Shown here: in pieces, positions 1 through 64,000 of the stretch
Layout of the letters: every line of letters begins with the position of its first letter
Position numbering within the stretch: position 1 is the first letter of the stretch
Assembly: GCA_963764665.1 (NCBI GenBank)
Contig: CAVXTL010000016.1
Location: 438 to 64,437, forward strand
DNA from: an uncultured Thermoleophilaceae bacterium
Lineage (GTDB): Bacteria; Actinomycetota; Thermoleophilia; Solirubrobacterales; Thermoleophilaceae
Reading direction: 5' to 3'
Length of the DNA: 64,000 nucleotides
Notes under the pieces: model-generated
Databases searched by the model: none
What the model was told of the DNA's origin: nothing
Seen by the model: the letters and a program-made list of their open reading frames with translations, nothing else
Program-made: the position numbers and the translations under genes

Positions 1-459
1 CTCCTCTGGAGGTGCCAGGCCATCTTGCCGCAGGTCGTGGTCTTGCCGCTGCCGTTGACGCCGGTGACCAGTATCACCGTGGGCTGCGCGGTCAGCGGGA
101 TCGTGTCGCCCTCCAACCGGGCGGTCTCGGCGAGCAGCTCCCGAAGTCGCCGGGTGGGCCTCGCCGCCGGTGAGCTCCCCGCCCGCGGCCTCGGCCTCCA
201 GCCGCTCCACGATCCGCGCCGTGGTCGGGGCGCCCACGTCCGCGTAGATGAGCGTCTCCTCCAGGTGCTCGAAGGCCTCCTCGTCGAGCGACTGGAACAT
301 CGTGGCCTGCAGCTCGGCGCCCAGCGCCTCGCGGGTCTTCGACATGTTGTCGCGCAGGCGGCGGAAGAACCCGCCACGGCGTTGCCCGTCCTCCTCGGTG
401 GGCTCGGCGGCCTCCGGTTCCTCGCCGGTGGCGAACAGTTCCTGCCAGCTTCGGGCCAT
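1..459 (-). CDS. ftsY: SRP receptor FtsY. The 3' end is cut by the window edge, and there is an apparent frameshift near 150-160.
   Basis: The minus-strand ATG at 459 reads MARSWQELF...ETLIYADVGAPTTARIVERLEAEAAGGELTGGEA, an FtsY N-domain. The GTPase part, RRLRELLAETARLEGDTIPLTAQPTVILVTGVNGSGKTTTCGK, lies in a different minus frame below about 152. The gene sits directly downstream of smc. Confidence 0.6.
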   Translation of the reverse strand, partial: MARSWQELFATGEEPEAAEPTEEDGQRRGGFFRRLRDNMSKTREALGAELQATMFQSLDEEAFEHLEETLIYADVGAPTTARIVERLEAEAAGGELTGGEAHPATSGAARRDRPVGGRHDPADRAAHGDTGHRRQRQRQDHDLRQDGLAPPEE

Positions 460-492
460 GGCGCGCTGAGGATAGGCGCGCCGGCGCGCCGG

Positions 493-3400
493 CTAGGCGG
501 CGGCTTCCTCGACCGGCCGCCCGGCGAGCTTGCGCGACACCACCTGCGAGACCCCGTCGCCGCCCATGCTCACGCCGTAGAGCGTGTCGGCGGCGTCCAT
601 CGTGCGCTTCTGGTGCGTGACCACGATGAACTGGGCGCGGTCGGCGTAGCGGCGCACCAGCTCGAGGAAGCGGTCGATGTTGATGTCGTCCAGCGCGGCC
701 TCGACTTCGTCGAGGATGTAGAACGGGCACGGCCGGGCGAGGAACACCGCGAACATGAACGCGAGCGCCACGAGCGACTTCTCGCCGCCGGACAGGAGCG
801 ACAGCCGCTTCGTGGACTTGCCGGGTGGCGTGACCTCGATCTCCACCCCCATCTCGGGCTCCTCCGCGCCGTCCTGATCCTCCTCGGACGCCTCCTCCTC
901 GTCGCCGGCGGGCACCTCGCCTCCGACCACCGGGCGCGGCACCTGGTCGGCGCGCACGAGGCGCAGCCGGCCGCGACCGCCGGGGAACAGGTGCTCGACC
1001 ACGTCCTCGAAGTTCCGTGCCGCGGCGGTGAACGTCTCCTCGAAGCTCTCCTTGATGCGCCGGTCGGTCTCCTTGATCAGACCCTCGAGCTCGGCCAGGG
1101 CGGCCTCGAGGTCGCGTCGCTGCTCCTCGAGCTCCTCGACGTGCGCCACGGCCTCCTCGTACTCCTGGCCGGCAAGTGGGTTGACCGGGCCCAGCTGCTC
1201 GCGTCGCGCACGCAGGCGCTCCACCCGCGAGGTCAGCGCCGCACGCTCCTCGTCGGGCAGCGGGTCGGCGGCCGGCTCGGGCTCGAGGCCCAGCCGTCCC
1301 GCCAGCTCGCCGAGCTCGCGCTCGACGTCGGCGGAGGCGTCGCGCGACTGCTGCGCGGACACCTCGCTCTCGGTGACCGCCTCGCTGGCTCGCCTGAGCC
1401 TGCCCTGAAGCTCGGCCTCCTCGTGCGCGCAGGCGCGCAGCGCCGCGGCGGTCTCATCGCCGGCCGCGGCCCCCGCCTCCAGCTCCGCGCCAAGCGCGTC
1501 GCGCCTGGCCTCCACAGCCGCCAGCGCGGCTTCGAGCGCCCGCGCTGCGCGCTCGGCGGCCCGGCTGAGATCGGCGTCGGCCTCGATGCCGGTCCTCAGC
1601 GCGACCAGCGTGTTCCTGCGCTCGGTCCGCTCGCGCTCCGCGCGCTCGGCCATCCGGCGCTCGGCGCGGAGGTCGGCGCTCAGACCGGCCCGGCGCACGC
1701 CGTCCGGCCCCTCGTCGGCGCTCTCGCGCCTGCGCTCGAGCAGCCACTGCGCCCGCTCGGCCTCGTCGGTGGCCTCCGTGTGCTCGCGCGCCGCGCGGCG
1801 GAGCGCCGCCTCGGCCTCCTCGCGCGCGGCGTCGGCGCCGGCCACCGCTTCCACGGCGCCCTTGACGGTCGCCTGGGCCTCGGTCTCCTCGGCCGCCGCC
1901 GCCTCGGAGTCCGCCACGAGCTGGTCGCGCCGGCCCACCTCCTCGAGCAGTCGCTCTCCCCCGCCGGCCGGCGCCTGCGAGAGCTCGCCGGTGGCTGCGT
2001 CGAGCAGGCGGCCCGAGCGGGTGACGGCCACCCCTCGGAACGAGGCCGAGACCGAGTTCAGCGAGTCCACCACCCACACGTCGCCCAGGAGCCGCTCGGC
2101 GAGGCGCGCCACCCGCTTCTCGGGGGTCACGTGCGCGAGCAGGCGCTTGGCGCCGGCCACGGGCGACTGTCCCGCCGGGCGTCCGTGGGCTCGCGACGCC
2201 ACGAGCGCAGTGGCCCCGGAGCCGTCCGCGCCGTCGAGCAGCCGCTCGCCCGCGGGGAGGTCCTCGACCAGCGCGGCGGTGAGGCGGGCGCCGAGAGCTG
2301 CCGAGAGCGCGGGCTCGTACCCTGGCTCGGCCTTGAGTCCCTCCACCAGCGCCGGCTCGCCGCCAGGGGCAGCGCCGGCGCCGCGCACCAGGCGGTTGAG
2401 CGCGGCAAGCTCGGCGCCCGCGTCGGCGGCCCGCGAGCGGGCGGCCTGCACAGCCTGCTCGGCCTCGCGACGGCGCGTCCTCGCATCCTCGGCGGCGCTC
2501 TCGGCGGCGTCGAGCGCCGCGCGTCGGTCGGTCACGGCGGTGCCCAGCTCGGTCGCACGCGCCCGAGCGGCGACGAGCGCGGCATCCAGGGTCGCCAGCT
2601 CGCGGCCGCGGCGCTCCTCGGCGTCGGCGTCCAGGCGCTCCAGCTCGAGCTCCAGGGCCCGCATGCGCTCCCCCGCGGAGAGGGCGTCCCAGGCGGCCCG
2701 GGCCGCCTCGTCGCCCTCGTCGGGCAGGCGCGGCAGCTCGGCGTCGGGCAGCTTGTCGGCCTGATCCTGCGGCTCCGGGGATTCGGACTCGAGCAGGGCG
2801 AGCTGGCGCGTGCGCCGCTCGCGCCGGTCCTCGGCGGCGCCCGCCTGGTCGCGCACCCGCTCGAGGCGCATCTGGATCCGCTCGGCGGCGGAGCCCGCGT
2901 CGAAGCGACGGGCCTGGAGCTGCTCGCGCTCGCGGCTCTGGGCGGCGAACGCCTGCTCGGCCGCCTCGCGGCGGCCCGCCACGTCGGCCAACAGCCGCTC
3001 CGCCTCGTCGCGCTCGGCCCGGGCGGCTACTGCGCGCGCCTCGGCCGCAGCAAGGTCGGCGCGCGCGGTGCGCGCGGAGTCGGCGGCGAGCGCCATCCGC
3101 GCCTCGAGCGACTGGCGCTCGATCCGCTCGTGCAGCTCGGCGGCCTCGGCCTGGCGCTTGAGCGGCCTGAGCCGCGAGCGCGCCTCGCGCTCCACGTCGA
3201 GTGCGCGGGAGAGATTCTCCTCGGTGCGCTCCAGCTTCAGCTGCGCGCGGCGGCGGCGCTTGCGGTGCTTGCCGAGCCCCGCCGCCTCCTCGATCATGAG
3301 GCGCCGCTCCTTGGGCCGCGAGAGCACGATCTGCTCCACCTTGCCCTGAGAGACGACCGAGTGCATCTCCTTGCCGAGCCCGGAGTCCGAGAGCACCTCG

Positions 3401-3774
3401 AGCACGTCCACCAGCCGGCAGCGCGCGCCGTTCAGGCGGTACTCGCCCTCACCGTCGCGGCCGAGGCGCCGGACGATCGAGATCTCGGAGAAGTCGGTGG
3501 GCAGCGCACCGTCGGAGTTGTCGATCACGACCTCCACCTCGGCCGCGCCCGAGCCGCCCACGCCGTGGCCGCCGGCGAAGATCACGTCCTTCATCGTCTG
3601 GCCGCGGACGGCCAGCGGGCTCTGCTCGCCGAGCGCCCAGAGCACGCCGTCGGTGATGTTCGACTTGCCCGAGCCGTTCGGCCCGACGATCACGGACACG
3701 CCCGGACCGAACTCGAGCTTGGTGCGCGAGGGGAAGGACTTGAAGCCCTTCATTGCGATCGACCTGAGATGCAT
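493..3774 (-). CDS. smc: Chromosome segregation protein SMC
   Basis: 1093 aa. It has an N-terminal Walker A (VGPNGSGKSNI), a long Ala/Glu/Arg-rich coiled-coil middle, and a C-terminal LSGGEKSL signature with Walker B (FYILDEVEAALD). Confidence 0.95.
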   Translation of the reverse strand: MHLRSIAMKGFKSFPSRTKLEFGPGVSVIVGPNGSGKSNITDGVLWALGEQSPLAVRGQTMKDVIFAGGHGVGGSGAAEVEVVIDNSDGALPTDFSEISIVRRLGRDGEGEYRLNGARCRLVDVLEVLSDSGLGKEMHSVVSQGKVEQIVLSRPKERRLMIEEAAGLGKHRKRRRRAQLKLERTEENLSRALDVEREARSRLRPLKRQAEAAELHERIERQSLEARMALAADSARTARADLAAAEARAVAARAERDEAERLLADVAGRREAAEQAFAAQSREREQLQARRFDAGSAAERIQMRLERVRDQAGAAEDRRERRTRQLALLESESPEPQDQADKLPDAELPRLPDEGDEAARAAWDALSAGERMRALELELERLDADAEERRGRELATLDAALVAARARATELGTAVTDRRAALDAAESAAEDARTRRREAEQAVQAARSRAADAGAELAALNRLVRGAGAAPGGEPALVEGLKAEPGYEPALSAALGARLTAALVEDLPAGERLLDGADGSGATALVASRAHGRPAGQSPVAGAKRLLAHVTPEKRVARLAERLLGDVWVVDSLNSVSASFRGVAVTRSGRLLDAATGELSQAPAGGGERLLEEVGRRDQLVADSEAAAAEETEAQATVKGAVEAVAGADAAREEAEAALRRAAREHTEATDEAERAQWLLERRRESADEGPDGVRRAGLSADLRAERRMAERAERERTERRNTLVALRTGIEADADLSRAAERAARALEAALAAVEARRDALGAELEAGAAAGDETAAALRACAHEEAELQGRLRRASEAVTESEVSAQQSRDASADVERELGELAGRLGLEPEPAADPLPDEERAALTSRVERLRARREQLGPVNPLAGQEYEEAVAHVEELEEQRRDLEAALAELEGLIKETDRRIKESFEETFTAAARNFEDVVEHLFPGGRGRLRLVRADQVPRPVVGGEVPAGDEEEASEEDQDGAEEPEMGVEIEVTPPGKSTKRLSLLSGGEKSLVALAFMFAVFLARPCPFYILDEVEAALDDINIDRFLELVRRYADRAQFIVVTHQKRTMDAADTLYGVSMGGDGVSQVVSRKLAGRPVEEAAA

Positions 3775-4466
3775 CAGGCGGAGGCTCCTTCTTCGAGCGC
3801 GCTGAGAGCCTGCAGCGCCGCTTCCTGCTCAGCGCCCTTCTTCGTCTTTCCCTCGCCGCGGCCGAGCTCGTGCCCTGCCACCTCCGCCACCACCACGAAG
3901 CTCCGATCGTGCGCCGGGCCCTGCTCGGCGACCGTCCGGTAGTCCACGAGCTCGGCGCGCCGCGCCAGCCGCTCCTGGAGCACCGACTTGTAGTCCACCG
4001 GGTGCTCGAGTGACTCGTCGATCTCGTCGGCGAACGAGGCCACCACCGCGGGACCGGTGCGCTCGAACCCGAACTCGAGGTATGCGGCGCCGATGATCGC
4101 CTCGCACACCGAGGCGAGCACGCGCTCGGACTCCACGAGCGTGGCCGCGCCGCGGCCCGCCCCGCCCTCGGGAGCTGCCTCGCGGAGAGCGTCCGGAACC
4201 CCCAGCTCGCGGGCCACGCGGGCGCACGAGGCGCCGCTCACGGCCTGCGCCCGCACCTTGGTCAGCCGGCCGGCCCCGTGGCGCTCGAAGCGCGGGAAGA
4301 GGTGGGTGGACACGGCGAGGCTCAGGACGACGTCCCCGAGGAACGCGAGGCGCTCGTACGACTCCGCCCTGTGGTCGACCCACGAGGCGTGCGTGAAGAC
4401 CTGCTGCCGGAGCGTGTCCGGCAGCCCCTCGAGCAGATCGCGAAGCGTCTCACGCTTCTGCTGCAT
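3774..4466 (-). CDS. rnc: Ribonuclease III
   Basis: 230 aa. It carries the RNase III signature ERLAFLGDVVL and a C-terminal dsRNA-binding region. Its stop overlaps the smc start by 1 nt. Confidence 0.93.
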   Translation of the reverse strand: MQQKRETLRDLLEGLPDTLRQQVFTHASWVDHRAESYERLAFLGDVVLSLAVSTHLFPRFERHGAGRLTKVRAQAVSGASCARVARELGVPDALREAAPEGGAGRGAATLVESERVLASVCEAIIGAAYLEFGFERTGPAVVASFADEIDESLEHPVDYKSVLQERLARRAELVDYRTVAEQGPAHDRSFVVVAEVAGHELGRGEGKTKKGAEQEAALQALSALEEGASA

Positions 4467-4698
4467 GGGCGGCTACGAAGTCGGCGGCCTGGCCGACGGT
4501 GAGGATCTTCGCCGCCTCCTCGTCGGGGATCCGGATCCCGTAGCTGTCCTCCAGCTCGACGACGAGCTCCACCAGATCGAGCGAGTCCGCCTCCAGGTCC
4601 TCCCGGAACCGGGTGCCCTCGGCGATCCGGTCCGGCTCGACCTCGAGCTCGGCCGACAGATGCCGGCGAATGCGCTCCAGTACGTCTTCGCGCTCCAT
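4450..4698 (-). CDS. acpP: Acyl carrier protein
   Basis: 82 aa and acidic. The phosphopantetheine attachment motif is LEADSLDLVEL. It lies between plsX and rnc. Confidence 0.9.
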   Translation of the reverse strand: MEREDVLERIRRHLSAELEVEPDRIAEGTRFREDLEADSLDLVELVVELEDSYGIRIPDEEAAKILTVGQAADFVAAHAAEA

Positions 4699-4705
4699 GC
4701 AGGAT

Positions 4706-5728
4706 CTAGGCGCTGCCGTCGCTCTCAGGCGTCACCTCGGCGACGCTACCAGCGCGCGCGGATCGCAATGCCCCGGCGGCCTCGAGGGCGGCTGCGGTGC
4801 GGCCCACCATGTCCTCGTCCACCGCGCGCCGGGCCAGGCCCACCGCGCTGGCGATACCGCGCGGCCCGAAGCTGCCGTGCGCGACCACCACGGGCTTCCG
4901 CAGGCCGAGCAGGATCGCCCCGCCCACCGTCTCCGGATCGAGCTTCTCGCGCAGCTTTCCCACCCTGCCGCGGATCAGCAGGCCGCCGAGGGCCGAGACG
5001 GGGCTGGACCGGACGGCTTCGGCGATCGAGTCGCGCACGAGCCGCGAGGTGCCCTCCAGCACCTTGAGCGCCACGTTCCCCGTGAAGCCGTCGGTGACCA
5101 CCACGTCCGCACCGGCGCCGGGAAGGTCGAAGCCCTCCACGTTGCCCACGAACTCGAGTCCGCCCGCCCCCTCTATGCGCTCGCGGGCGGTGAGGACGGC
5201 GGGGGTGCCCTTGCCGGACTCCTCGCCCACGGACAGGAGGCCGACCCGCGGTCGCTCGTGTCCGTAGACCGCCTCCATGAAGCACGCGCCCATGTACGCG
5301 AACTGCACGAGATGCTCGGGACGCGCCTCCACGCTCGCCCCGGCGTCGAGCAGGAGCACCGGGCCGCCGGGAATCGGCAGGAGCACCGCGAGCGCCGGCC
5401 GGTGCACGCCGCGCAGGCGCCTGATCTGGAGCGTCGCGGCCGCGAGCGTGGGCCCCGTGCTGCCCGCGGACACGAGCGCGTCGGCTCGGCCGTCGGCCAC
5501 GGCGCGCGCCGCCTGGACTATCGACGCGTCGGGCCTGGAGCGAACGGCCTGGGCCGGCTCCTCGTGGCCCCCGATCGTGAGCGGGGCGTCCACCACCTGG
5601 ACGCCGTCTCCCTCCTGGCCGAGGGCCGCGGCGGGTCCGAACAGCAGCACCTGTGCCCCGGAGCGGCGCGCTCCCTCGGCGACTGCGGCCGGCCCCTGGT
5701 CGGCGCCGTTCGCGTCGACCGCGATCAC
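4706..5728 (-). CDS. plsX: Phosphate acyltransferase PlsX
   Basis: 340 aa. PlsX-type sequence (MIAVDANGADQGP..., GFTGNVALK) in the conserved rpmF-plsX-acpP order. Confidence 0.92.
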   Translation of the reverse strand: MIAVDANGADQGPAAVAEGARRSGAQVLLFGPAAALGQEGDGVQVVDAPLTIGGHEEPAQAVRSRPDASIVQAARAVADGRADALVSAGSTGPTLAAATLQIRRLRGVHRPALAVLLPIPGGPVLLLDAGASVEARPEHLVQFAYMGACFMEAVYGHERPRVGLLSVGEESGKGTPAVLTARERIEGAGGLEFVGNVEGFDLPGAGADVVVTDGFTGNVALKVLEGTSRLVRDSIAEAVRSSPVSALGGLLIRGRVGKLREKLDPETVGGAILLGLRKPVVVAHGSFGPRGIASAVGLARRAVDEDMVGRTAAALEAAGALRSARAGSVAEVTPESDGSA

Positions 5729-5732
5729 GGGG

Positions 5733-5933
5733 TCAGGAGTCGTCGTCTACGGCGTCCGGACGGCGCACGATCACCTCACGCCCGGCGTACGTCCCACAGT
5801 TGGGGCATACGCGGTGCGGGAGGCGCGGCTCGTGGCAGCGCGGGCAATGGCGGAGGTGCGGCTGCTCGATCTTGTGCTGCGAGCGACGCTTGTTGGTCCG
5901 CGAATGCGACTGTCTCTGCTTGGGGACGGCCAT
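5733..5933 (-). CDS. rpmF: 50S ribosomal protein L32
   Basis: The internal ATG at 5933 gives MAVPKQRQSHSRTNKRRSQHK...CPRCH...CPNCG, the typical bL32 N-terminus and zinc motif. Confidence 0.9.
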   Translation of the reverse strand: MAVPKQRQSHSRTNKRRSQHKIEQPHLRHCPRCHEPRLPHRVCPNCGTYAGREVIVRRPDAVDDDS

Positions 5934-5950
5934 AGGGCGAGGCAGTCTAT

Positions 5951-5988
5951 CCATCGGTGCGCAGCCGGCCGAGCCGGCTGCTTCCGCA
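5951..5988 (+). repeat. REP-like hairpin repeat, copy A
   Basis: Sequence ccatcggtgcGCAGCCGGCcgaGCCGGCTGCttccgca. It forms a 9-bp stem (5961-5969 with 5973-5981) and a 3-nt loop. It is intergenic between the yceD stop and the rpmF start. Confidence 0.8.
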
Positions 5989-5999
5989 AGGCGGCGTTG

Positions 6000-6515
6000 C
6001 TAGTCGAGCTTCAACTCGCGGAGGGCGGCCCAGCGCGGATCGGGCTCGCTCTCGTGCGCGTGATCCGCGCCCGCAGTGTTCAGGTTCTCGCCGCAGATCG
6101 TGCAGAGGCCGAGGCAGTCCTCCGAGCACACGATCTGCGTGGGAAGGGCGAGCGCCAGGCCGTCGCGGACCCAGGCCGACACGTCGAGGTCCTCGCCCTC
6201 GACGTACGGAGAGCTCAGCTCCTCGCCGCCGCCCGGCTGGTCCACCTCTCGGAGGTCCACCGCCACGGCCTGCTCCGCGGGGTCGAGGCAGCGCATGCAC
6301 GGCCCCTCCAGCGCGGCTTCGAAGCGCACCCGCAGCGAGTAGCCGGTCGTGGTGTGGTCGACGTCGAGCCGCGCATCGACGAACCCGTCCCGGACCCCGT
6401 AGCGCTGACCGCCGAAATCGAAGCCCGCGACGGGCACCTCGAGGAGCAGCTGCCTGCCCTCGCCCGACCCGAGCATGAGCCGCCCGAGGTCGAGAATCTC
6501 GGTGCGCTGACCCAT
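6000..6515 (-). CDS. yceD: DUF177/YceD-family protein (large-subunit ribosomal protein L32 accumulation factor family)
   Basis: 171 aa and acidic. It has a C-terminal Cys cluster (CSEDCLGLCTICGENL) and sits in the classical position immediately upstream of rpmF. Confidence 0.85.
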   Translation of the reverse strand: MGQRTEILDLGRLMLGSGEGRQLLLEVPVAGFDFGGQRYGVRDGFVDARLDVDHTTTGYSLRVRFEAALEGPCMRCLDPAEQAVAVDLREVDQPGGGEELSSPYVEGEDLDVSAWVRDGLALALPTQIVCSEDCLGLCTICGENLNTAGADHAHESEPDPRWAALRELKLD

Positions 6516-6555
6516 GGCCCGAGCCTAGCGCCAGCCGCCTGTCTCGGCCCTGGAT

Positions 6556-6598
6556 GCGGTCGGGGCGCACCCGGCCGAGCCGGGTGCTTCCGCTACTG
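6556..6598 (+). repeat. REP-like hairpin repeat, copy B (compensated stem variant)
   Basis: Sequence gcggtcggggcGCACCCGGCcgaGCCGGGTGCttccgctactg. Relative to the other copies, the stem G:C pair has changed to C:G on both arms. The CTA in its tail is the TAG stop of the glyoxalase gene. Confidence 0.75.
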
Positions 6599-6976
6599 CT
6601 TGACCTCGATCAGCTCGATCCGGTAGCCGTCGGGATCGCGCACGAAGCAGATCATCGGCCCCTCGGTGCGGCCTCCCGGGCGGTACGGAGGCTTCTCAGG
6701 CTCGATGCCGTCGGTGCTCAGCGCGCCGAGGGTGTCCTCAAGGTCGTCGACCGCGATCGCGATGTGGTTGTAGCCGGTGCCGAGCTCGTAGGAGTCCACG
6801 CCGTGGTTGTAGGTCAACTCGAGGCGGGGATCCTCTCCCGGCAGGCCCATGAACACGTTGATCGCCTCGTCCCCGATGGGCATGCGGGCGGCTTCCTGGA
6901 AGCCGAGCTTCTCGTAGAAGGCGACCGAGCGATCGATGTCGCCGATCCGGTAGCACGTGTGAAGATAAGAGGGCAC
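6593..6976 (-). CDS. Glyoxalase I / VOC-family lactoylglutathione lyase-like protein
   Basis: 127 aa with a GTG start. It shows the VOC pattern HTCYRIGDIDRSVAFY...ELTYNHG...HIAIAVDD...FVRDPDGYRIELIE. Confidence 0.82.
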   Translation of the reverse strand: MPSYLHTCYRIGDIDRSVAFYEKLGFQEAARMPIGDEAINVFMGLPGEDPRLELTYNHGVDSYELGTGYNHIAIAVDDLEDTLGALSTDGIEPEKPPYRPGGRTEGPMICFVRDPDGYRIELIEVKQ

Positions 6977-7079
6977 GGGCGGAGGCTATCGCCCCCGAAA
7001 CTGCAAGAGCCGCGCCCCTCCCGTAGGAGAAGCGCGGCTCGGCAGTACGTCGTTCGCTCTCTTGGTGAGCTGGCCCTAC

Positions 7080-8129
7080 TCAACCTCGTTCCGCGGCCAC
7101 CCTCCGTAGACCGGCTCCGAGGCCCAGGAGTCCGACTGCGACGACCAGTAGCAGCGGAGCGTGGCTGCCGGTGAACGGCAGGCTCTCCGTGGTGGTCGCC
7201 TCTGCGGTCGCGGCAGGACCGGTCGGAACGGCTGAGCCGCCACCGCCCGGAACTTCCTCGCCCGCTTCGGACTCGGGGAGAACTTCGCCCTCTTCGCCTC
7301 CTGGCTGCGCGCCACCGTTAGGCGGAGTCTCGCCGCCGTTGGGGGGCGTCTCGCCGCCAGTGGGAGGCGTCTCACCGCCGGTCGGAGGCGTTTCGCCGCC
7401 GGTCGGAGGTGTTTCGCCGCCGGTCGGAGGCGTCTCGCCACCGGGCGGGGGTGTCTCCCCACCAGGCGGAGGCGTCTCGCCGCCGGGCGGGGGTGTCTCC
7501 CCACCAGGCGGAGGCGTCTCGCCGCCGGGCGGGGGTGTCTCCCCACCAGGCGGAGGCGTCTCGCCACCGGGCGGGGGTGTCTCCCCACCAGGCGGAGGCG
7601 TCTCGCCGCCAGGCGGGGGCTTTTCCCCACCGGGCGGAGGTGTCTCCCCACCGGGCGGTGTCTCCCCGCCCGGAGGTGTCTCGCCACCGGGCGGTGTCTC
7701 CCCGCCTGGTGGTGGCTGGTGCCCGCCACCCGGAGGCTTCTCGCCGCCAGGGGGCTGCTCTTCCTCGCAGGGTTGCTCCTCATCGGGTCCTTCCGACGGG
7801 GGCTTCCCTCCACCCGGGGTGTGTCCCTCGGGCGGTGGAGTCCCTTCCGGGCCGTGCCAGCCAGGGCTTCCGTGGTCGGACCCCGAACTTCCGTGGTCCT
7901 CCCCAGAGTCTCCGTGGTCGGATCCATAACTTCCGTGATCCCCACCGGAGTCGCCGTGATCAGACCATGACTTGCCATGGCCGGATCCGGAGTCGCCCTT
8001 GGACGAGTGGCCGCCGCCGGCGAATGCATCGCCGGCGTTCACCAAGAAGAGCCAGAGCGCGATGGCAAGCACGGAGAGGGCAAAAAGCCCCCGCCGTGTG
8101 CCAGCGGCACTCGGCTCGGAAAGGTGCAT
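7080..8129 (-). CDS. LPXTG-anchored Pro/Thr/Gly-rich repeat surface protein
   Basis: The ATG at 8129 is preceded by AAGGGAGAA. The signal peptide is MHLSEPSAAGTRRGLFALSVLAIALWLFLVNAGDAFA. About 20 GGETPP(P/T/N) units follow. The C-terminus has LPFTG, a hydrophobic helix and an RRVAAERG tail, which is a sortase sorting signal. The start could instead be 8153 or 8162. Confidence 0.8.
   Translation of the reverse strand: MHLSEPSAAGTRRGLFALSVLAIALWLFLVNAGDAFAGGGHSSKGDSGSGHGKSWSDHGDSGGDHGSYGSDHGDSGEDHGSSGSDHGSPGWHGPEGTPPPEGHTPGGGKPPSEGPDEEQPCEEEQPPGGEKPPGGGHQPPPGGETPPGGETPPGGETPPGGETPPPGGEKPPPGGETPPPGGETPPPGGETPPPGGETPPPGGETPPPGGETPPPGGETPPPGGETPPPGGETPPTGGETPPTGGETPPTGGETPPTGGETPPNGGETPPNGGAQPGGEEGEVLPESEAGEEVPGGGGSAVPTGPAATAEATTTESLPFTGSHAPLLLVVAVGLLGLGAGLRRVAAERG
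7317..7706 (-). repeat. Coding tandem repeat of 18/21-bp units with perfect 42-bp higher-order copies
   Basis: The unit ggaggcgtctcgccgccgggc/gggggtgtctccccaccaggc is repeated, with several copies identical at the nucleotide level between about 7424 and 7600. It encodes GGETPPP, GGETPPT, GGETPPN and GGETPP. Confidence 0.9.
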
Positions 8130-8451
8130 AGATTCTCCCTTCGCGGGTTTCATAGGCGGCAAAGACGGAACCGGCCGAACCCACCCGGCTAGCCCCGCGG
8201 AGGGGACGAGTGAAACAGCAACCTCGGATGTTTTCCCGCGGGAACCGGAACGAATGCTCCCAATTTGCGTCGAAAACGCTCTAACTGCGCGGACTTCGAG
8301 GCTGGTCTCAGTGCGTCCCCTGAGGGCCGCAGCATAAGCATCCGGAGGGCGCTCGCGCGCTGCCGGGCCGGCGAGCGGGAGGCTTTGAGGCGCCGAATCG
8401 CGGGGTTACATAACCGGTTACACCGGCAAAGCCGCTGCTAAGGGCCTGAAA

Positions 8452-8913
8452 CTAGGACACTTCGGCTTCTTCGCGGCCCTGCAGGCGATCGCGGCCCCGT
8501 TGCACGGCCGCGATGAACTTCGTGAGGTTGACCTCGAGGGTGTTCAGGATGTCGTCCGCGTAGTCCTCGGCGCCGAGCCTGATCTCGCGCTCGCGCGCGC
8601 GGGCGTCCTCGATGATCTCCTCGGCCTGCCGCTCGGCCTGCTTGACGATCTCCTCCTCGCCGATCAGGCGCACCTGCTCCTCGCGCGCCTCCCGGACGAT
8701 GCGCTCGGCCTCGCGCTTCGCCTCGGCGAGCATCTCCTGCCGCTCCTTCACGATCCAGCGCGCCTGCTTGATCTCCTCGGGGATCGTGGCGCGCATCTGG
8801 TCGAGGATGTCGTAGACCTCCTCCTTGTCCACGCGCACCGTGTCGGTGAGCGGGACGACCTTGGCGTTGTGGATCGTGTCGTCGAGCTTGTCGATCAGGA
8901 CCAGGACGTCCAT
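8452..8913 (-). CDS. Conserved charged coiled-coil protein of unknown function
   Basis: 153 aa and Glu/Arg/Lys-rich (EAKREAERIVREAREEQ...), with high GC3. It contains no enzymatic motif and lies downstream of coaD on the same strand. Confidence 0.6.
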   Translation of the reverse strand: MDVLVLIDKLDDTIHNAKVVPLTDTVRVDKEEVYDILDQMRATIPEEIKQARWIVKERQEMLAEAKREAERIVREAREEQVRLIGEEEIVKQAERQAEEIIEDARAREREIRLGAEDYADDILNTLEVNLTKFIAAVQRGRDRLQGREEAEVS

Positions 8914-8995
8914 GACCTTCCTAACTCCACGAGGCCGTGGGCCCCGCGCTCCGGTTGATCGGCTTTGACGTCACGTTCTCAGGTCCCCCAGTTCG

Positions 8996-9496
8996 TCAGC
9001 GCTTTAGCTCTTCCTGCAACCGTGCCGCCACCGCATCGGGCACGAGCCCGCTGATGTCGCCACCGAACATGGCCAGTTCCTTGATCCCGCTGGAGGACAG
9101 GAAGCTGAACTGTGGCGCGGCCATCAGGTAGATGCTCTCGATGTCGGGCGCCATCTTCCGGTTGAGCTGGTTCATCTCGAACTCGTACTCGAAGTCCGAG
9201 ATCGCCCGCAACCCCTTGACGATGGCCTTGGCACCGTTCACACGGGCGAAATCGACGAGGAGCGTATCAAAGGGTTTTACCTGCACATTGGACAAATCCG
9301 CGGTGGCATCGCCGATGAAGCCGACGCGCTCCTCCGCGGAGAACAGGGTCTTGCTCTTTCGGACCGGCTGGTTGACCACTCCGACGATCACGTGATCGAA
9401 CACCGAGGCGGCGCGTCCGATGATGTCGAGGTGGCCCATCGTGACCGGGTCGTAGGACCCCGGAAGGACCGCGGTGCCGCCGTAGCGCTCAGCCAT
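8996..9496 (-). CDS. coaD: Phosphopantetheine adenylyltransferase
   Basis: 166 aa. It has the nucleotidyltransferase motif GSYDPVTMGH and CoaD-length architecture. It overlaps the rsmD stop. Confidence 0.93.
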   Translation of the reverse strand: MAERYGGTAVLPGSYDPVTMGHLDIIGRAASVFDHVIVGVVNQPVRKSKTLFSAEERVGFIGDATADLSNVQVKPFDTLLVDFARVNGAKAIVKGLRAISDFEYEFEMNQLNRKMAPDIESIYLMAAPQFSFLSSSGIKELAMFGGDISGLVPDAVAARLQEELKR

Positions 9497-10010
9497 GGAT
9501 GGCTATCCGGGTATCGCCATAGGTCCGCTCGCGGAGGAGCGGAAGCGAGATATCGAGCGGCGTGCGCTTGCTTGATTCGGTCACGATCAGGGCGTCCTCG
9601 GTGAGCACCGCCGGGAGGGCCGCGGACAGCGGCTCGCTCAGGCGGGACGCGGAATCATACGGGGGGTCGACGAATACAAGGTCGAAGGAGTCCTCGCAGG
9701 CCCCCAGGAACCGCAGCACATCCTGCCGGCGGACCTCGGCGCCGGGCACCCCGATCGCGTCGAGGTTGCGCCTGATCGCGGCGGCCGCGGCGTGGTCGGT
9801 CTCGACGAACACGGCCGAGGCGGCGCCCCGCGACAGCGCCTCGATGCCGAGCGCGCCGGAGCCCGCGAACAGGTCGAGCACGCGCGCGCCGCGGACGTCG
9901 CCCAGGATCGCGAACAGCGCCTCCCGCACCCGATCCGACGTCGGTCGCGTGCCGCGTCCGCGCGGGGCATGAAGCCGGCGCCCGCCGTACTCGCCGGCCA
10001 CCACCCTCAT
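9489..10010 (-). CDS. rsmD: 16S rRNA (guanine966-N2)-methyltransferase RsmD
   Basis: 173 aa. Motifs are RPTSDRVREALF, VLDLFAGSGALGIEALSRGA and FVDPPY. It follows the rsmD-coaD order seen in Firmicutes. Confidence 0.9.
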   Translation of the reverse strand: MRVVAGEYGGRRLHAPRGRGTRPTSDRVREALFAILGDVRGARVLDLFAGSGALGIEALSRGAASAVFVETDHAAAAAIRRNLDAIGVPGAEVRRQDVLRFLGACEDSFDLVFVDPPYDSASRLSEPLSAALPAVLTEDALIVTESSKRTPLDISLPLLRERTYGDTRIAIHG

Positions 10011-12211
10011 GCGGGGATCGGGTCGAGCTCCGAGCCGAAGCGCGCGCCCACGGCGTCGCGGAGCAGCGCGTGCTCGGGCTCGCTCAGATCGGGGTCCGCG
10101 CGGAGCAGCTCGTCGGCGCGGTCGCGAGCGCGGGCGAGCAGCTCCGTGTCCTCGGGGAGCCGAGCCACGCGCAGCTCGGGCAGGCCGTGCTGGCGGGTGC
10201 CGAGCACGTCGCCCGCGCCGCGGATCTCGAGGTCGACCTCGGCGAGCCGAAAGCCGTCGTCCTCGTTTGCGATGGCGTCGAGCCGCGGGAGCTTCGCGTC
10301 GCCGAACAGGATGCAGAGCGAGCTATGGCCCCCTCGTCCCACCCGGCCGCGCAGCTGGTGAAGCTGGGAGAGCCCGTAGCGCTCCGCCGCCTCGATCAGC
10401 ATCACGGTCGCGTTCGGCACGTCGATGCCCACCTCGACCACGCTGGTGGCCACGAGCACGTCCGCCTCACCGCCGGCGAAGGCCTCCATCGCGGCCTGCT
10501 TGGCCTTCGACGGGAGCTGGCCGTGGATCAGCTCCACGCGCTGCTCGCGGAACTCCGTCGAGCGCAGGCGCTCGAACTCCGCCGTGGCTGCCTTGGCCTG
10601 GAGCGTCTCGGACTCCTCGACGAGCGGGCAGACCACGAAGCACTGGCGGCCCTGCGCGATCTCCTCGCGAATGCGCTCGTAAGCGCGCTTGCGCGCCCGG
10701 GCGCCGTCGACCACGAAGGTCTCCACCGGGCGGCGGCCCGCCGGCAGCTCGCGCAGAGCGGTCGCGTCCAGGTCGCCGTAGGCGGTCAGCGAGAGCGTGC
10801 GGGGGATCGGCGTGGCGGTCATGTGCAGCGCGTGCGGGACCAGCCCCTCCGGGGCTTTGGCGTCGAGCGCCGCGCGCTGGCGCACTCCGAAGCGGTGCTG
10901 CTCGTCTACGACCACCACGGCGAGATCCCTGAACTCGACCGGGTCCTCGATCAGCGCGTGCGTGCCCACGACCAGCTGCAGCGCGCCCGACCCCAGCGCG
11001 CCGATCAGGTCGCGCCGCCGGGCGGCCGGGGTCGAGCCCGTGAGCAGCTCGACCGGGATGTTCCCGCCGAGCAGCCTGTCTAGCGTGCGGTGGTGCTGCT
11101 CGGCCAGCGTCTCCGTGGGCGCCATCAGCGCCGCCTGGGCGCCGTTCTCGACCGCGCGGAGCATCGCGTGCAGCGCCACCACGGTCTTGCCGGCGCCCAC
11201 CTCGCCCATCAGGAGCCGCTGCATCGGCCGCTCCTCGCCGATGTCGGCGTCCAGCTCCTCCATCGCGCGCTTCTGATCGCCGGTGAGCTCGAAGGGGAGC
11301 GACCAGCGCCAGCGGTCCACCACCACTCCGCGTGCCGCCAGCGGGCGCGCGCGGCGACCCTCGCGGCGCGAGCGCCGGCGCCCGGCCACCGCCAGCTGCA
11401 GCAGGAGCAGCTCCTCGAACGCCAGGCGGTGGCGCGCGCCGCTCTCGTCGTCCTCGCTGTCCGGGAAGTGGGCGCCGACCAGCGCGGCGGCGCGCTCGGC
11501 CAGCGCCTCCTCGACGCGCAGGCCGGCGGGTAGCGGCTCAGGCGTGTGCAGGAAGCGCCCGCGCGCGTCCCACAGGAGCTCTCGCAGGCGGGCGGCACTG
11601 AGGCCCTCGGTGGCGGGATGGACCGGCACGAGGCCCACGGTGTGGACCGGGGCGTCCGCTCCGCCGAGCGGCTCGTGCTCAGACACCCAGAACTCACCAC
11701 GGCGACGGAGCCTGCCGTGGAGCAGCACCTGCGACCCCTCGCCGAGCTGACGGGCGATCCAGGGCTGGTTGAACCAGACCGCCATCAACGGGCCGCTCTC
11801 GTCCGCCGTCCGCGCCTCCACTCGCTTGCGCCGCCGGTCGCGCATCGGCCGGATGCTCACCGAGCGCACCACCACCGCCACCGTGGCCTCCTCTCCCAGG
11901 GCGAGGTCCGCCACGCGACGGACCTCGCGACGGTCCCGGTGCGAGTGCGGGAGGTGCTCGACGAGGTCGCCGTAGGTCTCGATTCCGAGGCTCACGAGCG
12001 CCTTTCCCGCGGCGCCCGGCAGTGTCACGCTCTCCTCCAGGGGCTCGGCCCGCGGATACGAGCGAATCGGGGCGGAGCGGATCTGATCGGCGGTGAGCTC
12101 CGCCGTCGATGCGAAGCCGGTTACTCCGCGCAGAGCAGCCACCACCAGGCGGGTTGCCCGCCCTCGTGGTACTCGACCTCCACCCCGTCCGGCACGTGCG
12201 CCTCGATCCAC
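10007..12211 (-). CDS. recG: ATP-dependent DNA helicase RecG
   Basis: It has a wedge/OB N-terminal domain, helicase motif I (GEVGAGKT), DEQH, and the TATPIPRT and QLHQLRGRVGRG motifs. The true start is uncertain: in-frame GTG codons at 12145 and 12142 would reduce the overlap with the upstream gene. Confidence 0.9.
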   Translation of the reverse strand: MDRGARAGRGGGRVPRGRATRLVVAALRGVTGFASTAELTADQIRSAPIRSYPRAEPLEESVTLPGAAGKALVSLGIETYGDLVEHLPHSHRDRREVRRVADLALGEEATVAVVVRSVSIRPMRDRRRKRVEARTADESGPLMAVWFNQPWIARQLGEGSQVLLHGRLRRRGEFWVSEHEPLGGADAPVHTVGLVPVHPATEGLSAARLRELLWDARGRFLHTPEPLPAGLRVEEALAERAAALVGAHFPDSEDDESGARHRLAFEELLLLQLAVAGRRRSRREGRRARPLAARGVVVDRWRWSLPFELTGDQKRAMEELDADIGEERPMQRLLMGEVGAGKTVVALHAMLRAVENGAQAALMAPTETLAEQHHRTLDRLLGGNIPVELLTGSTPAARRRDLIGALGSGALQLVVGTHALIEDPVEFRDLAVVVVDEQHRFGVRQRAALDAKAPEGLVPHALHMTATPIPRTLSLTAYGDLDATALRELPAGRRPVETFVVDGARARKRAYERIREEIAQGRQCFVVCPLVEESETLQAKAATAEFERLRSTEFREQRVELIHGQLPSKAKQAAMEAFAGGEADVLVATSVVEVGIDVPNATVMLIEAAERYGLSQLHQLRGRVGRGGHSSLCILFGDAKLPRLDAIANEDDGFRLAEVDLEIRGAGDVLGTRQHGLPELRVARLPEDTELLARARDRADELLRADPDLSEPEHALLRDAVGARFGSELDPIPA

Positions 12212-13776
12212 TCGCGGTCGAGCGGGGCCCCCGCCCCGGCCAGGCAGGTGACGAGCTCGCTTCCGCCGGCGAGCCGCTCCAGGGTGGCCGCGAGGGTGCG
12301 CTCGGGATCTCCCCAGGCCACCAGCTCGCCGCCCTCGTAGCCGAGCGCCTCGCCGGCGGCGAACCGGCCGCGGGCGTCGTCGCGCGCGGCGGGCGCCACA
12401 CCGCCCACGCGCAGGACGTCGGCGGCGCGGCCCACGGCCTCGGCGTTCTCGTCGGCGCCTCTGGCCGGATCGAACGCCAGCAGGGCCGCGAGCCCCTCCT
12501 GCGGGGCTGTGGTGGGCACCACGCGCGCGGGCTTGTCGGACAGGTCGGCCGCCCGCTCGGCGGCCAGGATCACGTTGGGGCTGTTCGGCAGCACGAGCAC
12601 CTCCTCGCCGCCGGCGGCGTGGACGCCCGCGAGCAGCTCGTACGTGGACGGGTTCATGGTGGCGCCGCCGTCCACCACCAGCACGCCCAACTCCTCGTAG
12701 AGGCGCCTCACGCCCGCGCCGCTTGCCACGGCGACGACCGTGCAGGTGGCCCGCGCGACGGGCGCCCGCTCGGCCAGCCGCGCCGTGCGCTCGGCCACCT
12801 GGTCGTGCATGTCGGCTACGTCGAAGCGCGAGACCTCGCCCGCCTCGTCGAACACCGCGACGGCGCGCTCCGGGTCGTCGGTGTGCAGGTGGACCCTGAT
12901 GGTGCGCTCGTCGCCCACCACCAGCACGGAGTCCCCGATCGCCTCGAGGCTGGGCACGAACGAGCCGGCCACGAGACCGGCTCCGGTGACCGCGAAGTTG
13001 GTGCAGAAGCGGAAGCTCGACGACTCGTGCTCGGGCCGGTGAAGGGCCGCCGGGGCCAGCTGGTGCTCGAGCTCCGGCGCGGCGCTGCCCCGCAGGGCCG
13101 CGAGGCAGCCGGCCACGATCACCGTGAGGCCGTAGGCGCCCGCGTCGACCACCCCGGCCTCGCGCAGCACCGCCAGCTGCTCCGGTCCGCGCTCCACCGC
13201 CTCCTTGCCGGCCTCGAGAGCGTTCTCGAGCACCTGTGCCAGCAGCTCGTCCTGCTCGTCCGCCGTGGACTCGGGGCCGAGCCGCTGGGTGTCCATGTGA
13301 GCGAGGTCGTGCGCCACGCGGCGGGACATGGCCCTCACCGCCGAGAGCATCGTGCCCTCGGCGGGGTCGCGAACGGAGGCGTATGCGGCGTCGGCGGCTC
13401 GCGCCAGGGCCGCGGACACGAGCACCGGGTCCACGAGCTCGCCATGACGGCTGGCGAGCTCCTCGGCAGCGCCGCGCACGATCTGCGAGAGGATCACCCC
13501 GCTGTTGCCGCGGGCGCCCAGCAGCGCGGCCCGGGCGACCGCGGCCACGATCTCGTCGCGGCCCTGCACGTCGAGCGGCCGGCCGTTCATCCGGTTGAGC
13601 TCGTCGAGCACGGCGCGCATGGTGAGCGCCATGTTGTCGCCCGTGTCGCCGTCGGCCACGGGGAAGACGTTGAGGTCGTTCACTTCCTCGCGGCGATTCT
13701 CGAGCTCCGCCAAGGCGGCCGCCACCACACGCCGAAACCGGACCAGGCTCTCCTCGGGCACGTGAGCTTTGTACAC
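12121..13776 (-). CDS. DAK2 (DhaL-like) domain protein, YloV family
   Basis: 551 aa. The N-terminal DhaL motif is NVFPVADGDTGDNM. It has a C-terminal YloV-type domain and sits between rpmB and recG, as in Bacillus. Confidence 0.88.
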   Translation of the reverse strand: MYKAHVPEESLVRFRRVVAAALAELENRREEVNDLNVFPVADGDTGDNMALTMRAVLDELNRMNGRPLDVQGRDEIVAAVARAALLGARGNSGVILSQIVRGAAEELASRHGELVDPVLVSAALARAADAAYASVRDPAEGTMLSAVRAMSRRVAHDLAHMDTQRLGPESTADEQDELLAQVLENALEAGKEAVERGPEQLAVLREAGVVDAGAYGLTVIVAGCLAALRGSAAPELEHQLAPAALHRPEHESSSFRFCTNFAVTGAGLVAGSFVPSLEAIGDSVLVVGDERTIRVHLHTDDPERAVAVFDEAGEVSRFDVADMHDQVAERTARLAERAPVARATCTVVAVASGAGVRRLYEELGVLVVDGGATMNPSTYELLAGVHAAGGEEVLVLPNSPNVILAAERAADLSDKPARVVPTTAPQEGLAALLAFDPARGADENAEAVGRAADVLRVGGVAPAARDDARGRFAAGEALGYEGGELVAWGDPERTLAATLERLAGGSELVTCLAGAGAPLDREWIEAHVPDGVEVEYHEGGQPAWWWLLCAE

Positions 13777-13811
13777 CGCCGGGCGGCGGTGTTACCGCCT
13801 CAGACGGCGCG

Positions 13812-14003
13812 TCAGAGGGCTTTTGTGACCTTCGAGGCCTTTAGGCAACGCGTGCACACGTACTCGCGTCGGGGCGTCCCGTTCACCGAGATCCGCACCT
13901 TCTGGAGGTTCGGGTTGAAGCGCCGCTTGGTGGCCACCATCGAGTGGCTGCGGCTGTGGCCGAACGCGGGACCCTTCCCGCACGAGTAGCAGACCTTGGA
14001 CAC
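13812..14003 (-). CDS. rpmB: 50S ribosomal protein L28
   Basis: The GTG at 14003 gives VSKVCYSCGKGPAFGHSRSHSMVATKRRFNPNLQKV... (63 aa), typical of bL28. Confidence 0.9.
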   Translation of the reverse strand: MSKVCYSCGKGPAFGHSRSHSMVATKRRFNPNLQKVRISVNGTPRREYVCTRCLKASKVTKAL

Positions 14004-14113
14004 GGCGGCTGAGGCTATCAGCAGCCTGGTTTCGAAAGATGTACGGACGGGTACACGATGGATATTCCAGCGCCGGTGTGGCGCTGGTCGGGCCATATGG
14101 GGGGAAAGATCGG

Positions 14114-16162
14114 ATGAGGACTCGCGTTGGACGGGCGGCACTGACCGCCGTCGCTCTCTGCATCTCCGTGCTCGCACTCGCTCCGGCGGGCGCCGCAGCC
14201 GCCACCACCCGCTACAGCCTGGCCAACGGCTGTTACGCGCTGCGCGCGATCAGCGGGGGCCAGTATGTCGTCAAGAGCAACAGCTCCTACTTCGCGAACG
14301 GAGCTACGCTCGCCGCCGCGACGCCGTTCCGGATGCAGGCCACCGCGCTCGGCAGCTACCTCCTCTACGGGCCCGACGCCACGATGCCGTCCGTGGGCCT
14401 CCTGAACCAGATCAGCCCCACCCCCACCGCCGGCCAGCCGGCCGACTGGACCGTCGATACGGGAGCCGGAGGCTTCACGCTCAAGTCAGTCAAGACCGGC
14501 CAGGGCGTGGCCGCGGGCCTGGCAGGCAAGCTCGGCCTGGTGGCCGCGGCGAGCGCCCACGGCTTCAACTTCGTGGCCGCCCAGGGATGCGCGAAGTTCC
14601 CTGAGATCGAGGTCAACGTGACCGGGACGCCCTTCAAGGGATCGAGCCCGACCGCCAAGGTGCGCGGCTTCCTCGACGACCACATCCACCTCGGCGCCTT
14701 CCAGTTCCTCGGCGGGCGCTTCCACTGCGGGCGGCCCTGGAGCCCCTACGGGGTGAAGGCGGCCCTCACGGACTGCCTGGACCACCAGCCGAACGGCGCG
14801 GGCGCCGTGGTCGAGAACTTCATCAGCACCGGCTCCCCGGTGGGCACCCACAGCACGGAGGGCTGGCCGAGCTTCGCCGGCTGGCCGCGCGACGAGTCGC
14901 AGACCCACGAGGGCACCTACTGGAAGTGGATCGAGCGCGCCTGGCGCTCGGGCCTGCGGATCATGGTCAACGACCTGGTCGAGAACCGCGCCCTCTGCGA
15001 GCTCTATCCCCTCAAGAAGAACAACTGCAACGACATGGTCAGCGCCTACAAGCAGGCCGAGGACATGCATGCCCTGCAGGACTACATCGACGCCCAGTAC
15101 GGCGGACCGGGCAAGGGCTTCTTCCGGCTCGTCAAGAGCTCGGCCGAGGCGCGCCGGATCGTCAACGAGGGCAAGCTCGCCGTCGTGCTCGGGATCGAGG
15201 TGTCCGAGGTGCTCGACTGCGGGCAGCTCAACGGGACCCCCAACTGCAACACCAGCAAGATCGACGTGGAGCTCGACAAGCTCTACGGCATCGGCGTGCG
15301 CTCGCTGTTCCCCGTCCACAAGTTCGACAACGGGCTCGGCGGCACCAAGTTCGACAGCGGCGGCACGGGCGTGCTCGTGAACACCGGCAACAAGTGGGTG
15401 ACCGGGCAGTTCTGGGCGGCCGACCACTGCGACGACCCGGACCACGACAACACGCCCACCCCGATCGGGAACGAGCAGGCCCAGCTCGTGTACACGCTGT
15501 TCGGCCCCGTGCTCACCCAGCCGCTCTTCCAGGGGCAGCTGCCGGTGTATCCGCCCGGCCCGCACTGCAACCCGAAGGGTCTGACCGCACTGGGCGAGTA
15601 CGTGATCCGCTCGATGATCAAGAAGGGCATGATCGTCGAGACCGACCACCTGAGCATGAAGGCGCGCCGCCAGGTGCTCACGATCCTCGAGGGCTCGAAG
15701 TACCCCGGCGTGATCTCGAGCCACTCCTGGGGCGACCCGGGGAGCCAGAAGCGCCTACAGCGCCTCGGCGGCCTCGTGGGCCCGATCTCGACCGTGGCCA
15801 CCACCTTCGTGGAGGAGTGGCGCGCGGCCCGGGCGAACCGCGACCCGCGCTTCCTCTTCGGCACCGGCTTCGGCTCGGACATCAACGGGCTGCACTCTCA
15901 GCCCGAGCCGCGCGCGAACGCCGCGTCGAACCCGGTGCGCTACCCGTTCCGCTCGTTCGACGGCGGCAGCGTCATCGACAAGCAGCGCTCCGGCACGCGG
16001 GTCTACGACGTCAACACCGACGGCGTGGACCACTACGGCCTCTATCCAGACTGGATCGAGGACCTGCGCAAGGTCGGCGGCCAGCAGATCGTGGACGACA
16101 TGGCCAACGGCGCCGAGGCCTACCTCCAGATGTGGGCGCGCTCCGAGGCGGCCGCGCGCTGA
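14114..16162 (+). CDS. Secreted metallo-hydrolase, membrane-dipeptidase (M19)/amidohydrolase-like, with an extra N-terminal domain
   Basis: The signal peptide is MRTRVGRAALTAVALCISVLALAPAGAAAA. Motifs reminiscent of the M19 metal ligands are DDHIHLG, VLGIEVSE, FPVHKFDN, VETDHLS and ISSHSW. The family assignment comes from motif recall, not a search. Confidence 0.55.
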   Translation: MRTRVGRAALTAVALCISVLALAPAGAAAATTRYSLANGCYALRAISGGQYVVKSNSSYFANGATLAAATPFRMQATALGSYLLYGPDATMPSVGLLNQISPTPTAGQPADWTVDTGAGGFTLKSVKTGQGVAAGLAGKLGLVAAASAHGFNFVAAQGCAKFPEIEVNVTGTPFKGSSPTAKVRGFLDDHIHLGAFQFLGGRFHCGRPWSPYGVKAALTDCLDHQPNGAGAVVENFISTGSPVGTHSTEGWPSFAGWPRDESQTHEGTYWKWIERAWRSGLRIMVNDLVENRALCELYPLKKNNCNDMVSAYKQAEDMHALQDYIDAQYGGPGKGFFRLVKSSAEARRIVNEGKLAVVLGIEVSEVLDCGQLNGTPNCNTSKIDVELDKLYGIGVRSLFPVHKFDNGLGGTKFDSGGTGVLVNTGNKWVTGQFWAADHCDDPDHDNTPTPIGNEQAQLVYTLFGPVLTQPLFQGQLPVYPPGPHCNPKGLTALGEYVIRSMIKKGMIVETDHLSMKARRQVLTILEGSKYPGVISSHSWGDPGSQKRLQRLGGLVGPISTVATTFVEEWRAARANRDPRFLFGTGFGSDINGLHSQPEPRANAASNPVRYPFRSFDGGSVIDKQRSGTRVYDVNTDGVDHYGLYPDWIEDLRKVGGQQIVDDMANGAEAYLQMWARSEAAAR

Positions 16163-16190
16163 GGGCGTCTTAGCCGTACCGTTTCCGGCG

Positions 16191-16595
16191 ATGGCCGGGA
16201 CTGGTTCCGCGAAACTCGTGGTGCAGGAGCTCTTCGGGCGTCTAGCCGCCGGGCGTCTCGACGACTCGCTCGCCCTACTCCACCCCGACGTGGTGATCGT
16301 GATCCCGCCCTCGATGTCGGCGGAGCCCGACACCTACACGGGGCTCGAGGGCGCCCAGCGGTACATGGCCGGCTTCGAGGGACTCATGGACGAGGTGCGC
16401 TTCGTCCCGAGCACGATCGTCGAGGAGGACGGGCGGGTGCTCGTGGAGTTCACCCTCGCCGGTCGTGGCGCCCACAGCGGCATCGAGGCCACCCAGCACG
16501 CCGCCGGGGTGATCTGGGTCGAGGACGATCTCATCACTCGGATCGAGTCCCACCCGGACCTCGACACCGCGCGTTCGGCTACGCGCGGCCGCTAG
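16191..16595 (+). CDS. SnoaL/NTF2-like fold protein
   Basis: 134 aa. The size and pattern (LFGRLAAGRLDD...DTYTGLEGAQRYM...) are typical of the ketosteroid isomerase-like superfamily. Confidence 0.55.
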   Translation: MAGTGSAKLVVQELFGRLAAGRLDDSLALLHPDVVIVIPPSMSAEPDTYTGLEGAQRYMAGFEGLMDEVRFVPSTIVEEDGRVLVEFTLAGRGAHSGIEATQHAAGVIWVEDDLITRIESHPDLDTARSATRGR

Positions 16596-16615
16596 CCGCG
16601 GGCTATGGTCAGCTC

Positions 16616-17587
16616 ATGCGCAGACTGACGATCGCCGGACTGGCCCTGACCGCCCTTCTCCTCACGGCCGTGCCGGCCCACGCGGCCAACCGCTGGATCC
16701 AGAAGAAGGCGCCGCTCAACATCGCGCATCAGGGCGGCGAGGACGAGTTCCCGTCGAACACGATCTACGCGTTCCGCAAGGCGCTGCGTGTGGGCTCCGA
16801 CATGCTCGAGCTGGACGTCGGCGTGACCAAGGACAACAAGGTGATCGTCATGCACGACACCACGGTCGACGGCAAGACCAACGGCACCGGCAACGTCTCC
16901 TCGCTGACGCTCAGGCAGATCAAGCGACTGGACGCCGCCTACTGGTTCGCGCCCAAGGCCGAGTCGCACTACAGCCACAGCCTTCCCGCGTCCGCCTACC
17001 GCTTCCGCGGCATCGCGACCGGGAACAAGCGGCCGCCGCGGGGCTTCAGGGCCAAGGACTTCCGCGTCCCGACGCTGCGCCAGGTCATGCGAGCGTTCCC
17101 GCACACGCCGATCAACATCGAGATCAAGGGGCGCACGCCCGCCGAGGCGGAGTCCGAGTACATCTACAACGCCGAGGTACTCGCCAAGTTCCTGAAGAAC
17201 ACCAAGCGCCGCGACCTGATCGTGGTGTCGTTCCTGCAGCCGGCCGTGGACCGCTTCCACGAGCTCTTGCCGCGGATCGACGTGGCCCCGGGAATCGCCG
17301 GCGCGGCCGTGTGGATCTTCGGGAGCGGATCGCCGGGTCCGGGAGTGGCCGCCTTCCAGGTGCCGATCACGTTCGGTCCCACGGCGATCACGACCGCGGA
17401 GCGCGTGGCACGCGCCCACAGCGAGGGCTACGCCTGGCAGAACTGGTTCTCGGGCGACGACAGCGACTCGGCCGACAGCTGGCGGGCGCTGATCGACATG
17501 TGCGTGGACGGGACCATGACCGCCCACCCGCGTGCGTACGAGCGCGTGCTGCGCTCGCACCCGCGGCCTGCAAGCTGCAAGCTTTAG
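16616..17587 (+). CDS. Glycerophosphodiester phosphodiesterase, secreted
   Basis: It has a signal peptide and GDPD motifs: NIAHQGGEDEFPSNT, DMLELDV and VMHDTTVDGKTNG. Confidence 0.85.
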   Translation: MRRLTIAGLALTALLLTAVPAHAANRWIQKKAPLNIAHQGGEDEFPSNTIYAFRKALRVGSDMLELDVGVTKDNKVIVMHDTTVDGKTNGTGNVSSLTLRQIKRLDAAYWFAPKAESHYSHSLPASAYRFRGIATGNKRPPRGFRAKDFRVPTLRQVMRAFPHTPINIEIKGRTPAEAESEYIYNAEVLAKFLKNTKRRDLIVVSFLQPAVDRFHELLPRIDVAPGIAGAAVWIFGSGSPGPGVAAFQVPITFGPTAITTAERVARAHSEGYAWQNWFSGDDSDSADSWRALIDMCVDGTMTAHPRAYERVLRSHPRPASCKL

Positions 17588-17592
17588 GAGAA

Positions 17593-17630
17593 CATCGGTG
17601 CGCAGCCGGCCGAGCCGGCTGCTTCCGCTA
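17593..17630 (+). repeat. REP-like hairpin repeat, copy C
   Basis: Sequence catcggtgcGCAGCCGGCcgaGCCGGCTGCttccgcta. It lies between two convergent genes. The terminal CTA is the TAG stop of the SRPBCC gene. Confidence 0.8.
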
Positions 17631-18077
17631 AGCGCCCTCGGCCTTCTGCTTGAGGCCGTCGGCGGCGTTGCCGAGCAGGAAGTCCCGCACCGCGGTCTCG
17701 GCCGGGCCGCGCAGCAGCATGCCGAGCATCCGGCCGGGATCGGCCTCGAGCGCGTAGACGGCGCGCGTGCGGCCTGAGCCCAGGTCCTCGAACGCCCAGG
17801 AGCCCACCAGCGACTTGGTGTCGCCCTTCTCCTGCACCCAGCTCAGGCCGGTGGGCGGGTCGTAGGAGAAGCGAAGCACCGCCTTGACGGTCTTCACCTT
17901 CGCGTCGGACTCGGTCTCCACGAGCAGCGGCCGCTTCTCGGCGTCGCGCTCGAGCACCTCGACGTCCTTCAGCGAGCCCTGCCACTCGGCTGCGTTCGCG
18001 ATGTCTGCCGCGATCTCGTAGACGCGCTCGATCGGCGCGTCGATCTCCACGGTTCGGTCACCCTTGATCATTCCCAT
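17628..18077 (-). CDS. SRPBCC (polyketide cyclase/dehydrase-like) ligand-binding protein
   Basis: 149 aa with the typical SRPBCC N-terminus: VEIDAPIERVYEIAADIANAAEWQGSL. Confidence 0.72.
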   Translation of the reverse strand: MGMIKGDRTVEIDAPIERVYEIAADIANAAEWQGSLKDVEVLERDAEKRPLLVETESDAKVKTVKAVLRFSYDPPTGLSWVQEKGDTKSLVGSWAFEDLGSGRTRAVYALEADPGRMLGMLLRGPAETAVRDFLLGNAADGLKQKAEGA

Positions 18078-18087
18078 CGGCGCGACT

Positions 18088-19290
18088 CTAACCGTGCGCG
18101 GCCAGCGGCGGCGCGAGCGCGTGCCGGCCGCCGGCCACCACTGCAGCTCCGCCCAGGCCCACCGCCACCGCCACGCCGACCGCGGCGCTCCACGAGCCTG
18201 CCTCCACCACGACGCCCGTGACCGCCGCGCCGAGTGCGACGCCCGCCACGAGCGCGGTGAGCGGCCAGGTGAACGCCTCCGTGGCGGTCCCCGCCGGGGC
18301 CAGCCGCTCTACGAGCTGGTTGCGGGAGGAGATCAGGGGAGCGATCGGCAGGCCGGCCAGCAGCGCGAGGACGATCATCACCGCCGGCGACGTGGCGAAT
18401 GCGAGCGGAGCGATGGCGAGCGGGAGCAGCACGGCGAGCCTCATGTGCGACCGCAGGAGCGGGAGATGCGTTCCGCGCACGCCCCAGGCCAGGCCCGCGA
18501 CGCCGCTCGCCAGCGACCAACTGGCGAGGAGCACGCCGGCCAGCTCCTTGGAGCCCTCGGCCTCGCTGAACGCCGGGAGGACCACCTCGATCGACCCGAG
18601 CGTGAACCCCACCGGAACGCTGGCGAACACGAGCACGCGGAGACCCGGCGCGGCGAGCGCCCCGAGTCCGCGCGCCGAGCTGCCGGCGTCGGCGAGCTCC
18701 GGGCCGGGGCGGGAGCGGAGCGTCCTCAGCAGGAGCGCCGTGCCGGAGAGCACGCAGACCGCGGATGCGATCAGCGCGTATTCCGGCCCGACGGTGGCCA
18801 CCAGGACCGTGGTCAGCAGCGGACCGAAGACGAACACGACCTCGACGAGCACAGAGTCGAGGGCAAAGGCGCTCGGGATCAGCTCGGGCCGGTCCGTGAG
18901 CAGGAACGGCCAGCGCGAGCGCAGCACCGACGTGACGGGTGGAATCGCCGCGCCGGCGATGAACGAGGCCACCACGAGCAGACCGGTGCCGGCGCCCGCG
19001 GCGCCCGCCGCCCAGACCGCCATCAGCCCGGCGGCGTGCAGCACTGCGAGCGGGAGCAGCATGCCGAGGCCGCGCCGGTCCACCAGGCGGCCCTGGAACG
19101 GCGCGCCCACACCGCCGCCGAGCGCGAGCGCGCCGGCCGCGGCTCCCGCCGCCGCGTACGAGCCGGTGACCTCGCGCACGTAGAGGAGGATGGCCAGCCC
19201 GCTGATGCCGATCGGGAGGCGCCCGATCAGGGTCGCCAGCACCACCGGGGCCACGCCCGGGGTGCGGAGGATGCGTGAATAGACGGCCAC
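18088..19290 (-). CDS. MFS transporter
   Basis: About 400 aa from the GTG at 19290 (VAVYSRILRTPGVAPVVLATLIGRLP...). It has about 12 hydrophobic helices and the MFS loop GRLVDRRG. The upstream 200 codons of the track ORF are Arg/Gly junk. Confidence 0.8.
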   Translation of the reverse strand: MAVYSRILRTPGVAPVVLATLIGRLPIGISGLAILLYVREVTGSYAAAGAAAGALALGGGVGAPFQGRLVDRRGLGMLLPLAVLHAAGLMAVWAAGAAGAGTGLLVVASFIAGAAIPPVTSVLRSRWPFLLTDRPELIPSAFALDSVLVEVVFVFGPLLTTVLVATVGPEYALIASAVCVLSGTALLLRTLRSRPGPELADAGSSARGLGALAAPGLRVLVFASVPVGFTLGSIEVVLPAFSEAEGSKELAGVLLASWSLASGVAGLAWGVRGTHLPLLRSHMRLAVLLPLAIAPLAFATSPAVMIVLALLAGLPIAPLISSRNQLVERLAPAGTATEAFTWPLTALVAGVALGAAVTGVVVEAGSWSAAVGVAVAVGLGGAAVVAGGRHALAPPLAAHG

Positions 19291-19316
19291 CCATCGAGGA
19301 TGGCAGCCCCGTGAAC

Positions 19317-20336
19317 CTAGGCCGTGGCCAGCACCTTCTCGAACGTGGCCAGCGCCGTATCCACCCCGGCGCGGTCCACGTCCAGGTGGGTCACGCAGCG
19401 GATCCGGCCGCGCCCCGCCGAGCTGATGCGCACGTCCTCCGCCGCCAGCGCCGCGATCACGGCGGCCGGATCCTCCACGGAGGCGATCACGATGTTCGTC
19501 TCCTGCGGCAGCACGTCCAGGCCGAGCGAGCGCAGACCGTCCGCCAGCACACGCGCGTTCTCGTGATCCTCGGCCAGCCGCTCGACGTGGTGGTCGAGCG
19601 CGTAGAGGCCTCCGGCCGCCAGCATTCCCGCCTGCCGCATCGCCCCGCCGAGCATCTGCTTCCAGCGCCAGGCGTCCTCGATCAGCTCGCGCGAGCCGCA
19701 CAGCACAGCGCCCACCGGCGCTCCGAGCCCCTTTGAGAAGTCGAGCCAGGCGGTATCGAAGCCGGAGGCGTAGTCGGCGGCCGGCACACCTGCGGCCACG
19801 ACCGCGTTCAGGAGCCGGGCGCCGTCGAGATGGGTCCGCATCCCGTGGCGGCGCGCCACGTCCTGCACGGCCTGGATCTGCTCGAGCGGCCACACCCGGC
19901 CGCCGCCCATGTTGGTGGTCTGCTCGATCGCCACGAGGCGGGACCGCGGCATGTAGCGGTCATCCGGCCAGAGCGCCTGCTCGACCGCCTCGGCCGTGAA
20001 CATTCCGCCGTCGCCGTCGAGGCGGTTGACCATCGCGCCCGCCAGCTCCGCCGGGCCGCCGGCCTCGGCCACGATCGGATGCGACCAGCGGTGAAGGAGC
20101 AGCTCGTCGCCGCCGGCGCGGATGTGCAGCCGGAAGCCGATCCCGTTGCACATCGTGCCGCTCGGGAGGAACAGGCCCGCCTCGTGCCCGAGCAGCTCGG
20201 CCACCCGGTCCTGGAGGCGGTTGACGGACGGGTCCTCCCGCTTCTGCTCGTCACCCACCTCCGCGCCGGCGATGGCCTGGCGCATGCCGTCGGTGGGCCG
20301 TGTCTGCGTGTCGCTGTAGAGATCGACCAGCGCCAT
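19317..20336 (-). CDS. ltaE: Low-specificity L-threonine aldolase (PLP-dependent)
   Basis: MALVDLYSDTQTRPTDGMRQAI...GDEQKREDPSVNRLQ...LPSGTMCN is a beta-eliminating lyase/threonine aldolase pattern. The start is the ATG at 20336, 3 nt after the ribH stop. Confidence 0.83.
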   Translation of the reverse strand: MALVDLYSDTQTRPTDGMRQAIAGAEVGDEQKREDPSVNRLQDRVAELLGHEAGLFLPSGTMCNGIGFRLHIRAGGDELLLHRWSHPIVAEAGGPAELAGAMVNRLDGDGGMFTAEAVEQALWPDDRYMPRSRLVAIEQTTNMGGGRVWPLEQIQAVQDVARRHGMRTHLDGARLLNAVVAAGVPAADYASGFDTAWLDFSKGLGAPVGAVLCGSRELIEDAWRWKQMLGGAMRQAGMLAAGGLYALDHHVERLAEDHENARVLADGLRSLGLDVLPQETNIVIASVEDPAAVIAALAAEDVRISSAGRGRIRCVTHLDVDRAGVDTALATFEKVLATA

Positions 20337-20338
20337 CG

Positions 20339-20764
20339 TCAGCCGAGCTCCCGGCGCAGGGCAGCCATCCGGAGCACGGCACGCGCGGCGTCCTCGCCCT
20401 GGTGGCGCTTGCCCCCTCCCACCCGCGCCAGCGCCTGCTCCATCGTGTCGACGGTGAGCACCCCGAACGCGCACGGCACCCCGGTGTCCAGCGACACCCG
20501 CGCGATCCCGCTCGCTGCCTCCTGGCAGACGTAGTCGTAGTGGTCGGTCTCGCCGCGGATCACGGCGCCCAGGCAGGCCACCCCCGCGTAGCGGCCCGAG
20601 TCGGCGCAGTACTTGGCCACCAGCGGAAGCTCGAAGGCGCCCGGCACCTCGTAGACATCCAGCTCGGCGCCGGCCTCGTCGAACACCCGGCGCGCGCCGT
20701 CCATGAGCCGCGCCGCCAGGTCCTCGTAGAACCGGCCCACGCAGGCCGCGTACCGGTCCGTCAT
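20339..20764 (-). CDS. ribH: 6,7-dimethyl-8-ribityllumazine synthase
   Basis: 141 aa. It contains VPGAFELPLVA...LGAVIRGETDHYDYV. It overlaps the ribBA stop by 4 nt. Confidence 0.9.
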   Translation of the reverse strand: MTDRYAACVGRFYEDLAARLMDGARRVFDEAGAELDVYEVPGAFELPLVAKYCADSGRYAGVACLGAVIRGETDHYDYVCQEAASGIARVSLDTGVPCAFGVLTVDTMEQALARVGGGKRHQGEDAARAVLRMAALRRELG

Positions 20765-22080
20765 TCGTGAGCGCGGGGTGCGGGGCCCTGGCCGTAGAGG
20801 TCGGCCTCGTCGTTCGCCCGCTCGCGATCCTGGATGCGCTCCTCGAGGATCATCTCCTCGTCGAGCGCCAGCCCCTGGTGGTGGAGCAGGTGGCCCATGC
20901 GCTCCTTCTTCGCACGCAGGTACTCGCGGTTGTGCTCGCCGGGCGGGTGCTCGATCGGCACCTGGTCGGTGACCCTGAGGCCGTATCCCTCGAGACCCAC
21001 GATCTTCTTCGGGTTGTTCGTGAGCAGCCGGATCGAGCTGAGGCCGAGGTCCACCAGGATCTGGGCGCCGATTCCGTAGTCGCGCAGGTCGGCCGGCAGC
21101 CCGAGCTGGACGTTGGCGTCGACCGTGTCGAGGCCCTCCTCCTGGAGGCGGTAGGCGCGCAGCTTGTTGAGGAGCCCGATGCCGCGCCCCTCCTGGGCGA
21201 GGTAGAGCAGCACGCCGCGGCCCTCGTCGTGGATTCGCAGCAGCGCGTCCTCGAGCTGCTCCCCGCAGTCGCAGCGCAGCGAGTGGAAGACGTCCCCCGT
21301 GAGGCACTCGGAGTGCACGCGCACGAGCACGTCGTCCTGTCCGTCAACCTCGCCGCGGACCATCGCCACGTGGTGCTTGTCGTCCACGAGCGAGCGGTAG
21401 CCCACCACGTTGAACTCCCCGAACTTGGTCGGCAGCTGGGCCTCCACCACCCGCTCCACGAGCTTGTCGTGGCGGCGCCGGTAGGCGATCAGGTCGGACA
21501 CGGTGATCATCTTCAGTCCGTGCTCGGCGCAGTACCCCTCGAGGTCGTCCACGCGGGCCATCGTGCCATCGTCGTTCATCACCTCGCAGATGACGCCGGA
21601 CGGGTTGAGCCCGGCCAGGCGCGCCAGGTCCACGGCCGCCTCGGTCTGGCCGGTGCGCTCGAGCACTCCCCCGGCCTTCGCCTTCAGCGGGAAGATGTGG
21701 CCGGGCTGGACCAGGTCGCTCGGCCGCGCGTTGGGATCGATGGCCACCTGGATCGTGCGCGCCCGGTCGTGGGCCGATATGCCCGTGGTGATCCCCTCGC
21801 GCGCCTCGACCGAGACGGTGAACGCGGTCTGGAAGGGAGACTCGTTCTTGGCCGCCATGAGGTCGAGTCCGAGCTCGTCGCATCGGTTCGGGGTCAGCGC
21901 CAGGCAGATCAGCCCGCGCCCGTGCTTGGCCATGAAGTTGACGGCCTCCGGCGTGGCGAACTGGGCCGCGAGCGTGAGGTCGCCCTCGTTCTCGCGGTCC
22001 TCGGCGTCGCACACGACCACCATCCGCCCCTCGCGGACGTCCTCGATCGCGTCCTCGATGGTGCTGAACGGAGCGCTCAT
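20761..22080 (-). CDS. ribBA: Bifunctional 3,4-dihydroxy-2-butanone-4-phosphate synthase / GTP cyclohydrolase II
   Basis: The sequence MSAPFSTIEDAIEDVREGRMVVVCDAEDRENEGDL matches RibB. The sequence HSECLTGDVFHSLRCDCGEQL matches RibA. The ATG at 22080 overlaps the ribE stop by 4 nt. Confidence 0.93.
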   Translation of the reverse strand: MSAPFSTIEDAIEDVREGRMVVVCDAEDRENEGDLTLAAQFATPEAVNFMAKHGRGLICLALTPNRCDELGLDLMAAKNESPFQTAFTVSVEAREGITTGISAHDRARTIQVAIDPNARPSDLVQPGHIFPLKAKAGGVLERTGQTEAAVDLARLAGLNPSGVICEVMNDDGTMARVDDLEGYCAEHGLKMITVSDLIAYRRRHDKLVERVVEAQLPTKFGEFNVVGYRSLVDDKHHVAMVRGEVDGQDDVLVRVHSECLTGDVFHSLRCDCGEQLEDALLRIHDEGRGVLLYLAQEGRGIGLLNKLRAYRLQEEGLDTVDANVQLGLPADLRDYGIGAQILVDLGLSSIRLLTNNPKKIVGLEGYGLRVTDQVPIEHPPGEHNREYLRAKKERMGHLLHHQGLALDEEMILEERIQDRERANDEADLYGQGPAPRAHE

Positions 22081-22688
22081 GCCACATCCCCGTTGCCGGG
22101 CCGCGCGCCCCGCCACGCCTTCTCCACGTACTTGGCCAACACGTCCACCTCCAGGTTCACGGTCCGGCCGGGCTCCGCGGAGCCCAGCGTGGTGCGCTCG
22201 AGCGTCTCAGGGATGAGAGACACGGAGAAGCCGCCATCGTCCACCTCGGTCACGGTCAGGGATACACCGTCCACGGCGATCGACCCCTTCTCGACCACGT
22301 AGCGCAGCAGCTCGGAGGGAGCGGCCACGCGGACCACGCGGGCAAGGCCCTCGTCGGTCACGCTCTCCACGCTCCCGGTGCCGTCCACGTGGCCCTGCAC
22401 CACGTGCCCGCCGAGCGGATCGCCGGCTCGGAGCGGCAGCTCCAGGTTAACCTCGTCGCCCTCCGCGAGCGGGCCCAGCGAGCTGCGCTCGAGCGTTTCC
22501 GCCATGAGGTCGGCCGCGAACGAGCCGCCGTCCGGCTCGCGGGCGGTGAGGCAAACGCCGTTCACGGCGATCGACTCGCCGCCGCTGAGCTCAGCCGCCA
22601 GCTGCGTGCGCACCCGCAGGCGCGCGCCGCCATCGGCCCGCTCGATCGCCTCGACGGTGCCCTTGCCCGCCACGAGCCCGGTGAACAT
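22077..22688 (-). CDS. ribE: Riboflavin synthase alpha chain
   Basis: 203 aa. It begins MFTGLV.G.G and contains a duplicated lumazine-binding repeat (NGVCLT / DGVSLT). Confidence 0.9.
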   Translation of the reverse strand: MFTGLVAGKGTVEAIERADGGARLRVRTQLAAELSGGESIAVNGVCLTAREPDGGSFAADLMAETLERSSLGPLAEGDEVNLELPLRAGDPLGGHVVQGHVDGTGSVESVTDEGLARVVRVAAPSELLRYVVEKGSIAVDGVSLTVTEVDDGGFSVSLIPETLERTTLGSAEPGRTVNLEVDVLAKYVEKAWRGARPGNGDVA

Positions 22689-22695
22689 CAGCGCG

Positions 22696-23820
22696 TCACC
22701 ACTCGGTGAGCCTCGCCTCGATCAGCACGTCGTCGTCGATCCGCTCGGTGTTCACCGACAGCGCATGCACGGCCGCCGAGATGGCCTCTGCGCCGAGCCC
22801 CTCCACCACCGTGCGAGCCTCGCGCCCCCCTGCCAGCACCGGCGCCACGAAGATCCGCGCCTCGTCGATCTCGCCGGCCTCGAGGAAGGCGCCGGACAGG
22901 TGCGGTCCGCCCTCGAGCAGCAGCAGCTGGATGTCCCGGGCACCGAGCTCATCCAGCGCGTGGGCCACGCGCGCGGCCTCGTTCTCGCCGGTGGCCACGA
23001 TCACGTCCACGTCGGCCGCCTGGAGGGCCTGCACGCTGGTGCGGGACGCGGCCCGCGATGTCACGACGGTCACGGGCACGTCCGGCACGCCCTGCACGAG
23101 GCGGCTCGACACCGGCAGCCGCGCCTCCGAGTCGAACACCACGCGGCGCGGCTGGCGCGACACGCCTTCGATGCGCGCCGTGAGCTGAGGGTCGTCGGCC
23201 AGCGCCGTGCCGATCCCCACCGCCACGGCGTCCGACTCGGCGCGCCAGCGGTGGGAGCGCGCGCGGCTGGCCTCGCCCGAGATCCACTGCGAGTCGCCGG
23301 TGCGCGTGGCCACCTTGCCGTCGAGCGTCATGGCCGACTTGAAGACCACCAGCGGGCGGCCGGTGCGGGCGTGCTTTCGGAAGGGCTGGTTCAGGAGGCG
23401 GGCGGCGAAGCCCACCGGTCCGTCCACCACATCCACCCCAACGCCCTCGTCGCGGAGGATCCCAAGGCCGCGGCCCGAGGCCTTCGGCGTGGGATCGTCC
23501 GAGGCCACCACCACACGCGAGATCCCGGCCTGCACGATCGCGTCCGTGCACGGCGGCGTGCGGCCGTGGTGAGCGCAGGGCTCGAGCGACACGTAGAGGG
23601 TCGCCCCGGTCGGGTCCTCTCCGCAGGCGGCCAGCGCCACCCGCTCGGCGTGCTCCTCCCCCGGGCCGGCGTGGAAGCCCTCGCCGATCACCCGTCCCTG
23701 CTGCACCACCACGGCGCCGACGAGCGGGTTCGGGCTGGTGTGACCGCGTGCCTCTGCGGCGAGCTCGATGCTCCTGAGAAGGTGGCGCTCGTCGCGCTCT
23801 TTGGCCGCTGTTTCGGGCAT
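22696..23820 (-). CDS. ribD: Riboflavin biosynthesis protein RibD (deaminase/reductase)
   Basis: The ATG at 23820 gives MPETAAKERDERHLLRSIELA. The deaminase zinc motifs are HAERVAL and SLEPCAHHGRTPPC. A C-terminal reductase domain follows. Confidence 0.92.
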   Translation of the reverse strand: MPETAAKERDERHLLRSIELAAEARGHTSPNPLVGAVVVQQGRVIGEGFHAGPGEEHAERVALAACGEDPTGATLYVSLEPCAHHGRTPPCTDAIVQAGISRVVVASDDPTPKASGRGLGILRDEGVGVDVVDGPVGFAARLLNQPFRKHARTGRPLVVFKSAMTLDGKVATRTGDSQWISGEASRARSHRWRAESDAVAVGIGTALADDPQLTARIEGVSRQPRRVVFDSEARLPVSSRLVQGVPDVPVTVVTSRAASRTSVQALQAADVDVIVATGENEAARVAHALDELGARDIQLLLLEGGPHLSGAFLEAGEIDEARIFVAPVLAGGREARTVVEGLGAEAISAAVHALSVNTERIDDDVLIEARLTEW

Positions 23821-23842
23821 TTCGCGAGGTCGCGCGAGCCCA

Positions 23843-23860
23843 GTTGACTCGCGAGTCAAC
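23843..23860. promoter_or_regulatory. Perfect 18-bp palindrome in the ribD/GT39 divergent intergenic region (candidate operator)
   Basis: GTTGACTCGCGAGTCAAC is its own reverse complement. It lies 23 nt upstream of the ribD ATG and 60 nt upstream of the GT39 GTG. TTGACT is present on both strands. Confidence 0.4.
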
Positions 23861-23919
23861 AGTACCAGCGGCCAGCCAGGATCCCGCTGACCGCCGACCC
23901 CCACAACTACGCTGCGCCC

Positions 23920-25737
23920 GTGCCCCGCCTGCTCCTCGGCCTGATCCTCGTCGCCGGATTCGCCCTGCGCATCTGGAACAACGACTACGGGCTCCCGTAC
24001 GTGTGGAGCATCGACGAGGGCTCGCACTTCGCGAATCACGCGATCGAGATGTTCTGGCAGGACCTCGACCCGGGCTACTACGAGAACCCGTCCGCGTACA
24101 CCTACCTCCTCTACGCGCTGCTGCGCGTGATGTACGGCCCGCTCGGGTGGCTCTTCGACCTCCCGTTCGGGAACGTGACGGAGCAGTTCAGCAAGGACCC
24201 CGCGCAGATCTGGGTGGCCGCGCGCACGCTCGCCGCCGCGCTCTGCATGGCTGGCGTCGCGGCCGTGTACTGGGCCGCAAGACGGCTCTGGGGCACCCGC
24301 GAGGGGCTCGTGGCCGCGGCGGTGCTCGCGTTCGCGTTCCTGCCGGTGGCCTACTCGCGGGTGGCGGTCACCGACGTGGGCGCGCTCGCCGGGATGGCGC
24401 TCGCCCTGTATGGGTGCGTTCGGGCCTACGAGGACGGGCGCTGGGTCCACTACGCCCTCGCCGGCGCCGGGGCCGGCCTGGCCGGCGGCTTCAAGTACAC
24501 CGCGGGCCTGGCGCTGCTTCCGCTCGGCCTGGCTGCTCTGGCGCGCGTGCGCCGCGACCGGCTCCGGGCGCTCGCCGGCCTGGTGCTCGGAACGGCGCTG
24601 GCCGCGCTGGTGTTCCTCGTGCTGAACCCCTACCTGCCGGGCTCGTTCGACGCCTGGTGGAACGACCTTCACGACCAGGCGGACGTGGCTTCGGGACAGC
24701 CCAAGCCGGGCCAGGAGGAGGGCGGCGCCGGCTACTACCTGGACAGCCTGACCTGGGGGCTCGGCTGGGCCGCGGCCCTGGCGGCCCTGGCGGGCGCCGC
24801 GCTCGAGCTGCGCCGCGACCTGATCCGCGGCCTGATCCTCGTGGCGGTGCCGGTGGCGCTGTTCGTCTACCTCAGCCTCCAGGCCCGCTACTTCGGCCGC
24901 TGGCTGCTGCCCGCCTACCCGGCGCTGGCGATGCTCGCGAGCGTGGCGCTGGTGCGAGCGGCCGACGCGCTCCCGGCCCGGCGCGGCCGCTTCCCGCTGC
25001 GTGCCGTGGCCCTGCCGGCGCTCGTGGCGCTGGTGCTGGCGCAGCCCCTGGCGGCGGACGTACGCAGCGCGCTGGTGCTCGGCCGCGAGGACACCCGCAC
25101 CCAGGCCCGCGACTGGCTCGAGGCGCGCTACCCGCCGGAGCTGCGCGTGGCGATAGAGCCGGCGGTGCCCGGCCGCTTCTACCGCTCGACCCCGTCCGGC
25201 CGGCTGCCCGGCTGGCTCACCCGCTGCCAGGCGCGCGAGGGATGGACGGCGCCGGGCTTCGCGTACGACGGGCCGCGCGGCAAGAGGGTCTGCGTTCGCT
25301 TCAAGCCGGGCCAGTTCGCTCGCCCGGATGGCGGCGTGCGGGCGTCGGCGTACCACATGGTGCTCTCGCCCTCGGTGATCGACGACTACCGCCGCTACGG
25401 CTACTGCCTCGTGATGACACTCGACGTGGTCCGCGAGCGCGCACTGGAGACCGGCGACCCCGACGTGGCCGCCTACTACCGGCGGCTCGAGCGGGACGCC
25501 CGGCTGGTGCGCGAGTTCAGCCCCTACGACTCGGGCGCGAAGCCGGTGCCGTTCAGCTTCGACCTCTCCTACAACTACTACCCCACGGCCTACCGGCGGC
25601 CCGGACCCACCGTTCGCCTGTACCGGCTGAACGACTGCCGCCAGGCATACGGCCCTCCCCTGATTCGGATCCCGAAGGTCCGCGAGCTTCCCCCGTTCGC
25701 GCCGCGCGACGAGGGCGTGGCCGGTGAGGAGATCTGA
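23920..25737 (+). CDS. GT-C fold glycosyltransferase, family 39 / ArnT-PMT-like (polyprenyl-phosphate-sugar dependent)
   Basis: 605 aa with a GTG start. It has a polytopic N-terminal region with a first-loop acidic motif (SIDEGSH), more than 10 hydrophobic helices and a soluble C-terminal domain. Confidence 0.78.
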   Translation: MPRLLLGLILVAGFALRIWNNDYGLPYVWSIDEGSHFANHAIEMFWQDLDPGYYENPSAYTYLLYALLRVMYGPLGWLFDLPFGNVTEQFSKDPAQIWVAARTLAAALCMAGVAAVYWAARRLWGTREGLVAAAVLAFAFLPVAYSRVAVTDVGALAGMALALYGCVRAYEDGRWVHYALAGAGAGLAGGFKYTAGLALLPLGLAALARVRRDRLRALAGLVLGTALAALVFLVLNPYLPGSFDAWWNDLHDQADVASGQPKPGQEEGGAGYYLDSLTWGLGWAAALAALAGAALELRRDLIRGLILVAVPVALFVYLSLQARYFGRWLLPAYPALAMLASVALVRAADALPARRGRFPLRAVALPALVALVLAQPLAADVRSALVLGREDTRTQARDWLEARYPPELRVAIEPAVPGRFYRSTPSGRLPGWLTRCQAREGWTAPGFAYDGPRGKRVCVRFKPGQFARPDGGVRASAYHMVLSPSVIDDYRRYGYCLVMTLDVVRERALETGDPDVAAYYRRLERDARLVREFSPYDSGAKPVPFSFDLSYNYYPTAYRRPGPTVRLYRLNDCRQAYGPPLIRIPKVRELPPFAPRDEGVAGEEI

Positions 25738-25845
25738 GGCGCCCGGGGCCGCGGAGCGCGTTCGCTACGCTCCGGCCGCCCTGGCCCTGAACCCCGCGGA
25801 GCGGGCCGCATCACTCCCTCAGATGAGCTCGACTCCCCCCAGTCC

Positions 25846-27327
25846 ATGCGCCTGAGCCGGCGCGGTTTCATCAAGGCCGGCGCCGCCGGCGCTGCAGGAG
25901 CGGCGGCGCTCACGGCCGCCGGCTGCGACCTGCCGGGCGAGGGCTCCTCGGAGCCCACCAACGTCCTGCTGCTGATCATCGACAGCCTCAGGCCCGACCA
26001 CGTGGGCGCGTACGGGTCGCCGCAGGTGCGGACGCCGAACATCGACTGGCTCGCGGCCCGTGGCATGCGCTTCAACCGCGCGTTCCCCGAGGCGATGGTC
26101 ACGCTGCCGGCGCGGCGGTCGATCTTCACGAGCCGCCGGATCTTCCCGTTCCGGAACTTCAAGCCGAATCCGGAGCTCGGGCGTAGCCCAGGCTGGGAGC
26201 CGATCGAGAACCCCGACCAGACCACTTTCACGTCGGAGTTCAAGCGCGCCGGCTACTGGACGGCGCACGTCAGCGACAACCCCTTCCTTGCGTTCACGGG
26301 TCCGTACGAGCCCTTCCGCAAGACGTTTTCCCGCTGGGACACGGTCGTCGGCCAGTCCGGGTTCGTGAAGCCACCGGAGACGGTGCCCATGGAGACGGTG
26401 GAGCATTGGCTGCCACCTGTCCTGCGGGATGACCGATACGTGCCCGGAATGCGCAAGTACCTGGCGAACACCGGCGAGGGCGTAGACGAGGAACTGACAT
26501 GCACGGCCCGCGTCCACAAGAAGGCGATCGAGGTGCTGGACGATGCGATCGTGCGCCAGCCGTTCTGCATGACGATCGACTCCTTCGATCCGCACGAGCC
26601 GTGGAGCCCGCCGCGCAAGTACCTCGACATGTACGGCGACCCGGACTACGAGGGACCGGAGATAGGCGTCACCCGCTACGGCAACTCGAGCTACCTGACC
26701 CCCGAGCAGCTGCGACGCCTCCATGCCGTCTACGCCGCCGAGGTGACCATGGCGGACCACTGGCTGGGCAAGTTCCTGGAGGCGTTCCGGGAGAAGAAGC
26801 TCCACGAGAACACCGTGATCCTGCTGCTCAGCGATCACGGCTACCTGCTCGGCGAGCGCGGTCAGACGGGCAAGGTGCCCTCCCAGCTGCACCCCGAGCT
26901 CGCCCAGGTCCCGTTCATCGTCGCCCACCCCGATGGGCGCGCCGCCGGCCAGGTGAGCTCGCACTTCGCCTCCACCCATGACGTGGGCCCCACGCTGCTG
27001 TCGCTCGCCGGCATCGACCGTCCGAGCTGGATGGAGGGCCTCGACCTCTCCCCGCTCATGGACGGCGACCCCGTGGCATCGCGGCCGTTCCACTACGGGG
27101 GCATGTACAACCGCTTCTTCATCCGCACCGACGAGTGGGTGCTCATCGGCGACAACCGCGGCGAGGAGCGCTCCATGTACGACCTCCAGCGCGACCCGCA
27201 CGAGTTCTTCGACGTTGTGAAGGAGAACCCGAGGCTGAGCGAGGAGCTCTACCAGCAGGTGCTCGAGTCGGCGGGCGGCCCGCTGCCGTACTACGAGGGT
27301 CGCCCAACCACTCCAGGCGGCGGCTGA
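25846..27327 (+). CDS. Tat-exported sulfatase-like (alkaline phosphatase superfamily) lipoprotein with a Thr in the nucleophile position
   Basis: It has a twin-arginine motif (SRRGFIKAG) and a possible lipobox (TAAGC). The metal site is LLIIDSLRPDH. The signature-like TLPARRSIFTS at 26101 replaces C/S-x-P-x-R. Confidence 0.8.
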   Translation: MRLSRRGFIKAGAAGAAGAAALTAAGCDLPGEGSSEPTNVLLLIIDSLRPDHVGAYGSPQVRTPNIDWLAARGMRFNRAFPEAMVTLPARRSIFTSRRIFPFRNFKPNPELGRSPGWEPIENPDQTTFTSEFKRAGYWTAHVSDNPFLAFTGPYEPFRKTFSRWDTVVGQSGFVKPPETVPMETVEHWLPPVLRDDRYVPGMRKYLANTGEGVDEELTCTARVHKKAIEVLDDAIVRQPFCMTIDSFDPHEPWSPPRKYLDMYGDPDYEGPEIGVTRYGNSSYLTPEQLRRLHAVYAAEVTMADHWLGKFLEAFREKKLHENTVILLLSDHGYLLGERGQTGKVPSQLHPELAQVPFIVAHPDGRAAGQVSSHFASTHDVGPTLLSLAGIDRPSWMEGLDLSPLMDGDPVASRPFHYGGMYNRFFIRTDEWVLIGDNRGEERSMYDLQRDPHEFFDVVKENPRLSEELYQQVLESAGGPLPYYEGRPTTPGGG

Positions 27328-27419
27328 CCCCCGAACCCGCGGTACCCCCGTGCACGGCGCGGTGAGAAGCACGATGATGCCTGAGTGCTCGGGGAAAAGG
27401 TTCAAGTGGACGGGAGCGG

Positions 27420-29885
27420 TTGAGCACCCTTCGCTACCTCGAGGGCGTCGGGCTGTTGATCGTGACCGTGGGCCCGGTGGCGTTTGGCGCCCGCGAGCTG
27501 CGCCGGCGCCTCCTTCCCGGCTGGGCCGGAGCCCCGGCCTGGGTGGCCGACACGGTCCTCGCCGTCGCGATCCTGATCGCGGTGGCCGAAGTGCTGGGCA
27601 CGGCCGGCCTCCTCCAGCTGGCGCCGCTCGTGATCGCCTGCGTGGCGGCCGGCGCCGCCACGGCCGTGCTCGCCCGGCATGGCGGCGGCGGGGAGCGGCG
27701 GGGGCCGCTCCTCGCGCCCGCCGTTCCCACCGGCCGGCTCGGAATCGTCGCGGCCTGGGGCTCGGGGGCACTGGTCCTCGCCCAGTGGAGCGCCCGCGTG
27801 GCCACCGAGTTCGACCGCGGGATGACCACGCCCGACACGATCTGGCAGCACCTCCCCGCGGCCGCGCGCTTCGTCCAGGACGGCTCCATCCGCGACCTCC
27901 AGTTCTTCGACCGCGAGCCGTTCACCGTCTTCTACCCCTTCCACTCCTCCCTGCTCCATGCCGAGGGGATGCTGATCTTCGGCAGCGACGTCCTGTCGCC
28001 GGTGATCAACCTTGGCTGGCTCGGCTTCGCCCTGCTCGCCGCCTGGTGCGTCGGACGGCCGCGAGGCGTCGGGCCGGCCTGCGTCGTCGCGGTCGCGCTC
28101 GTGCTGGGCTCGCCGATCCTCGTGACCACCCAGGCCGGCGGCGCGTACACCGACGTCGTGGTGATCGCGCTCGTGCTCGCCTCGCTGGCGCTGCTCGCGA
28201 ACGGCGGAGTGCGCGGGTCGCCGCTCGTGCTCGCCGGCGTCGCCGCCGGTCTCGCGCTCGGGACGAAGTTCACCCCGATCCCGACTGTCGCGGCCCTCAG
28301 CGTGGGCGTGATCGCCCTCGCGCCGAGGGGCCGGCGCCTGCGGACCGTGGGCGTGTGGGTGGCGGCCCTCGTGCTCGCCGGAGGCTTCTGGTACGGGCGC
28401 AACCTGATCCACACGGGCAGCCCGATGCCCGCCTACAAGATCGATCTCGGCTTCTACGCGTTCCCGGACGTGGAGCATCTCCTTGTCCCGCGCGAGACCG
28501 TGGCCTCCTACCTGGACGGCGCCGACACCCGGCGGGCGTTCGTCGAGCCCGCTCTGGAGGACAACTTCGGACCGGCGTGGTGGGCGATCATCGCCCTGTC
28601 GCTGGCAGGCATGGTCGCCGGCCTGCTCAGCCGCGACGGTTTCGCCCGGATGCTGGCATTCACGGGCATCGTGAGCGTCGCCGCCTACCTGTTCAGCCCG
28701 CTCGTGCTGGGCACGGAGGGATTCCCCTATCTGCTCAAGTACAACGTCCGCTACGTCACGCTGGCCGTGGCGCTCGGGCTCGTGGCGCTGGCATGCCGGC
28801 CCGGGCTGGGAAGAGGGGCGCCCGGCGCGGCGATCCTGGGCGGTCTCGTGGCGCTCCTGGCCTTCACGCAGGCCGACGACACGCTCTGGCCCACGGCGCA
28901 CTGGCAGACCGCCGTGGTGGTGGGCCCGGCGGCGCTCGCGCTCGCCGCGCTGCTCGGCTGGCTCGGCAAGCGACGGCGCCGGCCAGCCCTCGCCGTCGGG
29001 GCGGTGCTGTTCCTCTTGCTGGCGGCCGGCGGAGCTCTCGTCCACCGGGACTACCTGCGCGACCGCTACACGCGCGCCGCCGCGCTGCGCTTCAAGCTGT
29101 CTCCCGTCGGCGGCTTCTGGGAGTGGGCGCGGAACGTGCACGGCGCCCGCATCGCGATGGCCGGCGACTATCTGACCTACCCGCTGTACGGGCGCGACCT
29201 CTCGAACCGGGTGGACTACGTGGGCCATCGCGGTCCCCACGGCGCGTTCCTGCCGATCGACACGTGCCCGGAGTGGCGCCGGAACCTCAACGCGGGGCAC
29301 TTCCAGTACGTGGTCACGACGCGCCTGCCCGAGGATCTCGAGGGCGCGCCGCCCGCGGACCGCTGGACGCGCTCCGACCCGGCAGCCACGCCGATCGCGA
29401 CGAACGCGGTCGCGGACGCGGGGCACGCGGCGCTCTTCCGCATCGACGGGTCATTCGATCCGGGCGCATGTCCCAAGCCGCGACTCGCGCTCGTGGGCGG
29501 CGGCGATGGCCGCCTGATCCGCCTCTCCTCCGGTGCCGAGATCCCGATCCGGCCGGACGCGGTGACCGGGTTCGTGGAGTCGGTCACTGCCCCGTCGGGC
29601 AGCGTTCAGGTAAGCGGGTGGGCCGCCGACGGGAAGCTGCGCAGCCCGGCCCGGCGCATCCTGGTTCTCGACGGCGGGCGGGTGCTGGCCGCCGGCGTCC
29701 CGACGCTCGACCGGCCTGACGTAGCCGGCAGCATCGGGCCGGGCGCCGGGCGCTCCGGGTTCCGCATCGTGTTCGAGGACCCGCGCACCACAAAGCTCAC
29801 CGAACCCGGGCGACTGCGGGTGTTCGCGCTGACCGACCAAGCCGCCTCGGAGCTCCCGCGGCTCGACCAGGAGCCAGGCGGCTAG
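27420..29885 (+). CDS. Large polytopic membrane protein, putative GT-C-type glycosyltransferase with C-terminal extracytoplasmic domains
   Basis: 821 aa. The TTG start is preceded by GGGAG. About 14 hydrophobic helices span the first 520 or so aa, followed by a soluble region of about 300 aa. The context is a glycosylation island. The family was not verified. Confidence 0.55.
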   Translation: MSTLRYLEGVGLLIVTVGPVAFGARELRRRLLPGWAGAPAWVADTVLAVAILIAVAEVLGTAGLLQLAPLVIACVAAGAATAVLARHGGGGERRGPLLAPAVPTGRLGIVAAWGSGALVLAQWSARVATEFDRGMTTPDTIWQHLPAAARFVQDGSIRDLQFFDREPFTVFYPFHSSLLHAEGMLIFGSDVLSPVINLGWLGFALLAAWCVGRPRGVGPACVVAVALVLGSPILVTTQAGGAYTDVVVIALVLASLALLANGGVRGSPLVLAGVAAGLALGTKFTPIPTVAALSVGVIALAPRGRRLRTVGVWVAALVLAGGFWYGRNLIHTGSPMPAYKIDLGFYAFPDVEHLLVPRETVASYLDGADTRRAFVEPALEDNFGPAWWAIIALSLAGMVAGLLSRDGFARMLAFTGIVSVAAYLFSPLVLGTEGFPYLLKYNVRYVTLAVALGLVALACRPGLGRGAPGAAILGGLVALLAFTQADDTLWPTAHWQTAVVVGPAALALAALLGWLGKRRRRPALAVGAVLFLLLAAGGALVHRDYLRDRYTRAAALRFKLSPVGGFWEWARNVHGARIAMAGDYLTYPLYGRDLSNRVDYVGHRGPHGAFLPIDTCPEWRRNLNAGHFQYVVTTRLPEDLEGAPPADRWTRSDPAATPIATNAVADAGHAALFRIDGSFDPGACPKPRLALVGGGDGRLIRLSSGAEIPIRPDAVTGFVESVTAPSGSVQVSGWAADGKLRSPARRILVLDGGRVLAAGVPTLDRPDVAGSIGPGAGRSGFRIVFEDPRTTKLTEPGRLRVFALTDQAASELPRLDQEPGG

Positions 29886-30964
29886 GCCACACTGACCGTG
29901 ATCCGCTCCACCGCGTTGTTCACGTAGCCCTTCAGGTTCCAGCGCGGATCGAGCGGCTGCACGTTGCCGGCGGAGTCGGTGGCCCGTGAGCAGACCTCGT
30001 GGGTGCCCTCGGGCGCTTGCCAGTCGAACGTCCACATGAGCCACGCCGCCTCCGACACCGGCTCGCCGAGCTCGGCATCGCCGAAGGTCGCGCCGCCGTC
30101 GACACTCACCTCGACCCGCGTGATCTCGCCCTGCCCGGACCAGGCGCGCCCGCGGAGCTCGACCGGGCCCGGCTCCAGCGAGCGCTCGCGGCTCAAGAAC
30201 TCCGGCACTCCCGGAGGAACGAGGAGCGAGCGCGGCAGCATCCTGGACACCGGCGCGCCCGGCGCGCCGTTCTCGTCGTAGAGCCGGTAGGCCACAGAGT
30301 TCTGGTACCCGTCGAATGGCTCCGCGAGCGCGGTCACGCGGGTCAGCCACTTGACGTTCGTCATGCCGTACCACTGCGGCACCACGAGCCGCAACGGGAA
30401 GCCGTGCTGGGGCGGCAGCGGCTCGCCGTTCATCTCGTATGCGAGCAGGGCGCCGGATTCGAGCGCGTCCTCGATCGACAGGCTGCGGGCGTACGCCTGT
30501 TGCGTGCCGCCCTCGACCCCGCGGTCGAGTCCGGTGAAGAGCACCTCCGGCGCGGCCTCTGCGACCCCGGCCTCCTCGAGCACTCCTCTGAGGGGCGTTC
30601 CGCCCCACTCGGCGGTGCCCACGGCCTCCGTGAGCCAGGGCTGGCTCAGCGGCCGCGGCGCGAGCAGGGCCCGTCCGTTGCCGGCGCACTCGAACGTCAC
30701 TGGCAGCGTCACCTTCGGCAGGGCCCGGAGGGCGTCCAGGTCGAACGAGAGCGGCCGCTCCACCTCGCCGTCCACCTCGAGGCGGAAGTCCGCCGGGTCG
30801 ACCGCGGGAATGTCGTAGTGGATCAACAGGTAGTGAAGCCCCGCGGGTGTGATCGGGTCCCGCAGCGCCTCGAGCGGCAGCCCGTGGTTGCGGGCGGCGA
30901 GGCGGAGCTCCTCGGGCGTGATCTGATCGGAGGCGATCGTTCCGGTCGGCGGTGGGTCCGTCAT
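29882..30964 (-). CDS. Sulfite oxidase-family molybdopterin oxidoreductase (no signal peptide)
   Basis: The Mo-ligand motif is FECAGNGR. It also has the pattern PLRLVVPQWYGMTNVKWL and a C-terminal dimerisation/Ig-like domain. The ATG at 30964 is 10 nt after the upstream stop. Confidence 0.85.
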   Translation of the reverse strand: MTDPPPTGTIASDQITPEELRLAARNHGLPLEALRDPITPAGLHYLLIHYDIPAVDPADFRLEVDGEVERPLSFDLDALRALPKVTLPVTFECAGNGRALLAPRPLSQPWLTEAVGTAEWGGTPLRGVLEEAGVAEAAPEVLFTGLDRGVEGGTQQAYARSLSIEDALESGALLAYEMNGEPLPPQHGFPLRLVVPQWYGMTNVKWLTRVTALAEPFDGYQNSVAYRLYDENGAPGAPVSRMLPRSLLVPPGVPEFLSRERSLEPGPVELRGRAWSGQGEITRVEVSVDGGATFGDAELGEPVSEAAWLMWTFDWQAPEGTHEVCSRATDSAGNVQPLDPRWNLKGYVNNAVERITVSVA

Positions 30965-30974
30965 CGCGGGGATG

Positions 30975-31403
30975 CTAGGCCCCCGCCGGATCAAGGTCCA
31001 CGCGCACGACCAGGAGGTCGGTGCCCATCAGCCGCACGGTGGCCACGTTGACCGTCGAGCGCCTGCGAGTGCGCGCGATCGCATCCAGCCGCTGCCGCGG
31101 ATCGTCATCCGGAAGCGTCCGAGCCGTCCCCGCGAGCCAGCGCCGCCCGATTCGGATGCGCACCCGCGGGTTCGCCTCGATGTTCAGCACATAGGCGGCG
31201 CGGCGGCCGTGCTCGGCGACGATCCAGAACACATCCCCGTCGAGCCCGTCGGTGACCGGGTTCTGACGAACCCGGCCGGACTTCCTCCCCACGGTCTCGA
31301 GAATCGCGGTACCCGGCACCGGAACACCAAGCCGAAACAGCGTCCGCACCAACGGATTGAACGCGTACTTGGCAAGGCTCGTGGCGAACCATCGCTTGCT
31401 CAC
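30975..31403 (-). CDS. Deazaflavin (F420H2)-dependent nitroreductase/DDN-family oxidoreductase
   Basis: 142 aa from the GTG at 31403. The sequence FNPLVRTLFRLGVPVPGTAILETVGRKSGRVRQNPV...WIVAEHGRRAAYVLNIEANPRVRI is typical of the split beta-barrel DDN family. Confidence 0.72.
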   Translation of the reverse strand: MSKRWFATSLAKYAFNPLVRTLFRLGVPVPGTAILETVGRKSGRVRQNPVTDGLDGDVFWIVAEHGRRAAYVLNIEANPRVRIRIGRRWLAGTARTLPDDDPRQRLDAIARTRRRSTVNVATVRLMGTDLLVVRVDLDPAGA

Positions 31404-31489
31404 ATCCCGAAGTGTGCCGTTCCTGCCGTGGAAGGGCGGCGACGGCTGACGCCGGAGCGCAAGCCCGACCCCTGGGCCCCGAGAACCGA

Positions 31490-33013
31490 CTACGAGTGCA
31501 GGGGCTCCTTCATCGAGTCCGTCTCCGGAGCCTCGATGTAGGGCTGCTGCTCGTCCTGGTTCTCCTCCTCGTGATACGCCGACTCGGCGTTCACGGCCCA
31601 GATGTCGTGCTCGGTGCCCTTGACGAGGTTGTCCACCGCGCGCATGGCGGTGAGCATCGAGTGATCCGAGTTGTTGTAGCGGTGGAGCCCGTTCCGGCCG
31701 ACCTGGATGAAGTTGTCGAGGCCGTCGAGCCACGAGCGGATCGCGTGCACGCGCTCGGAGTAGTCGGCGTCGTACATCGGGTACGCCTTGGGCACGCGGA
31801 CGACGAAGCCGAACTCGAGCTGCTCCTTGCGGGCGAGGCCGAGCTGCTCCAGCTCACGCATTCCGAGGTCGATGAGCTTGTCGTCGTCCATCTCCCACAT
31901 CTTGTCGCCGGCGAAGCAGAAGAACTCGAGGCCGACGCAGGCCTTGCTCGGGTCGGGCACCATCCACGGGCTCCAGGAGCGGAAGTTCTGGATCCGGCCG
32001 ACGTTGACCTTCGGGTCGTGGATGTAGATCCAGTTGTCCGGGAAGAGATCCTCCCCGTCGAGCACCACCGAGACGGTGAGGAAGTCGCGGTACCGGAGCC
32101 CGCGCGCGGCCGCCATCACCTCGTGCTTGGGCGCCGGATCGGCCATGCCCACCGTGTTGCGCAGCGGCAGCGAGGAGATGACCGCCGAGGGCTCGAACGA
32201 CGTGCCGTCGCTCACGTGCACGCGCACGCACTTGGAGCCGTCGAACTCGAGCCGGGTGACGCGGTGGTTGAGCAGGACCTTCCCACCGATCTGCTCGATG
32301 TCGGTGGTCATCTGCTCCCACATCTGCCCGGGGCCGTAGCGCGGGTAGTTGAACTCGGAGATGAGGCTCGTGACCTTGTCGCCGCGGTTGCCGAAGAACG
32401 CAGACCAGGCGGCGCGGAAGAACGACAGGTTCTTGATCCGCTGGGCGGCCCAGTCGGCTCGGATCTCGGACGTGGGCACGCCCCAGACCTTCTCGGTGTA
32501 GGACTTGAAGAACTGGTTGAAGAGGAACTTGCCGAAGCGGTTCGAGACCCACTCCTCGTAGGTCTCCTCCTTGCCCTTCGGCTTGACGGCGGCCCAGAGA
32601 TAGGAGAGCAGCGCCCTGGTCAGGTCGATCGGGCCGAGCTTCTTCATCACGTCCGGGCCGCGCAGCGGGTAGTCGAGGAACTTGGCCTCGCCGTGGCGGT
32701 CGCGCCAGTAGATGCGCGACATGCGCGGACGCTTGAGGAACTCCTCCTTCATGATCTCGTGCCAGAGGTCGTCGACCTCCTGGACCTTGGTGAAGAAGCG
32801 GTGTCCGCCCAGGTCGAAGCGGTAGCCGTCCCGGACCGCCGTCTTGGCGATCCCGCCCACCTGGTCCTCGGCCTCGAGGATCACCACGGGCAGTCCCTGC
32901 TTCGACAGGAGGTATCCGGCGGTCAGGCCGGCTGGCCCCGCGCCGAGGATGACCGTCGGCTTGGTACGGAGCTCGGGGTTGGCAAGCTGGGGCTGTCGGC
33001 TGTCGTGGCTCAT
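31490..33013 (-). CDS. FAD-dependent oxidoreductase, UDP-galactopyranose mutase-like
   Basis: The dinucleotide fold motif is VILGAGPAGLTAGYLLSKQGLPVVILEAEDQVGG. The C-terminal VGRNGLHRYNNSDHSM resembles the UGM tail motif. The ATG at 33013 overlaps the stop of the GT-C gene (ATGA). Confidence 0.78.
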   Translation of the reverse strand: MSHDSRQPQLANPELRTKPTVILGAGPAGLTAGYLLSKQGLPVVILEAEDQVGGIAKTAVRDGYRFDLGGHRFFTKVQEVDDLWHEIMKEEFLKRPRMSRIYWRDRHGEAKFLDYPLRGPDVMKKLGPIDLTRALLSYLWAAVKPKGKEETYEEWVSNRFGKFLFNQFFKSYTEKVWGVPTSEIRADWAAQRIKNLSFFRAAWSAFFGNRGDKVTSLISEFNYPRYGPGQMWEQMTTDIEQIGGKVLLNHRVTRLEFDGSKCVRVHVSDGTSFEPSAVISSLPLRNTVGMADPAPKHEVMAAARGLRYRDFLTVSVVLDGEDLFPDNWIYIHDPKVNVGRIQNFRSWSPWMVPDPSKACVGLEFFCFAGDKMWEMDDDKLIDLGMRELEQLGLARKEQLEFGFVVRVPKAYPMYDADYSERVHAIRSWLDGLDNFIQVGRNGLHRYNNSDHSMLTAMRAVDNLVKGTEHDIWAVNAESAYHEEENQDEQQPYIEAPETDSMKEPLHS

Positions 33014-34587
33014 CCGCTCTTTTCGTAGATAACTCCGCGCACTCCGATTCGCGTGGCCCGGCGGTAGAAGGGAGGCACGACGGCCACGCGCTCGAAGCGC
33101 TCGTCGCTCGCCAGCGCTCCGCCCCATTGGGCCGAGCGACGCCTCACGAGCTCGGTCCAGGGCGAGTCCCAGTCGTCCACCCGCGTAGTAACCGGATGCA
33201 CGATGAGGACGCGACCGCCCGCGGGGAGCCTAGCAAGGAGCGGCTCCAGGTTTTTGGCGGTGGTGGCGTCCTTCATGCGGTCGTAGCCGTCGGTCCAGTC
33301 CATCACGCGGTCGTTCTTGACGGGCCCCATCGCGTTGGCGAACGTGAGCTTCGGCGCGCCCCCGAGGCGCTCGAGGTGGTACTCGAGCAGCGGCCCCTGC
33401 TCGGGTTGCATGGACAGCACGAGGTCGCCCTTGCGGAGCTCGGGCACCGACGCCACGCGCAGGTCCGCGGCGTTCGACTTGTTGGTGAGCCCGAACGTCC
33501 GCGGGATCGCCCAGATCCCGAGCACGATCACGAGGGCCACCAGCCCGAGCTTGCCGGCCCGGGCGAGCCCGACCGCGCTGACGAGCAGGAGCGGCCCGAG
33601 GATGACCCCGAGATAGCGGGTCGTCCACGCCGGCGAGACCTGGGACACGATCCATGCGACCGCGAGCGTGGCCAGCGGCACGAGCAGCCCCGCGATCACG
33701 GCGCTGCGCTCCCTGTCGTCCACGCGCCGCTGGAGGATCACCGCTATCCCCGAGCCGCCGGCGAGCAGGAGCGCCACGGTGGGCGTGCCGCCGCCGAGGA
33801 GCCCCTTCGAGATCTGCACGGGCGCGCCGAAGTTGGGCGCGTTCAGCCAGGGGGCGCCGGTGTGCTGGATCTGGTGCAGCAGCGTGGGCACCCAGGGCAG
33901 GTAGAGGACACCGACGCATCCGAACCCGATCAGGGCGTCACGCACGAACGCGCGGCGGTCCGCAGACACGTACCAGCAGGGCACGAGCGCGACTAGCGAC
34001 CCGGCGGCCATGAAGAGCCCCCAGTTGTGGGTGTACACGAGCAGGGCGAGGAAGATCACGAACGCCGGCAGGTATGAGCGCCGGCGGAAGGCGAACACGT
34101 GCAGGAAGGCCGCGGCCGTGAGCAGCGAGAGCAGCAGCATGAGCGAGTACATGCGCGTCTCCTGGGCGTAGTTCGTGAGGAAGGGGTTGACCGCGCAGAG
34201 CGCGGCGCAGATCAGGCCGGCGCGCCGTCCGAAGAGGCTCCAGCCGGCCCACATACCGCCGGGGATCGTGAGCAGCGCGATCACCATCGAGAGGCTCTGC
34301 GTGTCGGCGGGGCCGTCGCCGAACACGTCGATCCAGACCGACAGCAGCATGTAGTAGAGCGGCGGCGAGCCGTCGACCCGGAGCACGCCGGGGATGTCGA
34401 ACAGCGGCTGGGAGGCGATCCCGATCGACAGCCCTTCGTCCATCCAGAGCGACTCGCCCAGCGACTTGGTGCGCAGGTACAGCGAGGCCGCGAACAGGAC
34501 GAAGAGCACTGCCGCAGGGACGAGCAGACCCGTGGAAAGCGGGCCTACGCTCGGAAGGGCACGGGCGCGGGACGCGACGCTTGCCAC
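33010..34587 (-). CDS. GT-C fold glycosyltransferase, family 39 / PMT_2-like
   Basis: 526 aa from the GTG at 34587. The first-loop motif is SLWMDEGLS. It has about 11 helices and a C-terminal soluble domain. The upstream part of the 848-aa track ORF is non-coding shadow. Confidence 0.75.
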   Translation of the reverse strand: MASVASRARALPSVGPLSTGLLVPAAVLFVLFAASLYLRTKSLGESLWMDEGLSIGIASQPLFDIPGVLRVDGSPPLYYMLLSVWIDVFGDGPADTQSLSMVIALLTIPGGMWAGWSLFGRRAGLICAALCAVNPFLTNYAQETRMYSLMLLLSLLTAAAFLHVFAFRRRSYLPAFVIFLALLVYTHNWGLFMAAGSLVALVPCWYVSADRRAFVRDALIGFGCVGVLYLPWVPTLLHQIQHTGAPWLNAPNFGAPVQISKGLLGGGTPTVALLLAGGSGIAVILQRRVDDRERSAVIAGLLVPLATLAVAWIVSQVSPAWTTRYLGVILGPLLLVSAVGLARAGKLGLVALVIVLGIWAIPRTFGLTNKSNAADLRVASVPELRKGDLVLSMQPEQGPLLEYHLERLGGAPKLTFANAMGPVKNDRVMDWTDGYDRMKDATTAKNLEPLLARLPAGGRVLIVHPVTTRVDDWDSPWTELVRRRSAQWGGALASDERFERVAVVPPFYRRATRIGVRGVIYEKSG

Positions 34588-34634
34588 CGGGCGATCGTAG
34601 TGATTCGTGCGGGCGTTTCGGCGCCCGGCGCGGG

Positions 34635-36221
34635 TCAGGCCGGCGGCGGCGGAGCCGTCGGAGCGTCCCGCCCCGCACGCGGACACGCGGCTCCCCCGGG
34701 CACCTGCGGCGCGGTGAGCAGACGCCACTTGCCCTTGGTGGCCACGAGGCGGAAGCGGTCGTCGGTCGGCTTGACCACGAGCGGGCCGTCGGGCACCGTC
34801 CGGGTGCGGAACACCGCGCCCGGCGCGGGCGTGACGATCGACCCGACCTGGATTCCGTGGAGGTGGAGGTGGTAGGCCACCAGCTGCGTCTGGAACGGGC
34901 CGCTGAATGCCTGGCCGCACGCCACGATGCGGTCGCGCCCGCCCGCCTGCTCGATCAGGCCCTTCAGGTCGTGCCACAGCTGGGCCTCGTGGCGAAGCCC
35001 CCCGGACACCCTTCCGGTGTTGTCGGCCTTCTCGACGATGAACGGTGAGAAGATCGCCAGCGAGACGAAGAAGGCCCCCGCCGCGGTGAGCGCGCCGGCG
35101 CGCTCGTCCTTGAACGCGCGCGCGCCGAGCCAGCCCACTCCCTGGAGAACCCGCGCGGCGCCCAGTCCGCCGAGCACGCACACGCCCGCGGTGGTCACGA
35201 TCAGGTAGCGCTGGTTGCCGGCGAACCCTGCCTCGGTCATCCCGGCCACGAGCGCGAACCAGCCGAACGAGCCGGCCGCGACGGCAAGGGTGAGCCCCTC
35301 GCGCCGGTGCTTGACCCACATGTAGAGCGCGTAGAGGAAGCCGATGATGATGCCGAGCTTCACCGGCGCGATCACCACCTTGCGGAAGCGGCTGATCAGC
35401 TCGAGCGCGGGGTGCTCGGCGAAGGCCGCGCTGCCGGGGTTCGGGTTGTTGGCCCGGGCGCCGGCCCGGAAGGGGTCGCCGGAGCCCCACCACTCGGGCA
35501 GGAACCAGAGCGCGGGAACGAGTGCCGCCAGCATCACTAGGCGCGTGCGCAGCCACGGCTCGGCGAACCAGAGCCAGAGCCCGTAGAGCCCGAGGAACGG
35601 CCAGACCTCGGGGCGCAGCAGCGCGCCCGCGAAGGCCAGGTAGAGAGCGTGGTCGCGCCGCCCGTCAAGGTGCCGCTCGAAGGCCCAGAGCACGAGCGCC
35701 GCGAGCAGCGCCTCCGAGTTCCCGAGCGCCGCGTCGCGCACGAACTTGAAGCTCGAGAACAGCGCCAGCGCGGCGAAGGTCCCGGCCAGCACGCCGTACC
35801 AGCCGCCGCCTATCAGCCGGCGCGCCACCCGGTACGTCATCACGCACGCGAGCAGGCCTCCGGCCCGTGCCACGATCAGCCACAGGTAGGGCGCCACGTC
35901 GTCCCCGAACACCGAGAACGGCGTCGTGAAGAGGATCGGCAGCGGCTTCCAGGACGGGCCGCCCTCCGTCACGAGGTCGAGGTGAGCGATCTCGCGGCCC
36001 CACATGATCCAGGCCCACGGGTCGTAGGTGGGCGTGGAGGGAGTGACCAGGCTGATGGCCGCCACCACGAGGCAGACAGCGATCAGCACGGGCATCGAGC
36101 CGCCCCAGCGGATGAGCTCGCGGACGAGGGCGGGCCTGCCGTCGCCGGGATCGGACCGCGGGCGGGCGGGGTCCGAGTCCCGCCGGCGCAGCGGACGCAG
36201 CTGTGCGGCGGGCGCCCGCAT
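34635..36221 (-). CDS. Polytopic membrane protein, putative GT-C-like glycosyltransferase
   Basis: It has about 12 helices (MPVLIAVCLVVAAISL...YDPWAWIMWGREI...) and a C-terminal soluble domain of about 120 aa. The start is either the ATG at 36221 or the ATG at 36095. The family was not verified. Confidence 0.55.
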   Translation of the reverse strand: MRAPAAQLRPLRRRDSDPARPRSDPGDGRPALVRELIRWGGSMPVLIAVCLVVAAISLVTPSTPTYDPWAWIMWGREIAHLDLVTEGGPSWKPLPILFTTPFSVFGDDVAPYLWLIVARAGGLLACVMTYRVARRLIGGGWYGVLAGTFAALALFSSFKFVRDAALGNSEALLAALVLWAFERHLDGRRDHALYLAFAGALLRPEVWPFLGLYGLWLWFAEPWLRTRLVMLAALVPALWFLPEWWGSGDPFRAGARANNPNPGSAAFAEHPALELISRFRKVVIAPVKLGIIIGFLYALYMWVKHRREGLTLAVAAGSFGWFALVAGMTEAGFAGNQRYLIVTTAGVCVLGGLGAARVLQGVGWLGARAFKDERAGALTAAGAFFVSLAIFSPFIVEKADNTGRVSGGLRHEAQLWHDLKGLIEQAGGRDRIVACGQAFSGPFQTQLVAYHLHLHGIQVGSIVTPAPGAVFRTRTVPDGPLVVKPTDDRFRLVATKGKWRLLTAPQVPGGAACPRAGRDAPTAPPPPA

Positions 36222-36230
36222 CAGGGGTGG

Positions 36231-37247
36231 CTAGGCGACTGTGTCCGTGGCCGCGCGGGCGCGGGGTGGGGTTGGGTCCGCGACCTCGCCCACGCCGCCC
36301 GACTCGAGACGGAAGGCCGAGCGCAGGCGGGACCAGCCGCCGTAGCGAGTGACCAGGATCACGAGCCCGACGATCGTGATCGGGATGTAGAGGACGAAGC
36401 GCAGCAGCAGCATGTACGTGACCGCCATCGAGCCGCTGGCCCCGAGCCGGCGTGCGCCGAACGCGACGGCGGCGTCGAAGGTGCCGATCGACCCCGGAGC
36501 GGCGGGAAGCGCCGCGACGAAGTTCGTCAGCGCGACGAGGTAGAGCGCGCCGGTCACGCTGAAATCCAGGTCGACCGCGTATGCAACGGCCAGGTACACG
36601 GCCGCCTCGACCGCCCAGAGCACGAAGGTGCCGGCCAGCAGCAGCGCCCCGCCGCGTCCGAGCAGGGCGCGCGGGGAGTCGGCGAGCGGCCTCAGCCAGT
36701 CCCGCGCGCGATCGAAGACGTGGTGGGTGCGCATGAACCACAGCACGATGCCCGCGACCACCAGCAGCACCACTCCGGCTCCGGCCATGACCACCGGCCG
36801 GTCGGTGGGCAGCACGCTCGAGCTGAGCGCGCCGTAGACCACGACGACGAAGATCACGGCCAGCGCGAGCAGGTCGAGGATCCGCTCGGCTACCACCGAC
36901 CCGAGCACGGTGCGCTTGCTCGCGTCGCAACGGCCCGAGAGCAGCACGACCTTGAGCGCCTCGCCGGCGCGGGCGGGCAGCACGTTGTTCCCCATGTAGC
37001 CGACGACGGTGAGCGCATACGAGTCGGTTCGCGAGGGCCGGACGCCGGTGAGGCGCAGGATGCGGTACCAGCGCTCGCCGCGCATCAGCGTGGCGACCGC
37101 GTAGAGCAGCAGCGCCGCGCCCAGCCACAGGTAGGAGGACGCCTCGTGCGGGAACGTGGGCGCTTCCTGCCGCGAAGCCCACCAGACCACGGCGGCGAGG
37201 GCGACCAGCGAGATGACTCCTTGGATGAGCGCGAAGCGTCGGTTCAT
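36231..37247 (-). CDS. Lysylphosphatidylglycerol-synthase-TM (MprF flippase-like, UPF0104) domain protein
   Basis: 338 aa from the ATG at 37247. The sequence RGERWYRILRLTG...YMGNNVLPARAGEALKVVLL is typical of PF03706-type proteins. It has 8 or so helices. Confidence 0.75.
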   Translation of the reverse strand: MNRRFALIQGVISLVALAAVVWWASRQEAPTFPHEASSYLWLGAALLLYAVATLMRGERWYRILRLTGVRPSRTDSYALTVVGYMGNNVLPARAGEALKVVLLSGRCDASKRTVLGSVVAERILDLLALAVIFVVVVYGALSSSVLPTDRPVVMAGAGVVLLVVAGIVLWFMRTHHVFDRARDWLRPLADSPRALLGRGGALLLAGTFVLWAVEAAVYLAVAYAVDLDFSVTGALYLVALTNFVAALPAAPGSIGTFDAAVAFGARRLGASGSMAVTYMLLLRFVLYIPITIVGLVILVTRYGGWSRLRSAFRLESGGVGEVADPTPPRARAATDTVA

Positions 37248-37420
37248 GGAAGGGACTCGGCGCCCGGACTGCTCGGAGGGCGAAGTACCTGCGCAGCCGC
37301 AACCGGCCGCGGGAAGCCGATCGGCGGGCTTCACGGTAGCAGCAGCACCCCCCTGCCGGAAGACCCTGGAGGGCCGGTTCGGCTGAGTCTGACGCTACCC
37401 TCCGGCGCCGTTTCTCCGCC

Positions 37421-39415
37421 GTGCGCGCACTCCTCTCCTCCACCCTGGCCCTGCTCGCGCTGACCGTCGCGCTGCCGGACGCTGCGCGCGCTCAGGTGGG
37501 CGCGCCCGAACCCGGAACGCCCCAGCCCGCACCGGAGCTCGAGGTCCAGGCGCCGACCAAGCGCCTGCTGGTCCGCGAGGGCCAGGACGGACGGCTCCTG
37601 CTCGGGGGCCGTTGGTACTTCCGCCAGGACGACCTGTTCGTGGGCGAGGCCCAGGGCTGGTATCGCCAGCGCGACCTCGCTGGCTGGAGCCGTGAGCGCG
37701 TGCCGAGCAGCTGGAACGCCCAGGACCTCGACCAGAACCGCGCGAGCGTCGGCTGGTACCGCAAGGAGTTCACGCTGCCCGAGGCGCCGAAGGACGTGCA
37801 GCGGTTCTGGAAGGTGCGCTTCGAGGGGGTGAACTACCGCAGCACCGTCTGGCTCAACGGGCGCAGACTCGGGAGCTTCGTGGGCTACTTCCCCTTCGAG
37901 CTCGATCTCACCGGTCTGCGCCGCGGCCGCAACACGCTGGTGCTGAAGGTCTCGAGCCTGCGCGGCCGGACCGACCTGACCCACTGGCGCCCCGCGCCTT
38001 TCAACGGCTTCGGCACGGGCGGCTGGTGGAACTTCGGTGGGATCCTGCGGGAGGTCTACGTACGGCCGATCGACACGATCGACGTCCAGGATGTGCGTGC
38101 GCTTCCGCGGCTCGACTGCGTCCGCTGCCGGGCGCGCGTGGCCGTGCGCACCACCCTCCGCAACCTCTCCGGCAAGCCGCGCGACGTGGCGCTGACGCTA
38201 CGCGTGCGCGGACCCGGGCTGGACGAGCGCATCGCGCTGAAGCCGCAGCGGCTGGCCGCGCGCACGCGGCGCGAGATCGGCACGCGGGTCGACATCGCGC
38301 GCCCGAAGCTGTGGCAGCCCGGGAGCCCCGTGCTCTACACGCTGTCCGCCTCGGCGGAGACGGTGGAGCCCAAGCGCAAGAAGCAGAAGGAACCCGAGCT
38401 GGTGCGCCGCGGCACGTACCGCCTGAGCTTCGGCGTGCGAAAGCTCGAGACCCGGCGCGGCGTGCTCTATCTGAACGGGCGTCGCCTGCGCCTGCGCGGT
38501 GCCAGCATCCACGAGGACGACATCGTCACCGGCGGAGCGCTCACTTCTGCCACGCGCTCGTCCCTGGTGCGCCGGCTCGTGGACCTCGGAGCGACGGTCA
38601 CCCGCGCGCACTATCCGCTGCATCCGGCGTTCCTCGAGGCCTTCGACCGGCTCGGCATCCTCTACTGGGCGCAGGCGCCGGTGTACCAGCTGCCCAACTC
38701 GTTCTTCGATCTGCCCGCGGTGCGCGCCTCGGCCACGAGGGCGGTGCGGCTGACGGTGGAGAACAACCTCAACCACGCGTCCGTGTTCGCCTGGTCGCTC
38801 GTGAACGAGCCGGCCGGCAGCAGGTCGGAGCTCGGCCGGATCGGCCCGGGGCTCGAAGCCTTCATCCGCGACGGCGCCGCCGCGGCGCGGGAGATCGACG
38901 ACACCCGGCTGATCGCAATCGACCGCCAAGCACGCGACGGGGAGCCGCTCACCTCGCCCGCGTACCGGTACCTGGACGCCCTCGGAGTGAATGAGTACTT
39001 CGGCTGGTACGACTCGTACCGCCCCGACCTGGTCCGGCCGCCCACGACCACGGCCGAGCTCGGGCCGTACCTCGACGCGCTGCACCGCGCCAACCCGGCC
39101 CTCCCTCTGGTGATCACCGAGTACGGGGCCGAGGCGTCGCGTCCCGGCCCGGTCAGCGAGCCGGGCAGCTACCAGTTCCAGACGAAGTACACGATCGACC
39201 ATCTGCGGATCCACAACTCCAAGCGCTACATCGCCGGCTCGATCGCCTGGGCGCTGCGGGACTTCCGGGTCGAGCCCGGATGGCGCGGCGGCGCGCCGCT
39301 CGCCTACGCGACTCCCCCGTGGAACAACAAGAGCCTGATCGAGGAGACGAACGTGCGGAAGCCCGTGTACTCGGAGCTGCGCAAGCGCTGGCGGAACACG
39401 AGGCCGCTCGGGTGA
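37421..39415 (+). CDS. Secreted glycoside hydrolase family 2
   Basis: The signal peptide is MRALLSSTLALLALTVALPDAARA. The GH2 sugar-binding pattern is WYRKEFTLP...VRFEGVNYRSTVWLNG. The TIM-barrel motifs are WSLVNEP (acid/base) and ITEYGAEA (nucleophile). Confidence 0.85.
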   Translation: MRALLSSTLALLALTVALPDAARAQVGAPEPGTPQPAPELEVQAPTKRLLVREGQDGRLLLGGRWYFRQDDLFVGEAQGWYRQRDLAGWSRERVPSSWNAQDLDQNRASVGWYRKEFTLPEAPKDVQRFWKVRFEGVNYRSTVWLNGRRLGSFVGYFPFELDLTGLRRGRNTLVLKVSSLRGRTDLTHWRPAPFNGFGTGGWWNFGGILREVYVRPIDTIDVQDVRALPRLDCVRCRARVAVRTTLRNLSGKPRDVALTLRVRGPGLDERIALKPQRLAARTRREIGTRVDIARPKLWQPGSPVLYTLSASAETVEPKRKKQKEPELVRRGTYRLSFGVRKLETRRGVLYLNGRRLRLRGASIHEDDIVTGGALTSATRSSLVRRLVDLGATVTRAHYPLHPAFLEAFDRLGILYWAQAPVYQLPNSFFDLPAVRASATRAVRLTVENNLNHASVFAWSLVNEPAGSRSELGRIGPGLEAFIRDGAAAAREIDDTRLIAIDRQARDGEPLTSPAYRYLDALGVNEYFGWYDSYRPDLVRPPTTTAELGPYLDALHRANPALPLVITEYGAEASRPGPVSEPGSYQFQTKYTIDHLRIHNSKRYIAGSIAWALRDFRVEPGWRGGAPLAYATPPWNNKSLIEETNVRKPVYSELRKRWRNTRPLG

Positions 39416-39447
39416 TCCAAGAGCTGCCGCTTGTACGCTCCGCCGCC

Positions 39448-39801
39448 TTGAGACGCCTGCTCCTCATCGCGGTGGCCGCGGCCGCGCTCCCCGGCTGCAC
39501 CATCGGCTCGGGCAACGGCGAGCCCGGCGACGACGACGCCGACAAGCGCGGCGCCGCGATCTCCTGCCTCACCGAGGACAAGGGGCTCACCGCGAACGAG
39601 GAAGGCAAGAACGAGGTGCTCGTGGGAGACCCCGAGACCGGCCCGCGGATCGTCTTCTACCTGACCAGCGGGCAGGCCGAGGCGGCCCAGTTCGAGGGCG
39701 ACGGCGAGGGGGCCGAGCAGATCGGCAGCGCGCTGCTCTTCGTACGTGGGGCGAGCGAGGACGAGCTCGAGGAAGTGGAGGCGTGCCTCACCGACCTGTA
39801 A
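39448..39801 (+). CDS. Small acidic lipoprotein
   Basis: The TTG at 39448 gives (M)RRLLLIAVAAAALPGC, a lipobox. An alternative GTG at 39412 overlaps the GH2 stop (GTGA). GC3 is high. Confidence 0.55.
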   Translation: MRRLLLIAVAAAALPGCTIGSGNGEPGDDDADKRGAAISCLTEDKGLTANEEGKNEVLVGDPETGPRIVFYLTSGQAEAAQFEGDGEGAEQIGSALLFVRGASEDELEEVEACLTDL

Positions 39802-39807
39802 GGGCGG

Positions 39808-41937
39808 TCAGATCCCGCCCAGGCGCTCCAGCGATCCGTCGGGCGCGACCTCGAACACGTCGATCCGGTTGCGCCCGCGGCGCAGGGCCGACTCCGGCAC
39901 CATCACGGAGAACAGCTCGCCGGTCTCGCCCTCGGCCAGCGTGAAGGTGTTGCCGACCGCGGCGATGCGGCCGTTCAGCGCCACCGCGATTTCGCGCGGA
40001 GCGCTCCCGTCATCGTCGATGAGCCCCACCGGATGGGTCGGCACGAAGTCGGAGTCCGGATTCACGTCGGCCCAGTCGGAGGAGTCGAGGATCTTCACGG
40101 AGCCCCTGCCGCCGCCCTCCGCGACGCGGCGGCCGATCAGCTCCTGGTGCGGCCCGATCCGGAACATCCGCAGCGGGCCGTCGGACCCGCTGCCGAAGAG
40201 GGCCTGGTTGCGGTCGCGCACGACCGCCTTCCTTTGCTCGAACTCGTCGGCGGAGAAGCGCAACGGCTCGAAGGTGTTGCGCTGGAGGATCCGCAGCGCA
40301 CGCCGGCGCTTGACCGTGTCGCTGTAGGCCGAGCGGCCGTCCATCTTCACCTTCGGATCGATGTTCAGGATGTCCAGGATCGTCGGCAGGATGTCGATCG
40401 TCTCGACGTACGCGTCGTTGACCTTGCCGCTCTCCTGACCGGGCGCCTTGATGAACAGCGGGATCGGCGCGATCTCGCCGTAGTTCTCACGGTCGAGGCG
40501 GCGCCGCTCGCGCCGTCCCTTGATGAAGGAGGTGCCGTGGTCGGCCGCGACGACGATCAGCGCGTCGTCCCACATGCCCTCCTCCTTGAGGTGGCGCCAG
40601 AGCTCCTGGAGGAGCAGGTCGGCGAAGCCGGTCTGCAGGAAGTGGCGCTGGAGCAGCACGTCCAGCTGGCCCTGGTCGTTGTAGGCCTGGTTCGACAGGC
40701 CGGGGACCGCGTCGTTCGGCTGGCGCCGGTAACGGCGGCCCGAGGGCATGAACTGCCACGGCACGTGGGGCATCAGCGTGTGCTTGAAGTTCAGGCTCGG
40801 CCGCTGCCCGGGCTTGATCTGGTCGACCCACTCCTCGAAGCGCGCCCTGCGCCCACCGGCCAGGTTGGACCGGGTGTTGGTCCTGTTGTTGTCCGACGAG
40901 CTGTTGCCGCTGCCGGCGCCACCCGAGCCGCCGAAGTCGCCCCAGTTCTCCGAGACGGAGTCCAGGTCCTCCTCGATGCCGGGCGGCGACGCCACGTGGA
41001 GCCACACCAGCCCGAGGTCCTCGCTCATGGAGGAGATGCGGTCGCCGTACGGCTCGTCCGCGCGCGTGTCCTCGCAGAGGTCGCGCGAGCAGACCGACGT
41101 GGCCTCCTCGGAGACGTTCAGCCGGTGTGTCTTGGCGAACAGCGAGAAGATGCTGTTCGGGTGGTCCGCGGAGATCGGCAGGCGGTCCTTGGCCGGAAGG
41201 TCGCCGTCCATGATCGCCGGCTGCGCGCGCTCGGTCGAGTCATAGATCGTGAATGCGTTCTTGAACCAGGTCGCGTTGCGCGCCAGCTCGGCGAAGCCCG
41301 GGTAGCGCGCCGTGTCGAGCCGGTCGCGATCGTCCACCAGAGTGTTCGACGGAAGCTCGTCGAGCAGCACCATCACGATCGGCGCCTGCGTGACGCCGCC
41401 GACGGTCCGAGCGCCCGCCTCGTCCGGGAACGCCAGCTTGGACACCGGCGAGCCCAGGAGGAAGAGGAGCAGGAAAACGAGCGGCGCGGGCGTGAGGATG
41501 TTGAGGAACGAGCGCAGCGGCTCGGCCCGCGCGTACAGCGCCGCCAGCGCGACTCCGATCGCGGCGGACAGTCCGATCAGGACGGCGTCCGAGCCGTCGA
41601 TGGACTTCTTGAGCGCCTGCACGGCGATCAGGGCCACAAGCGCGGCGATGAAGACCAGGTGCGCCCCCTTGAAGGCGCCGCGGCCGAACGGGCGCACGAG
41701 CAGCTCGATACCCAGCAGCAGCAGCGGCGGCAGCAGCACCAGCAGTAGCGAGAACGAGATGATGTCCCACCCCGAGGAGCCGCGGGCCGCGAAGAACTCG
41801 GGGTTGTCGCCGAGCAGGTCGAAGAGCGGCTGGGCGACGGCGAACGTCCACAGCACCGCCAGGTTGGCGAAGTGCCAGAGCGCCTCCTTCAGCAAGCTGG
41901 GCTGCGGGCGCGGCTCAGCCGCTCCCTCGGTGGCCAT
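39808..41937 (-). CDS. Membrane-anchored sulfatase-domain transferase (LtaS/EptA/OpgB-like, alkaline phosphatase superfamily)
   Basis: 709 aa from the ATG at 41937. Five N-terminal helices are followed by an extracytoplasmic domain with VMVLLDELPSNTL and YDSTERAQPAIMDG. It has no C-x-P-x-R signature. Confidence 0.78.
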   Translation of the reverse strand: MATEGAAEPRPQPSLLKEALWHFANLAVLWTFAVAQPLFDLLGDNPEFFAARGSSGWDIISFSLLLVLLPPLLLLGIELLVRPFGRGAFKGAHLVFIAALVALIAVQALKKSIDGSDAVLIGLSAAIGVALAALYARAEPLRSFLNILTPAPLVFLLLFLLGSPVSKLAFPDEAGARTVGGVTQAPIVMVLLDELPSNTLVDDRDRLDTARYPGFAELARNATWFKNAFTIYDSTERAQPAIMDGDLPAKDRLPISADHPNSIFSLFAKTHRLNVSEEATSVCSRDLCEDTRADEPYGDRISSMSEDLGLVWLHVASPPGIEEDLDSVSENWGDFGGSGGAGSGNSSSDNNRTNTRSNLAGGRRARFEEWVDQIKPGQRPSLNFKHTLMPHVPWQFMPSGRRYRRQPNDAVPGLSNQAYNDQGQLDVLLQRHFLQTGFADLLLQELWRHLKEEGMWDDALIVVAADHGTSFIKGRRERRRLDRENYGEIAPIPLFIKAPGQESGKVNDAYVETIDILPTILDILNIDPKVKMDGRSAYSDTVKRRRALRILQRNTFEPLRFSADEFEQRKAVVRDRNQALFGSGSDGPLRMFRIGPHQELIGRRVAEGGGRGSVKILDSSDWADVNPDSDFVPTHPVGLIDDDGSAPREIAVALNGRIAAVGNTFTLAEGETGELFSVMVPESALRRGRNRIDVFEVAPDGSLERLGGI

Positions 41938-43352
41938 CAGCCTTTCGGGCGGGCGTGGTACAGAACCCGGGTGCCCGACTCGAGGCGCTCCGAGCGCTCG
42001 ATCTCGAAGGCCTCGCCGAGGCAGCGCTCGAAGAACCCGAGCTCGTAGTCCGGGTGGAGCCCTTCGCGCTTGGGGGCCAGCAGCTTCTTGACCATCGGAT
42101 CCTCGAGCGTGGGGAACTCGATCACGAGCGCGGAGCCAAGGCTCGCAAGCCAGTCCACGAACTCCTTGACCGGCACGTTGGCGCTGATGGCGACGTGGTG
42201 GATGAGCGCGAGAGCCAGCACCAGGTCGGGCTTGCCGCGGTCCGGCATTGACCTGCGCTCGAGCCCGCGCCACCCGAGACCCGGCGACGGGTCGGCGAGG
42301 TTCATGGTCAGCGTGAGGATCTTCTCGTCGCCCTCGTCGCGAAGGTCGCGGTAGAGCAGCTCCATGGGACCCTGGTCGGCGTCGACCGCCACGACCGTGG
42401 AAGCGCCCTCGGCGGCGATGCGCGAGTAGCGCCCGTTGTTCGCGCCGATGTCCCAGACGAGATCCCAGTGGCGCGAGGTGGCCACCGACCGCACGAACTC
42501 GTCCTTGCGGGCGGCATCGTCGTCCGTGTAGGAGTTCCGCTCGCCGTAGGCCGTCCAAACACCCTCGGGCGGGCTCCAGTCGAGCCGCTCGACCATCTTG
42601 CGCATCTTGCGCACGTTGGCCATCACGATCTCCCGCTTGAGCCCGCGGCGCTTGACCTGGTCCTTGACCTCCTGAGGGCGGTCGGCGTAGCGCTTCTCGA
42701 GACGCGCGTGGAGGAAGACGTTGGTGAACACGCCGCGCCGGAAACGGTCCCGGAACGAGAGCAGCGAGGCCATCTCGGCCGGTCTGATCCCGTCGATCGA
42801 CCCGCGCATCCAGGGGTGGAACGGCACGTCCTTCGCCGCCTGGAGCAGCAGCGGATACAGGTAGAGCATGCAGAACTGGCGGTATCCCACCCACGGCTCG
42901 CCCTCGCGCAGCCGCTCGTACGAGCCGATGTCCACGAACAACGGGCGCGCGCCGCGGAACTGGACGTTGTAGGGCGTGGAGTCCTTCAAGACCATGTCCT
43001 GCTCCAATGCCGCGAGGAGCAGGTCCAGCTGCACGAGCGCGGCGTCCTTGAGCATCGAGAAGGTCCACTCGTACGGATAGGACACGAACGGGATGCGCTC
43101 GTGCCGTAGCACCCCGGCGGGCTCGTGCACGAGCAGGCCGCGAAGCGCCTCGGTGCTCTCGGCCCGCTCGGTGCGAACGAGGCGCTCGTCGTCCAGCAGG
43201 CCGGCGTCAACCAGTGCCTGGAAGTCGCTCAGGCCGTCGGCCGAGAGGGCGCGGTAGACCTCGCCGCCGCTGTAGAACACACGGCTCTCGGGGTCACGGA
43301 AGCTGCCTGGCTCGAGGCCGGATTCGGCGCTGATGTTGTCGGGCGGCCGCAT
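41937..43352 (-). CDS. Large class I SAM-dependent methyltransferase (NoeA-like)
   Basis: 471 aa. The N-terminal region is FRDPESRVF...YPYEWTFSMLKDAAL...LKDSTPYNVQF. The C-terminal Rossmann region is VWDIGANNGRYSRIAAE. Its stop overlaps the downstream start by 1 nt. Confidence 0.72.
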   Translation of the reverse strand: MRPPDNISAESGLEPGSFRDPESRVFYSGGEVYRALSADGLSDFQALVDAGLLDDERLVRTERAESTEALRGLLVHEPAGVLRHERIPFVSYPYEWTFSMLKDAALVQLDLLLAALEQDMVLKDSTPYNVQFRGARPLFVDIGSYERLREGEPWVGYRQFCMLYLYPLLLQAAKDVPFHPWMRGSIDGIRPAEMASLLSFRDRFRRGVFTNVFLHARLEKRYADRPQEVKDQVKRRGLKREIVMANVRKMRKMVERLDWSPPEGVWTAYGERNSYTDDDAARKDEFVRSVATSRHWDLVWDIGANNGRYSRIAAEGASTVVAVDADQGPMELLYRDLRDEGDEKILTLTMNLADPSPGLGWRGLERRSMPDRGKPDLVLALALIHHVAISANVPVKEFVDWLASLGSALVIEFPTLEDPMVKKLLAPKREGLHPDYELGFFERCLGEAFEIERSERLESGTRVLYHARPKG

Positions 43353-43412
43353 GGGCGGCGCCGAATAGTAGAGACGGATGCCGGATGGCCGCGAGCGGCC
43401 CTCCGGCCCTCG

Positions 43413-43613
43413 CTAGACGGAGTCCGTACTCCCCGTGGAGCTCGTGGAGCTGGGCTCGGCCGTCTCCGGCTCGTCCTTGCGGATCCGCAGGAAGCGCAGG
43501 ATGCGGTCCCAGTACAGCTTGGCAGTGACGGCCACGGCCGCGACTCCGCCGGCCAGGATCTGGAGGATCATGCTCCCGCTGCCGGGATCCAGGTATGCGA
43601 GAACGGTGGTCAT
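43413..43613 (-). CDS. Small single-pass membrane protein
   Basis: 66 aa: MTTVLAYLDPGSGSMILQILAGGVAAVAVTAKLYWDRILRFLRIRKDE... It has high GC3, one helix and a basic juxtamembrane segment. It is the first gene of the minus-strand operon. Confidence 0.5.
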   Translation of the reverse strand: MTTVLAYLDPGSGSMILQILAGGVAAVAVTAKLYWDRILRFLRIRKDEPETAEPSSTSSTGSTDSV

Positions 43614-43844
43614 CGTCTTGGTCGGGCTCCGTAGTTCGGGAAGCGGAGGAGGCTAGCAGAGGTGTTGCCACAATGTGACCGTTGGGCCCCCGTCCCGGCA
43701 GGCTTCGCCCGGCTGTGTGAAAGCCCTGCAAAAACGAGGTAAACACCGGCTCCTCGCGACCCGCGTGCGGGGGTCACCGTGTACCCCATTCGGGGGCGTC
43801 TCGGCCCTTCGCCGCCCATGCGGTCTTTACGCTACGCCCAGCAC

Positions 43845-44927
43845 ATGAAGCTGATCATCCAGATCCCCTGCTTCAACGAGGAGGAGACCCTTCCCGGCAC
43901 CCTGGCCGACCTTCCCCGGGAGGTACCCGGAATGGACTCCGTCGAGTGGCTCGTGATCGACGACGGGTCGACCGACCGCACGGTGGACGTCGCGCGCGAG
44001 CACGGCGTGGACCACATCGTCCGTCTCACGAACAACCGCGGCCTTGCCGCCGCCTTCCAATCCGGGCTCGACGCCTGCCTCAAGCTCGATGCCGACGTGA
44101 TCGTCAACACCGACGCCGACAACCAGTACCAGGGCGCCGACATCGTGCTCCTGGTCGAGCCGATAGCCGCGGGCAAGGCCGACATGGTCATCGGCGACCG
44201 GCAGACGGACACGATCGCCCATTTCTCGCCCATCAAGAAGTGGCTCCAGCGCTTCGGCAGCGCGGTGGTGCGGCGCGCCTCCGGGACCAGCATCGCCGAC
44301 ACCACCTCCGGGTTCCGTGCCTACAACCGGGAGGCCGCGCTTCAGCTGCAGGTGGTCTCGAAGTTCACGTACACACTCGAGTCGCTGATCCAGGCCGGGA
44401 AGATGCTCGTGGCGGTCGAGCACGTGCCGGTGCGGACCAACGAGCAGACCCGCCCGTCGCGCCTGTTCCCGTCGATGTGGTCGTACGTTCGCCGCAACGG
44501 CATCTCCATCTTCCGGATCTACGCGCTGTACGAGCCGCTGCGGGTGTTCGTGGCGGCCGCGGCGTTCGTGGCCCTTTTCGGTGTGGTGCTCTGGGTCCGG
44601 TTCGCCTGGTTCTTCATCGAGGGCGAGGGCGACGGCCACATCCAGTCGCTGATCGTCGGTGCCACGCTGTTCATCGTCGCCGTGCAGCTGCTCGCCCTCG
44701 GAGTGGTAGGCGACATCCTCGCCGGCAGCCGGGTGCTCCAACAGCGGATCCTCGAGCGCGTCCGCCGGGTGGAGCTCCAGCTCGGCGTCGAGCCCTCGCA
44801 CTACGAGCCGGGCAGGACGCAGGGCGAGCGGGAGGCCACCACCGGCGCCCAGGCCGGCGCGGCCACCGGCAAGCCAGCCACGCCCGAGGACCCGGCCGAC
44901 CCCACCCGCCAGGCGGTCAAGCTGTGA
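43845..44927 (+). CDS. GT2 polyprenyl-phosphate glycosyltransferase (GtrB/DPM1/ArnC-like)
   Basis: It contains IIQIPCFNEEETL, VIDDGSTDRT, the DXD-like motif NTDADNQ and TSGFRAYN. Two C-terminal transmembrane helices are present, as in GtrB/ArnC. Confidence 0.88.
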   Translation: MKLIIQIPCFNEEETLPGTLADLPREVPGMDSVEWLVIDDGSTDRTVDVAREHGVDHIVRLTNNRGLAAAFQSGLDACLKLDADVIVNTDADNQYQGADIVLLVEPIAAGKADMVIGDRQTDTIAHFSPIKKWLQRFGSAVVRRASGTSIADTTSGFRAYNREAALQLQVVSKFTYTLESLIQAGKMLVAVEHVPVRTNEQTRPSRLFPSMWSYVRRNGISIFRIYALYEPLRVFVAAAAFVALFGVVLWVRFAWFFIEGEGDGHIQSLIVGATLFIVAVQLLALGVVGDILAGSRVLQQRILERVRRVELQLGVEPSHYEPGRTQGEREATTGAQAGAATGKPATPEDPADPTRQAVKL

Positions 44928-45553
44928 GCGGGGGCGCCGCGGCCCCGAGCGCGGACGTCCCGACCGGGAACACCTTCGACAAGTACGGGTCCACGAACCC
45001 CGTGGTCAGGCGGCTGATGACCGGCTTCCACGCGAGCCTCGACGAGCTCTGGACGGCCGCCGCGCCCGAATCGCTCCTGGACGTGGGGTGCGGCGAAGGT
45101 GTGCTCACGGTCGAGTGGGCGGAGCGCCTCGGGGACCGGCGCGTGGTGGGCATCGACCTCGACGATCCGAAGCTGGCGGCCGAATGGGCCAAGCGGCGGC
45201 GGGACAACCTCGAGTTCCGGACCGCCGACGCCACGGCGCTCACGTTCGCGGACGACGAGTTCGACGTGGCCACGGCGATCGAGGTGCTCGAGCACGTGCC
45301 CGAGCCCGAGGCCACGGTGGCCGAGATGGCCCGCGTAGCGCGCCGCCGGCTGCTCGTGTCGGTGCCGCGGGAGCCCCTGTGGCGCGGCCTCAACGTGGCG
45401 CGCGGCGCGTACCTCCGGCAACTCGGCAACACGCCGGGTCACGTGAACCACTGGTCCCGGCGCTCGTTCGCCTCGCTGCTCGCACGCCACGGCACGGTCG
45501 AGCAGGTGCGCTCGCCCTTCCCGTGGACGATGCTCCTGGTGCGAGTGGACTAG
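44924..45553 (+). CDS. Class I SAM-dependent methyltransferase (Methyltransf_11-like)
   Basis: The GTG at 44924 overlaps the GT2 stop (GTGA). Motif I is LLDVGCGEGVL, followed by AIEVLEHVPEP. Confidence 0.85.
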   Translation: MSGGAAAPSADVPTGNTFDKYGSTNPVVRRLMTGFHASLDELWTAAAPESLLDVGCGEGVLTVEWAERLGDRRVVGIDLDDPKLAAEWAKRRRDNLEFRTADATALTFADDEFDVATAIEVLEHVPEPEATVAEMARVARRRLLVSVPREPLWRGLNVARGAYLRQLGNTPGHVNHWSRRSFASLLARHGTVEQVRSPFPWTMLLVRVD

Positions 45554-45561
45554 ATGACTGG

Positions 45562-46887
45562 ATGAAGGGAGCCTCGACCGGTCGAGGCTATGGCCGGGGC
45601 GCGGCGATCCTCTCGGTGGGGATCGGCGCCACCGGGCTGATCACCTTCGCGTACTTCTCACTCGCCAGCCACGCGCTCTCCGAGGAGCAGTACGGCGAGG
45701 TGGCGCTGCTCTGGTCGGCCATCTTCATCACGGTCTCGGTGCTCTACCGGCCGGTGGAGCAGCTCCTGTCGCGCACGATCTCGGACCGCGACGCGCGCGG
45801 CGTGGAGGGCTCGGATTACCTGCGCGTGGCCGCCACGATCCAGCTCGTGCTCGGCGTGGCCTTCGCGGTGGTCGCGCTCGTGTTCCGCGCGCCAATCCAG
45901 GACGACCTCTTCAACGGGTCCGCCACGCTCTACTGGATCCTGATCGTGGCGGTGCTGGCATACGCCGCCAGCTACTTCGCCCGCGGGTTCCTCGCGGGCC
46001 ATCGCTACTTCACGCTCTACGGCGGGCTCGTGCTGATGGAGTCCGTATCGCGCTTTCTGTTCGCGCTCGCGGTGACAGTCGGCGTGGCGGAGGGCCAGAC
46101 GGCCGTGGCGCTCGGCATGGCGGCGGCGCCGATCGTGTCGCTCACGGTGGTAGCCCCGGCCCTCGCGCGGCACCTGACACGCCGCGACCGCGGGCCCTCG
46201 CCGGACACGAACGCGCCCGCGATTCCCGACGAGCCGATGGAGCCGGAGTTCACGCTCTCGCACGGCAGCGGCTTCGCGTTCGCCGTGCTGGGGATCATGC
46301 TGGCCGAGCAGACCTTCCTCAATGCGGGGCCGCTGCTCGTGCGGGCCACCGAGGGGGAGCAGGGCGCCGCGCTGGCGGGCTTCGCCTTCAACGTCCTGCT
46401 GCTGGCACGCGCTCCGCTGGTGCTCTTCCAGGCGGTGCAGACCTCGATCCTCCCCCACCTCACGCGCCTCTGGGTGGGGGCCGGCGGCGCTGTCGACGGC
46501 GACGTGGATCCGTTCCGCCGCAGCGTCAACCTCACACTCGCGGCGATCGGCGTGTTCTCCGGCTCGGTCGCGCTCGTGATGGCGGTGGCGGGACCTCAGC
46601 TGATGGGCGTGGTGTTCGGCGGTGACTTCCACTACGACCGCGGCGGCCTGGTGCTCGTGTCGCTGGCGATGGGGCTCTACCTGTCCGCCGCGACCGTCAA
46701 CCAGGCGCTGCTCGCGCAGGGGCGGGCGCGCCAGGCGGCGATGGTCTGGGTGTCTTCGGCAGCCGCGTTCGTGGCGTTCCTCCTGCTCTCGCCGGTGAAC
46801 GACCCCGTGCTGTCGGTGGAGGTCGGGCTGCTCGGGGGCGCGGCTGTGCTGTGCACCCTCCTGCTCACGCTGTACCGTCGCGCCTGA
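45562..46887 (+). CDS. Polysaccharide/oligosaccharide flippase (MOP/Wzx-like)
   Basis: 441 aa from the ATG at 45562. It has about 12 helices and an N-terminus typical of polysaccharide biosynthesis protein family members. Confidence 0.72.
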   Translation: MKGASTGRGYGRGAAILSVGIGATGLITFAYFSLASHALSEEQYGEVALLWSAIFITVSVLYRPVEQLLSRTISDRDARGVEGSDYLRVAATIQLVLGVAFAVVALVFRAPIQDDLFNGSATLYWILIVAVLAYAASYFARGFLAGHRYFTLYGGLVLMESVSRFLFALAVTVGVAEGQTAVALGMAAAPIVSLTVVAPALARHLTRRDRGPSPDTNAPAIPDEPMEPEFTLSHGSGFAFAVLGIMLAEQTFLNAGPLLVRATEGEQGAALAGFAFNVLLLARAPLVLFQAVQTSILPHLTRLWVGAGGAVDGDVDPFRRSVNLTLAAIGVFSGSVALVMAVAGPQLMGVVFGGDFHYDRGGLVLVSLAMGLYLSAATVNQALLAQGRARQAAMVWVSSAAAFVAFLLLSPVNDPVLSVEVGLLGGAAVLCTLLLTLYRRA

Positions 46888-46890
46888 CGA

Positions 46891-47616
46891 GTGCCTGAGT
46901 TCGTGGTGATCCCAAGCCGCTTCAACGGCCCGCCCGCGAGCGCCAACGGTGGGTATACCTGCGGCGCGCTGGCCTCCCTGCTGGGGAGCGACGTGGTGCA
47001 GGTGTCGCTGCGAACGCCGCCGCCCGTGGGGCGCCCGCTGGCGGTGAGCCATCACGACGGCCGGGTGGAGCTTCACGACGGCGCCACGCTGGTGGCCGAG
47101 GGCGAGGGCTCCGAGCTGCTGCTCGACGTGCCCGAGCCCGTGCATCCCGACGTCGCCCGGGCCGCATCGGAGGCCGGGCGCCGGAAGTGGACGGTCGAGC
47201 ACCCCTTCCCGACCTGTGTGGTGTGCGGGCCCGATCGCGAGGCCGGCGACGGCTACCGCATCTTCCCGGGAGCGCTGCCGGGAACGGACGGGCTGTTCGC
47301 CGCCGACTGGACACCCGACGAGTCGCTTTCGGACGGCGAGGGGCGCGTCCGGCCCGAGTGCGTGTGGGGCGCGCTCGACTGTCCCACGAGCGCGCCCGTG
47401 GCGAACTTCGGCGAGGGGCCGGCGATGGTGCTGGCGCGCCTCACCGCGCGGATCGGCTGCGATGTGCGCGCCGGCGAGCGCCACGCGCTGGTGTCGTGGC
47501 CACTCGAGGTGGACGGCCGCAAGCGCCACGCGGCATGCGCGCTGTTCGACGAGACCGGGCGCCTGCTGTGCGCCTCGCGGGCGCTCTGGATCGAGTTGCG
47601 CGAGACCCCGGCATGA
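46891..47616 (+). CDS. Hotdog-fold (PaaI/4HBT-like thioesterase) family protein
   Basis: 241 aa with a GTG start 4 nt after the flippase stop. It has Gly-rich N-terminal NGGYTCGA and C-terminal hotdog-like segments. The assignment is tentative. Confidence 0.5.
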   Translation: MPEFVVIPSRFNGPPASANGGYTCGALASLLGSDVVQVSLRTPPPVGRPLAVSHHDGRVELHDGATLVAEGEGSELLLDVPEPVHPDVARAASEAGRRKWTVEHPFPTCVVCGPDREAGDGYRIFPGALPGTDGLFAADWTPDESLSDGEGRVRPECVWGALDCPTSAPVANFGEGPAMVLARLTARIGCDVRAGERHALVSWPLEVDGRKRHAACALFDETGRLLCASRALWIELRETPA

Positions 47617-47628
47617 GCCCTTGCTTTG

Positions 47629-47645
47629 ACATACAGCCTGTATGT
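47629..47645. promoter_or_regulatory. AT-rich 8-1-8 inverted repeat upstream of or overlapping the molybdoenzyme start (candidate operator/promoter)
   Basis: ACATACAG-c-CTGTATGT is the inverted repeat. TTGACA at 47626-47631 overlaps its left arm. The stretch is unusually AT-rich for this DNA. Confidence 0.35.
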
Positions 47646-49921
47646 ATGATGCTCCGGTCCACGTGAGCGAACGCATACACCACCGGACCTGCCCGTTCTG
47701 CGAAGCCACCTGCGGGCTCGAGGTCACGCTCGACGGCGACCGGGTCACGGCGGTGCGCGGCGACCGCGAGGACGTGTTCAGCGGCGGCTTCATCTGCCCC
47801 AAGGCGCACGGGCTCAAGGAGCTCCACGAGGACCCGGACCGGCTGACCACCCCGATGATCCGGCGCGACGGCGAGCTGCGCGAGGCCACCTGGGACGAGG
47901 CCTTCGATGAGATCGACCGCCGCCTCTCCCCCATCCTCGAGGCGCACGGCCGGAACGCCGCGGCCGTGTACATCGGGAACCCCACGGCCCACAACCTCTC
48001 GTTCCTCTCCTACAACCCGGTGCTGCTCCGGGCGCTCGGCTCGCAGAACGTCTACACCGCCAGCACCGTGGACCAGATGCCCAAGCAGGTCTCGGCCGGC
48101 CTCATGTTCGGCCATCTGCTGAGCGTGCCCGTGCCGGACCTGGACCGCTGCGACCACCTGCTGATGCTCGGCGCCAACCCGCTCGTGTCGAACGGCAGCC
48201 TGCTCACCGCGCCCAACATGCGCGGCCGCCTGCGAGGGATCCGCGAGCGCGGCGGCAAGGTCGTGGTGGTGGACCCGCGCAGGACCCGTACCGCCGACGA
48301 GGCCGACGAGCACCACTTCATCCGGCCCGGCGGCGACGCCCTGCTGCTCGCCGCCATGGCGTGCACCCTCGTGGAGGAGTCGCTGGTGGACGTGGGGCCG
48401 CTGGCGGAGCACTGCGAGGGCCTCGAGGAGCTCTGCGAGCTGGTGCTCGACTACACGCCCGAGGAGGTGGCGCCGGCCACGGGCATCGCCGCCGAGGACA
48501 TCAGGCGCATGGCACGCGAGCTGGCCCGCGCCGAACGTGCCGCGGTGTACGCCCGCATCGGCACCACCACCCAGGAGTTCGGCACGCACGCGAGCTGGCT
48601 CGTGGACGTTCTCAACGTGCTCACGGGCAACCTGGACCGCGAGGGCGGGGCGATGTTCACGCTCGCCGCGGCCGGCCAGCGCAACTCGAACGGCACCCCC
48701 GGCCAGGGACGCGGCGTACGTCTGGGCCGGTGGCAGAGCCGGGTCCGCGGGCTCGGCGAGGCGTTCGGCGAACTGCCGGTGGCCTGCCTGGCCGAGGAGA
48801 TCGACACGCCCGGCGAGGGCCAGGTGCGCGCGCTGATCACGATGGCGGGCAACCCGGTGGTGTCCACGCCGAACAGCGGGCGCCTCGAGCAGGCGGTCGA
48901 GGGACTCGAGTTCATGCTGGCGGTCGACATCTACGTGAACGAGACGACGCGCCATGCGGACGTGATCCTCCCCGGCCCGGGACCGCTCGCCAAGTCCCAC
49001 TACGACCTCGCGCTCTACCAGCTCGCGGCGCGCAGCGTGGCGAACTACTCGCCGCCCGCGCTCGAGTACGACGGCCCCGCGGAATGGGAGGTGCTCCTCA
49101 GGCTCGCGGGCGTGGTCTCGGGCCAGGGCCCCGACGCCGACGTGGATGCGCTCGACCGGCTCGTGATCGACACCCTGATAGGCCGCGAGCTGGCCGACCC
49201 CCATTCGCGCGTCGCCGGGCGCGAAGCCGGCGAGCTGCTCGAGGAGCTCGAGCCGCGCCGCGGACCGGAGCGGATGCTCGACTTCATGCTTCGCGCCGGA
49301 CCGTTCGGCGACGGCTTCGGCGCCGATCCCGACGGCCTCACGCTTGACGTGCTCGAGCGCAACCCGCACGGAGTGGACCTCGGTCCCCACCGCCCGCGGA
49401 TACCCGAGGTGCTCCGCACGCCGTCCGGCAAGATCGAGCTCGTGCCGGAGGCGATCGTGGCCGACCTTCCGCGCCTGGCCGCCGCGATGGAACGGCGCCA
49501 GAACGGCGGCATGGTCCTGATCGGGCGCCGCCAGCTGCGCTCGAACAACTCGTGGATGCACAACCTGCCGGCGCTCGTGAAGGGCAAGGACCGCTGCACG
49601 ATGCTGATGCACCCCGACGACGCCACTCGCCTCGGCCTCGTGGACGGCGGCACGGCGCTGGTGAGCTCGGCCGCCGGCGAGCTGGAGGCGCCCGTGGAGC
49701 TCACCGACGAGGTGATGCCCGGCGTGGTGTCGATCCCGCACGGCTGGGGCCACTCCGCCCCGGGCACGCAGCTCAGCGTGGCCAGCGAGCACGCCGGCGT
49801 GAACAGCAACCTCCTGGCCGACGAGACGCTGGTGGAGCCGCTCTCCGGCAACGCGATCCTGAACGGGATCCCGGTCGAGGTCGTGCCGGCGCCGGTGCCG
49901 GCCGTAGCTCAGATCGGCTGA
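47642..49921 (+). CDS. Molybdopterin (bis-MGD) oxidoreductase, formate dehydrogenase/DMSO reductase superfamily
   Basis: The N-terminal 4Fe-4S motif is HHRTCPFCEATCGLEV...GGFICPK. It has MGD-binding domains and a C-terminal barrel (VMPGVVSIPHGWGH). The start may instead be the in-frame GTG at 47663. Confidence 0.85.
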   Translation: MYDAPVHVSERIHHRTCPFCEATCGLEVTLDGDRVTAVRGDREDVFSGGFICPKAHGLKELHEDPDRLTTPMIRRDGELREATWDEAFDEIDRRLSPILEAHGRNAAAVYIGNPTAHNLSFLSYNPVLLRALGSQNVYTASTVDQMPKQVSAGLMFGHLLSVPVPDLDRCDHLLMLGANPLVSNGSLLTAPNMRGRLRGIRERGGKVVVVDPRRTRTADEADEHHFIRPGGDALLLAAMACTLVEESLVDVGPLAEHCEGLEELCELVLDYTPEEVAPATGIAAEDIRRMARELARAERAAVYARIGTTTQEFGTHASWLVDVLNVLTGNLDREGGAMFTLAAAGQRNSNGTPGQGRGVRLGRWQSRVRGLGEAFGELPVACLAEEIDTPGEGQVRALITMAGNPVVSTPNSGRLEQAVEGLEFMLAVDIYVNETTRHADVILPGPGPLAKSHYDLALYQLAARSVANYSPPALEYDGPAEWEVLLRLAGVVSGQGPDADVDALDRLVIDTLIGRELADPHSRVAGREAGELLEELEPRRGPERMLDFMLRAGPFGDGFGADPDGLTLDVLERNPHGVDLGPHRPRIPEVLRTPSGKIELVPEAIVADLPRLAAAMERRQNGGMVLIGRRQLRSNNSWMHNLPALVKGKDRCTMLMHPDDATRLGLVDGGTALVSSAAGELEAPVELTDEVMPGVVSIPHGWGHSAPGTQLSVASEHAGVNSNLLADETLVEPLSGNAILNGIPVEVVPAPVPAVAQIG

Positions 49922-50145
49922 AGCATCGACGAGCCGCAGTTGCGGCACTCGGCGTCAGCCGTGTCCGACATCCGCGCGATCGTCGAGTGGGCGCCGCAGT
50001 TCGGGCACCCCGACCTCAGCTCGAAGCGGCGCAGGCAGTTGACGCACCGGTAGCGACCCGCCAGGTTGGTGCCGCGCAGCGCGGGCTCTCCGCAGGAGGG
50101 ACATTGCGGCCCGGTGCGGGCGGTTTCGTCGACGGCCGCGGGCAT
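49909..50145 (-). CDS. Small double zinc-ribbon protein
   Basis: 78 aa with four CxxC pairs (CPSC, CVNC, CPNC, CRNC). A GGGAG sits 7 nt upstream of the ATG. GC3 is high. It is immediately downstream of fmt. Confidence 0.55.
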   Translation of the reverse strand: MPAAVDETARTGPQCPSCGEPALRGTNLAGRYRCVNCLRRFELRSGCPNCGAHSTIARMSDTADAECRNCGSSMLQPI

Positions 50146-50183
50146 CTCAGCTCTCCCACAACCGTAACCGCTCGGCAGCCGGC

Positions 50184-51086
50184 TCAGCCGACAATGGCCG
50201 CGCCATGCCCGCGGAGATAGTCGCCGGCGCTCATGGGGCGGCCCCCCGCCGGCTGCACCTCGATCAGCTCGAGCGCACCGGACGAGGTGCCCAGCAGCAG
50301 CCGGTCGTCCCTCGCCGCCAGCCTGCCCTCCTCGATGTCTGCGCCGTCTGCGGCCAGACCCACCCGCCGTATCCCGAGGCGCTCGTCGGGCCCCAACGGC
50401 AGGAAGGCGCCGATGTGCGGCGTGAGGGCGCGCACGCGGCGCTCCAGCTCCTGCGCTGACCGCGCGGGGTCGAGCTGCCGGTCGGCGGGGCCGATCTTCT
50501 CGGCGTAGCTCACCCCTTGGTCGGACTGCTCGCGCCACGTCGGCGGAGCGTCGAGCGCTTCCACGAGCAGCTCCCCCGCGAGCACTGCCAGCCGGGCGGC
50601 GAGCTCGCCGTAGTCGTCGTCGGAGCGGATCGGCTCACCGCGCTGGAGGCCGATCGGGCCCGCGTCGAGCTCGGCGGCGAGCCTCATGATGGTCACGCCG
50701 GTCTCCTCGTCGCCCGCCTCGATCGCCCGCTCCACGGGAGCCGCGCCCCGCCAGCGCGGCAGCAGCGACGGATGGACGTTCACGAACTCGTGATCCGAGA
50801 GCAGCGGATCCTTGATCAGCGCCCCGTACGCACAGATGGGAAGCGCCTCGGGCTCGAGCGCGGCGATCCGCTCACGCGACTCCTCGGCGTTCACGTCGTC
50901 CGGCTGGAAGGTCTCGATGCCGAGCCGGGCCGCGGCCTCGGCCACCGGCGGCGCCGTCAGCTTGCGTCCCCTCCCCCGCGGGCGATCCGGGCGTGTGATC
51001 ACCAGCTGGGGGCGGTGCGGGCTGAGCGCCAGACGGCCCAGCACCTCCGCCGCGAACTCCGAGGTTCCGAGGAAGACGGTGCGCAT
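50184..51086 (-). CDS. fmt: Methionyl-tRNA formyltransferase
   Basis: The ATG at 51086 gives MRTVFLGTSEFAAEVLGRL. The formyltransferase motifs are NVHPSLLPRWRGAAP and ETGVTIM. Confidence 0.92.
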   Translation of the reverse strand: MRTVFLGTSEFAAEVLGRLALSPHRPQLVITRPDRPRGRGRKLTAPPVAEAAARLGIETFQPDDVNAEESRERIAALEPEALPICAYGALIKDPLLSDHEFVNVHPSLLPRWRGAAPVERAIEAGDEETGVTIMRLAAELDAGPIGLQRGEPIRSDDDYGELAARLAVLAGELLVEALDAPPTWREQSDQGVSYAEKIGPADRQLDPARSAQELERRVRALTPHIGAFLPLGPDERLGIRRVGLAADGADIEEGRLAARDDRLLLGTSSGALELIEVQPAGGRPMSAGDYLRGHGAAIVG

Positions 51087-51228
51087 CCGGCGCCAGCCTA
51101 GAGGCAGGGGCCCAGGGCAGTGGGCTTGCGTTCCGGCAGCGATCACCGTTCGAGCTCGCAAGCTCACTCGTCCGGTAACCGCCGCCGTCACCGCCCCTGC
51201 CCCACACGGCCGGCAGACGCTGTTCTTG

Positions 51229-51242
51229 TTTGCTTAAGCAAA
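51229..51242. promoter_or_regulatory. AT-rich perfect 14-bp palindrome between the divergent fmt and lctP-glc genes (candidate operator)
   Basis: TTTGCTTAAGCAAA is the perfect palindrome. With a 3-nt bulge it extends to cTTGTTTGCTTAAGCAAAaaaCAA. This is the most AT-rich spot in the region. Confidence 0.35.
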
Positions 51243-51457
51243 AAACAAACCGCCCGTACCACCGGGCCAGCGCGTGCCGGGCGGGGGCGGCGACGGCTGT
51301 CGATTACCGAACGAGCAAGCGAAGCGCGCGAGAGCGGTGATTGACGCCGGAGCGCAAGCCCACCGCCCTGGACGCCGGAGCGCGAGCCCTCCGCCCCGGT
51401 CGGTTTCCCCGGCGCCCGATCGGGGCAAACCATCGGCGAGCAACGAGGGAGGAACAG

Positions 51458-53137
51458 TTGTATACGCAGGACTTCGACCCGGTATCGGACTCGCTTGGGC
51501 TGACCGCGATCTTCGCCGTACTGCCTGTGTTGACGCTGTTCGTCCTGTTGGGCGGGCTCCGGATGAAGGCGCAGTGGGCGGCGCTGATATCGCTCGGCGT
51601 AGCGATGCTGGTCGCGGCGATCGTCTACGGCATGCCCGCGGGTCAGACGCTGCTCTCGGCGTCCGAAGGGGCCACCTTCGGCCTGTTCCCGATCATGTGG
51701 ATCGTCATAGCGGCGATCTGGGTCTACAACATGACCGTCGAGACCGGCCACTTCGCCGTGCTCAGACGCTCGTTCGGCGCGATCTCGGACGACCAGCGCG
51801 TGCAGGCCGTGATCGTGGCGTTCTGCTTCGGTGCTCTCCTCGAGGCGCTCGCCGGCTTCGGCACCCCCGTGGCCATCACCGCGGTGATGCTGATCGCGCT
51901 CGGCTTCCAGCCGATGAAGGCCGCCGCCGTCGCGCTCGTGGCCAACACCGCCCCGGTCGCCTTCGGCGCGATCGCCACGCCGATCATCACGCTGGCCGAG
52001 GTCACCGAGCTGCCCAAGGACGACCTCGGCGCGATGGTCGGCCGCCAGACGCCGGTGCTGGCGCTGATCGTGCCCCTGATCCTCGTGTACATGGTCGACG
52101 GCCGGCGCGGCGTACGCCAGGTCTGGCCGGTGGCCGTGCTCGGCGGCGTGTCGTTCGCGGTCGGCCAGTTCCTCTGCGCGAACTACTTCTCGGTGGAGCT
52201 CACAGACATCGTCGCGTCGCTCCTCGCGACGGGCTCGATCGTCGCCTTCCTGCGGGTGTGGTCGCCGTCCGAGCCGCTGCTCGGCGACGGCGACGGGCGC
52301 TTCTCCCAGCCGGCCGTGGCCGGCGGGTCGACGCACTCCCCCGAGCTCGAACGCGAGATCGCTCGCCGCGACGACGGCCGGCGTGACTCCGCCGGGGACG
52401 TGGCCAAGGCCTACGCGCCCTACGCGATCATCATCGCCGTCTTCTCGATCGCGCAGATCCCGGCGGTGAAGGACGCCCTTGCAGAGTCGCCCTGGACCAC
52501 CACGTTCGAGTGGCCCGGCCTCGACGTGGTGACGCCGGACGGCGAGCCGCTCTCGAGCCTCACCTTCAACCTCAACTGGCTGCCCGCCACCGGCACCCTG
52601 ATGTTGATCTCGGGACTCATCACGATGGGTGTGCTCGGCGTATCGCCCGGACGCGCGCTCGAGACGTTCACGAAGACGCTCGACCAGCTCAAGTGGGCGA
52701 TCCTCACGGTGGCCGCCGTGCTCGGGCTTGCCTACGTGATGAACCAGTCCGGCCAGACGGTGACGCTCGGACTCTGGGCGGCGGGCGCCGGCGGGTTCTT
52801 CGCGTTCCTGTCCGCGCTGATCGGCTGGCTGGGCGTGGCGGTGACCGGCTCCGACACCTCGTCGAACGCCCTGTTCGGTGCGCTCCAGGTAACCGCTGCC
52901 GAGGATGCGGGCATCTCGACGACGCTCCTGGCGGCCGCCAACAGCTCCGGGGGCGTGCTCGGCAAGATGGTCTCGCCGCAGAACCTGGCCATCGGCGCCG
53001 CGGCCGTGGGCCTGGCGGGCAAGGAGGGCGACCTCTTCCGTAAGGTCCTGGGCTGGAGCCTCGTGCTCGTCCTGCTCATGTGCGTGCTCGTCTACCTCCA
53101 GTCCACGCCGGTCCTCGATTGGATGGTCGTGGAGTGA
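51458..53137 (+). CDS. lctP: L-lactate/glycolate permease (LctP family)
   Basis: The TTG at 51458 is preceded by GAGGGAGGAAC. The N-terminus (M)YTQDFDPVSDSLGLTAIFAVLPVL parallels the LldP/GlcA N-terminus. The protein is polytopic. Confidence 0.87.
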   Translation: MYTQDFDPVSDSLGLTAIFAVLPVLTLFVLLGGLRMKAQWAALISLGVAMLVAAIVYGMPAGQTLLSASEGATFGLFPIMWIVIAAIWVYNMTVETGHFAVLRRSFGAISDDQRVQAVIVAFCFGALLEALAGFGTPVAITAVMLIALGFQPMKAAAVALVANTAPVAFGAIATPIITLAEVTELPKDDLGAMVGRQTPVLALIVPLILVYMVDGRRGVRQVWPVAVLGGVSFAVGQFLCANYFSVELTDIVASLLATGSIVAFLRVWSPSEPLLGDGDGRFSQPAVAGGSTHSPELEREIARRDDGRRDSAGDVAKAYAPYAIIIAVFSIAQIPAVKDALAESPWTTTFEWPGLDVVTPDGEPLSSLTFNLNWLPATGTLMLISGLITMGVLGVSPGRALETFTKTLDQLKWAILTVAAVLGLAYVMNQSGQTVTLGLWAAGAGGFFAFLSALIGWLGVAVTGSDTSSNALFGALQVTAAEDAGISTTLLAAANSSGGVLGKMVSPQNLAIGAAAVGLAGKEGDLFRKVLGWSLVLVLLMCVLVYLQSTPVLDWMVVE

Positions 53138-54654
53138 GCGCAGGCGCCGGACCCGCCTATGGCGAGGGTCCGCCGCCGAACGACGCACCCGATCCGACGC
53201 ACGTGGACCTGGGCCCGCTCGTGGCGGAGTGGCGGAGCGCGCTCGGCCACGAGCACGTGATCACCCACGAGCACCAGCTGCGCACCTACGAGTCGGACGG
53301 GCTTCTTCAATACGCCGTGACCCCCGGCGCGGTGGTCCTGCCCGGGTCAGCCGCAGAGGTGCAGGCCGTGGTGGCCGCCTGCCACCGCGAGGGGGTCCCG
53401 TGGGTCGCGCGCGGGGCCGGGTCCGGCCTCTCGGGGGGAGCCGTGCCCGTGGCCGACGGCGTGCTCATCTCGCTCACGCGCATGCGCAGCGTGCTCGAGG
53501 TGGACCTGCCGAACCAGCGTGTGGTGGTCGAGCCCGGCGTGACCAACGTGGCGGTGTCCAAGGCGGTCGGGCCCACGCACTTCTATCCGCCCGACCCATC
53601 CAGCCAGATCGTCTGCACCATCGGAGGCAACGTCGCGGAGAACTCGGGCGGCGCCCACTGCTTCAAGTACGGCTTTACCACCAACTACGTGACCGGCCTG
53701 GAGCTGGTGCTCCCCGACGGCTCGCTCGTGCAGCTCGGGGGCAAGGAGCTCGAACCGCCGGCGCTCGACCTGATCGGCGCATTCGTGGGCTCCGAGGGCA
53801 CGCTGGGCGTGGCCACGAAGATCTGGCTCCGCGTAGTGCCCGTGCCGGAGGCGGTGCGCACGCTTGTGGCGTTCTTCGGCTCGACCAGGCAGGCCGGAGA
53901 GGTAGTCTCGAAGATCGTGTCCGGAGGGATCGTTCCGGGCGCCGTGGAGATGATGGACAACCTCTCGATCAGGGCGGCCGAGGGCTACACCGGCGCCGGC
54001 TGGCCTGCGGACGCCGGGGCGGCCCTCGTGGTCGAGCTGGACGGCTCGGACGCCGAGTGCGAGACGCGCTTCGAGCAGGTGGTCTCGATGTGCGAGGAGG
54101 CCGGCGCCGACTCGATCCGCGTGGCCAAGGACGACGCCGAGCGCACCGTGATCTGGACCGCGCGCAAGGCCGCCTTCGCAGCGATGGGACGCATCGCTCC
54201 CAACTACTACGTGCAGGACAGCGTGATCCCGCGCACGCGCCTCTCGGAGGTGCTGGGGCAGATCGAGGAGATGGCCGAGGAGTACGGGCTCCAGGTGGCC
54301 AACGTGTTCCACGCCGGCGACGGCAACCTGCACCCGCTCGTCTGTTACGACGGCCGCCGCGAGGGCGAGGCGGAGAAGGCCGAGGAGCTGGCCGGCCTGA
54401 TCGTGAAGGCCTGCGTGGACGCCGGCGGGTCGATCACCGGCGAACACGGCGTGGGCGTGGACAAGAAGCGCTATATGCCGACGATGTTCAACGACTCCGA
54501 CCTGGGCGCCTTCCAGCGGCTGCGCTGCGCGTTCGACCCTGACCAGCTGGCCAACCCCGGCAAGGTGATGCCCACACCGCGGCTGTGCGGCGAGGTACCG
54601 GGCCCCTACCGCCGCCATCCGCTCGAGCAGGCCGGGCTGGCGGAGCGCATGTGA
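53134..54654 (+). CDS. glcD: Glycolate oxidase subunit GlcD (FAD-linked oxidase)
   Basis: The GTG at 53134 overlaps the lctP stop (GTGA). It has an FAD-binding PCMH domain (VVLPGSAAEVQAVVAAC...VARGAGSGLSGGA) and a C-terminal GEHGVG. Confidence 0.9.
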   Translation: MSAGAGPAYGEGPPPNDAPDPTHVDLGPLVAEWRSALGHEHVITHEHQLRTYESDGLLQYAVTPGAVVLPGSAAEVQAVVAACHREGVPWVARGAGSGLSGGAVPVADGVLISLTRMRSVLEVDLPNQRVVVEPGVTNVAVSKAVGPTHFYPPDPSSQIVCTIGGNVAENSGGAHCFKYGFTTNYVTGLELVLPDGSLVQLGGKELEPPALDLIGAFVGSEGTLGVATKIWLRVVPVPEAVRTLVAFFGSTRQAGEVVSKIVSGGIVPGAVEMMDNLSIRAAEGYTGAGWPADAGAALVVELDGSDAECETRFEQVVSMCEEAGADSIRVAKDDAERTVIWTARKAAFAAMGRIAPNYYVQDSVIPRTRLSEVLGQIEEMAEEYGLQVANVFHAGDGNLHPLVCYDGRREGEAEKAEELAGLIVKACVDAGGSITGEHGVGVDKKRYMPTMFNDSDLGAFQRLRCAFDPDQLANPGKVMPTPRLCGEVPGPYRRHPLEQAGLAERM

Positions 54655-55799
54655 TGGCCACCCAGGCCGCACGCCTGGCCACGCCCGGATCGCGCGACGA
54701 GCTGGCGGCCGAGCTGAGCGCCGCCGCCGCGGCGGGCGAGACCGTGTGCGTGCGCGGCGCGGGCACCAAGCTCGCCTGGGCGGGCCTGTCCGGGTTCGAG
54801 CCCGGGCTCGAGCTCTCGACCACGGGGCTAGACACGCTCGTGGAGCACAACGCCGGCGACCTCACGGCGATAATCGAGGCCGGCGTGCCGCTGGCGCGCG
54901 CCCAGAGCGCCTTCGCCGAGGAGGGGCAGATGCTCGCGCTCGACCCGCCCGGCGGCGGGGCCACAATCGGCGGGATCGTGGCCAGCGGCGACTCCGGCCC
55001 GCTGCGCTCGCGCTACGGCGGCGTGCGCGACCTCGTGGTGGGAATGCACGTGGCGCTCTCCGACGGCACGCGCGCCAAGACCGGCGGCAAGGTGATCAAG
55101 AACGTGGCGGGCTACGACCTGGCCAAGCTCTTCGCCGGCTCGTTCGGCACGCTCGGCGCGATCATCGAGGTGGCCGTGCGCCTGCACCCGCTTCCGCCGT
55201 CCACGGCCACGGCGATCGGGCGCACCGGGGACGCCGCGATGCTGGCCGAGGCGGCGGCCGTGCTCACCCACGCGTCGATCGAGCACAGCGGGCTCGACGT
55301 GCGCTGGGAGGACGGCGCCGGCTCCGTGCTCGCCCGCTTCGGCGGCGCCGCACCGGGGCCCCAGGCGGAGAACGCGGCCAGGCTGCTTCGCGAAGCCGGG
55401 CTCGACACCGACCTGACCGAGGAGGACGACGGGCTCTGGTCCGCACAGCGCGACGACCAGCGAGCGCGACAGGGCTCGTCCGACACGGTGGTGCGCGTGG
55501 CCGCGCTGCAGACGGACCTGCCGGAGCTGCTCGAGGCCGCGACCCGCCACTCGGCGCTGCTGGTGGGCCGCGCCCCGCTCGCCCTCTCCTGGCTGAGGCT
55601 GGAGGATTCCGAGGCCGTACCGGACGCGCTCGATGACCTCCGCCGGATCGCGGGCGCCGTGGTGCTCGACGCTCCCGCCGAGGTGCGCGAGCGGGTGGAG
55701 CCCTGGGGCGAGCGCGACGCGGCGGTGCTCGCGCTGATGAAAAGGGTCAAGGACGGCTTCGACCCCGCCGGCGCCTGCGCACCGGGGGTGCTCTGGTGA
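54654..55799 (+). CDS. glcE: Glycolate oxidase FAD-binding subunit GlcE
   Basis: It has an FAD_binding_4 pattern (VRGAGTKLAWAG...GGKVIKNVAGYDLAKL). The start overlaps the glcD stop. Confidence 0.85.
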   Translation: MATQAARLATPGSRDELAAELSAAAAAGETVCVRGAGTKLAWAGLSGFEPGLELSTTGLDTLVEHNAGDLTAIIEAGVPLARAQSAFAEEGQMLALDPPGGGATIGGIVASGDSGPLRSRYGGVRDLVVGMHVALSDGTRAKTGGKVIKNVAGYDLAKLFAGSFGTLGAIIEVAVRLHPLPPSTATAIGRTGDAAMLAEAAAVLTHASIEHSGLDVRWEDGAGSVLARFGGAAPGPQAENAARLLREAGLDTDLTEEDDGLWSAQRDDQRARQGSSDTVVRVAALQTDLPELLEAATRHSALLVGRAPLALSWLRLEDSEAVPDALDDLRRIAGAVVLDAPAEVRERVEPWGERDAAVLALMKRVKDGFDPAGACAPGVLW

Positions 55800-57064
55800 G
55801 CGCCTTCGACCAGACCCGGCCGCCGTCGCTCGACCTGATCGACGACTGCGTGCACTGCGGCTTCTGCCTGCCCACCTGCCCCACGTACCGGCTCTGGGGC
55901 GAGGAGATGGACTCTCCGCGCGGTCGCATCGTGCTGATGAAGCAGGGCCACGAGGAGATCTCCGCCCCGCTCGTGGAGCACATCGACAACTGCCTCGGGT
56001 GCATGGCGTGCGTGACCGCCTGCCCGTCGGGCGTGCAGTACGACAAGCTGATCGAGGACACGCGCGCCCAGGTGGAGCGGAACGCGAAGCGCTCTCCCCG
56101 CGAGCGCGCCTACCGCCGGCTCGTGTTCGCGCTCTTCACCCATCCCGGGCGGCTGCGGGTGGCGGCCCCCATGATCGCGCTGGCGCAGCGCCTCGGCCTC
56201 ACCAAGCTGGCCACCCGCCCGGCCGCACAGCGGCTCGCGCCGAAGCTCTCCACGCTGCTGGCGCTCTCACCCGACGCCTCGGCGCGGCGTGCGCTCACGC
56301 GGCTGCCGGAACGCTTCGAGGCGCGCGGCGAGCGGCGCGGCAGCGTGGCCCTGCTCCAGGGCTGCGTGCAGCGGGTGTTCTTCGCCCACGTGAACGAGGC
56401 CACGGCGCGCGTGCTCGCTGCCGAGGGCTTCGAGGTGCACGTGCCCCGGGCGCCGCGCTGCTGCGGCGCCCTGCAGCTGCACGCCGGCGACGGCCGGGCG
56501 CGCGGCCTCGCGAAGGCGACGATCGAGGCGCTCGAGGGGCACGACACGATCGTGGTCAACTCGGCGGGCTGCGGCTCGGCCATGAAGGACTACGGGCACG
56601 TGCTGCGCGACGACCCGGAATGGGCCGACCGTGCCGAGCGCTTCGCCGCCAAGGTCCGCGACGTGACCGAGCTGCTCGCGGAGCACGAGCCGCGCGCGCC
56701 GCGCGGCCCCCTCCCGATGCGGCTGGCCTACCACGACGCATGCCACCTGGCCCACGCACAGGGTGTGCGCGCGCAGCCCCGCCAGCTGCTCCGCGGCATC
56801 CCGGAGCTCGAGCTCGTGGAGCCCGGCGACTGGGAGATCTGCTGCGGCTCGGCGGGCGTGTACAACCTGCTCAAGCCCGAGCCCGCCGCGGAGCTCGGCC
56901 GCCTCAAGGCCGAGAGCGTGCTCGCCACCGACGCCGACGCCGTGGCCGCCGCCAACCCCGGCTGCGCGCTCCAGATCACGTCGCACACGGGCCGCCTCGG
57001 CCGGTCCCTGCCGGTGTTCCACCCGCTCGAGCTGCTGGCCCGCTCGATCGAGGCGGCCGAGTAG
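55796..57064 (+). CDS. glcF: Glycolate oxidase iron-sulfur subunit GlcF
   Basis: It has two 4Fe-4S motifs (CVHCGFCLPTCP and CLGCMACVTACP) and two CCG domains. The GTG start overlaps the glcE stop. Confidence 0.9.
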   Translation: MSAFDQTRPPSLDLIDDCVHCGFCLPTCPTYRLWGEEMDSPRGRIVLMKQGHEEISAPLVEHIDNCLGCMACVTACPSGVQYDKLIEDTRAQVERNAKRSPRERAYRRLVFALFTHPGRLRVAAPMIALAQRLGLTKLATRPAAQRLAPKLSTLLALSPDASARRALTRLPERFEARGERRGSVALLQGCVQRVFFAHVNEATARVLAAEGFEVHVPRAPRCCGALQLHAGDGRARGLAKATIEALEGHDTIVVNSAGCGSAMKDYGHVLRDDPEWADRAERFAAKVRDVTELLAEHEPRAPRGPLPMRLAYHDACHLAHAQGVRAQPRQLLRGIPELELVEPGDWEICCGSAGVYNLLKPEPAAELGRLKAESVLATDADAVAAANPGCALQITSHTGRLGRSLPVFHPLELLARSIEAAE

Positions 57065-57093
57065 CCGTGGGCGCTTCCGGGAAGGCTCGAGAC

Positions 57094-58680
57094 ATGATCG
57101 GAGCCACGGGAATCGACATCGCCGGACCGCCCCAGGAGCGTCAGGAGGAGGTGCTCACCGAGGGCGCGCTCTCGCTGCTGGCACGCCTCCACGGCGAGCT
57201 CGACGGCCGGCGCCGCGAGCTGCTCGAACGGCGTGTGGAGCGTCAGGCCGAGCTCGACGCGGGCGCAACGCTCGAGTTCGTGGCGGCGCCCGAGGACTTC
57301 ACGGTCGCGCCGGTGCCCGACGCGCTCCAGGACCGGCGCGTGGAGATCACCGGGCCCACCAGCCGCAAGATGGTCATCAACGCGCTCAACTCCGGAGCGC
57401 GCGGGTTCATGGCGGACTTCGAGGACGCCAACTCGCCCACCTGGAGCAACATGATCGAGGGTCAGGCCAACCTGGCCGACGCCGTGCGCGGAGAGATCGA
57501 GCACGAGGAGGGCGGCAAGCGTTACGACCTCGCGGACGATCCCGCCGTGCTGCTGGTGCGCCCGCGCGGCCTGCACCTGCCGGAGCGCCACCTCAGCGTC
57601 GACGAACAGCCGGTGGCCGGCTCATTCGCGGACTTCGCGCTGTTCGTGCACCGCAACGCGCACGAGCTGCTCGAGCGCGGCGCCGGGCCCTACCTCTACC
57701 TGCCGAAGCTCGAGTCGCATCTCGAGGCGCGGCTCTGGCGCGACGCCTTCCGCATCGCCGAGGAGGACCTCGATCTCGACCGCGGCACGATCAAGGCCAC
57801 CGTCCTCATCGAGACGATCCCGGCGGCCTTCGAGATGGACGCGATCCTCTATGAGCTGCGCGACCACGCCGCCGGGCTCAACGCCGGCCGCTGGGACTAC
57901 ATCTTCTCGGCCATCAAGCGCTTCCGAACGCGACCGGACTTCGTGCTCCCGGACCGGTCGCAGGTCACGATGACCGTGCCGTTCATGCGCGCCTACACCG
58001 AGCTGCTCGTGAAGACCTGCCATGCCCGCGGCGCCCACGCCATGGGCGGCATGTCGGCGGTGATTCCCAGCCGCAAGGACGAGGAGGCCAACAAGCGCGC
58101 CTTCGAGGCCGTGCGCACCGACAAGGAGCGCGAGGCCGGCGACGGCTTCGACGGCACGTGGGTGGCCCATCCCGACTCGGTGCCGGTGGCCACCGAGGCG
58201 TTCGACAACGTGCTCGGCGACCGCCCGAACCAGGTGGACCGCCGCCGCGACGAGGTCGATGTCGAGCCGAGCCGGCTGCTGGCCATGCCCGAGACCCCGG
58301 GCGAGGTCACCGAGGAGGGCCTGCGGTCGAACGTGAACGTGGGCATCCAGTACATCTCGTCGTGGCTGCGCGGCAACGGCGCGGCCGCGATCTACGGGTT
58401 GATGGAGGACGCCGCCACCGCGGAGATCGCGCGTGCGCAGGTGTGGCAGTGGATCCGCCACGACGTGGCGCTGAGCGACGGCCGCCGGATCACGCCCGAG
58501 CTGGTGCGCGAGCTGGAGACCGAGGAGCTCGAGAAGATCCGTGCCGAGATCGGCGACGACGACTGGTTCTACTCCGAAGGCCGTCCCGACCTGTCGCGCG
58601 AGCTGTTCGAGCTCGTGGCGCTGGGCGACGAGTTCGTCGAGTTCCTCACGCTGCCGGCCTACGAGCGGCTCGAGGACTAG
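57094..58680 (+). CDS. aceB: Malate synthase A
   Basis: 528 aa. It contains RRVEITGPTSRKMVINALNSGARGFMADFEDANSPTW, YLYLPKLESHLEARLW and DGTWVAHP. Confidence 0.92.
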   Translation: MIGATGIDIAGPPQERQEEVLTEGALSLLARLHGELDGRRRELLERRVERQAELDAGATLEFVAAPEDFTVAPVPDALQDRRVEITGPTSRKMVINALNSGARGFMADFEDANSPTWSNMIEGQANLADAVRGEIEHEEGGKRYDLADDPAVLLVRPRGLHLPERHLSVDEQPVAGSFADFALFVHRNAHELLERGAGPYLYLPKLESHLEARLWRDAFRIAEEDLDLDRGTIKATVLIETIPAAFEMDAILYELRDHAAGLNAGRWDYIFSAIKRFRTRPDFVLPDRSQVTMTVPFMRAYTELLVKTCHARGAHAMGGMSAVIPSRKDEEANKRAFEAVRTDKEREAGDGFDGTWVAHPDSVPVATEAFDNVLGDRPNQVDRRRDEVDVEPSRLLAMPETPGEVTEEGLRSNVNVGIQYISSWLRGNGAAAIYGLMEDAATAEIARAQVWQWIRHDVALSDGRRITPELVRELETEELEKIRAEIGDDDWFYSEGRPDLSRELFELVALGDEFVEFLTLPAYERLED

Positions 58681-58917
58681 GCCCCGCCGAGGGCCAAAGA
58701 GCCAAAGATCGTCCTTCCCGGGCGCATCGCGGCCGGCGATAGCGGGTACAGCCCAAGTGCAATGAATGCACGACTGACAGCCTCACAACGCATGGGTCTC
58801 GCACAGCACAGCGCTCGCGTAGCACGCGCCCGCGACCGTCCGCGGCTACGAGCGGTTCAGGTGGGCGCGCGCCATCGACCGGTACTCATCCGCACGCTCC
58901 GGTCTGCCCAGACGGCT

Positions 58918-58959
58918 TAGTGCGGAAGCAGCCGGCTCGGACCGGCTGCGCACCGATGG
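58918..58959 (-). repeat. REP-like hairpin repeat, copy D (inverted orientation)
   Basis: Its reverse complement reads ccatcggtgcGCAGCCGGtccgaGCCGGCTGCttccgcacta. It lies 8 nt downstream of the def stop, in the convergent spacer with aceB. Confidence 0.75.
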
Positions 58960-58966
58960 ACTTAGC

Positions 58967-59569
58967 TCAGGCCGCTTCGGCGTTGCGCTCCGCCTCGCGG
59001 AGCTCGCGCAGCGCCGTCTTGCGGCTCTCGCGTGAGGTGCGGTCCAGGATCAGCACGCCGTTCAGGTGGTCGATCTCGTGCTGGATCACACGCGCCTCGA
59101 GGCCTGAGGCCTCGACGATGCGCTCCTCCCCCGCCTCGTCCTGCGCCCGCACCCGCACATGGACCGCGCGGTCCACGTCGAGGGTCACGCCCGGGATCGA
59201 CAGGCACCCCTCGTCGAAGATCTCGGTGTCCTTGCTCTCCCACTCGATCTCGGGGTTGGCGAGCACGATCACCGGGGCGTCGGCGCCGACCGTGTACACC
59301 AGCAGCCGTTGCGAGATCCCGAGCTGTGGCGCCGCCAGGCCCATTCCGTAGGCGTCGCGCATGATGCCCACCATGCGCTCGACCTGGGCGCGCAGCGAGT
59401 CGTCGAAGCGGTCCACCGGCGTGGCCCGCGACTTGAGCACCGGGTCGCCGAGGCGGCGGATGAACGACATGGCGGCCGCTCGCCGAGCGGCCACCTCAGG
59501 GTCGAGGCGAGCCTCCTCCTGCTCGTCCTCGACGTCGTCGACCTCTGGCTGAACGACCTCCTCGGGCAC
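58967..59569 (-). CDS. def: Peptide deformylase
   Basis: The motifs are GLAAPQLG, EGCLSIPG and QHEIDHLNG. The long form starts at the GTG at 59569 with an acidic extension. The alternative ATG at 59470 (MSFIRRLGDPVL) gives a canonical length. Confidence 0.9.
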   Translation of the reverse strand: MPEEVVQPEVDDVEDEQEEARLDPEVAARRAAAMSFIRRLGDPVLKSRATPVDRFDDSLRAQVERMVGIMRDAYGMGLAAPQLGISQRLLVYTVGADAPVIVLANPEIEWESKDTEIFDEGCLSIPGVTLDVDRAVHVRVRAQDEAGEERIVEASGLEARVIQHEIDHLNGVLILDRTSRESRKTALRELREAERNAEAA

Positions 59570-59606
59570 GGCGTCGAGTTTATCGCCGCGCGCCAGCCCC
59601 GCTACT

Positions 59607-59650
59607 CCATCGGTGCGCGGCCGGCCGAGCCGGCTGCTTCCGCACTACTG
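59607..59650 (+). repeat. REP-like hairpin repeat, copy E
   Basis: Sequence ccatcggtgcGCGGCCGGCcgaGCCGGCTGCttccgcactactg. The stem has one G-U pair. The CTA at 59645-59647 is the priA TAG stop. Confidence 0.8.
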
Positions 59651-61819
59651 CGGATCCACGTCCACGGCGAAGGAGACCTCGCCGTGCTCCCTGAGAGCGG
59701 CCACCTCGTCCACCGCGGCGCGGACCGCGTCGATCGCCGGCATGCGCTCGCGCGAGCGCACCACGAGCTGGGCGCGGTGGCGCCCGCGCCGGCGGAACAG
59801 CGGCGCCGGCCCCAGCACCGGCACCCCGGCGGCCTCCACGAGCTCGCGCACCGCGTCGGCGGCGGCCAGCTCGGGGCCGGGCTCCACCGACGAGCACACG
59901 GAGCGCACCAGATGCCCGAACGGCGGGTAGCCGAACGCCTCGCGGCGCTCGAGCTCGCCCGCCACGAAGCCGTCCGCGTCGTGCTCGGCCGCGTGGCGCA
60001 GGGCCCGCGCGGACGGGTCCAGCGCCTGGACGATCACCCCGCCGCCGCGCTCCCCCCGACCACTGCGGCCGGCCAGCTGCGCCACAAGGGCGAAGGTGCG
60101 CTCCTCGGCGCGGAAGTCGGGAAAGCGGAGAGTCGAGTCCGCGTCGAGCACGACCGCCAGCGTGACCGCCGGGAAGTCGTGGCCCTTGGCCACCATCTGG
60201 GTGCCCACGAGCACCCCGGCGGGCGCGGCGTCGAAGCTGCGCAGGACGGCGCCGCTGTGGCCGGCGGCCGTCACGTCGGCGTCCAGCCTGAAGACGGGCA
60301 GCGGATGCACCAGCGCCTCCAGCTCGCGCTCGAGCTGCTCCGTGCCCGCGCCGTGGCGCGCCACCGAGGTCGAGCCGCACTCGGCGCAGGCCGGCGGCAC
60401 GGGCTCGCGGTGGCCGCAGTGATGGCAGGCCATCTCGTCCGCTGCGCGGTGGAGCACGAGCGTCACGTCGCAGTCCGGGCACTCCCAGACATGGCCGCAG
60501 ACGCGGCACGAGAGGAAGTTCGACCACCCGCGCCTGTTCAGCAGCACGATCGCCTTCTCGCCGCGGCGGCGTACGCCGTCGAGCGCGGTGCGCGTGCGCT
60601 CGTGGAGCGCCCCCGGCACGCCGAGCATGCCCACGAGCTCCACCGGCGGCAGCCGGCGGCGGTCGAACCTCGTGCCGAGCCGCAGGCGGTCGTAGCGCAC
60701 AATGCTCTCCGGGCGCGGCGTGGCGCTGCCGGCGAGCAGCACGGCGCCCTCCTCGCTCGCGCGCCGCTCGGCCACCACGCGCGCGTCATAGCGCGGGTCG
60801 CCCTCCTGTTTGTACGAGGAATCGTGCTCCTCGTCGATGACGATCAGGCCGAGATCGTCGAAGGGAGCGAAGACGGCTGAGCGCGGGCCTACGCACACGC
60901 GCGCCTCGCCGCTGCGCATGCGCCGCCACTCGTCGTAGCGCTCGCGCGCCGCCAGGCGCGAGTGCACCACCGCCACCAGGTCCCCGAAGCGCTCGACGAA
61001 GCGCCCCGCCGTCTGCGGCGTGAGCGCGATCTCGGGAACGAGGACGATGGCGGACCGGCCGCGCTCGAGCGCGGCGGCCACCGCCCGCAGGTACACCTCC
61101 GTCTTGCCGCTGCCGGTGACCCCGTGGAGCAGCAGCGGGCGGCCCGGGCGCTCGGCTTCCATTCGCGCCTCGATCGCCGCCAGCGCCTCGCTCTGGTCCG
61201 CGGTCGGCTGCGGCGCGGCGCCGGCGGCCGCCCCCACCTGCTCCAGCACCGGGCGCCGCGACGGGTCGGCCGCCTGGTCGAGCGTCACGAGGCCGCGGCG
61301 CTCGAGAGCACGGAGGGTGCCGTGCCCGCAGCCCACCTGGCGCGCGAGCGCCGCCACCGCGAGCGGGCCGGCCGACAGCGCCCTCAGGGCGGCCACCTGC
61401 CGCTCGCCGAGGCCGTCACCGCCCTCGGCCGCCGCGGCGCGGCCGGAGTCGGTCAGCGCGGCGTGCAGCGAGCTGCGTGCCTTCAGCGGCCGGCCGGCCC
61501 CCGTGCCAGTGCCCGGTGGAAGCACCAGCGCCAGGCCGCGGGCGGGCGCCGAGCAGTATTCGCGGGCCAGCCAGAGCCCCAGTCGCACGAGCGCGGGCGG
61601 GACATCGGCCTCCAGCGCCCGCAGCGGCTCCGCCAGCCGCTCCGGCGGCAGATCGCTCTCCTCCGCGAGGTCCACCACCACACCGAGCAGGCGCCGCGGC
61701 CCGAAGGGCACCACGAGCATGCTGCCCACGGAGACACCCGCCATGTCTCCCCCCAACCGGTAGTCGAAGGGACCGCGAAGCGAGCGGGCAGGGGTCAGCG
61801 GCTCGACCTTGGCGATCAC
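59645..61819 (-). CDS. priA: Primosomal protein N' (replication restart helicase PriA)
   Basis: 724 aa with a GTG start. It has Walker A (HGVTGSGKTEVY), DEEH, a Cys-rich zinc insertion (CRVCGHVWECPDCD...CHHCG...CAECG) and the helicase C motifs. Confidence 0.92.
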   Translation of the reverse strand: MIAKVEPLTPARSLRGPFDYRLGGDMAGVSVGSMLVVPFGPRRLLGVVVDLAEESDLPPERLAEPLRALEADVPPALVRLGLWLAREYCSAPARGLALVLPPGTGTGAGRPLKARSSLHAALTDSGRAAAAEGGDGLGERQVAALRALSAGPLAVAALARQVGCGHGTLRALERRGLVTLDQAADPSRRPVLEQVGAAAGAAPQPTADQSEALAAIEARMEAERPGRPLLLHGVTGSGKTEVYLRAVAAALERGRSAIVLVPEIALTPQTAGRFVERFGDLVAVVHSRLAARERYDEWRRMRSGEARVCVGPRSAVFAPFDDLGLIVIDEEHDSSYKQEGDPRYDARVVAERRASEEGAVLLAGSATPRPESIVRYDRLRLGTRFDRRRLPPVELVGMLGVPGALHERTRTALDGVRRRGEKAIVLLNRRGWSNFLSCRVCGHVWECPDCDVTLVLHRAADEMACHHCGHREPVPPACAECGSTSVARHGAGTEQLERELEALVHPLPVFRLDADVTAAGHSGAVLRSFDAAPAGVLVGTQMVAKGHDFPAVTLAVVLDADSTLRFPDFRAEERTFALVAQLAGRSGRGERGGGVIVQALDPSARALRHAAEHDADGFVAGELERREAFGYPPFGHLVRSVCSSVEPGPELAAADAVRELVEAAGVPVLGPAPLFRRRGRHRAQLVVRSRERMPAIDAVRAAVDEVAALREHGEVSFAVDVDPQ

Positions 61820-61882
61820 GCCCCGAACCTACGCGGCGGGCCGGACACCGGTCGGTTGGGCACCGATGGCATCGTTAGGGCC

Positions 61883-63013
61883 GTGGCAGAGGACTTCGAG
61901 GCGCTGGGGCTGCTCGACGACGTGCCGGGCGAGCGCGAGCGGGAGGCGCGCCTGACGCTGTTGCGGGAGCTGCGCGAGGCCGGCGTGCCCGATGACGAGC
62001 TGCGCCGCGCCGTGGCCCTCAACCAGCTCGTGCTGCTGCCGGTGGAGCTGGCGCTCTCCGAGGGGAGCGAGCGCTTCACGCTGGAGGAGGTGTCGGAGCG
62101 CTCCGGCCTGGAGCTGGCCTTCCTCGAGCGGCTCAACCGGGCGCTGGGCGGGCCGCGCCCGGAGCCGGGCGCGCGCGTGTTCGACGGGAGCGACGTGCGC
62201 CAGGCAGCCAACGTGCGGCAGATCCGGGAGGCCGGCCTTCCGGACGACGGCATCCTCGAGATTGCCCGCGTGCTGGGCATGGGAGCGGCCAACCTCGCGG
62301 CCACGGTGGCCACCGTCTTCGGGTCTGCCTTTCTGCGGGCCGGCGACACCGAGTACGACCTCTCGGCCCGCTACGCCAGCGAGACCCACAAGCTGCTGCC
62401 CCTGCTGGAGCCGGGACTGGGTCATGCGCTGCGCCTGCACCTCCGCTCGGTCATGCGACAGGTGGCGGTGGGCGAGAGCGAGCGCGCCGCCGGCCGCCTG
62501 CCCGGATCGGCGGAGCTCACGGTGGCGTTCGCCGACCTCACCGGCTTCACCCGCCTCGGCGAGAGCGTGGAAGCCTCGGAGCTCGGGGCGCTGGCGGAGA
62601 GCTTCGCGGAGCTGGCCGCCGACCTTGCTGTGCCGCCGGTGCGGCTGGTCAAGACCGTCGGCGACGCCGTGATGCTGGTGTCACCCGACACCGACGCGCT
62701 GATCTCGATGCTGCTCGACCTCCACGACGCCACCGAGGCCGAGGACAGCGGCCTCCCTTCCATCCACGCCGGTGTGGCGCGCGGCCCGACCCTCGCACGG
62801 GGCGGAGACGTGTACGGCGCGGCGGTGAACAAGGCCAGCCGGATCGCCCAGTTCGCCCGGCCCGGCAGCATCCTGGCGGCGACCGAGGTGCGCGACGACG
62901 CCGAGGGCGACTACGCCTGGTCGTTCGCCGGTCGCCGCCGGCTCAAGGGCCTGACCGAGCCCCCGGCGCTGTTCCGGCTGCGCCGGCCGCCTGTCGAGGA
63001 GCCGGAGACCTAG
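61883..63013 (+). CDS. Class III adenylate/guanylate cyclase with an N-terminal regulatory domain
   Basis: The cyclase motifs are [25 protein letters not shown] and [14 protein letters not shown]. The start is the GTG at 61883 or the TTG at 61856. The upstream 300 codons of the track ORF are antisense to priA. Confidence 0.8.
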
Positions 63014-64000
63014 GCCGGAGCGCCTTCGCGCTCGCTCAGGCCGGCGGCCTGGCGCAGCGCGTCGACCTTGTCGGTCTTCTCCCAGGTGAAGTCGCTGTCC
63101 TCGCGGCCGAAGTGGCCGTAGGCGGCGGTCTTCTGGAAGATCGGCCGGTGCAGCTTCAGGTACTCGCGGAAGGCGCCCGGACGGAGGTCGAAGTGGTCGC
63201 GCACGAGCTTGGCGATCTCCGAGCGGGAGATCTTCTCGGTGCCGAACGTCTCGACCATCACCGACACCGGGTGGGCCACGCCGATCGCGTAGGCCACCTG
63301 CACCTCGCAGCGATCCGCCAGCCCGGCCGCCACCAGGTTCTTGGCCACGTAGCGGGCCGCGTAGGCCGCCGAGCGGTCCACCTTCGACGGGTCCTTGCCG
63401 GAGAAGGCGCCGCCGCCGTGGCGGGCCATGCCGCCGTAGGTGTCCACGATGATCTTCCGGCCGGTGAGGCCGCAGTCGCCCACGGGGCCGCCGATAACGA
63501 AGCGCCCGGTGGGGTTGACCATGAAGTTGCGCGTGGTGTTCAGCTTGCGCTCGTCGTAGAGCTCGGCGGGGAGCACCGGGTGCACCACGTGCTCCCAGAG
63601 GTCGGGCCGGATCAGCGTGTCGATGTCCACGCCGTCGCGATGCTGGGTCGAGATCAGGATCTTCTCGATCTCGATCGGCCGGCCGTTCTCGTAGCGGACC
63701 GTGACCTGCGTCTTGCCGTCGGGGCGCAGGTAGGGCACCACGTCGGCCTTGCGGATCTCGGCCAGGCGGTGGGCAAGCTTGTGCGCCAGCGCGATCGGCA
63801 GCGGCATGAGCTCGGGCGTCTCGCGGGTCGCGTACCCGAACATCATCCCCTGGTCGCCTGCGCCGGCCACGTCGAGCTGGTCCTCGTCGGCGGGGTCCGT
63901 GCGCGACTCGAGCGCCTTGTCCACGCCCTGGGCGATGTCCGGCGACTGCTTGTCGATCGCGTTGATAACCGCGGCGCTGTCGGCGGAGAAGCCGAGATCG
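63010..64000 (-). CDS. metK: S-adenosylmethionine synthetase (5' end beyond the window)
   Basis: It contains [33 protein letters not shown] and [19 protein letters not shown]. The reading frame continues to the window edge. Confidence 0.95.

What the first reader, a model, noticed from the sequence alone, without database searches (positions are those of the whole stretch)
5951..59650. REP-like intergenic hairpin family (at least five copies) with a compensatory stem mutation and donated stop codons
The consensus is CCATCGGTGC-GCAGCCGGC-cga-GCCGGCTGC-TTCCGC(A)CTA. Copies occur at 5951-5988, 6556-6598, 17593-17630, 58918-58959 (inverted) and 59607-59650. A possible degenerate copy lies at about 61835-61869.

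Each copy folds into a GC-rich 8-9-bp stem with a short (3-6-nt) loop. Copy B carries G-to-C on the left arm and the matching C-to-G on the right arm. Copy E has an A-to-G change that gives a G-U pair. Structure, not just sequence, is therefore conserved.

Three copies sit inside minus-strand operons: gloA-yceD, yceD-rpmF and priA-def. Two sit between convergent genes. In copies B, C and E, the CTA in the element tail is the actual TAG stop codon of the adjacent minus-strand gene (glyoxalase, SRPBCC and priA). The family could act as mRNA stabilisers, processing sites or terminators, as a protein-binding site, or as a miniature mobile element.
Basis: seen in the sequence. Interest (0 to 1): 0.6.

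Follow-up and report, generated by a model that had tools for sequence, protein, structure and literature searches.

The report
RAYT-less REP-like hairpin repeat family
The five hairpins belong to a roughly 42-base palindromic repeat found about 72 times in this soil actinobacterial genome and in three related genera; it has spread by inserting next to gene ends and has no recognisable transposase partner, making it a new family of an already known kind of small bacterial repeat.

Summary
All five copies are real, scoring 59-72 bits with a covariance model against 16 bits for the next best hit in the window. The suggested sixth copy at 61835 is at noise level.

The host is an uncultured Thermoleophilaceae MAG (2.95 Mb, 71% GC). 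It carries about 72 copies of a roughly 42-nt unit: a 9-bp GC stem, a CGA loop, a TGC/TT internal loop and a 3-bp outer stem. Both stems show compensatory changes: 97.5% of cells are paired against 89.7% in shuffles.

The family occurs in 3 of 29 sampled genera of the family, at 0-61 copies per genome.

It behaves as inserted DNA:
- About 12 of 14 assessable G000 copies are absent from orthologous sites in the nearest species.
- Two copies are exact 42-nt in-frame insertions inside genes.
- Some spacers are occupied independently, in opposite orientations or as tandem arrays.
- Resolved sites show 2-5-nt duplications.

No RAYT (Y1 transposase) or other transposase class tracks the family.

The stop codons of the genes next to copies B, C and E are ancestral, not donated by the element.

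Verdict: a new family of REP-like elements whose mobiliser is unknown. The scan had not noted this repeat on other DNA.

The parts
5952..5988 (+). Copy A (core CATCGG...TTCCGCA). It lies between the yceD stop (6000) and the rpmF start (5933), 11 nt from the yceD stop.
   Evidence: 67.2 bits. The orthologous spacer is empty in G059, G009 and G054, and is filled by other variants in G019, G070, G024, G063 and G060. The true rpmF start is the MAVPK methionine.
6558..6594 (+). Copy B, a compensatory stem variant (CACCC/GGGTG). It lies between the glyoxalase stop (6593-6595, overlapping the core by 2 nt) and the yceD start (6515).
   Evidence: 61.5 bits. Sister species lack the copy but keep the CTACTGC stop context.
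17593..17629 (+). Copy C. It fills the convergent spacer between the GDPD stop (17585-17587) and the SRPBCC stop (17628-17630).
   Evidence: 71.8 bits. The same spacer is empty in G059 and G054, holds three tandem minus-orientation copies in G018 and holds one minus-orientation copy in G009.
58921..58958 (-). Copy D, with a 1-nt insertion in the left arm next to the loop. It lies 8 nt from the def stop (58967-59569 gene) at the end of a 286-nt convergent spacer, and is flanked by CTTAG direct repeats.
   Evidence: 59.4 bits.
59608..59644 (+). Copy E, with a G.T pair in the stem. It abuts the priA stop (59645-59647), lies 38 nt from the def start (59569) and is flanked by CTACT direct repeats.
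   Evidence: 61.4 bits. The empty sites in G059, G018, G009 and others read ...CTACTGAGGA with a single CTACT. G049 has two tandem copies at the same CTACTG.
61834..61874 (-). It is not a supported member of the family.
   Evidence: Covariance model score 12.4 bits, E 0.7, within the background distribution.

Best explanation
The copies belong to a family of small, non-autonomous, REP-like palindromic DNA elements. The inserted unit is about 40-44 nt. It is inherited within a few genera of uncultured Thermoleophilaceae and multiplies inside genomes by inserting new copies.

Surviving copies sit mostly within a few bases of stop codons. They lie in convergent spacers, between genes of an operon and occasionally in frame inside genes. 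These are the places where an insertion does least harm in a genome that is 90% coding.

The two-helix hairpin is what is kept: a 9-bp stem, a CGA loop, a TGC/TT internal loop and a 3-bp outer stem. Most likely it is the structure recognised, as single-stranded or cruciform DNA, by whatever enzyme copies or inserts the element.

That enzyme is not a RAYT (Y1 transposase) and was not identified.

Shown: family membership, covariation, lineage-specific insertion, independent occupancy of the same spacers, and the lack of any RAYT association. Inferred: recognition of the hairpin by a trans-acting factor, and any secondary effect on mRNA 3' ends or on translation termination.
For: Copy number and distribution:
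- 72 copies in G000 with a bimodal score distribution.
- The family is present in 3 of 29 genera of the family at 0-61 copies per genome. The reversed-pattern controls give zero matches.

Homogeneity:
- 20 of 63 cores are identical over 34 nt. Mean identity to the master sequence is about 94%. Third codon positions are 74% identical between G000 and its nearest sampled species.

Structure:
- 97.5% of cells are paired against 89.7% in shuffles (0 of 500 reach it). Six pairs change on both sides. Slid-register controls give 32-47% paired.

Insertion:
- Orthologous sites of copies A, B, E, C3:6869, C3:7106, C3:11703, C3:14181, C23:23963/24007, C11:62898 and C26:218111 are empty in the nearest species.
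- There are exact 42-nt in-frame insertions in a Ppx/GppA gene (69 nt against 27-28 nt in 29 species) and in a GST-like gene (87 against 45 nt).
- The same spacer is filled in opposite orientations or as tandem arrays in different species.
- At an ABC ATPase/permease junction the empty state is an overlapping RTGA. The filled state is RTGA-nnn-core-A-ATGA.

Position:
- 42 of 70 copies lie within 15 nt of a stop codon, against about 6% for random placement in spacers.
- There is no orientation preference relative to transcription: 13 copies in the same direction, 18 opposite.
Against: - No mobilising enzyme was found. All genomes are MAGs (G000 is 83% complete), and MAGs under-assemble repeated genes.
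- There is no consistent target-site duplication. Flanking repeats of 5 nt or more are enriched (5 against 1.2 expected), but most copies show none and no fixed register exists.
- At the ABC junction, copies in six species share position, orientation and stem variant, and the core is far better conserved than the neighbouring coding DNA. One species shows an in-situ compensatory change. This points to host-level constraint or gene conversion, not only to spread.
- No within-population filled/empty polymorphism was seen (this scan is uninformative).
Confidence: 0.65

Rival explanations
1. The hairpins exist mainly because the host uses them as RNA elements at gene ends. They could act as orientation-independent 3'-end protectors or attenuators, or as structures close to stop codons that slow terminating ribosomes. 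The last role has been reported for E. coli REPs within about 15 nt of stop codons (Liang, Rudd and Deutscher 2015; cited from my own knowledge, not retrievable in the library). On this reading, spread is secondary.
For: - 42 of 70 copies lie within 15 nt of a stop, and 32 within 5 nt.
- Copies are enriched in convergent spacers: 19 of 60 against 17% of all spacers.
- The hairpin is stable at -22 to -23.5 kcal/mol on either strand.
- The core is conserved, with an in-situ compensatory change, at the ABC junction across six species while the 2-3-nt spacer next to it varies.
- Among non-canonical cells, A.C outnumbers G.T by 10 to 1. Wobble pairing would therefore be tolerated on the bottom strand.
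Against: - Positions turn over rapidly between the nearest species.
- There are in-frame intragenic insertions.
- The asymmetric parts (TGC/TT loop, CGA loop, head and tail) are conserved although orientation relative to transcription is random, 13 against 18.
- There is no U-tract, and the terminator scan flags no copy.
- Many related species have zero copies.
Confidence: 0.15
2. It is an ordinary REP/REPIN family driven by a RAYT that was missed because the assemblies are incomplete.
For: - The overall look is that of a REP: a short GC-rich imperfect palindrome, tens of copies, at gene ends.
- G000 is only 83% complete and G018 74%.
Against: - The Y1 domain is absent from G000 and G018, from G191 (61 copies), from G189 (27 copies, 97% complete) and from the single-contig G016.
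- It is found in 3 of 38 element-positive genomes against 14 of 113 element-negative ones.
- None of the 21 Y1 loci examined has a flanking copy.
- There is no GTAG tag and there are no inverted REPIN doublets. Close pairs are direct tandems.
Confidence: 0.05
3. It is a very short MITE mobilised in trans by a DDE or other IS transposase. On this reading the palindrome arms are the terminal inverted repeats and the short flanking repeats are target-site duplications.
For: - Duplications of 2-5 nt are seen at all three sites where both states can be aligned: CTACT at E, AA at Ppx and (R)TGA at the ABC junction.
- Flanking repeats of 5 nt or more are enriched, 5 against 1.2 expected, reached in 1 of 500 shuffles.
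Against: - The duplication length is not fixed, and most copies have none.
- TnpB and DDE_Tnp_1 are absent. IS110 and rve occur in a zero-copy genome but not in the high-copy G191 and G189.
- The ends of the single rve IS in G000 are unrelated to the element, and no copy lies next to any IS.
Confidence: 0.1
4. It is a dispersed DNA binding site for a host protein (nucleoid, gyrase or IHF-like), kept by selection at the DNA level.
For: - The sequence, including the asymmetric positions, is conserved across three genera regardless of orientation.
Against: - Compensatory changes show that pairing within one strand matters, which double-stranded binding does not require.
- Copy number ranges from 0 to 61 among close species.
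- Positions turn over quickly.
Confidence: 0.05

Closest known systems
REP / REPIN elements with their RAYT transposases (Enterobacteria, Pseudomonas; PMC3116915, PMC2817692)
   Same: It is a short GC-rich imperfect palindrome present in tens of copies. It lies at gene 3' ends and between convergent genes. Inheritance is vertical within a clade, with a conserved master sequence. The hairpin is maintained by compensatory change.
   Different: No RAYT gene is associated with it, there is no GTAG tag and there are no inverted REPIN doublets. Close pairs are head-to-tail tandems with a 41-46-nt period. Some insertions carry short duplications.
CGTC-tagged REPs (Di Nocera, De Gregorio and Rocco 2013, PMC3733652)
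   Same: There is no dedicated transposase. The stem is 9 bp. One end reads C(A/G)TC. Copies sit downstream of ORFs, and a few sit inside genes.
   Different: The stem begins with G.C pairs, not the near-invariant A.T pairs. The loop is 3 nt, not 4-5. The tail is TTCCGC, not CCA. The 'tag' is partly paired (CGG/CCG outer stem). Head-to-head dimers do not predominate. The host phylum, Actinomycetota, is not among the five phyla reported.
Rickettsia palindromic elements (RPE; mentioned in PMC3733652 and PMC10969869)
   Same: The element is palindromic and can sit in frame inside protein-coding genes, adding a short peptide. Here it adds 14 residues to a Ppx/GppA protein and to a GST-like protein.
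   Different: RPEs are about 100-150 bp and are often intragenic. Here only 2 of about 72 copies are intragenic, and the unit is 42 nt.
Mycobacterial MIRU-type intercistronic repeats (own knowledge)
   Same: It is an actinobacterial repeat lodged between genes of an operon in register with the flanking stop and start codons. The ABC junction shows this: TGA-nnn-core-ATG.
   Different: MIRUs are 40-100-bp direct tandem units that carry small ORFs. They are not GC hairpins and do not show compensatory stems.

Membership tests
REP/REPIN-RAYT system | Short (20-40 nt) imperfect palindrome, mostly extragenic, in many copies | tested here: met
   72 copies in 2.95 Mb with a 37-nt core. About 60 of 70 copies are outside called genes.
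REP/REPIN-RAYT system | A cognate RAYT (Y1 HUH transposase) gene, typically bracketed by REPs | tested here: not met
   PF01797 is absent from G000 and from most carriers. It is found in 3 of 38 element-positive genomes against 14 of 113 negative ones. None of the 21 Y1 loci examined has a flanking copy. Caveat: all genomes are MAGs. One of the negative genomes with a Y1 gene is the unpublished G140.
REP/REPIN-RAYT system | Conserved GTAG tetranucleotide at one end | tested here: not met
   The head is C(A/G)TCGG and the tail is TTCCGC(A/T)A.
REP/REPIN-RAYT system | REPIN doublets: two inverted REPs separated by a short spacer | tested here: not met
   No inverted pair lies closer than 200 nt. 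Pairs 7-12 nt apart are all direct tandems.
CGTC-tagged REPs (PMC3733652) | Unpaired terminal CGTC motif (variants TGTC, CCTC) | tested here: inconclusive
   Positions 1-4 read CATC in 39 of 63 copies and CGTC in 22 of 63. The following CGG pairs with CCG in the outer stem.
CGTC-tagged REPs (PMC3733652) | 8-9-bp stem with A.T pairs in the first and second positions; loop of 4-5 nt; CCA tail | tested here: not met
   The stem is GCAGCCGGC/GCCGGCTGC (invariant G.C and C.G at the base), the loop is CGA (106 of 128) and the tail is TTCCGC.
CGTC-tagged REPs (PMC3733652) | No dedicated transposase | tested here: met
MITE of an IS transposase | Target-site duplication of fixed length at every copy | tested here: not met
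   Duplications of 2-5 nt at three resolved sites. No fixed register. Most copies have none.
MITE of an IS transposase | A full-length parent IS with the same termini in the genome or in relatives | tested here: not met
   TnpB and DDE_Tnp_1 are absent. IS110 and rve loci have no related ends or adjacent copies. MAG incompleteness limits this test.
Intrinsic (Rho-independent) terminator | GC-rich hairpin followed by a U-tract, oriented with transcription | tested here: not met
   The hairpin is present at -22 to -23.5 kcal/mol. Only UU follows it, the scan flags no copy, and orientation is 13 same against 18 opposite.
Any Rfam RNA family | Match at the gathering threshold | tested here: not met
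   0 matches in the whole window.

The most novel reading that the evidence does not exclude
The family is copied by a mechanism or enzyme not yet recognised for REP-like elements. One possibility is a host-encoded, vertically inherited nuclease or recombinase that reads the two-helix hairpin. On this reading it inserts the 40-44-nt unit with short, variable duplications at A-rich sites such as stop codons and overlapping ATGA stop/start junctions, regenerating both codons. This would be a RAYT-independent counterpart of the REPIN-RAYT partnership in an uncultured actinobacterial lineage.
Probability: 0.3. Interest if true: 0.6.

Novelty: new member of a known kind. Interest (0 to 1): 0.38.

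Why it matters
Small palindromic repeats are well studied in Proteobacteria but hardly at all in Actinomycetota, and not at all in Thermoleophilia. A full-text search for 'Thermoleophilia' together with 'repetitive extragenic palindromic' found no paper.

This family gives a clean, well-bounded example of a REP-like element that spreads without a RAYT. It therefore adds to the open question raised for CGTC REPs: what mobilises such elements?

It also has practical value:
- The repeat marks gene ends.
- It creates 14-residue insertions in proteins.
- It can shift stop codons.
- It can confuse gene callers in these high-GC MAGs, where several ORFs read into the element.
- It helped to expose a mislabelled contig in a public MAG.

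Tried and rejected
1. RAYT/Y1 partner. Searched in G000, in 40 relatives and in 150 genomes of the family, and 21 Y1 loci were inspected. No association.

2. Other transposases (TnpB, IS110, DDE_Tnp_1, rve) in four high-copy genomes and one zero-copy genome. None tracks copy number, and the IS ends are unrelated.

3. REPtron-like arrangement. Genes bracketed by copy pairs are housekeeping genes such as def, IlvB/IlvN, an ABC ATPase, MarR and CsrA.

4. Recurrent neighbour families in about 100 loci from about 40 MAGs. The only recurrent one is an ABC ATPase/permease operon, which is a shared or hot insertion site and not an enzyme partner.

5. Fixed 2-nt (TA/AA) or 5-nt target duplication. No register shows an excess.

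6. Orientation bias relative to replication, the signature of single-strand transposition. G000 shows 29:13 (p 0.03), but this is not replicated in G018 (p 0.7).

7. The element supplying the rpmF start codon. Rejected: the conserved MAVPK start lies 7 codons downstream.

8. Horizontal presence in Alphaproteobacteria. Rejected: that contig is 80-85% identical to G000 DNA.

9. Empty allele of the Ppx site in metagenome contigs. No match, which is uninformative.

11. Integron attC and CRISPR repeats. Considered and set aside from the anatomy alone: there are no cassette arrays, no GTTRRRY boxes and no regular spacing with unique spacers.


Full report
**Observation**

The 21-nt stem-loop pattern with up to three mismatches matches six times in the window, against 0.12 expected from shuffles. 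No Rfam family matches anywhere in the window.

A covariance model built from 128 distinct copies scores the five window copies at 59-72 bits. The next best hit scores 16 bits. The stem changes described for copies B (compensatory) and E (a G.T pair) are correct.

**Host and census**

The window is part of contig C16 of a 2.95-Mb assembly of 27 contigs with 71.2% GC, estimated 83% complete. Exact-pattern hits in the species collection come from MAGs titled Thermoleophilaceae or Solirubrobacterales. The single exception is titled Alphaproteobacteria, but it is 80-85% identical over several kilobases to G000 contig C26, so it is mislabelled or mis-binned.

BLAST, nhmmer and the covariance model agree on 70-72 copies in G000, with a clean gap between members and noise.

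Across 150 genomes of the family, the pattern (up to 2 mismatches) occurs in 3 of 29 genera: g1 23/32, g14 12/33 and g32 2/3. Copy number ranges from 0 to 61 per genome, and the reversed-pattern controls give zero everywhere. It was not found in 16 genomes from other families of the order.

**Anatomy**

Information content is flat outside positions -5 to +40 around the core. The unit reads:

(G/T)(G/A)A-nnn-CATCGG-TGC-GCAGCCGGC-CGA-GCCGGCTGC-TT-CCGC-(A/T)A

On the 128-sequence alignment I tested a two-helix structure: a 9-bp inner stem and a 3-bp outer CGG/CCG stem across a TGC/TT internal loop.
- 97.5% of cells are paired, against 89.7% in shuffles (0 of 500 reach the observed value).
- Six pairs change on both sides, in 89 cells.
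- Sliding the 3' partner by 1-3 columns drops pairing to 32-47%.
- Recurrent variants are CAGCC/GGCTG, CACCC/GGGTG, CGGCC/GGCCG, CCGCC/GGCGG, CATCC/GGATG and CACGC/GCGTG for the inner stem, and CGG/CCG, CGC/GCG, CCG/CGG and CCC/GGG for the outer stem.
- The loop is CGA in 106 copies and CAA in 15 of the 128. Among non-canonical cells, A.C (10) far outnumbers G.T (1), which would be wobble on the bottom strand. This is a weak clue because such copies may share descent.
- The hairpin folds at -22 to -23.5 kcal/mol as RNA on either strand. No U-tract follows it, and the terminator scan flags none of the three copies (A-C) in the stretch scanned.

**Position**

I used a codon-usage gene caller written for this genome (2,880 genes, 90.6% coding). 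It places 19 copies in convergent spacers and 31 between co-directional genes. Of those 31, 13 point with the genes and 18 against. A further 10 fall in divergent spacers and 10 inside called ORFs. Convergent spacers make up only 17% of all spacers.

42 of 70 copies lie within 15 nt of a stop codon and 32 within 5 nt, against about 6% for random placement in spacers long enough to hold a copy.

Most of the 'inside' calls are copies at the very end of an ORF that reads into the element, or are start-codon mis-calls.

L32 starts at the conserved MAVPK methionine, 7 codons downstream of the ATG inside copy A.

**Evidence that copies are insertions**

The nearest sampled species (G059, G018, G009) are 76-86% identical to G000 in the flanking genes. 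At orthologous sites:
- Copies A, B and E are absent from them.
- So are C3:7106, C3:11703, C3:14181, C23:23963/24007 and C11:62898.
- Copy C26:218111 is an exact 42-nt in-frame insertion in a Ppx/GppA gene. G000 has 69 nt between anchors where 29 other species have 27-28: GTGGAA|CCCCATCGG...TTCCTCAAA|GGCGGG.
- Copy C3:6869 is a second 42-nt in-frame insertion, in a GST-like gene (87 against 45 nt). Both are read on the bottom strand in the same frame (AEAAGSAGCAPM / AEAPGLAGCAAM).

The same spacers are used repeatedly:
- The yceD-rpmF spacer carries different variants in G019 and in the G070/G024/G063/G060 group, and is empty in G052 and G002.
- The priA stop carries two tandem copies in the distant G049.
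- The GDPD/SRPBCC spacer holds one plus-orientation copy in G000, three tandem minus-orientation copies in G018 and one minus-orientation copy in G009. It is empty in G059 and G054.
- C23:23431 has a counterpart in G059 in the opposite orientation.

Copies within G000 are far more uniform than neutral DNA between species. 20 of 63 cores are identical and mean identity to the master is about 94%, whereas third codon positions are 74% identical.

**Stop codons**

For copies B, C (right side) and E, species with empty sites keep the same CTA stop in the same context (CTACTGC, CTAGGC, CTACTGAGG). Those stops are therefore ancestral, and the element lies against them.

Donation does occur elsewhere. 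In G018 the GDPD gene is two codons shorter and ends in the terminal TAG of the first tandem copy. In five G000 cases an ORF runs through the element to a stop a few codons later.

At an ABC ATPase/permease junction the empty state is an overlapping stop/start (ATGA or GTGA in G059, G018 and G009). The filled state, seen in five other MAGs and in G000, is RTGA-nnn-core-A-ATGA. This keeps the upstream stop and recreates the downstream start.

In those MAGs the copy has the same position, the same orientation and, in four of the five, the same stem variant. One (L023) carries an in-situ compensatory change. The 2-3-nt spacer next to the core varies, while the core is much better conserved than the adjacent coding DNA. 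This is the best hint of host-level constraint or gene conversion.

**Junctions**

At the three sites where both states align to the nucleotide, a short piece of the target is present on both sides:
- CTACT, or at least CTA, at copy E.
- AA at the Ppx site.
- (R)TGA at the ABC junction.

Copies D and C26:204019 are also flanked by 5-nt direct repeats.

Flanking repeats of 5 nt or more are enriched: 5 against 1.2 expected, reached in 1 of 500 shuffles. Shorter repeats are not distinguishable from chance, no fixed register exists and most copies show nothing. I therefore do not claim a classical fixed-length target duplication.

**Search for a mobiliser**

- The Y1 (RAYT) domain is absent from G000 and G018, from G191 (61 copies), from G189 (27 copies, 97% complete) and from the single-contig G016.
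- Over the 151-genome sample it is found in 3 of 38 element-positive genomes and 14 of 113 element-negative ones. One of the latter is the unpublished G140, and only that count rests on it.
- None of the 21 Y1 loci examined has a flanking copy.
- TnpB and DDE_Tnp_1 were not found. IS110 and rve occur in the zero-copy G050 but not in G191 or G189. The ends of the one rve IS in G000 are unrelated to the element.
- Genes bracketed by copy pairs are ordinary housekeeping genes.
- An orientation bias relative to GC skew in G000 (29:13, p 0.03) was not reproduced in G018.

All of these negatives carry the caveat that MAGs are incomplete and tend to lose repeated genes.

**Comparison with known families**

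The element works like a REP. It fails three defining features of the REP-RAYT class: no RAYT, no GTAG tag and no REPIN doublets.

It resembles the CGTC REPs of Di Nocera et al. in lacking a transposase and in a C(A/G)TC end. It fails their stem, loop and tail definitions, and it lies in a phylum they did not report.

It shares in-frame intragenic insertion with Rickettsia palindromic elements. It shares operon-junction placement with mycobacterial MIRUs (own knowledge).

A literature search for Thermoleophilia together with 'repetitive extragenic palindromic' found nothing. The scan's earlier notes mention the copy at 58918-58959 only in passing, and show no sighting of this repeat on other DNA.

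**Verdict**

This is a real, genome-wide family and a new member of the known kind 'small REP-like palindromic repeats'. It most likely spreads as a non-autonomous element whose hairpin is the recognised structure and whose mobiliser is unknown.

The finding is solid but moderately ordinary. Its main open question is what copies a REP-like element when there is no RAYT.

Noticed in passing
L028 (contig CAVXYS010000046.1), 2116-7998: The contig is titled 'uncultured Alphaproteobacteria' MAG. It is 80-85% identical over more than 5 kb to G000 contig C26 and has 71% GC, so it is mis-binned or mislabelled Thermoleophilaceae DNA. It carries three tandem copies of the repeat (6102-6228) in a spacer where G000 has none.
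   Followed up: yes
window 5300-5589 (C16:5737-6026) and G000 contig C10:1-290: The first 290 bases of contig C10 are 100% identical (reverse strand) to this stretch of C16. This is either a contig-end overlap or an assembly duplication.
   Followed up: no
window 58967-59569 (-): The def ORF has an acidic N-terminal extension of about 36 residues before the Pep_deformylase domain (the Pfam match starts at residue 37). The true start codon may lie further downstream.
   Followed up: no
G000 C3:14218-14260 (locus L173, about 8719-8760): In G000, 36 extra nucleotides lie between the repeat and the conserved ATGAGG start of the ABC-2 permease seen in other species. The ATG directly after the element may therefore not be the real start.
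   Followed up: partly
L282/L285 (G018:C4 about 50970-51091): Three tandem copies with a 45-nt period separate the GDPD and SRPBCC genes. The GDPD gene is two codons shorter than in G059 and ends in the element's own TAG.
   Followed up: partly
G000 C23:21567-21615 (-) and C18:48500-48548 (+): The covariance model found two further, more diverged copies (45 and 42 bits) that BLAST had missed.
   Followed up: no

Follow-up and report, generated by a model that had tools for sequence, protein, structure and literature searches.

What is made by about 15 neighbouring genes of a Thermoleophilaceae soil actinobacterium that resemble machinery for making or decorating an envelope sugar polymer from lipid-linked sugars on the outer side of the membrane, and do they belong to one pathway? 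The original prediction had read positions 23920-47616 as a 24-kb envelope glycosylation island whose composition is not known from any characterised system. We called genes in the window, i.e., the whole 64-kb stretch of DNA analysed, from GC3 periodicity and scanned them against Pfam and NCBIfam. The folds and families, catalytic motifs, operon structure and synteny described below are observations.

Gene content and synteny of the cluster

All genes named in the original prediction were found in place, together with others absent from it (a SorA-like gene, an F420H2 quinone reductase, a lipoprotein, a 66-aa microprotein and 46891-47616). The cluster comprises the following features:

23920-25737, +, GT-C glycosyltransferase, 605 aa (Pfam PMT_2)
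25846-27327, +, exported alkaline-phosphatase-superfamily enzyme, 493 aa (Pfam Sulfatase, 7e-36)
27420-29885, +, GT-C-fold protein, 821 aa (AlphaFold2 (AF2)/Foldseek)
29882-30994, -, SorA-like Mo enzyme
30975-31403, -, F420H2 quinone reductase
31490-33013, -, UGM-like FAD enzyme, 507 aa (NCBIfam NF005548/PRK07208); last gene of the core operon
33010-34587, -, GT-C glycosyltransferase, 525 aa (PMT_2 via orthologues)
34635-36221, -, GT-C-fold protein, 528 aa, of a family without a Pfam model (AF2 and Foldseek)
36231-37247, -, MprF-flippase-domain-like membrane protein, 338 aa; opens the core operon
37421-39415, +, secreted GH2 glycoside hydrolase, 664 aa (three GH2 Pfam domains)
39412-39801, +, small lipoprotein, 129 aa (lipobox LPGC); translation coupled to that of the GH2
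39808-41937, -, NoeB/LtaS-like membrane enzyme, 709 aa (Pfam Sulfatase, 6e-15)
41937-43352, -, NoeA-family cytoplasmic protein, 471 aa (homology to S. meliloti NoeA)
43413-43613, -, single-pass membrane microprotein, 66 aa (MTTVLAYLDPGSGSMILQ...), upstream of the NoeA-like gene
43845-44927, +, polyprenyl-phosphate glycosyltransferase-type GT2, 360 aa (Glycos_transf_2, 7e-23)
44924-45553, +, class I SAM methyltransferase, 209 aa (Methyltransf_11, 3e-21); shares 4 bp with the end of the GT2 gene
45562-46887, +, MOP/Wzx-like polytopic protein, 441 aa (Polysacc_synt, 2.2e-7)
46891-47616, no family match

As predicted, neither WecA/WbaP, Wzy/Wzz, an ABC exporter nor a sugar-nucleotide synthesis gene was present among the scanned called genes, which included all large genes of the 64 kb. 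The cluster contains five conserved transcription units, within which genes overlap by 4 bp or are separated by 9-47 bp, indicating operon coupling.

Conservation was examined in 55 related Thermoleophilaceae/Solirubrobacterales genomes, all of which carry the 528-aa GT-C (34635-36221) by construction of the sample. Seven core genes had the same order and strands in 43 of the 55 genomes, and the clustering is therefore far beyond chance; the genes are thus co-localised in relatives rather than scattered. The four-gene core (flippase-like/GT-C/GT-C/UGM-like) was kept in 50/55 genomes, the core with the NoeA/NoeB module and the lipoprotein in 44 (collinear in 43), and, with the GT2 added, all of these in 37, where locus edges limit the count. 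For single genes, the numbers of relatives were 54 for the 525-aa GT-C, 53 for the UGM-like gene (~82% identity), 53 for the flippase-like gene (plus the distant MAG L085), 49 for the lipoprotein, 47 for the NoeA-like gene (~82% identity), 46 for the NoeB-like gene, 42 for the GH2 gene, 40 for 25846-27327, 39 for 23920-25737, which there lies beside the cluster and adjoins the rib operon, and 41 for the GT2, again limited by locus edges. Outside the family (Solirubrobacter deserti, Solirubrobacteraceae and an 'Actinomycetes' MAG), only GT-C/GT-C/UGM-like, with or without the flippase-like gene, stayed within 10 kb, so that the larger cluster is supported as a unit at family depth only.

The term "island" was not borne out in the sense of acquired DNA. 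A mobile or acquired origin was rejected because the cluster has uniform GC, is collinear in 43/55 genomes and occupies a core syntenic neighbourhood flanked by housekeeping genes, namely the rib operon on one side and fmt/def/priA on the other. Likewise, the cluster is conserved, but the 24-kb block is not one conserved unit, since 27420-31403 is a variable slot holding one GT-C, the SorA-like enzyme and the quinone reductase. This stretch is lineage-specific filler. The 821-aa GT-C lay beside the cluster in 0/55 syntenic loci and its homologues were located in other GT-C-rich loci, and it was therefore rejected as a member of the conserved cluster.

GT-C proteins and the UGM-like enzyme

The original prediction would have failed had its polytopic proteins not been GT-C glycosyltransferases. 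All four were GT-C, two by PMT_2 and two by AF2/Foldseek, and every one of them combines an acidic motif in its first outer loop with an outer domain at the C-terminus. The 23920-25737 protein (~10 TM helices, Cys-rich C-terminal outer domain) scored above gathering for PMT_2 (4e-14), PMT (1.6e-9) and GT87 (3e-9), and contains the predicted SIDEGSH, whose D32-E33 lies in the first outer loop and is conserved in orthologues. The 33010-34587 protein (~11 TM helices) alone fell under the PMT_2 threshold (0.0018); its orthologues matched in 19/19 cases (best 1.2e-8), W48-x-D50-E51-G52 is invariant, and WMDEGLS was retained in 66 of 72 orthologues. The other two polytopic proteins gave ArnT as best Foldseek match. 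For 27420-29885, which had no Pfam match, the AF2 model (pLDDT 90.5, pTM 0.85) hit ArnT at 2.8e-5, then EmbC, AftA, STT3 and Pmt4; the protein has three extra N-terminal helices as well as alpha/beta and beta-sandwich domains at the C-terminus, and D139 of its first outer loop is invariant. For 34635-36221 (pLDDT 78, pTM 0.81), ArnT (4.4e-7) was followed by STT3, ALG9/6/12, PglB, EmbB, AftB and PimE, and the invariant D67 lies in Y66-D67-P68-W69 just after TM1. This family comprises 2253 clusters at 50% identity at E<=1e-3 (793 at 1e-30), and a significant Pfam match was found in none of 36 diverse members.

The same operon begins with the 36231-37247 protein, whose predicted MprF-type assignment was supported by LPG_synthase_TM (1e-41) and TIGR00374 'flippase-like domain' (3.5e-23); it is a candidate lipid-linked-sugar flippase. 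The operon ends with the flavoenzyme, whose start is overlapped by 4 bp by the stop of 33010-34587. It matched NF005548 at 658 bits. The best 20 PDB matches of its family profile were all UGMs, including, nearly full length, those of A. fumigatus (1.9e-38) and T. cruzi (2.1e-31). AfUGM H63, Y162, W167, R182, R327, Y419, R447 and Y453 aligned to family-invariant residues, i.e., 8 of the 9 universal UGM active-site residues (PMC3322874). Judged by these alignments, the enzyme is a true homologue of UDP-galactopyranose mutase, as the original prediction had proposed.

The GT2 operon, the NoeA/NoeB-type module and exported enzymes

The GT2 was of the predicted GtrB/DPM1/ArnC type, in which two TM helices lie C-terminal to a GT-A domain, here with a DAD motif. 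Its solved relatives, aligned over residues 2-293, were all polyprenyl-phosphate glycosyltransferases (7/7; P. furiosus DPMS, ArnC and GtrB sll0501). No NCBIfam equivalog cut-off was reached; sub-threshold matches were near-full-length for AglJ, ArnC and PgfS, and over the catalytic domain for PpgS. Where sequence allows, the methyltransferase gene follows the GT2 gene (27/27 relatives) and the Wzx-like gene follows the methyltransferase (6/6), and the three were together in every measurable case. The nearest named family of the methyltransferase was the mycofactocin oligosaccharide methyltransferase MftM (3e-16, below cut-off). The Wzx-like protein (~12-14 TM helices) scored 31 bits for Polysacc_synt, where the gathering score is 28.2, making it a marginal candidate for the predicted second flippase.

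Of the two predicted SAM methyltransferases, 44924-45553 was clear and 41937-43352 weak, yet the latter domain (class I, DIGANNG) was present in 16/16 orthologues. It forms the C-terminus of a protein whose N-terminus is an atypical kinase-like domain (K123-D124...N129...D141), an architecture predicted for the NoeA family in PMC9758233, which examined 816 neighbourhoods and reports conserved neighbours in 65% and 38% of them. The protein is 33% identical to S. meliloti NoeA over 458 aa; the figures for Singulisphaera and Novosphingobium PP1Y are 42% and 39%. The adjoining 39808-41937 protein has about five N-terminal TM helices and, outside the membrane, a domain of alkaline-phosphatase fold in which the Thr motif reads YDSTE; its PDB relatives were PMH and LtaS, and it shares 21% identity over 420 aa with S. 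meliloti NoeB. Genes annotated 'LTA synthase family' or 'sulfatase-like' occupy the equivalent place downstream of the NoeA homologue in three other phyla. The first 50 residues of the microprotein are nearly invariant in four relatives, and AYLDPG[ST]GS-type microproteins lie upstream of noeA in S. meliloti and of its homologue in Novosphingobium PP1Y. The triad is conserved in Alphaproteobacteria, Planctomycetota and the present cluster. On this sequence evidence, the pair and the microprotein are a NoeA/NoeB-type module, new for the cluster and like that known genetically from Sinorhizobium nodulation.

Both predicted alkaline-phosphatase-superfamily enzymes had the fold and the Sulfatase match. 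The other one, 25846-27327, carries a TAT motif and a lipobox-like Cys (MRLSRRGFIK...AAGC; TAT_signal match weak). It has T-x-P-x-R in place of the sulfatase C/S-x-P-x-R, and MVT[ILV]PARRS was present in 44 of 46 orthologues examined. A classical sulfatase was ruled out because the formylglycine position is Thr rather than Cys/Ser. The GH2 was secreted as predicted (signal peptide ...ALPDAARA-Q), with beta-glucuronidase, beta-galacturonidase and beta-galactosidase types as closest solved relatives. The lipoprotein had no Pfam/NCBIfam family match.

Proposed pathway and its parallels

The core neighbourhood, with its five conserved units, probably (about 0.7) serves to build and decorate an envelope glycan on the outer side of the membrane, using sugars linked to polyprenyl phosphate. 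We infer its substrates, direction of flow and unity as follows. At the cytoplasmic face, the GT2 would put a sugar on polyprenyl phosphate, the translationally coupled methyltransferase would probably O-methylate that sugar or its precursor, and the UGM-like enzyme may supply a ring-contracted (furanose) nucleotide sugar. The Wzx-like and MprF-flippase-like proteins would flip the lipid-linked donors to the outer side of the membrane, or else a lipid-linked acceptor; there, the three conserved GT-C proteins and the fourth, lineage-specific one would transfer sugars to the acceptor. The NoeA/NoeB-type module may add a phosphate-containing, possibly methylated substituent, and the GH2 with its lipoprotein partner and the TAT-exported Thr-nucleophile phosphoesterase-like lipoprotein may trim or remodel the product. 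Since the cluster lacks an initiating phosphoglycosyltransferase, a polymerase and an exporter, the acceptor would be either a membrane lipid anchor, giving a lipoglycan built like PIM/LM/LAM, or a polymer made elsewhere and decorated like Gac/Scc. Against this pathway, the nearest GH2 relatives are uronidases and galactosidases with no furanosidase, and the units run divergently or convergently with a variable slot between them.

The proposed pathway would work similarly to mycobacterial LM/LAM/AG assembly and streptococcal Gac/Scc decoration, and GacHIJKL/Scc parallels the GT2, Wzx, GT-C and LtaS-like set (10.1101/180810; PMC11754754). Three-component systems with several GT-Cs and additional enzymes are known from the literature (PMC11127046, PMC11194591, PMC11754754), and the original view of such lipid-phosphate-sugar systems, multiplied, fits the present evidence. 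Literature searches and annotated collections yielded no characterised locus matching gene for gene; the claimed novelty thus holds for the cluster as a whole, while parts of it have known counterparts in GacHIJKL/Scc and in the NoeA/NoeB pair. Pathways of this kind are already known; the version seen here is uncharacterised, as are its product and several of the enzyme families involved.

UGM-like homologues of other phyla also adjoin GtrA flippases and large polytopic proteins, which is a new observation. The cluster's functional set recurs independently in another phylum, on a plasmid of Novosphingobium sp. MBES04. There, genes for a UGM-like protein (46% identity), GtrA and a polytopic protein of 605 aa adjoin a divergently transcribed group, which encodes a 615-aa polytopic protein fused to GtrA, a SAM methyltransferase and a GT2 that ends in two TM helices. 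Among 80 metagenome loci with UGM-like homologues, 23 had a homologue of the 605-aa protein at >=85% coverage. In the 44 loci of >=8 kb, it was found in 19 at a laxer 60% coverage, and GtrA in 15. A polytopic ORF (>=380 aa, >=7 TM) lay within 2.5 kb in 45 of 62 usable loci versus 10 of 31 control windows. Speaking against the pathway, the neighbours of the UGM-like gene in Gloeothece and Methylomagnum are ordinary GT-A genes and ABC transporters, so that its product can also feed Leloir enzymes.

Gene content and membrane enzymes of the glycosylation cluster

All genes listed in the original prediction were found where it had placed them. The G+C content of the window is ~72%, ranging from 0.68-0.74 across the window with no compositional break in the cluster region; given this high and unbroken G+C content, genes were called from third-position GC, and start codons were checked against the lengths of orthologues. 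The left flank consists of housekeeping genes (smc, rnc, plsX, recG, fakA and ribD-ribE-ribBA), and the right flank holds fmt, a lactate permease gene, glcDEF, a malate synthase gene, def, priA and metK. No tRNA gene was found in the whole 64 kb, no integrase or transposase was found among the scanned genes of the window, and an Rfam scan of the window returned no RNA element, with no FMN riboswitch at the gathering threshold. As originally predicted, an initiating phosphoglycosyltransferase, a polymerase, a chain-length regulator and an ABC exporter were also absent within the 64 kb. Note that ribD of the ribD-ribE-ribBA operon (20761-23919) is separated by only ~70-100 bp from the divergently transcribed GT-C gene. 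A few kb to the left of this operon lie genes for a glycerophosphodiester phosphodiesterase (16616-17587, plus strand) and an MFS-type transporter (18088-19290, minus strand), whose link to envelope glycerol-phosphate chemistry would be pure speculation. Homologues place the source organism in Thermoleophilaceae (Solirubrobacterales, Thermoleophilia). Public annotation of the proteins does not go beyond 'hypothetical protein', 'NAD(P)/FAD-dependent oxidoreductase' or 'protoporphyrinogen oxidase'.

Genes inside or after the glycosylation block (coordinates, strand, description)
29882-30994, minus strand, SorA-like sulfite-dehydrogenase-type Mo enzyme with no evident signal peptide, inside the block
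30975-31403, minus strand, F420H2-dependent quinone reductase, overlapped by the start of the SorA-like gene
46891-47616, plus strand, 241-aa protein, 3 bp downstream of the Wzx-like gene
47642-49921, plus strand, bis-MGD molybdopterin oxidoreductase, after the block

The 241-aa protein (46891-47616) has no Pfam or NCBIfam match, and carries a P-x-C-V-V-C-G motif that we take to be reminiscent of hotdog-fold thioesterases. At least two distant relatives (L062 and L074) have a homologue downstream of the Wzx-like gene, L064 gave a further hit, and homologues are missing after that gene in four other relatives with enough sequence.

We examined whether the large polytopic proteins, here named by their start coordinates 23920 (605 aa), 27420 (821 aa), 33010 (525 aa) and 34635 (528 aa), are GT-C glycosyltransferases, as had been proposed from the sequence. 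Profile and structure searches assigned all four to this class, and the block thus holds four GT-C enzymes. Each has 8-14 hydrophobic segments followed by a C-terminal non-membrane region, as judged by hydropathy, and the secondary structure of the AlphaFold2 models agrees with this polytopic plus outer-domain layout for 34635 and 27420. Protein 23920 is a clear GT-C enzyme, matching Pfam PMT_2, PMT and GT87. By itself 33010 matches PMT_2 below threshold; all of its tested orthologues (19/19) match PMT_2, with a best E-value of 1.2e-8. The acidic motif of the first extracytoplasmic loop after TM1 reads SIDE[GA] in 23920, WMDEG in 66 of 72 orthologues of 33010, and YDPW in 73 of 77 orthologues of 34635, where D67 is invariant in 36 diverse members; in the 27420 family, D139, just past the first canonical TM helix, is invariant.

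Neither 34635 nor 27420 has a Pfam match or a PDB sequence match, and PDB sequence searches returned no match for the 821-aa, 525-aa and 471-aa proteins (the last being NoeA-like, see below) or for the profile of the 528-aa family. The fold calls for 34635 and 27420 rest on alignment-based AlphaFold2 models (pLDDT 78 and pTM 0.81 for 34635; pLDDT 90.5 and pTM 0.85 for 27420) that were compared by Foldseek. The 18 best matches of 34635 were all GT-C enzymes, with ArnT first (4e-7), then STT3, ALG9/6/12, PglB, EmbB, AftB and PimE, and the 6 best matches of 27420 were GT-C enzymes as well, with ArnT (3e-5) followed by EmbC, AftA, STT3 and Pmt4; the TM score to ArnT was about 0.5 for both. The 34635 family is essentially outside Pfam coverage and comprises 2253 clusters at 50% identity, 793 of them at E<=1e-30. 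By analogy with known GT-C enzymes, the four proteins would take a polyprenyl-phosphate-linked sugar as donor.

A candidate for the synthesis of such a donor is the GT2 protein at 43845-44927, which has a GT-A domain (Pfam GT2) with DAD at residues 91-93 and TM helices at ~225-251 and 270-288. Its only relatives in the PDB are DPMS of P. furiosus, ArnC and GtrB; the alignments span residues 2-293 and hence both catalytic and membrane parts, bearing out the GtrB/DPM1/ArnC architecture predicted for it. None of the NCBIfam equivalog cut-offs (AglJ, PpgS, ArnC and PgfS) was reached; AglJ scored best (102 bits against 325), with PpgS at 73 against 370 and ArnC at 49 against 529. The predicted MprF-type protein at 36231-37247, with a putative flippase role, was strongly matched by LPG_synthase_TM (143.8 bits, cut-off 33.4) and TIGR00374 (82.5 bits, cut-off 43.2); a literature search on LPG_synthase_TM found nothing. 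The other proposed flippase, the Wzx/MOP-like protein at 45562-46887 with ~12-14 hydrophobic segments, passed the gathering score of Polysacc_synt narrowly (31.0 bits, gathering score 28.2), a marginal match to the N-terminal half of the profile only.

The UGM-like flavoenzyme, the NoeA/NoeB module and the exported enzymes

The flavoenzyme at 31490-33013 belongs to NCBIfam NF005548 (PRK07208; 658 bits), a family named 'hypothetical protein' by NCBI and 'protoporphyrinogen oxidase' by JGI. However named, its 20 best PDB matches by family profile were all UDP-galactopyranose mutases (UGMs), with those of the eukaryotic type first (E-values of 1.9e-38 for A. fumigatus UGM and 2.1e-31 for T. cruzi UGM, the latter over nearly full length). 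The GAGPAG Rossmann motif for FAD is present. The universal active-site set of UGM, in A. fumigatus numbering (AfUGM), consists of H63, Y162, W167, R182, R327, E373, Y419, R447 and Y453 (PMC3322874). Eight of these nine residues (H63, Y162, W167, R182, R327, Y419, R447 and Y453) were aligned by HMMER to residues that are invariant in a nine-sequence, three-phylum alignment; the ninth, E373, was not aligned, and an invariant LE363 exists in the flavoenzyme family. Like the eukaryote-type enzymes of A. fumigatus and T. cruzi, the family conserves the GGH loop, both diphosphate-binding arginines, Y419, R447, Y453 and N457. On the other hand, identity to them is only ~25%, and of the residues that differ between UGM types (N163, N207 and Y334), neither AfUGM N207 nor Y334 is conserved, and Thr stands in place of N163, as in bacterial UGMs. 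The score against the Glf equivalog TIGR00031 was 36 bits (cut-off 303.75), and the GLF Pfam domain was absent, the Pfam matches being Amino_oxidase and NAD_binding_8. Because the Glf cut-off was not reached and the type-variable residues are not kept, we call the protein UGM-like; it is probably an NDP-sugar pyranose/furanose mutase.

The 471-aa protein at 41937-43352 is homologous over its full length to Sinorhizobium meliloti NoeA (33% identity) and is 42% and 39% identical to proteins of Singulisphaera and Novosphingobium PP1Y, respectively, all three alignments exceeding 450 aa. In all three records the next gene encodes NoeB, an 'LTA synthase family' or a 'sulfatase-like' protein, and in 2 of the 3 an ORF of ~70 aa with an AYLDPG[ST]GS-type motif lies upstream of the NoeA homologue. 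The same microprotein, which the original prediction did not contain, is encoded in the window at 43413-43613 (minus strand), and relatives hardly vary in its first 50 residues. In a cross-phylum alignment of NoeA proteins, D124, N129, D141 and methyltransferase motif I (D301-x-G-x-N-x-G) are invariant. The NoeA/Lani_1194 family was predicted to combine an atypical kinase-like domain with a SAM methyltransferase, an arrangement likened to that of WbdD, and conserved neighbours were reported (PMC9758233). The kinase-like fold of the 471-aa protein is taken from that prediction, and the protein shares with the family the full-length homology, the D/N/D residues, motif I and a neighbour of the alkaline-phosphatase fold. 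No sequence-level match of the 471-aa protein to WbdD or to any solved structure was found. Because WbdD, which has a similar architecture, caps O-antigen with methyl phosphate, a (methyl)phospho-decoration is plausible here.

The module resembles the host-range nodulation operon NoeA/NoeB of S. meliloti and the Lani_1193-1195 neighbourhood of Legionella (PMC9758233), having an alkaline-phosphatase-fold membrane partner downstream of the NoeA-like gene and an AYLDPG[ST]GS microprotein upstream of it. Unlike the S. meliloti genes, which stand behind a nod box with nodL, the window triad lies inside a GT-C/polyprenyl-phosphate-sugar cluster, and its NoeB-like protein is only 21% identical to NoeB. 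This protein (39808-41937) has ~5 N-terminal TM helices and a YDSTE motif, and the distant relatives of its outer domain are LtaS and phosphonate monoester hydrolases.

The second Sulfatase-Pfam protein (25846-27327) is an exported enzyme bearing TAT and lipobox signals, with T-x-P-A-R in essentially all orthologues. Given this motif in place of C/S-x-P-x-R, it is predicted to be a phosphoesterase-type member of the alkaline phosphatase superfamily and not a sulfatase. The formylglycine motif of S1 sulfatases, C/S-x-P-x-R, is absent from both proteins, and a true sulfatase role was rejected for both on this ground. For the secreted GH2, a role as beta-galactofuranosidase like Streptomyces ORF1110 was not supported, since no Galf-ase was present among the 60 best listed PDB relatives, which were of glucuronidase, galacturonidase and galactosidase types.

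Conservation in relatives and recurrence in other phyla

All cluster proteins were searched by tblastn against 85 loci, 80 from one genome per GTDB species and 5 (L001-L005) from contigs of homologous proteins; 55 of the 85 contain the full +/-10 kb around the 528-aa gene and serve as the denominator. The core operon (flippase-like / GT-C / GT-C / UGM-like) was complete in 50/55. Together with the lipoprotein, NoeB-like and NoeA-like genes it was complete in 44/55, in identical order and strands in 43, and this collinearity extends down to ~55% protein identity. Adding the GT2 gene gave 37/55, although the edges of the loci limit this count. In every locus with enough sequence, the methyltransferase gene is downstream of the GT2 gene (27/27) and the Wzx-like gene comes next (6/6). 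The PMT_2-type GT-C gene (23920) and its exported partner adjoin the rib operon in ~40/55. The contiguous 24-kb block of the original prediction thus stood as regards the co-localisation of these genes in relatives, but not in its full extent, as the 821-aa GT-C gene adjoins the cluster in 0/55 and the SorA-like gene in 1/55. In this single relative (L006), the SorA-like gene directly abuts the exported 'sulfatase-fold' gene.

A variable slot separates the UGM-like gene from that of the exported enzyme and is usually occupied by one small unrelated gene, encoding EamA, GH6 or an F420H2 quinone reductase. One to three GH6 (cellulase-family) genes lie in and beside the slot in L001, L003 and L004, with further copies flanking the PMT_2-type GT-C gene, and other relatives carry an EamA transporter gene in the slot. 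The most distant carriers (Solirubrobacter deserti, a Solirubrobacteraceae MAG and an 'Actinomycetes' MAG) keep only GT-C / GT-C / UGM-like genes together, with or without the flippase-like gene. In the distant 'Actinomycetes' MAG (L085), the core operon lies divergently to a gene for a Wzy_C (O-antigen ligase/polymerase-like) protein (6618-8195, minus strand).

Outside these relatives, UGM-like homologues of 46-49% identity occur on annotated plasmids inside glycan clusters, and no homologue of the 528-aa GT-C protein was found in the plasmid collection. In Gloeothece and Methylomagnum, the UGM-like gene adjoins GT-A genes and ABC transporters. On a plasmid of Novosphingobium sp. MBES04 (L088, 2361-11113), it is followed by GtrA and a 605-aa polytopic protein, and an adjacent divergent group of genes encodes a 615-aa polytopic protein fused to GtrA, a SAM methyltransferase, a PAP2 protein and a GT2 that ends in two TM helices. 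By its predicted functions, this is the same set as that of the window, drawn from other families. With the MBES04 UGM-like copy as seed, a metagenome scan returned 80 loci (L095-L174), and 23 of them contain a homologue of the 605-aa plasmid protein at >=85% coverage. Among the 44 metagenome loci of >=8 kb, such a homologue at 60% coverage was present in 19 and GtrA in 15. A large polytopic ORF was found <=2.5 kb away in 45/62 usable loci and in 10/31 control windows, a crude comparison based on simple ORF calling. PRK07208 UGM-like, GtrA and the ~600-aa polytopic family form a recurrent unannotated module. This polytopic family has no Pfam match, and its D51, D53 and D54 after TM1 are invariant. 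The hhalign probabilities between the window GT-C families, and between these and the Novosphingobium-type 605-aa family, were 1-26% at low Neff, and because of these low probabilities the 605-aa family is only a GT-C candidate.

A proposed pathway, its rivals and its relation to known systems

In extracytoplasmic glycosylation, a GT2 enzyme loads the sugar onto polyprenyl phosphate on the inner side of the membrane, a flippase carries the product across, and GT-C enzymes transfer the sugar outside (PMC11127046, PMC11754754). We propose that one synthase operon (GT2, methyltransferase and Wzx-like protein) would serve three conserved GT-C enzymes in this manner. A furanose precursor would come from the UGM-like enzyme, the NoeA/NoeB triad may add a phosphate-based substituent, and the secreted GH2 with its lipoprotein, together with the exported phosphoesterase-like enzyme, may remodel the product. 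The lack of an initiator, polymerase, chain-length regulator and ABC exporter in the 64 kb favours two acceptor options, namely that the product is a lipoglycan on a membrane lipid, in the manner of mycobacterial LM/LAM, or a decorated polymer made elsewhere, in the manner of Gac/Scc. Note that we infer all of the substrates as well as the unity of the five transcription units.

The main rival to this single pathway is that several independent systems (a pair of the Ppm/Pmt kind, a GT-C/UGM operon of its own, a hydrolase pair and a NoeAB module with a different target) are kept together by descent and not by function. The five transcription units in mixed orientations, the variable slot with unrelated SorA-like, F420H2 quinone reductase, EamA and GH6 genes, the retention of only a three- or four-gene core in distant relatives, and the NoeA/NoeB triad standing alone in other phyla would all fit such an origin. 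However, collinearity in 43/55 genomes down to ~55% protein identity, the independent union of UGM-like, flippase, polytopic, GT2 and methyltransferase genes on the Novosphingobium plasmid, and the presence in the window of a single lipid-sugar synthase for four GT-C enzymes needing such a donor speak against it, and we consider it unlikely. Protein O-glycosylation of the Ppm1/Pmt type as the main role, in which PMT-like GT-C enzymes would use polyprenyl-phosphate mannose from the GT2 to mannosylate secreted proteins, is clearly less probable still. It draws on the PMT and PMT_2 matches of 23920, the PMT_2 matches of the 33010 family, and dolichyl-phosphate mannose synthase as the best solved relative of the GT2; yet PMT_2 includes ArnT-like and many non-protein GT-C enzymes, 23920 equally matches GT87 (PimE/Mpt type), and both modelled proteins appear closer to ArnT than to Pmt. 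Moreover, three or four GT-C enzymes, a UGM-like enzyme, an LtaS/NoeB-like transferase and a GH2 would be superfluous for Pmt mannosylation.

Finally, a region dense in carbohydrate genes with a secreted GH2 and two Sulfatase-Pfam proteins might be read as a horizontally acquired genomic island or a polysaccharide-degradation locus. We give this very little credence, since G+C is uniform (0.68-0.74), tRNA genes and, among the scanned genes, integrase and transposase genes are lacking, the flanks are housekeeping genes and the position beside the rib operon is kept in relatives; both 'sulfatases' lack C/S-x-P-x-R, and most genes encode biosynthetic membrane enzymes. Synteny and composition effectively refute a mobile island.

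Within the single-pathway proposal, the donor itself might be a lipid-linked hexofuranose, such as polyprenyl-P-Galf made by the UGM-like enzyme and the GtrB-type GT2. It would be flipped by the MprF-domain or the Wzx-like protein. From it, the two GT-C families that lack a Pfam model would make a lipoglycan or wall glycan that contains furanose and is specific to Thermoleophilia, and the NoeA/NoeB module would cap or decorate this glycan with (methyl)phosphate. Lipid-linked furanose donors known so far are pentofuranoses made from PRPP, and to our knowledge no lipid-linked hexofuranose donor has been described. This idea, together with the biochemical context that it would supply for NoeA/NoeB, is tentative and rather doubtful. 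If true, it would widen the repertoire of lipid-linked sugar donors and give a first biochemical handle on the 30-year-old noeA/noeB nodulation genes, and the route would be a widespread, unrecognised one, since Proteobacteria-type metagenome loci repeatedly combine UGM-like and GtrA genes with genes for large polytopic proteins.

Literature searches and annotated collections gave no gene-for-gene match, in line with the original statement that no characterised system has this composition. The pathway type is nevertheless well known, and its sub-modules have clear analogues in Gtr/Arn, Gac/Scc, mycobacterial AG/LAM and NoeA/NoeB. In mycobacteria, the Rv3779-Rv3809c cluster combines GT-C genes with UGM (Glf) and a lipid-sugar flippase candidate (GtrA-like Rv3789), and the window likewise clusters GT-C genes with a mutase and a flippase candidate. 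As in mycobacterial and corynebacterial LM/LAM and arabinogalactan synthesis (Ppm1; PimE, MptA-D, EmbA-C, AftA-D), a GT2 for polyprenyl-phosphate sugar stands with many GT-C enzymes in an actinobacterial envelope pathway that would build its glycan outside the membrane without Wzy/Wzz, and EmbB/EmbC, AftA, AftB and PimE are among the Foldseek matches, a structural likeness. Unlike the mycobacterial systems, the window has two GT-C families without a Pfam model, no UbiA/DprE set, a mutase of the eukaryote-like PRK07208 type instead of Glf, flippase candidates of MprF-domain and Wzx types, and a NoeA/NoeB module.

The combination of lipid-phosphate sugar synthase, flippase and GT-C enzyme is shared with the three-component systems GtrA/GtrB/GtrC, ArnC/ArnEF/ArnT and PPPRS/MATE/GT136 (PMC11127046), and versions with multiple GT-C enzymes and extra oxidoreductases were noted in Bacillus (PMC11194591). 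The window differs from these systems in having four GT-C enzymes per synthase, flippase families other than GtrA, ArnEF and MATE, and additional mutase, methyltransferase, phospho-transfer and hydrolase modules, and in being part of the chromosomal core, neither phage-borne nor serotype-specific. The streptococcal rhamnopolysaccharides are modified by the side-chain modules GacH, GacI, GacJ and GacL (10.1101/180810) and SccN/P, SccM/Q and SccH (PMC11754754). Common to the window and Gac/Scc are a GT2 synthase of Und-P-sugar, one or more GT-C enzymes, a Wzx-type protein, a small membrane protein and an LtaS-like membrane enzyme for the transfer of a phospho-substituent. GacK is the Wzx-type flippase of the streptococcal system. 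Unlike in Gac/Scc, no polyrhamnose backbone genes, ABC exporter or GacO-type initiator are near the window cluster, the LtaS-like enzyme is paired with a NoeA-like kinase/methyltransferase, and the microprotein is tied to that pair and not to the GT2.

Thermoleophilia are abundant soil Actinomycetota, and a search for literature on their envelope chemistry and envelope glycosyltransferases found nothing. The window cluster and other GT-C-rich loci suggest that GT-C enzymes build most of their envelope glycans on the outer side of the membrane, as happens in mycobacteria, though with enzymes of other families. Several targets for study emerge, namely the large GT-C family without a Pfam model (793 strong 50%-identity clusters), the eukaryote-like UGM relatives, a bacterial clade that in several phyla is accompanied by lipid-sugar flippases and polytopic proteins, and the genomic context tying the NoeA/NoeB module to glycan decoration. 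The association of a eukaryote-like UGM relative with lipid-sugar machinery was unexpected.

Homologues of the 821-aa GT-C protein were located in other, even larger GT-C-rich loci of related genomes (L093, 1-18046; L094, 1-18466). One of these two loci contains five GT2 genes, Wzy_C, methyltransferases and a run of unannotated membrane-size proteins of 533-681 aa. The other contains YfhO, three PMT_2 proteins, a GT2, an acyltransferase, and UbiA with two epimerases, a set resembling, by analogy, the decaprenyl-phospho-arabinose or pentofuranose route.

Follow-up and report, generated by a model that had tools for sequence, protein, structure and literature searches.

The window, by which we mean the whole stretch of 64,000 nucleotides analysed, comes from a soil actinobacterium (Thermoleophilaceae) and carries a gene cluster lying wholly on the minus strand, in the order flippase-like protein, GT-C 2, GT-C 1, flavoprotein, DDN-family gene and SUOX-family gene. 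An earlier note on this DNA had placed the last four of these genes between 29882 and 34587, and all four are present there; the cluster reaches past this range, with a GT-C-like gene (34635-36221) and an LPG_synthase_TM gene (36231-37334) upstream in the same tight operon. The features considered are the following.

36231..37334, minus strand: flippase-like polytopic membrane protein (LPG_synthase_TM / TIGR00374), the operon's first gene
34635..36221, minus strand: GT-C-like membrane protein 2 (GTC2), 528 aa, without Pfam family
33010..34587, minus strand: GT-C-fold glycosyltransferase 1 (GTC1), 525 aa, ATGA-joined to the flavoprotein gene
31490..33013, minus strand: PRK07208-family flavoprotein, 507 aa, sister to eukaryote-type UDP-galactopyranose mutase and predicted NDP-sugar pyranose/furanose mutase
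31404..31489, no strand assigned: flavoprotein-DDN spacer, 86 nt, containing a 20-nt repeated sequence
30975..31403, minus strand: DDN-family deazaflavin (F420H2)-dependent oxidoreductase, 142 aa, a lineage-restricted neighbour probably outside the glycan system
29882..30964, minus strand: SUOX-family molybdoenzyme with no visible signal peptide, moved here in this genome only
43779..44927, plus strand: candidate GT2 of the polyprenyl-phosphate sugar synthase type, 10.8 kb off within the same glycan island

Flippase-like and GT-C genes

The flippase-like protein (PF03706, E = 1.3e-41; TIGR00374, 82 bits) has about six hydrophobic segments; its stop codon is 9 nt from the next start, and its gene is retained in the closest relatives (L008-L015, L043, L118, G087 and G054). 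GTC1 shows only a weak PMT_2 match in Pfam (19 bits, cut-off 26). Despite this score, the GT-C call made earlier for 33010-34587 is confirmed by the AlphaFold model (pLDDT 90.4), for which every significant Foldseek match (E ≤ 0.001) is a GT-C enzyme, with ArnT (5ezm, E = 4e-9) first, then OST/AglB/PglB, ALG9, AftA, Pmt4, AftD and Emb. In its WMDE motif, W48 and E51 are invariant. GTC2, divergent from GTC1, found no match in Pfam and NCBIfam searches; its family (A3) aligns with the GTC1 family (A2) in hhalign with a probability of 86% (E = 4.6e-6), single members show weak matches to GT87, PMT_2, GT22 and TMEM260-like proteins, and an invariant YDPW..W..GRE lies close to the first loop.

GTC1 ends in AAG AGC GGA TGA, and the flavoprotein ATG (33013) overlaps that stop, as the earlier note had read it. 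The association of the flavoenzyme with GT-C genes holds up and is kept throughout the order. Among the 55 Thermoleophilia-type loci, defined by a flavoprotein 62-86% identical, a GTC1 homologue is located on the same strand within 400 nt upstream of the flavoprotein in 48, both GTC1 and GTC2 are upstream in 51, and the GT-C–GT-C–flavoprotein order is found in 48–53. The flavoprotein occurs in 76 of the 151 genomes of the order, and the four-gene operon is kept across Thermoleophilia/Solirubrobacterales.

The flavoprotein and a proposed pathway

The flavoprotein, whose sequence includes GAGPAGL...LEAEDQVGG and GRNGLHRYNNSDHSM, has the Pfam domains Amino_oxidase and NAD_binding_8 and belongs to NCBIfam PRK07208 (NF005548; PRK07208.1-4), scoring 658 bits (cut-off 389). 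This family itself is uncharacterised, and, judged from sequence and models, its nearest studied relatives are eukaryote-type UDP-galactopyranose mutases (UGMs). In a search of the PDB with a profile of 13 diverse family members, AfUGM of A. fumigatus (6e-37) and TcUGM of T. cruzi (4.5e-31) scored better than the bacterial (E. coli-type) UGM (2e-15); only UGMs match along the full length, whereas other flavoenzymes match the N-terminal FAD motif alone. AfUGM and TcUGM are also the top Foldseek matches of the AlphaFold model (pLDDT 84; TM 0.75-0.84), with protoporphyrinogen oxidases close behind (TM 0.72/0.80). The UGM-like nature of the enzyme, suggested earlier from the letters, is thus upheld by sequence, profile and fold, and in the profile and structure search by which its family was to be assigned, it sides with UGM, below the Glf cut-offs (TIGR00031, 36 bits against 303.75; PF03275 unmatched). 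In this genome no canonical Glf (PF03275) turned up, and no TM segment was seen in the flavoprotein.

The family invariants H71, R192, W328, Y330, R340, Y411, R440, Y446 and N448 align, in this order, with AfUGM H63, R182, W315, Y317, R327, Y419, R447, Y453 and N457, and mutant AfUGM structures are in the PDB for several of these positions (H63A, R182K, R327A/K and Y317A). The UGM His loop and the diphosphate-binding Arg/Tyr set are invariant across phyla. Retention of these residues points to a redox-neutral mutase, for which no separate reductase would be required for turnover. Two AfUGM sugar/uracil contacts are lost, N207 being replaced by an invariant Ile218 and N163 by Thr173, and the Q107 position is variable; the substrate may thus carry a different sugar and perhaps a different nucleotide, or the enzyme may catalyse something other than ring contraction.

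In other phyla, GT2, GT-C and NDP-sugar epimerase domains lie next to the flavoprotein or form fusions with it. Among 113 neighbour proteins at 21 such loci there are 15 GT2, 4 PMT_2 and 2 GT87 proteins. Fusions comprise GT2-flavoprotein (L071), flavoprotein-GT2 (P0122), flavoprotein-GT2-PMT_2 in a single protein of 1409 aa (P0130), GFO/IDH/MocA-flavoprotein (P0129) and NDP-sugar epimerase/dehydratase-flavoprotein (P0127), the last of which argues that the substrate is a nucleotide-sugar; in several phyla a conserved 2-TM module is fused to or follows the flavoprotein. The gene order and fusion partners are consistent with an enzyme that makes a nucleotide-furanose donor for extracytoplasmic, lipid-linked glycosylation.

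The GT2 at 43779-44927 (PF00535, E = 8e-23) has two C-terminal hydrophobic segments (TM helices, at 249 and 286), and its best NCBIfam matches, all under cut-off, are mostly polyprenyl-/dolichyl-phosphate sugar synthases (AglJ, PpgS, Dol-P hexose transferase, ArnC and PgfS). This genome lacks an orthologue of the GT2 found with the flavoprotein in other phyla (identity at best 28-31%), and the lipid-loading step is therefore assigned by architecture alone. The GT2 at 43779-44927 is no such orthologue, and we infer its link to the operon.

We consider it rather probable, taking the explanation as a whole, that the functional unit is a four-gene furanose-donor operon (flippase-like protein, GT-C 2, GT-C 1 and flavoprotein) to which the DDN and SUOX genes are only neighbours. 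Because its active-site residues are retained, the soluble UGM-superfamily flavoprotein, with reduced FAD, would turn an NDP-hexopyranose, probably a UDP-sugar but not necessarily of galactose, into its furanose form. A polyprenyl-phosphate GT2, for which 43779-44927 is the island's candidate, would load the sugar onto a lipid carrier, the flippase-like protein would carry it across the membrane, and both GT-C enzymes would pass it to an envelope acceptor. The donor in such a pathway would be a lipid-linked hexofuranose, a compound for which no paper by literal name was found in the literature searched.

Redox neighbours and alternative readings

The flavoprotein stop is followed after 86 nt by the start of the DDN-family gene (PF04075, E = 2.4e-26; TIGR00026, 78 bits, cut-off 46), and the SUOX ATG at 30964 lies 10 nt past the DDN stop. 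The SUOX-family protein (Oxidored_molyb, E = 2.5e-57, plus Mo-co_dimer) contains FECAGN and scores under the SorA, SoxC and SorT equivalog cut-offs; no signal peptide is visible, in agreement with the earlier claim, its N-terminus being by inspection without a hydrophobic stretch or twin-arginine motif. A scan of the 86-nt spacer found no sigma-70-like site and no terminator-like site, and with the latter absent, read-through transcription from the flavoprotein gene into the DDN gene is possible. The spacer 20-mer TGACGCCGGAGCGCAAGCCC, at 31447, has a second exact copy on that strand at 51342 and a further copy, with 2 mismatches, at 51370.

Neither DDN nor SUOX is near the flavoprotein at any of 80 related loci, including those of relatives with a flavoprotein 82-86% identical. 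A DDN gene is 3' of the flavoprotein only in this genome (G000) and in G158, G165 and G087, whose flavoproteins are ~89-91% identical; the gaps are 86, ~700, ~730 and ~157 nt, respectively. SUOX adjoins the flavoprotein cluster in this genome only. In same-genus relatives (e.g. L089 and L093) its orthologue has gcvPB on one side and a gene for a class-Ib tRNA synthetase on the other, and the SUOX orthologues that 23 genomes of the order carry, at 54-75% identity, have no DDN or flavoprotein gene within 1.5 kb. The three genes are separated by 63-213 kb in the complete genome G108, the slot 3' of the flavoprotein varies among relatives (GH6 three times, EamA, RTX protein), and PF04075 and Oxidored_molyb are outside the 25 commonest families among the 113 other-phyla neighbours. 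This comparative evidence shows DDN and SUOX as recent neighbours within a slot of variable content, not as parts of the system; the DDN-family enzyme is lineage-restricted and probably lies outside the glycan system.

The earlier interpretation therefore stands for the UGM-like flavoenzyme, its GT-C link and the F420 genes, and falls for the redox pair and for the Mo enzyme as a member of a glycan operon. It had likened the flavoenzyme and the reductase to DprE1/DprE2, as a non-homologous solution beside GT-C; in the model built on this, the flavoenzyme would oxidise a polyprenyl-P- or UDP-sugar, DDN, with F420H2, would reduce the keto intermediate, the product would feed GT-C, and SUOX would be an accessory. 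The short gaps on one strand with no terminator-like site between, the DDN genes of three further genomes, and the F420 pathway on which the proposal had been made to depend (cofD, cofE and a fused cofG/H are present) would agree with such a pair; however, it fails on conservation, since both partners are lacking at all 80 related loci and among the common other-phyla families while the flavoprotein is in 76 genomes of the order, housekeeping genes surround the SUOX orthologues, the three genes are far apart in G108, and the flavoprotein retains the residues of a redox-neutral mutase. We regard this pair as very improbable. UGMs require reduced FAD, and to our knowledge no physiological reductant has been firmly assigned to the bacterial ones. 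Since UGM-type enzymes work only while their flavin is reduced, the DDN of this small subclade would alternatively serve as an activating reductase that uses F420H2 to hold the mutase FAD reduced, which is consistent with the encoded F420 pathway and with DDN lying directly 3' of the flavoprotein in four genomes though the genes beyond vary. The chance of this appears slight, as the four genomes are very close, the spacing ranges from 86 to ~730 nt, most family members in many phyla are without such a partner, and DDN-family enzymes are many-copy paralogues in Actinomycetota.

Two further readings concern the flavoprotein itself. That it is a true oxidoreductase (amine-oxidase/protoporphyrinogen-oxidase/phytoene-desaturase type) acting on the lipid carrier or a lipid-linked sugar, and not a ring mutase, we hold to be unlikely: the Amino_oxidase class, the protoporphyrinogen oxidase and phytoene desaturase structures close behind UGMs in Foldseek, the loss of N207 and N163, the GFO/IDH/MocA fusion (P0129) hinting at nearby redox chemistry, and the 2-TM module in other phyla, and so a membrane-sited action, all favour it, but past the N-terminal FAD motif the sequence aligns to UGMs only, the His loop and Arg/Tyr set are invariant across phyla, and the P0127 fusion suggests a soluble nucleotide-sugar substrate. 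Example reactions of this kind are sugar hydroxyl oxidation and altered polyprenol saturation. Alternatively, a UGM-type mutase might act after GT2, contracting at the membrane the ring of a sugar carried on polyprenyl phosphate, while the lipid phosphate leaves and returns. Its close coupling to GT2 and GT-C proteins, some of them fusion partners, the conserved 2-TM anchor found within or beside it in several phyla, and translational coupling with the GT-C gene here are in line with this; we nevertheless find it quite unlikely, given that the flavoprotein of the window is without a membrane segment, the UDP-diphosphate-binding residues of AfUGM are kept, an NDP-sugar epimerase fusion is known, and no precedent for such chemistry was found in the literature searched.

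Comparison with known systems

The flavoprotein shares with eukaryote-type UGMs (AfUGM 3ute/3ukh; TcUGM 4dsg) the three-domain fold (TM 0.75-0.84), a length of ~500 aa, the GGH loop, the aligned equivalents of R182, W315, Y317, R327, Y419, R447, Y453 and N457, and the C-terminal GR.G..RY..N.DHS motif. It differs in having ~20% identity with them, in the residues at N207 (Ile), N163 (Thr), Y334 (Trp) and Q107 (variable), and in being bacterial, its operons also holding GT-C, GT2 and flippase-like genes. Bacterial Glf-family mutases, namely those for UDP-Arap and CDP-fucofuranose and the dTDP-fucopyranose mutase Fcf2, are short (~370-400 aa), carry the PF03275 domain and supply cytoplasmic GTs uncoupled from GT-C genes, unlike the flavoprotein, which is unmatched by PF03275 and far under the Glf cut-offs. 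According to two reports, a Glf-family UDP-Arap mutase and the C. jejuni CDP-fucofuranose mutase indicate that UGM-type flavoenzymes take varied NDP-sugars (PMC10615251, PMC12369002).

The mycobacterial decaprenyl-phosphoryl-arabinofuranose route uses UbiA and DprE1/DprE2, then Emb/Aft GT-C enzymes. As in that route, the donor for GT-C outside the cytoplasm would be a lipid-linked furanose, and AftA, AftD and Emb are among the GTC1 fold matches. The donor, however, would come by nucleotide-sugar ring contraction and not by epimerisation of lipid-linked ribose, the operon is without a VAO-type DprE1, SDR DprE2 or UbiA-type gene, and the proposed DDN partner is not conserved. For extracytoplasmic glycosylation the comparison set is formed by the three-component systems (ArnC/ArnEF/ArnT; GtrB/GtrA/GtrC; CsbB/GtcA/YfhO; mycobacterial PpgS/Rv3779). 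The island differs from these in its two GT-C genes, in an MprF-type flippase-like protein in place of GtrA or SMR-type proteins, in a GT2 that is 10.8 kb off with an inferred link, and in a UGM-like sugar-modifying enzyme. Like them it combines a polyprenyl-P sugar synthase-type GT2, a flippase-like protein and GT-C transferases, and like Arn, whose ArnT is the best structural match of GTC1, it co-encodes a putative nucleotide-sugar-modifying enzyme.

Gene layout around the flavoprotein

The window (G000:C16:438-64437, GC content about 72%) belongs to a genome of 2.95 Mb in 27 contigs that is 83% complete, and its nearest public loci are in Thermoleophilaceae and Solirubrobacterales MAGs. Open reading frames (ORFs) were called with GC3 as a guide and then translated. 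The genes considered here are:

36231-37334, minus strand, LPG_synthase_TM/TIGR00374 flippase-like protein, by family match
34635-36221, minus strand, GTC2, a 528-aa polytopic protein without family match
33010-34587, minus strand, GTC1, a 525-aa polytopic protein with a weak PMT_2 match
31490-33013, minus strand, the flavoprotein, 507 aa, NF005548
30975-31403, minus strand, DDN-family (F420-type reductase) protein, PF04075 and TIGR00026
29882-30964, minus strand, SUOX-family (Mo-enzyme) protein, Oxidored_molyb and Mo-co_dimer

Read directly in the sequence, the GTC1 stop and the flavoprotein start overlap as ATGA, and gaps of 86 nt and 10 nt separate the flavoprotein gene from DDN and DDN from SUOX, respectively. 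ORF translation and direct reading recovered all the genes that the earlier note had described, together with the ATGA overlap, the 10-nt DDN-SUOX gap and the motifs it quoted. The gene set lies where that note had placed it; the unit is larger than it had stated, because the intergenic gaps upstream of GTC1 are only 47 and 9 nt. A promoter and terminator scan of 29500-37800, uninformative for an actinobacterium at 72% GC, returned one terminator-like site, past the SUOX stop, and no sigma-70-like site.

The 20-mer TGACGCCGGAGCGCAAGCCC occurs in identical form and on the same strand at 31447-31466 and 51342-51361, and with 2 mismatches at 51370-51389. The copy at 31447-31466 is inside the flavoprotein-DDN spacer and antisense to both genes, and the other two are in tandem ahead of a plus-strand gene at 51341. 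A shared promoter role of this 20-mer is doubtful because its orientation relative to the adjoining genes differs among the sites. Convergent with SUOX and overlapping its stop, an 821-aa protein (27420-29885, plus strand) combines some 12 hydrophobic segments with a soluble C-terminal portion of about 280 aa, and has no Pfam or NCBIfam match.

The flavoprotein as a relative of UDP-galactopyranose mutases

The earlier suggestion that the flavoenzyme resembles UDP-galactopyranose mutases (UGMs) is borne out by profile and structure searches, in which UGMs are the best matches by sequence, profile and fold. The flavoprotein matches NCBIfam NF005548 (PRK07208.1-4, "hypothetical protein") at residues 18-491 with 658 bits (cut-off 389). 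It scores 36.1 bits against TIGR00031, the equivalog of the bacterial UGM Glf (cut-off 303.75), and PF03275 is not among its Pfam matches. Among PDB sequences it is closest to the UGMs of A. fumigatus (AfUGM, E 1e-23) and T. cruzi (TcUGM). A profile (A1) of 13 members from Actinomycetota, Chloroflexota, Acidobacteriota, Planctomycetota and Proteobacteria retrieves AfUGM at 6e-37 and TcUGM at 4.5e-31 from the PDB, and bacterial UGMs at about 1e-15; amine oxidases, protoporphyrinogen oxidases (PPOX) and phytoene desaturases align with it over the first 60-100 residues only. The AlphaFold model (pLDDT 83.7) shows the FAD Rossmann, helical and beta-sheet domains of the UGM fold. Its top 34 Foldseek matches are AfUGM and TcUGM (E about 1e-31, TM 0.74-0.84), followed by PPOX (TM 0.72/0.80).

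Active-site residues were paired by HMM alignment of the A1 family with AfUGM, and invariance was judged in the 13 sequences, which come from several phyla.

Table. Family-invariant residues of the flavoprotein (window numbering) and their AfUGM counterparts
H71, AfUGM H63
R192, AfUGM R182
W328, AfUGM W315
Y330, AfUGM Y317
R340, AfUGM R327
Y411, AfUGM Y419
R440, AfUGM R447
Y446, AfUGM Y453
N448, AfUGM N457

G69, G70, H71, R72 and F73 are all invariant and align with AfUGM G61-G62-H63, the GGH histidine loop, whose H63 adjoins flavin N5. Similarly invariant are R192, R340, Y411, R440, Y446 and N448, the C-terminal block being aligned at a lower posterior accuracy (0.74); their counterparts R182, R327, Y419, R447, Y453 and N457 form the Arg and Tyr set that binds the diphosphate and the sugar. 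AfUGM N207, N163 and Q107, the galactose and uracil contacts, are not kept: N207 is replaced by an invariant I218 and N163 by T173, and the Q107 position is variable. Several of the conserved AfUGM positions have deposited mutant structures and are therefore functionally studied ones. We read the flavoprotein as a UGM-superfamily enzyme outside the curated Glf family, and its residues suggest that it very probably binds an NDP-sugar and uses its flavin as UGM does.

The fungal and parasite UGMs have a bacterial sister family that is unstudied and large, with 2087 clusters at 50% identity (E <= 1e-30). Its public names, "protoporphyrinogen oxidase" (JGI) and "NAD(P)/FAD-dependent oxidoreductase" (NCBI), are probably wrong or uninformative, and a corrected annotation is the practical outcome for the window. 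The 83% complete genome yielded no match to the canonical Glf domain (PF03275), which leaves the PRK07208 protein as the sole UGM-like candidate seen there for making a furanose sugar, should the cell do so. A literature search, in which subscription journals were mostly lacking, found nothing on the PRK07208 flavoprotein family or on a lipid-linked hexofuranose donor.

Conserved GT-C partners and a variable downstream slot

Of 151 sampled genomes of the order, 76 encode the flavoprotein, as do 15/15 of the genus. Window proteins were searched for by tblastn in 80 loci that had been selected for a similar flavoprotein; relatives' genes were called by a simple GC3/length heuristic, and some MAG loci are frameshifted. 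The link to GT-C genes was counted in the 55 loci whose flavoprotein shares at least 60% identity and whose upstream DNA is long enough; these genomes are kin, and the counts are not independent events. A GTC1 homologue lies on the same strand at most 400 nt upstream in 48 of the 55 and 1.3-2.4 kb upstream in 5 more, and both GTC1 and GTC2 are present in 51. The operon structure and the synteny of the flavoprotein with GT-C genes thus extend across the order, and since GTC1 identity falls to 33% among these loci, recent shared ancestry alone does not account for the link.

Searches of PDB chains by sequence with GTC1, its family profile and GTC2 gave nothing useful (zero matches for the GTC1 profile), so a fold search was needed for GTC1. 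Its AlphaFold model (pLDDT 90.4) has the polytopic N-terminal module of the GT-C fold, and all Foldseek matches at E <= 0.001 are GT-C enzymes: ArnT, which ranks first, STT3/AglB/PglB, ALG9, AftA, Pmt4 and AftD. Near the start of the predicted first extracytoplasmic loop, where GT-C enzymes have acidic residues, GTC1 bears a WMDE motif in which W48 and E51 are invariant among 20 homologues (alignment A2) and D50 is the majority residue. GTC1 falls outside the named CAZy and Pfam GT-C families (PMT_2 19 bits, cut-off 26.1). The GTC2 family (A3) is distantly related to that of GTC1 (hhalign probability 86%, E 4.6e-6), and scattered members of it touch GT87, PMT_2 and GT22. At the BLASTP level GTC1 is similar neither to GTC2 nor to the 821-aa membrane protein, and hhalign also gave a negative result for the latter as a GTC1-family relative. 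In the same island, a 382-aa GT2 (43779-44927) carries two hydrophobic segments towards its C-terminus, and the NCBIfam models closest to it, all sub-cut-off, are mostly those of polyprenyl- or dolichyl-phosphate sugar synthases; we infer that it belongs to the flavoprotein pathway. The GT2 linked to the flavoprotein in other phyla lacks an orthologue both in the window, where tblastn gave no match, and in the genome, where the best matches are 28-31% identical.

At 21 loci of other phyla whose flavoproteins are about 50% identical, the 113 proteins encoded within 3.5 kb include 15 GT2, 6-7 GT4/GT1, 4 PMT_2 and 2 GT87 proteins, as well as 3 polysaccharide deacetylases and 2 Wzx-like proteins. 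The association across phyla with GT2, GT-C and epimerase domains extends to fusions, of which those with P-numbers are metagenome gene predictions.

Table. Fusion proteins containing the flavoprotein
L071, 881 aa, GT2-flavoprotein
P0122, flavoprotein-GT2
P0130, 1409 aa, flavoprotein-GT2-PMT_2
P0127, NDP-sugar epimerase/dehydratase-flavoprotein
P0218, GT4-flavoprotein
P0129, GFO/IDH/MocA-flavoprotein
P0189, flavoprotein-methyltransferase

Four further proteins (P0131, P0185, P0193 and P0213) have 500-600 extra residues without a Pfam match.

In other phyla the flavoproteins are often about 110 aa longer at the C-terminus, and a hydropathy threshold predicts two TM helices in most of these extensions. 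Directly beside the flavoprotein gene, a separate gene encodes a paralogous module as a free-standing 2-TM protein, likewise of about 110 aa. Both contain the motif ATNWLvLKGG..VGP.L.LL.QyFxGY.V...GSL.G..YGF..GF, and neither has a Pfam family. The module is not in the window flavoprotein, and the 2-TM partner has no match in the window's own genome.

Table. The 2-TM module at loci of other phyla
L065:1691-3493, flavoprotein with extension, two TM helices
L068:9980-11818, flavoprotein with extension, two TM helices
L069:4701-6602, flavoprotein with extension, no TM helix
L084:5487-7382, flavoprotein with extension, two TM helices
L085:9959-11821, flavoprotein with extension, two TM helices
L087:9971-11785, flavoprotein with extension, one TM helix
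L065:3668-3994, free-standing
L068:11927-12271, free-standing
L069:6643-6975, free-standing
L077:9617-9982, free-standing
L078:7661-7993, free-standing
L079:4204-4515, free-standing
L084:7405-7737, free-standing
L085:11827-12165, free-standing

Two loci of other phyla encode a second, distant flavoprotein paralogue (25-28% identity; L077:14481-15836 and L087:16842-18128), which follows the main copy at a distance of 3-5 kb.

Downstream of the flavoprotein, DDN exceeds the cut-offs of PF04075 (92.8 bits, cut-off 22) and TIGR00026 (78 bits, cut-off 46.35). The genome also encodes cofD (258 bits), cofE (269 bits) and a fused cofG/cofH (404 bits), all above cut-off; F420 is therefore available, and the earlier assignment of DDN to F420-type reductases is sound. 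SUOX matches Oxidored_molyb (193.6 bits) and Mo-co_dimer (65.6 bits) and contains the FECAGN motif with its Cys ligand, and it does not reach the equivalog cut-offs for SorA, SoxC or SorT. By tblastn, DDN and SUOX are both missing from all 80 related loci, including those with flavoproteins 82-86% identical. Besides the window's genome, DDN lies downstream of the flavoprotein only in G158, G165 and G087, with gaps of about 700, 730 and 157 nt, respectively, and flavoproteins about 89-91% identical; the gap of about 700 nt in G165 contains no ORF worth calling. Past DDN, G158 and G165 have nothing ahead of a sulfatase; G087 encodes an RTX/beta-propeller protein together with an acyl-CoA ligase, and the window has SUOX and the 821-aa protein, which is missing from these three genomes and from all 80 related loci.

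DDN homologues are present in 15 of 20 sampled genomes of the genus and SUOX orthologues in 15/15, and neither DDN nor the flavoprotein lies within 1.5 kb of the SUOX orthologue in any of 29 fetched loci. In the single-contig genome G108 the flavoprotein, SUOX and DDN are at 2.95, 3.02 and 2.80 Mb, respectively. Moreover, PF04075 is outside the 25 commonest families among the 113 neighbours in other phyla. DDN and SUOX are not conserved with the flavoprotein, and the DprE1/DprE2-like oxidase-reductase pair envisaged in the earlier note is not kept together across taxa, DDN adjoining the flavoprotein in four close genomes only. This restriction and the varied genes found there indicate that the flavoprotein is followed by a variable slot, which DDN entered in a recent ancestor of the four genomes and to which SUOX moved in the window's genome alone. 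Neither the F420 enzyme nor the Mo enzyme should be counted in the glycan operon.

Among close relatives, the slot directly 3' of the flavoprotein holds three GH6 genes at L118:12084-15656, an EamA transporter at L009:11496-12344, and an RTX/DUF5122 beta-propeller protein with an acyl-CoA ligase at L137:3769-7301. In relatives of the same genus (L089:477-4065, L093:1-3592 and others among L089-L101), gcvPB (glycine dehydrogenase subunit 2) and a class-Ib (Trp/Tyr) tRNA synthetase gene closely flank the signal-less SUOX orthologue, housekeeping surroundings that are unusual for a Mo enzyme.

A candidate lipid-linked furanose route

The flavoprotein family is consistently wired to lipid-carrier glycosylation machinery. 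It is possible, though short of probable, that PRK07208 flavoproteins of many phyla perform the entry step of an undescribed hexose-to-furanose route, in which polyprenyl phosphate bears the sugar across the membrane and GT-C enzymes attach it to envelope polymers. For the window, we infer that the flavoprotein would contract the ring of an NDP-sugar, the contracted sugar would be transferred to polyprenyl phosphate, the LPG_synthase_TM protein would flip the lipid-linked sugar, and the GT-C enzymes would then pass it to an acceptor.

For such an entry step, the substrate of contraction could be either the nucleotide sugar or the polyprenyl-phosphate sugar itself. The epimerase fusion P0127 argues for a nucleotide-sugar substrate, and the fusions with GT2 and GT-C domains argue that the flavoprotein product goes into a lipid-carrier route. 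We keep as a rival explanation a mutase that acts at the membrane on the lipid-linked sugar, which is favoured by the conserved 2-TM module that the flavoprotein bears or precedes in several phyla.

If the route with contraction at the entry step is true, it would be a hexofuranose counterpart, across many bacterial phyla, of the mycobacterial decaprenyl-P-arabinofuranose system; it would also be a new way to supply sugar donors outside the cytoplasm and would explain the substrate of many orphan GT-C enzymes. Enzymes that make and transfer furanoses serve as targets for drugs and diagnostics in mycobacteria, fungi and trypanosomatids, and to our knowledge furanose sugars are absent from animals. 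As predicted from the genes, the route would resemble in its working the three-component extracytoplasmic glycosylation of Arn, Gtr, CsbB/YfhO and PpgS/Rv3779, to which the UGM-like donor-modifying enzyme would be an addition, whereas its likeness to the mycobacterial lipid-linked arabinofuranose route would be one of outcome, reached with different enzymes.
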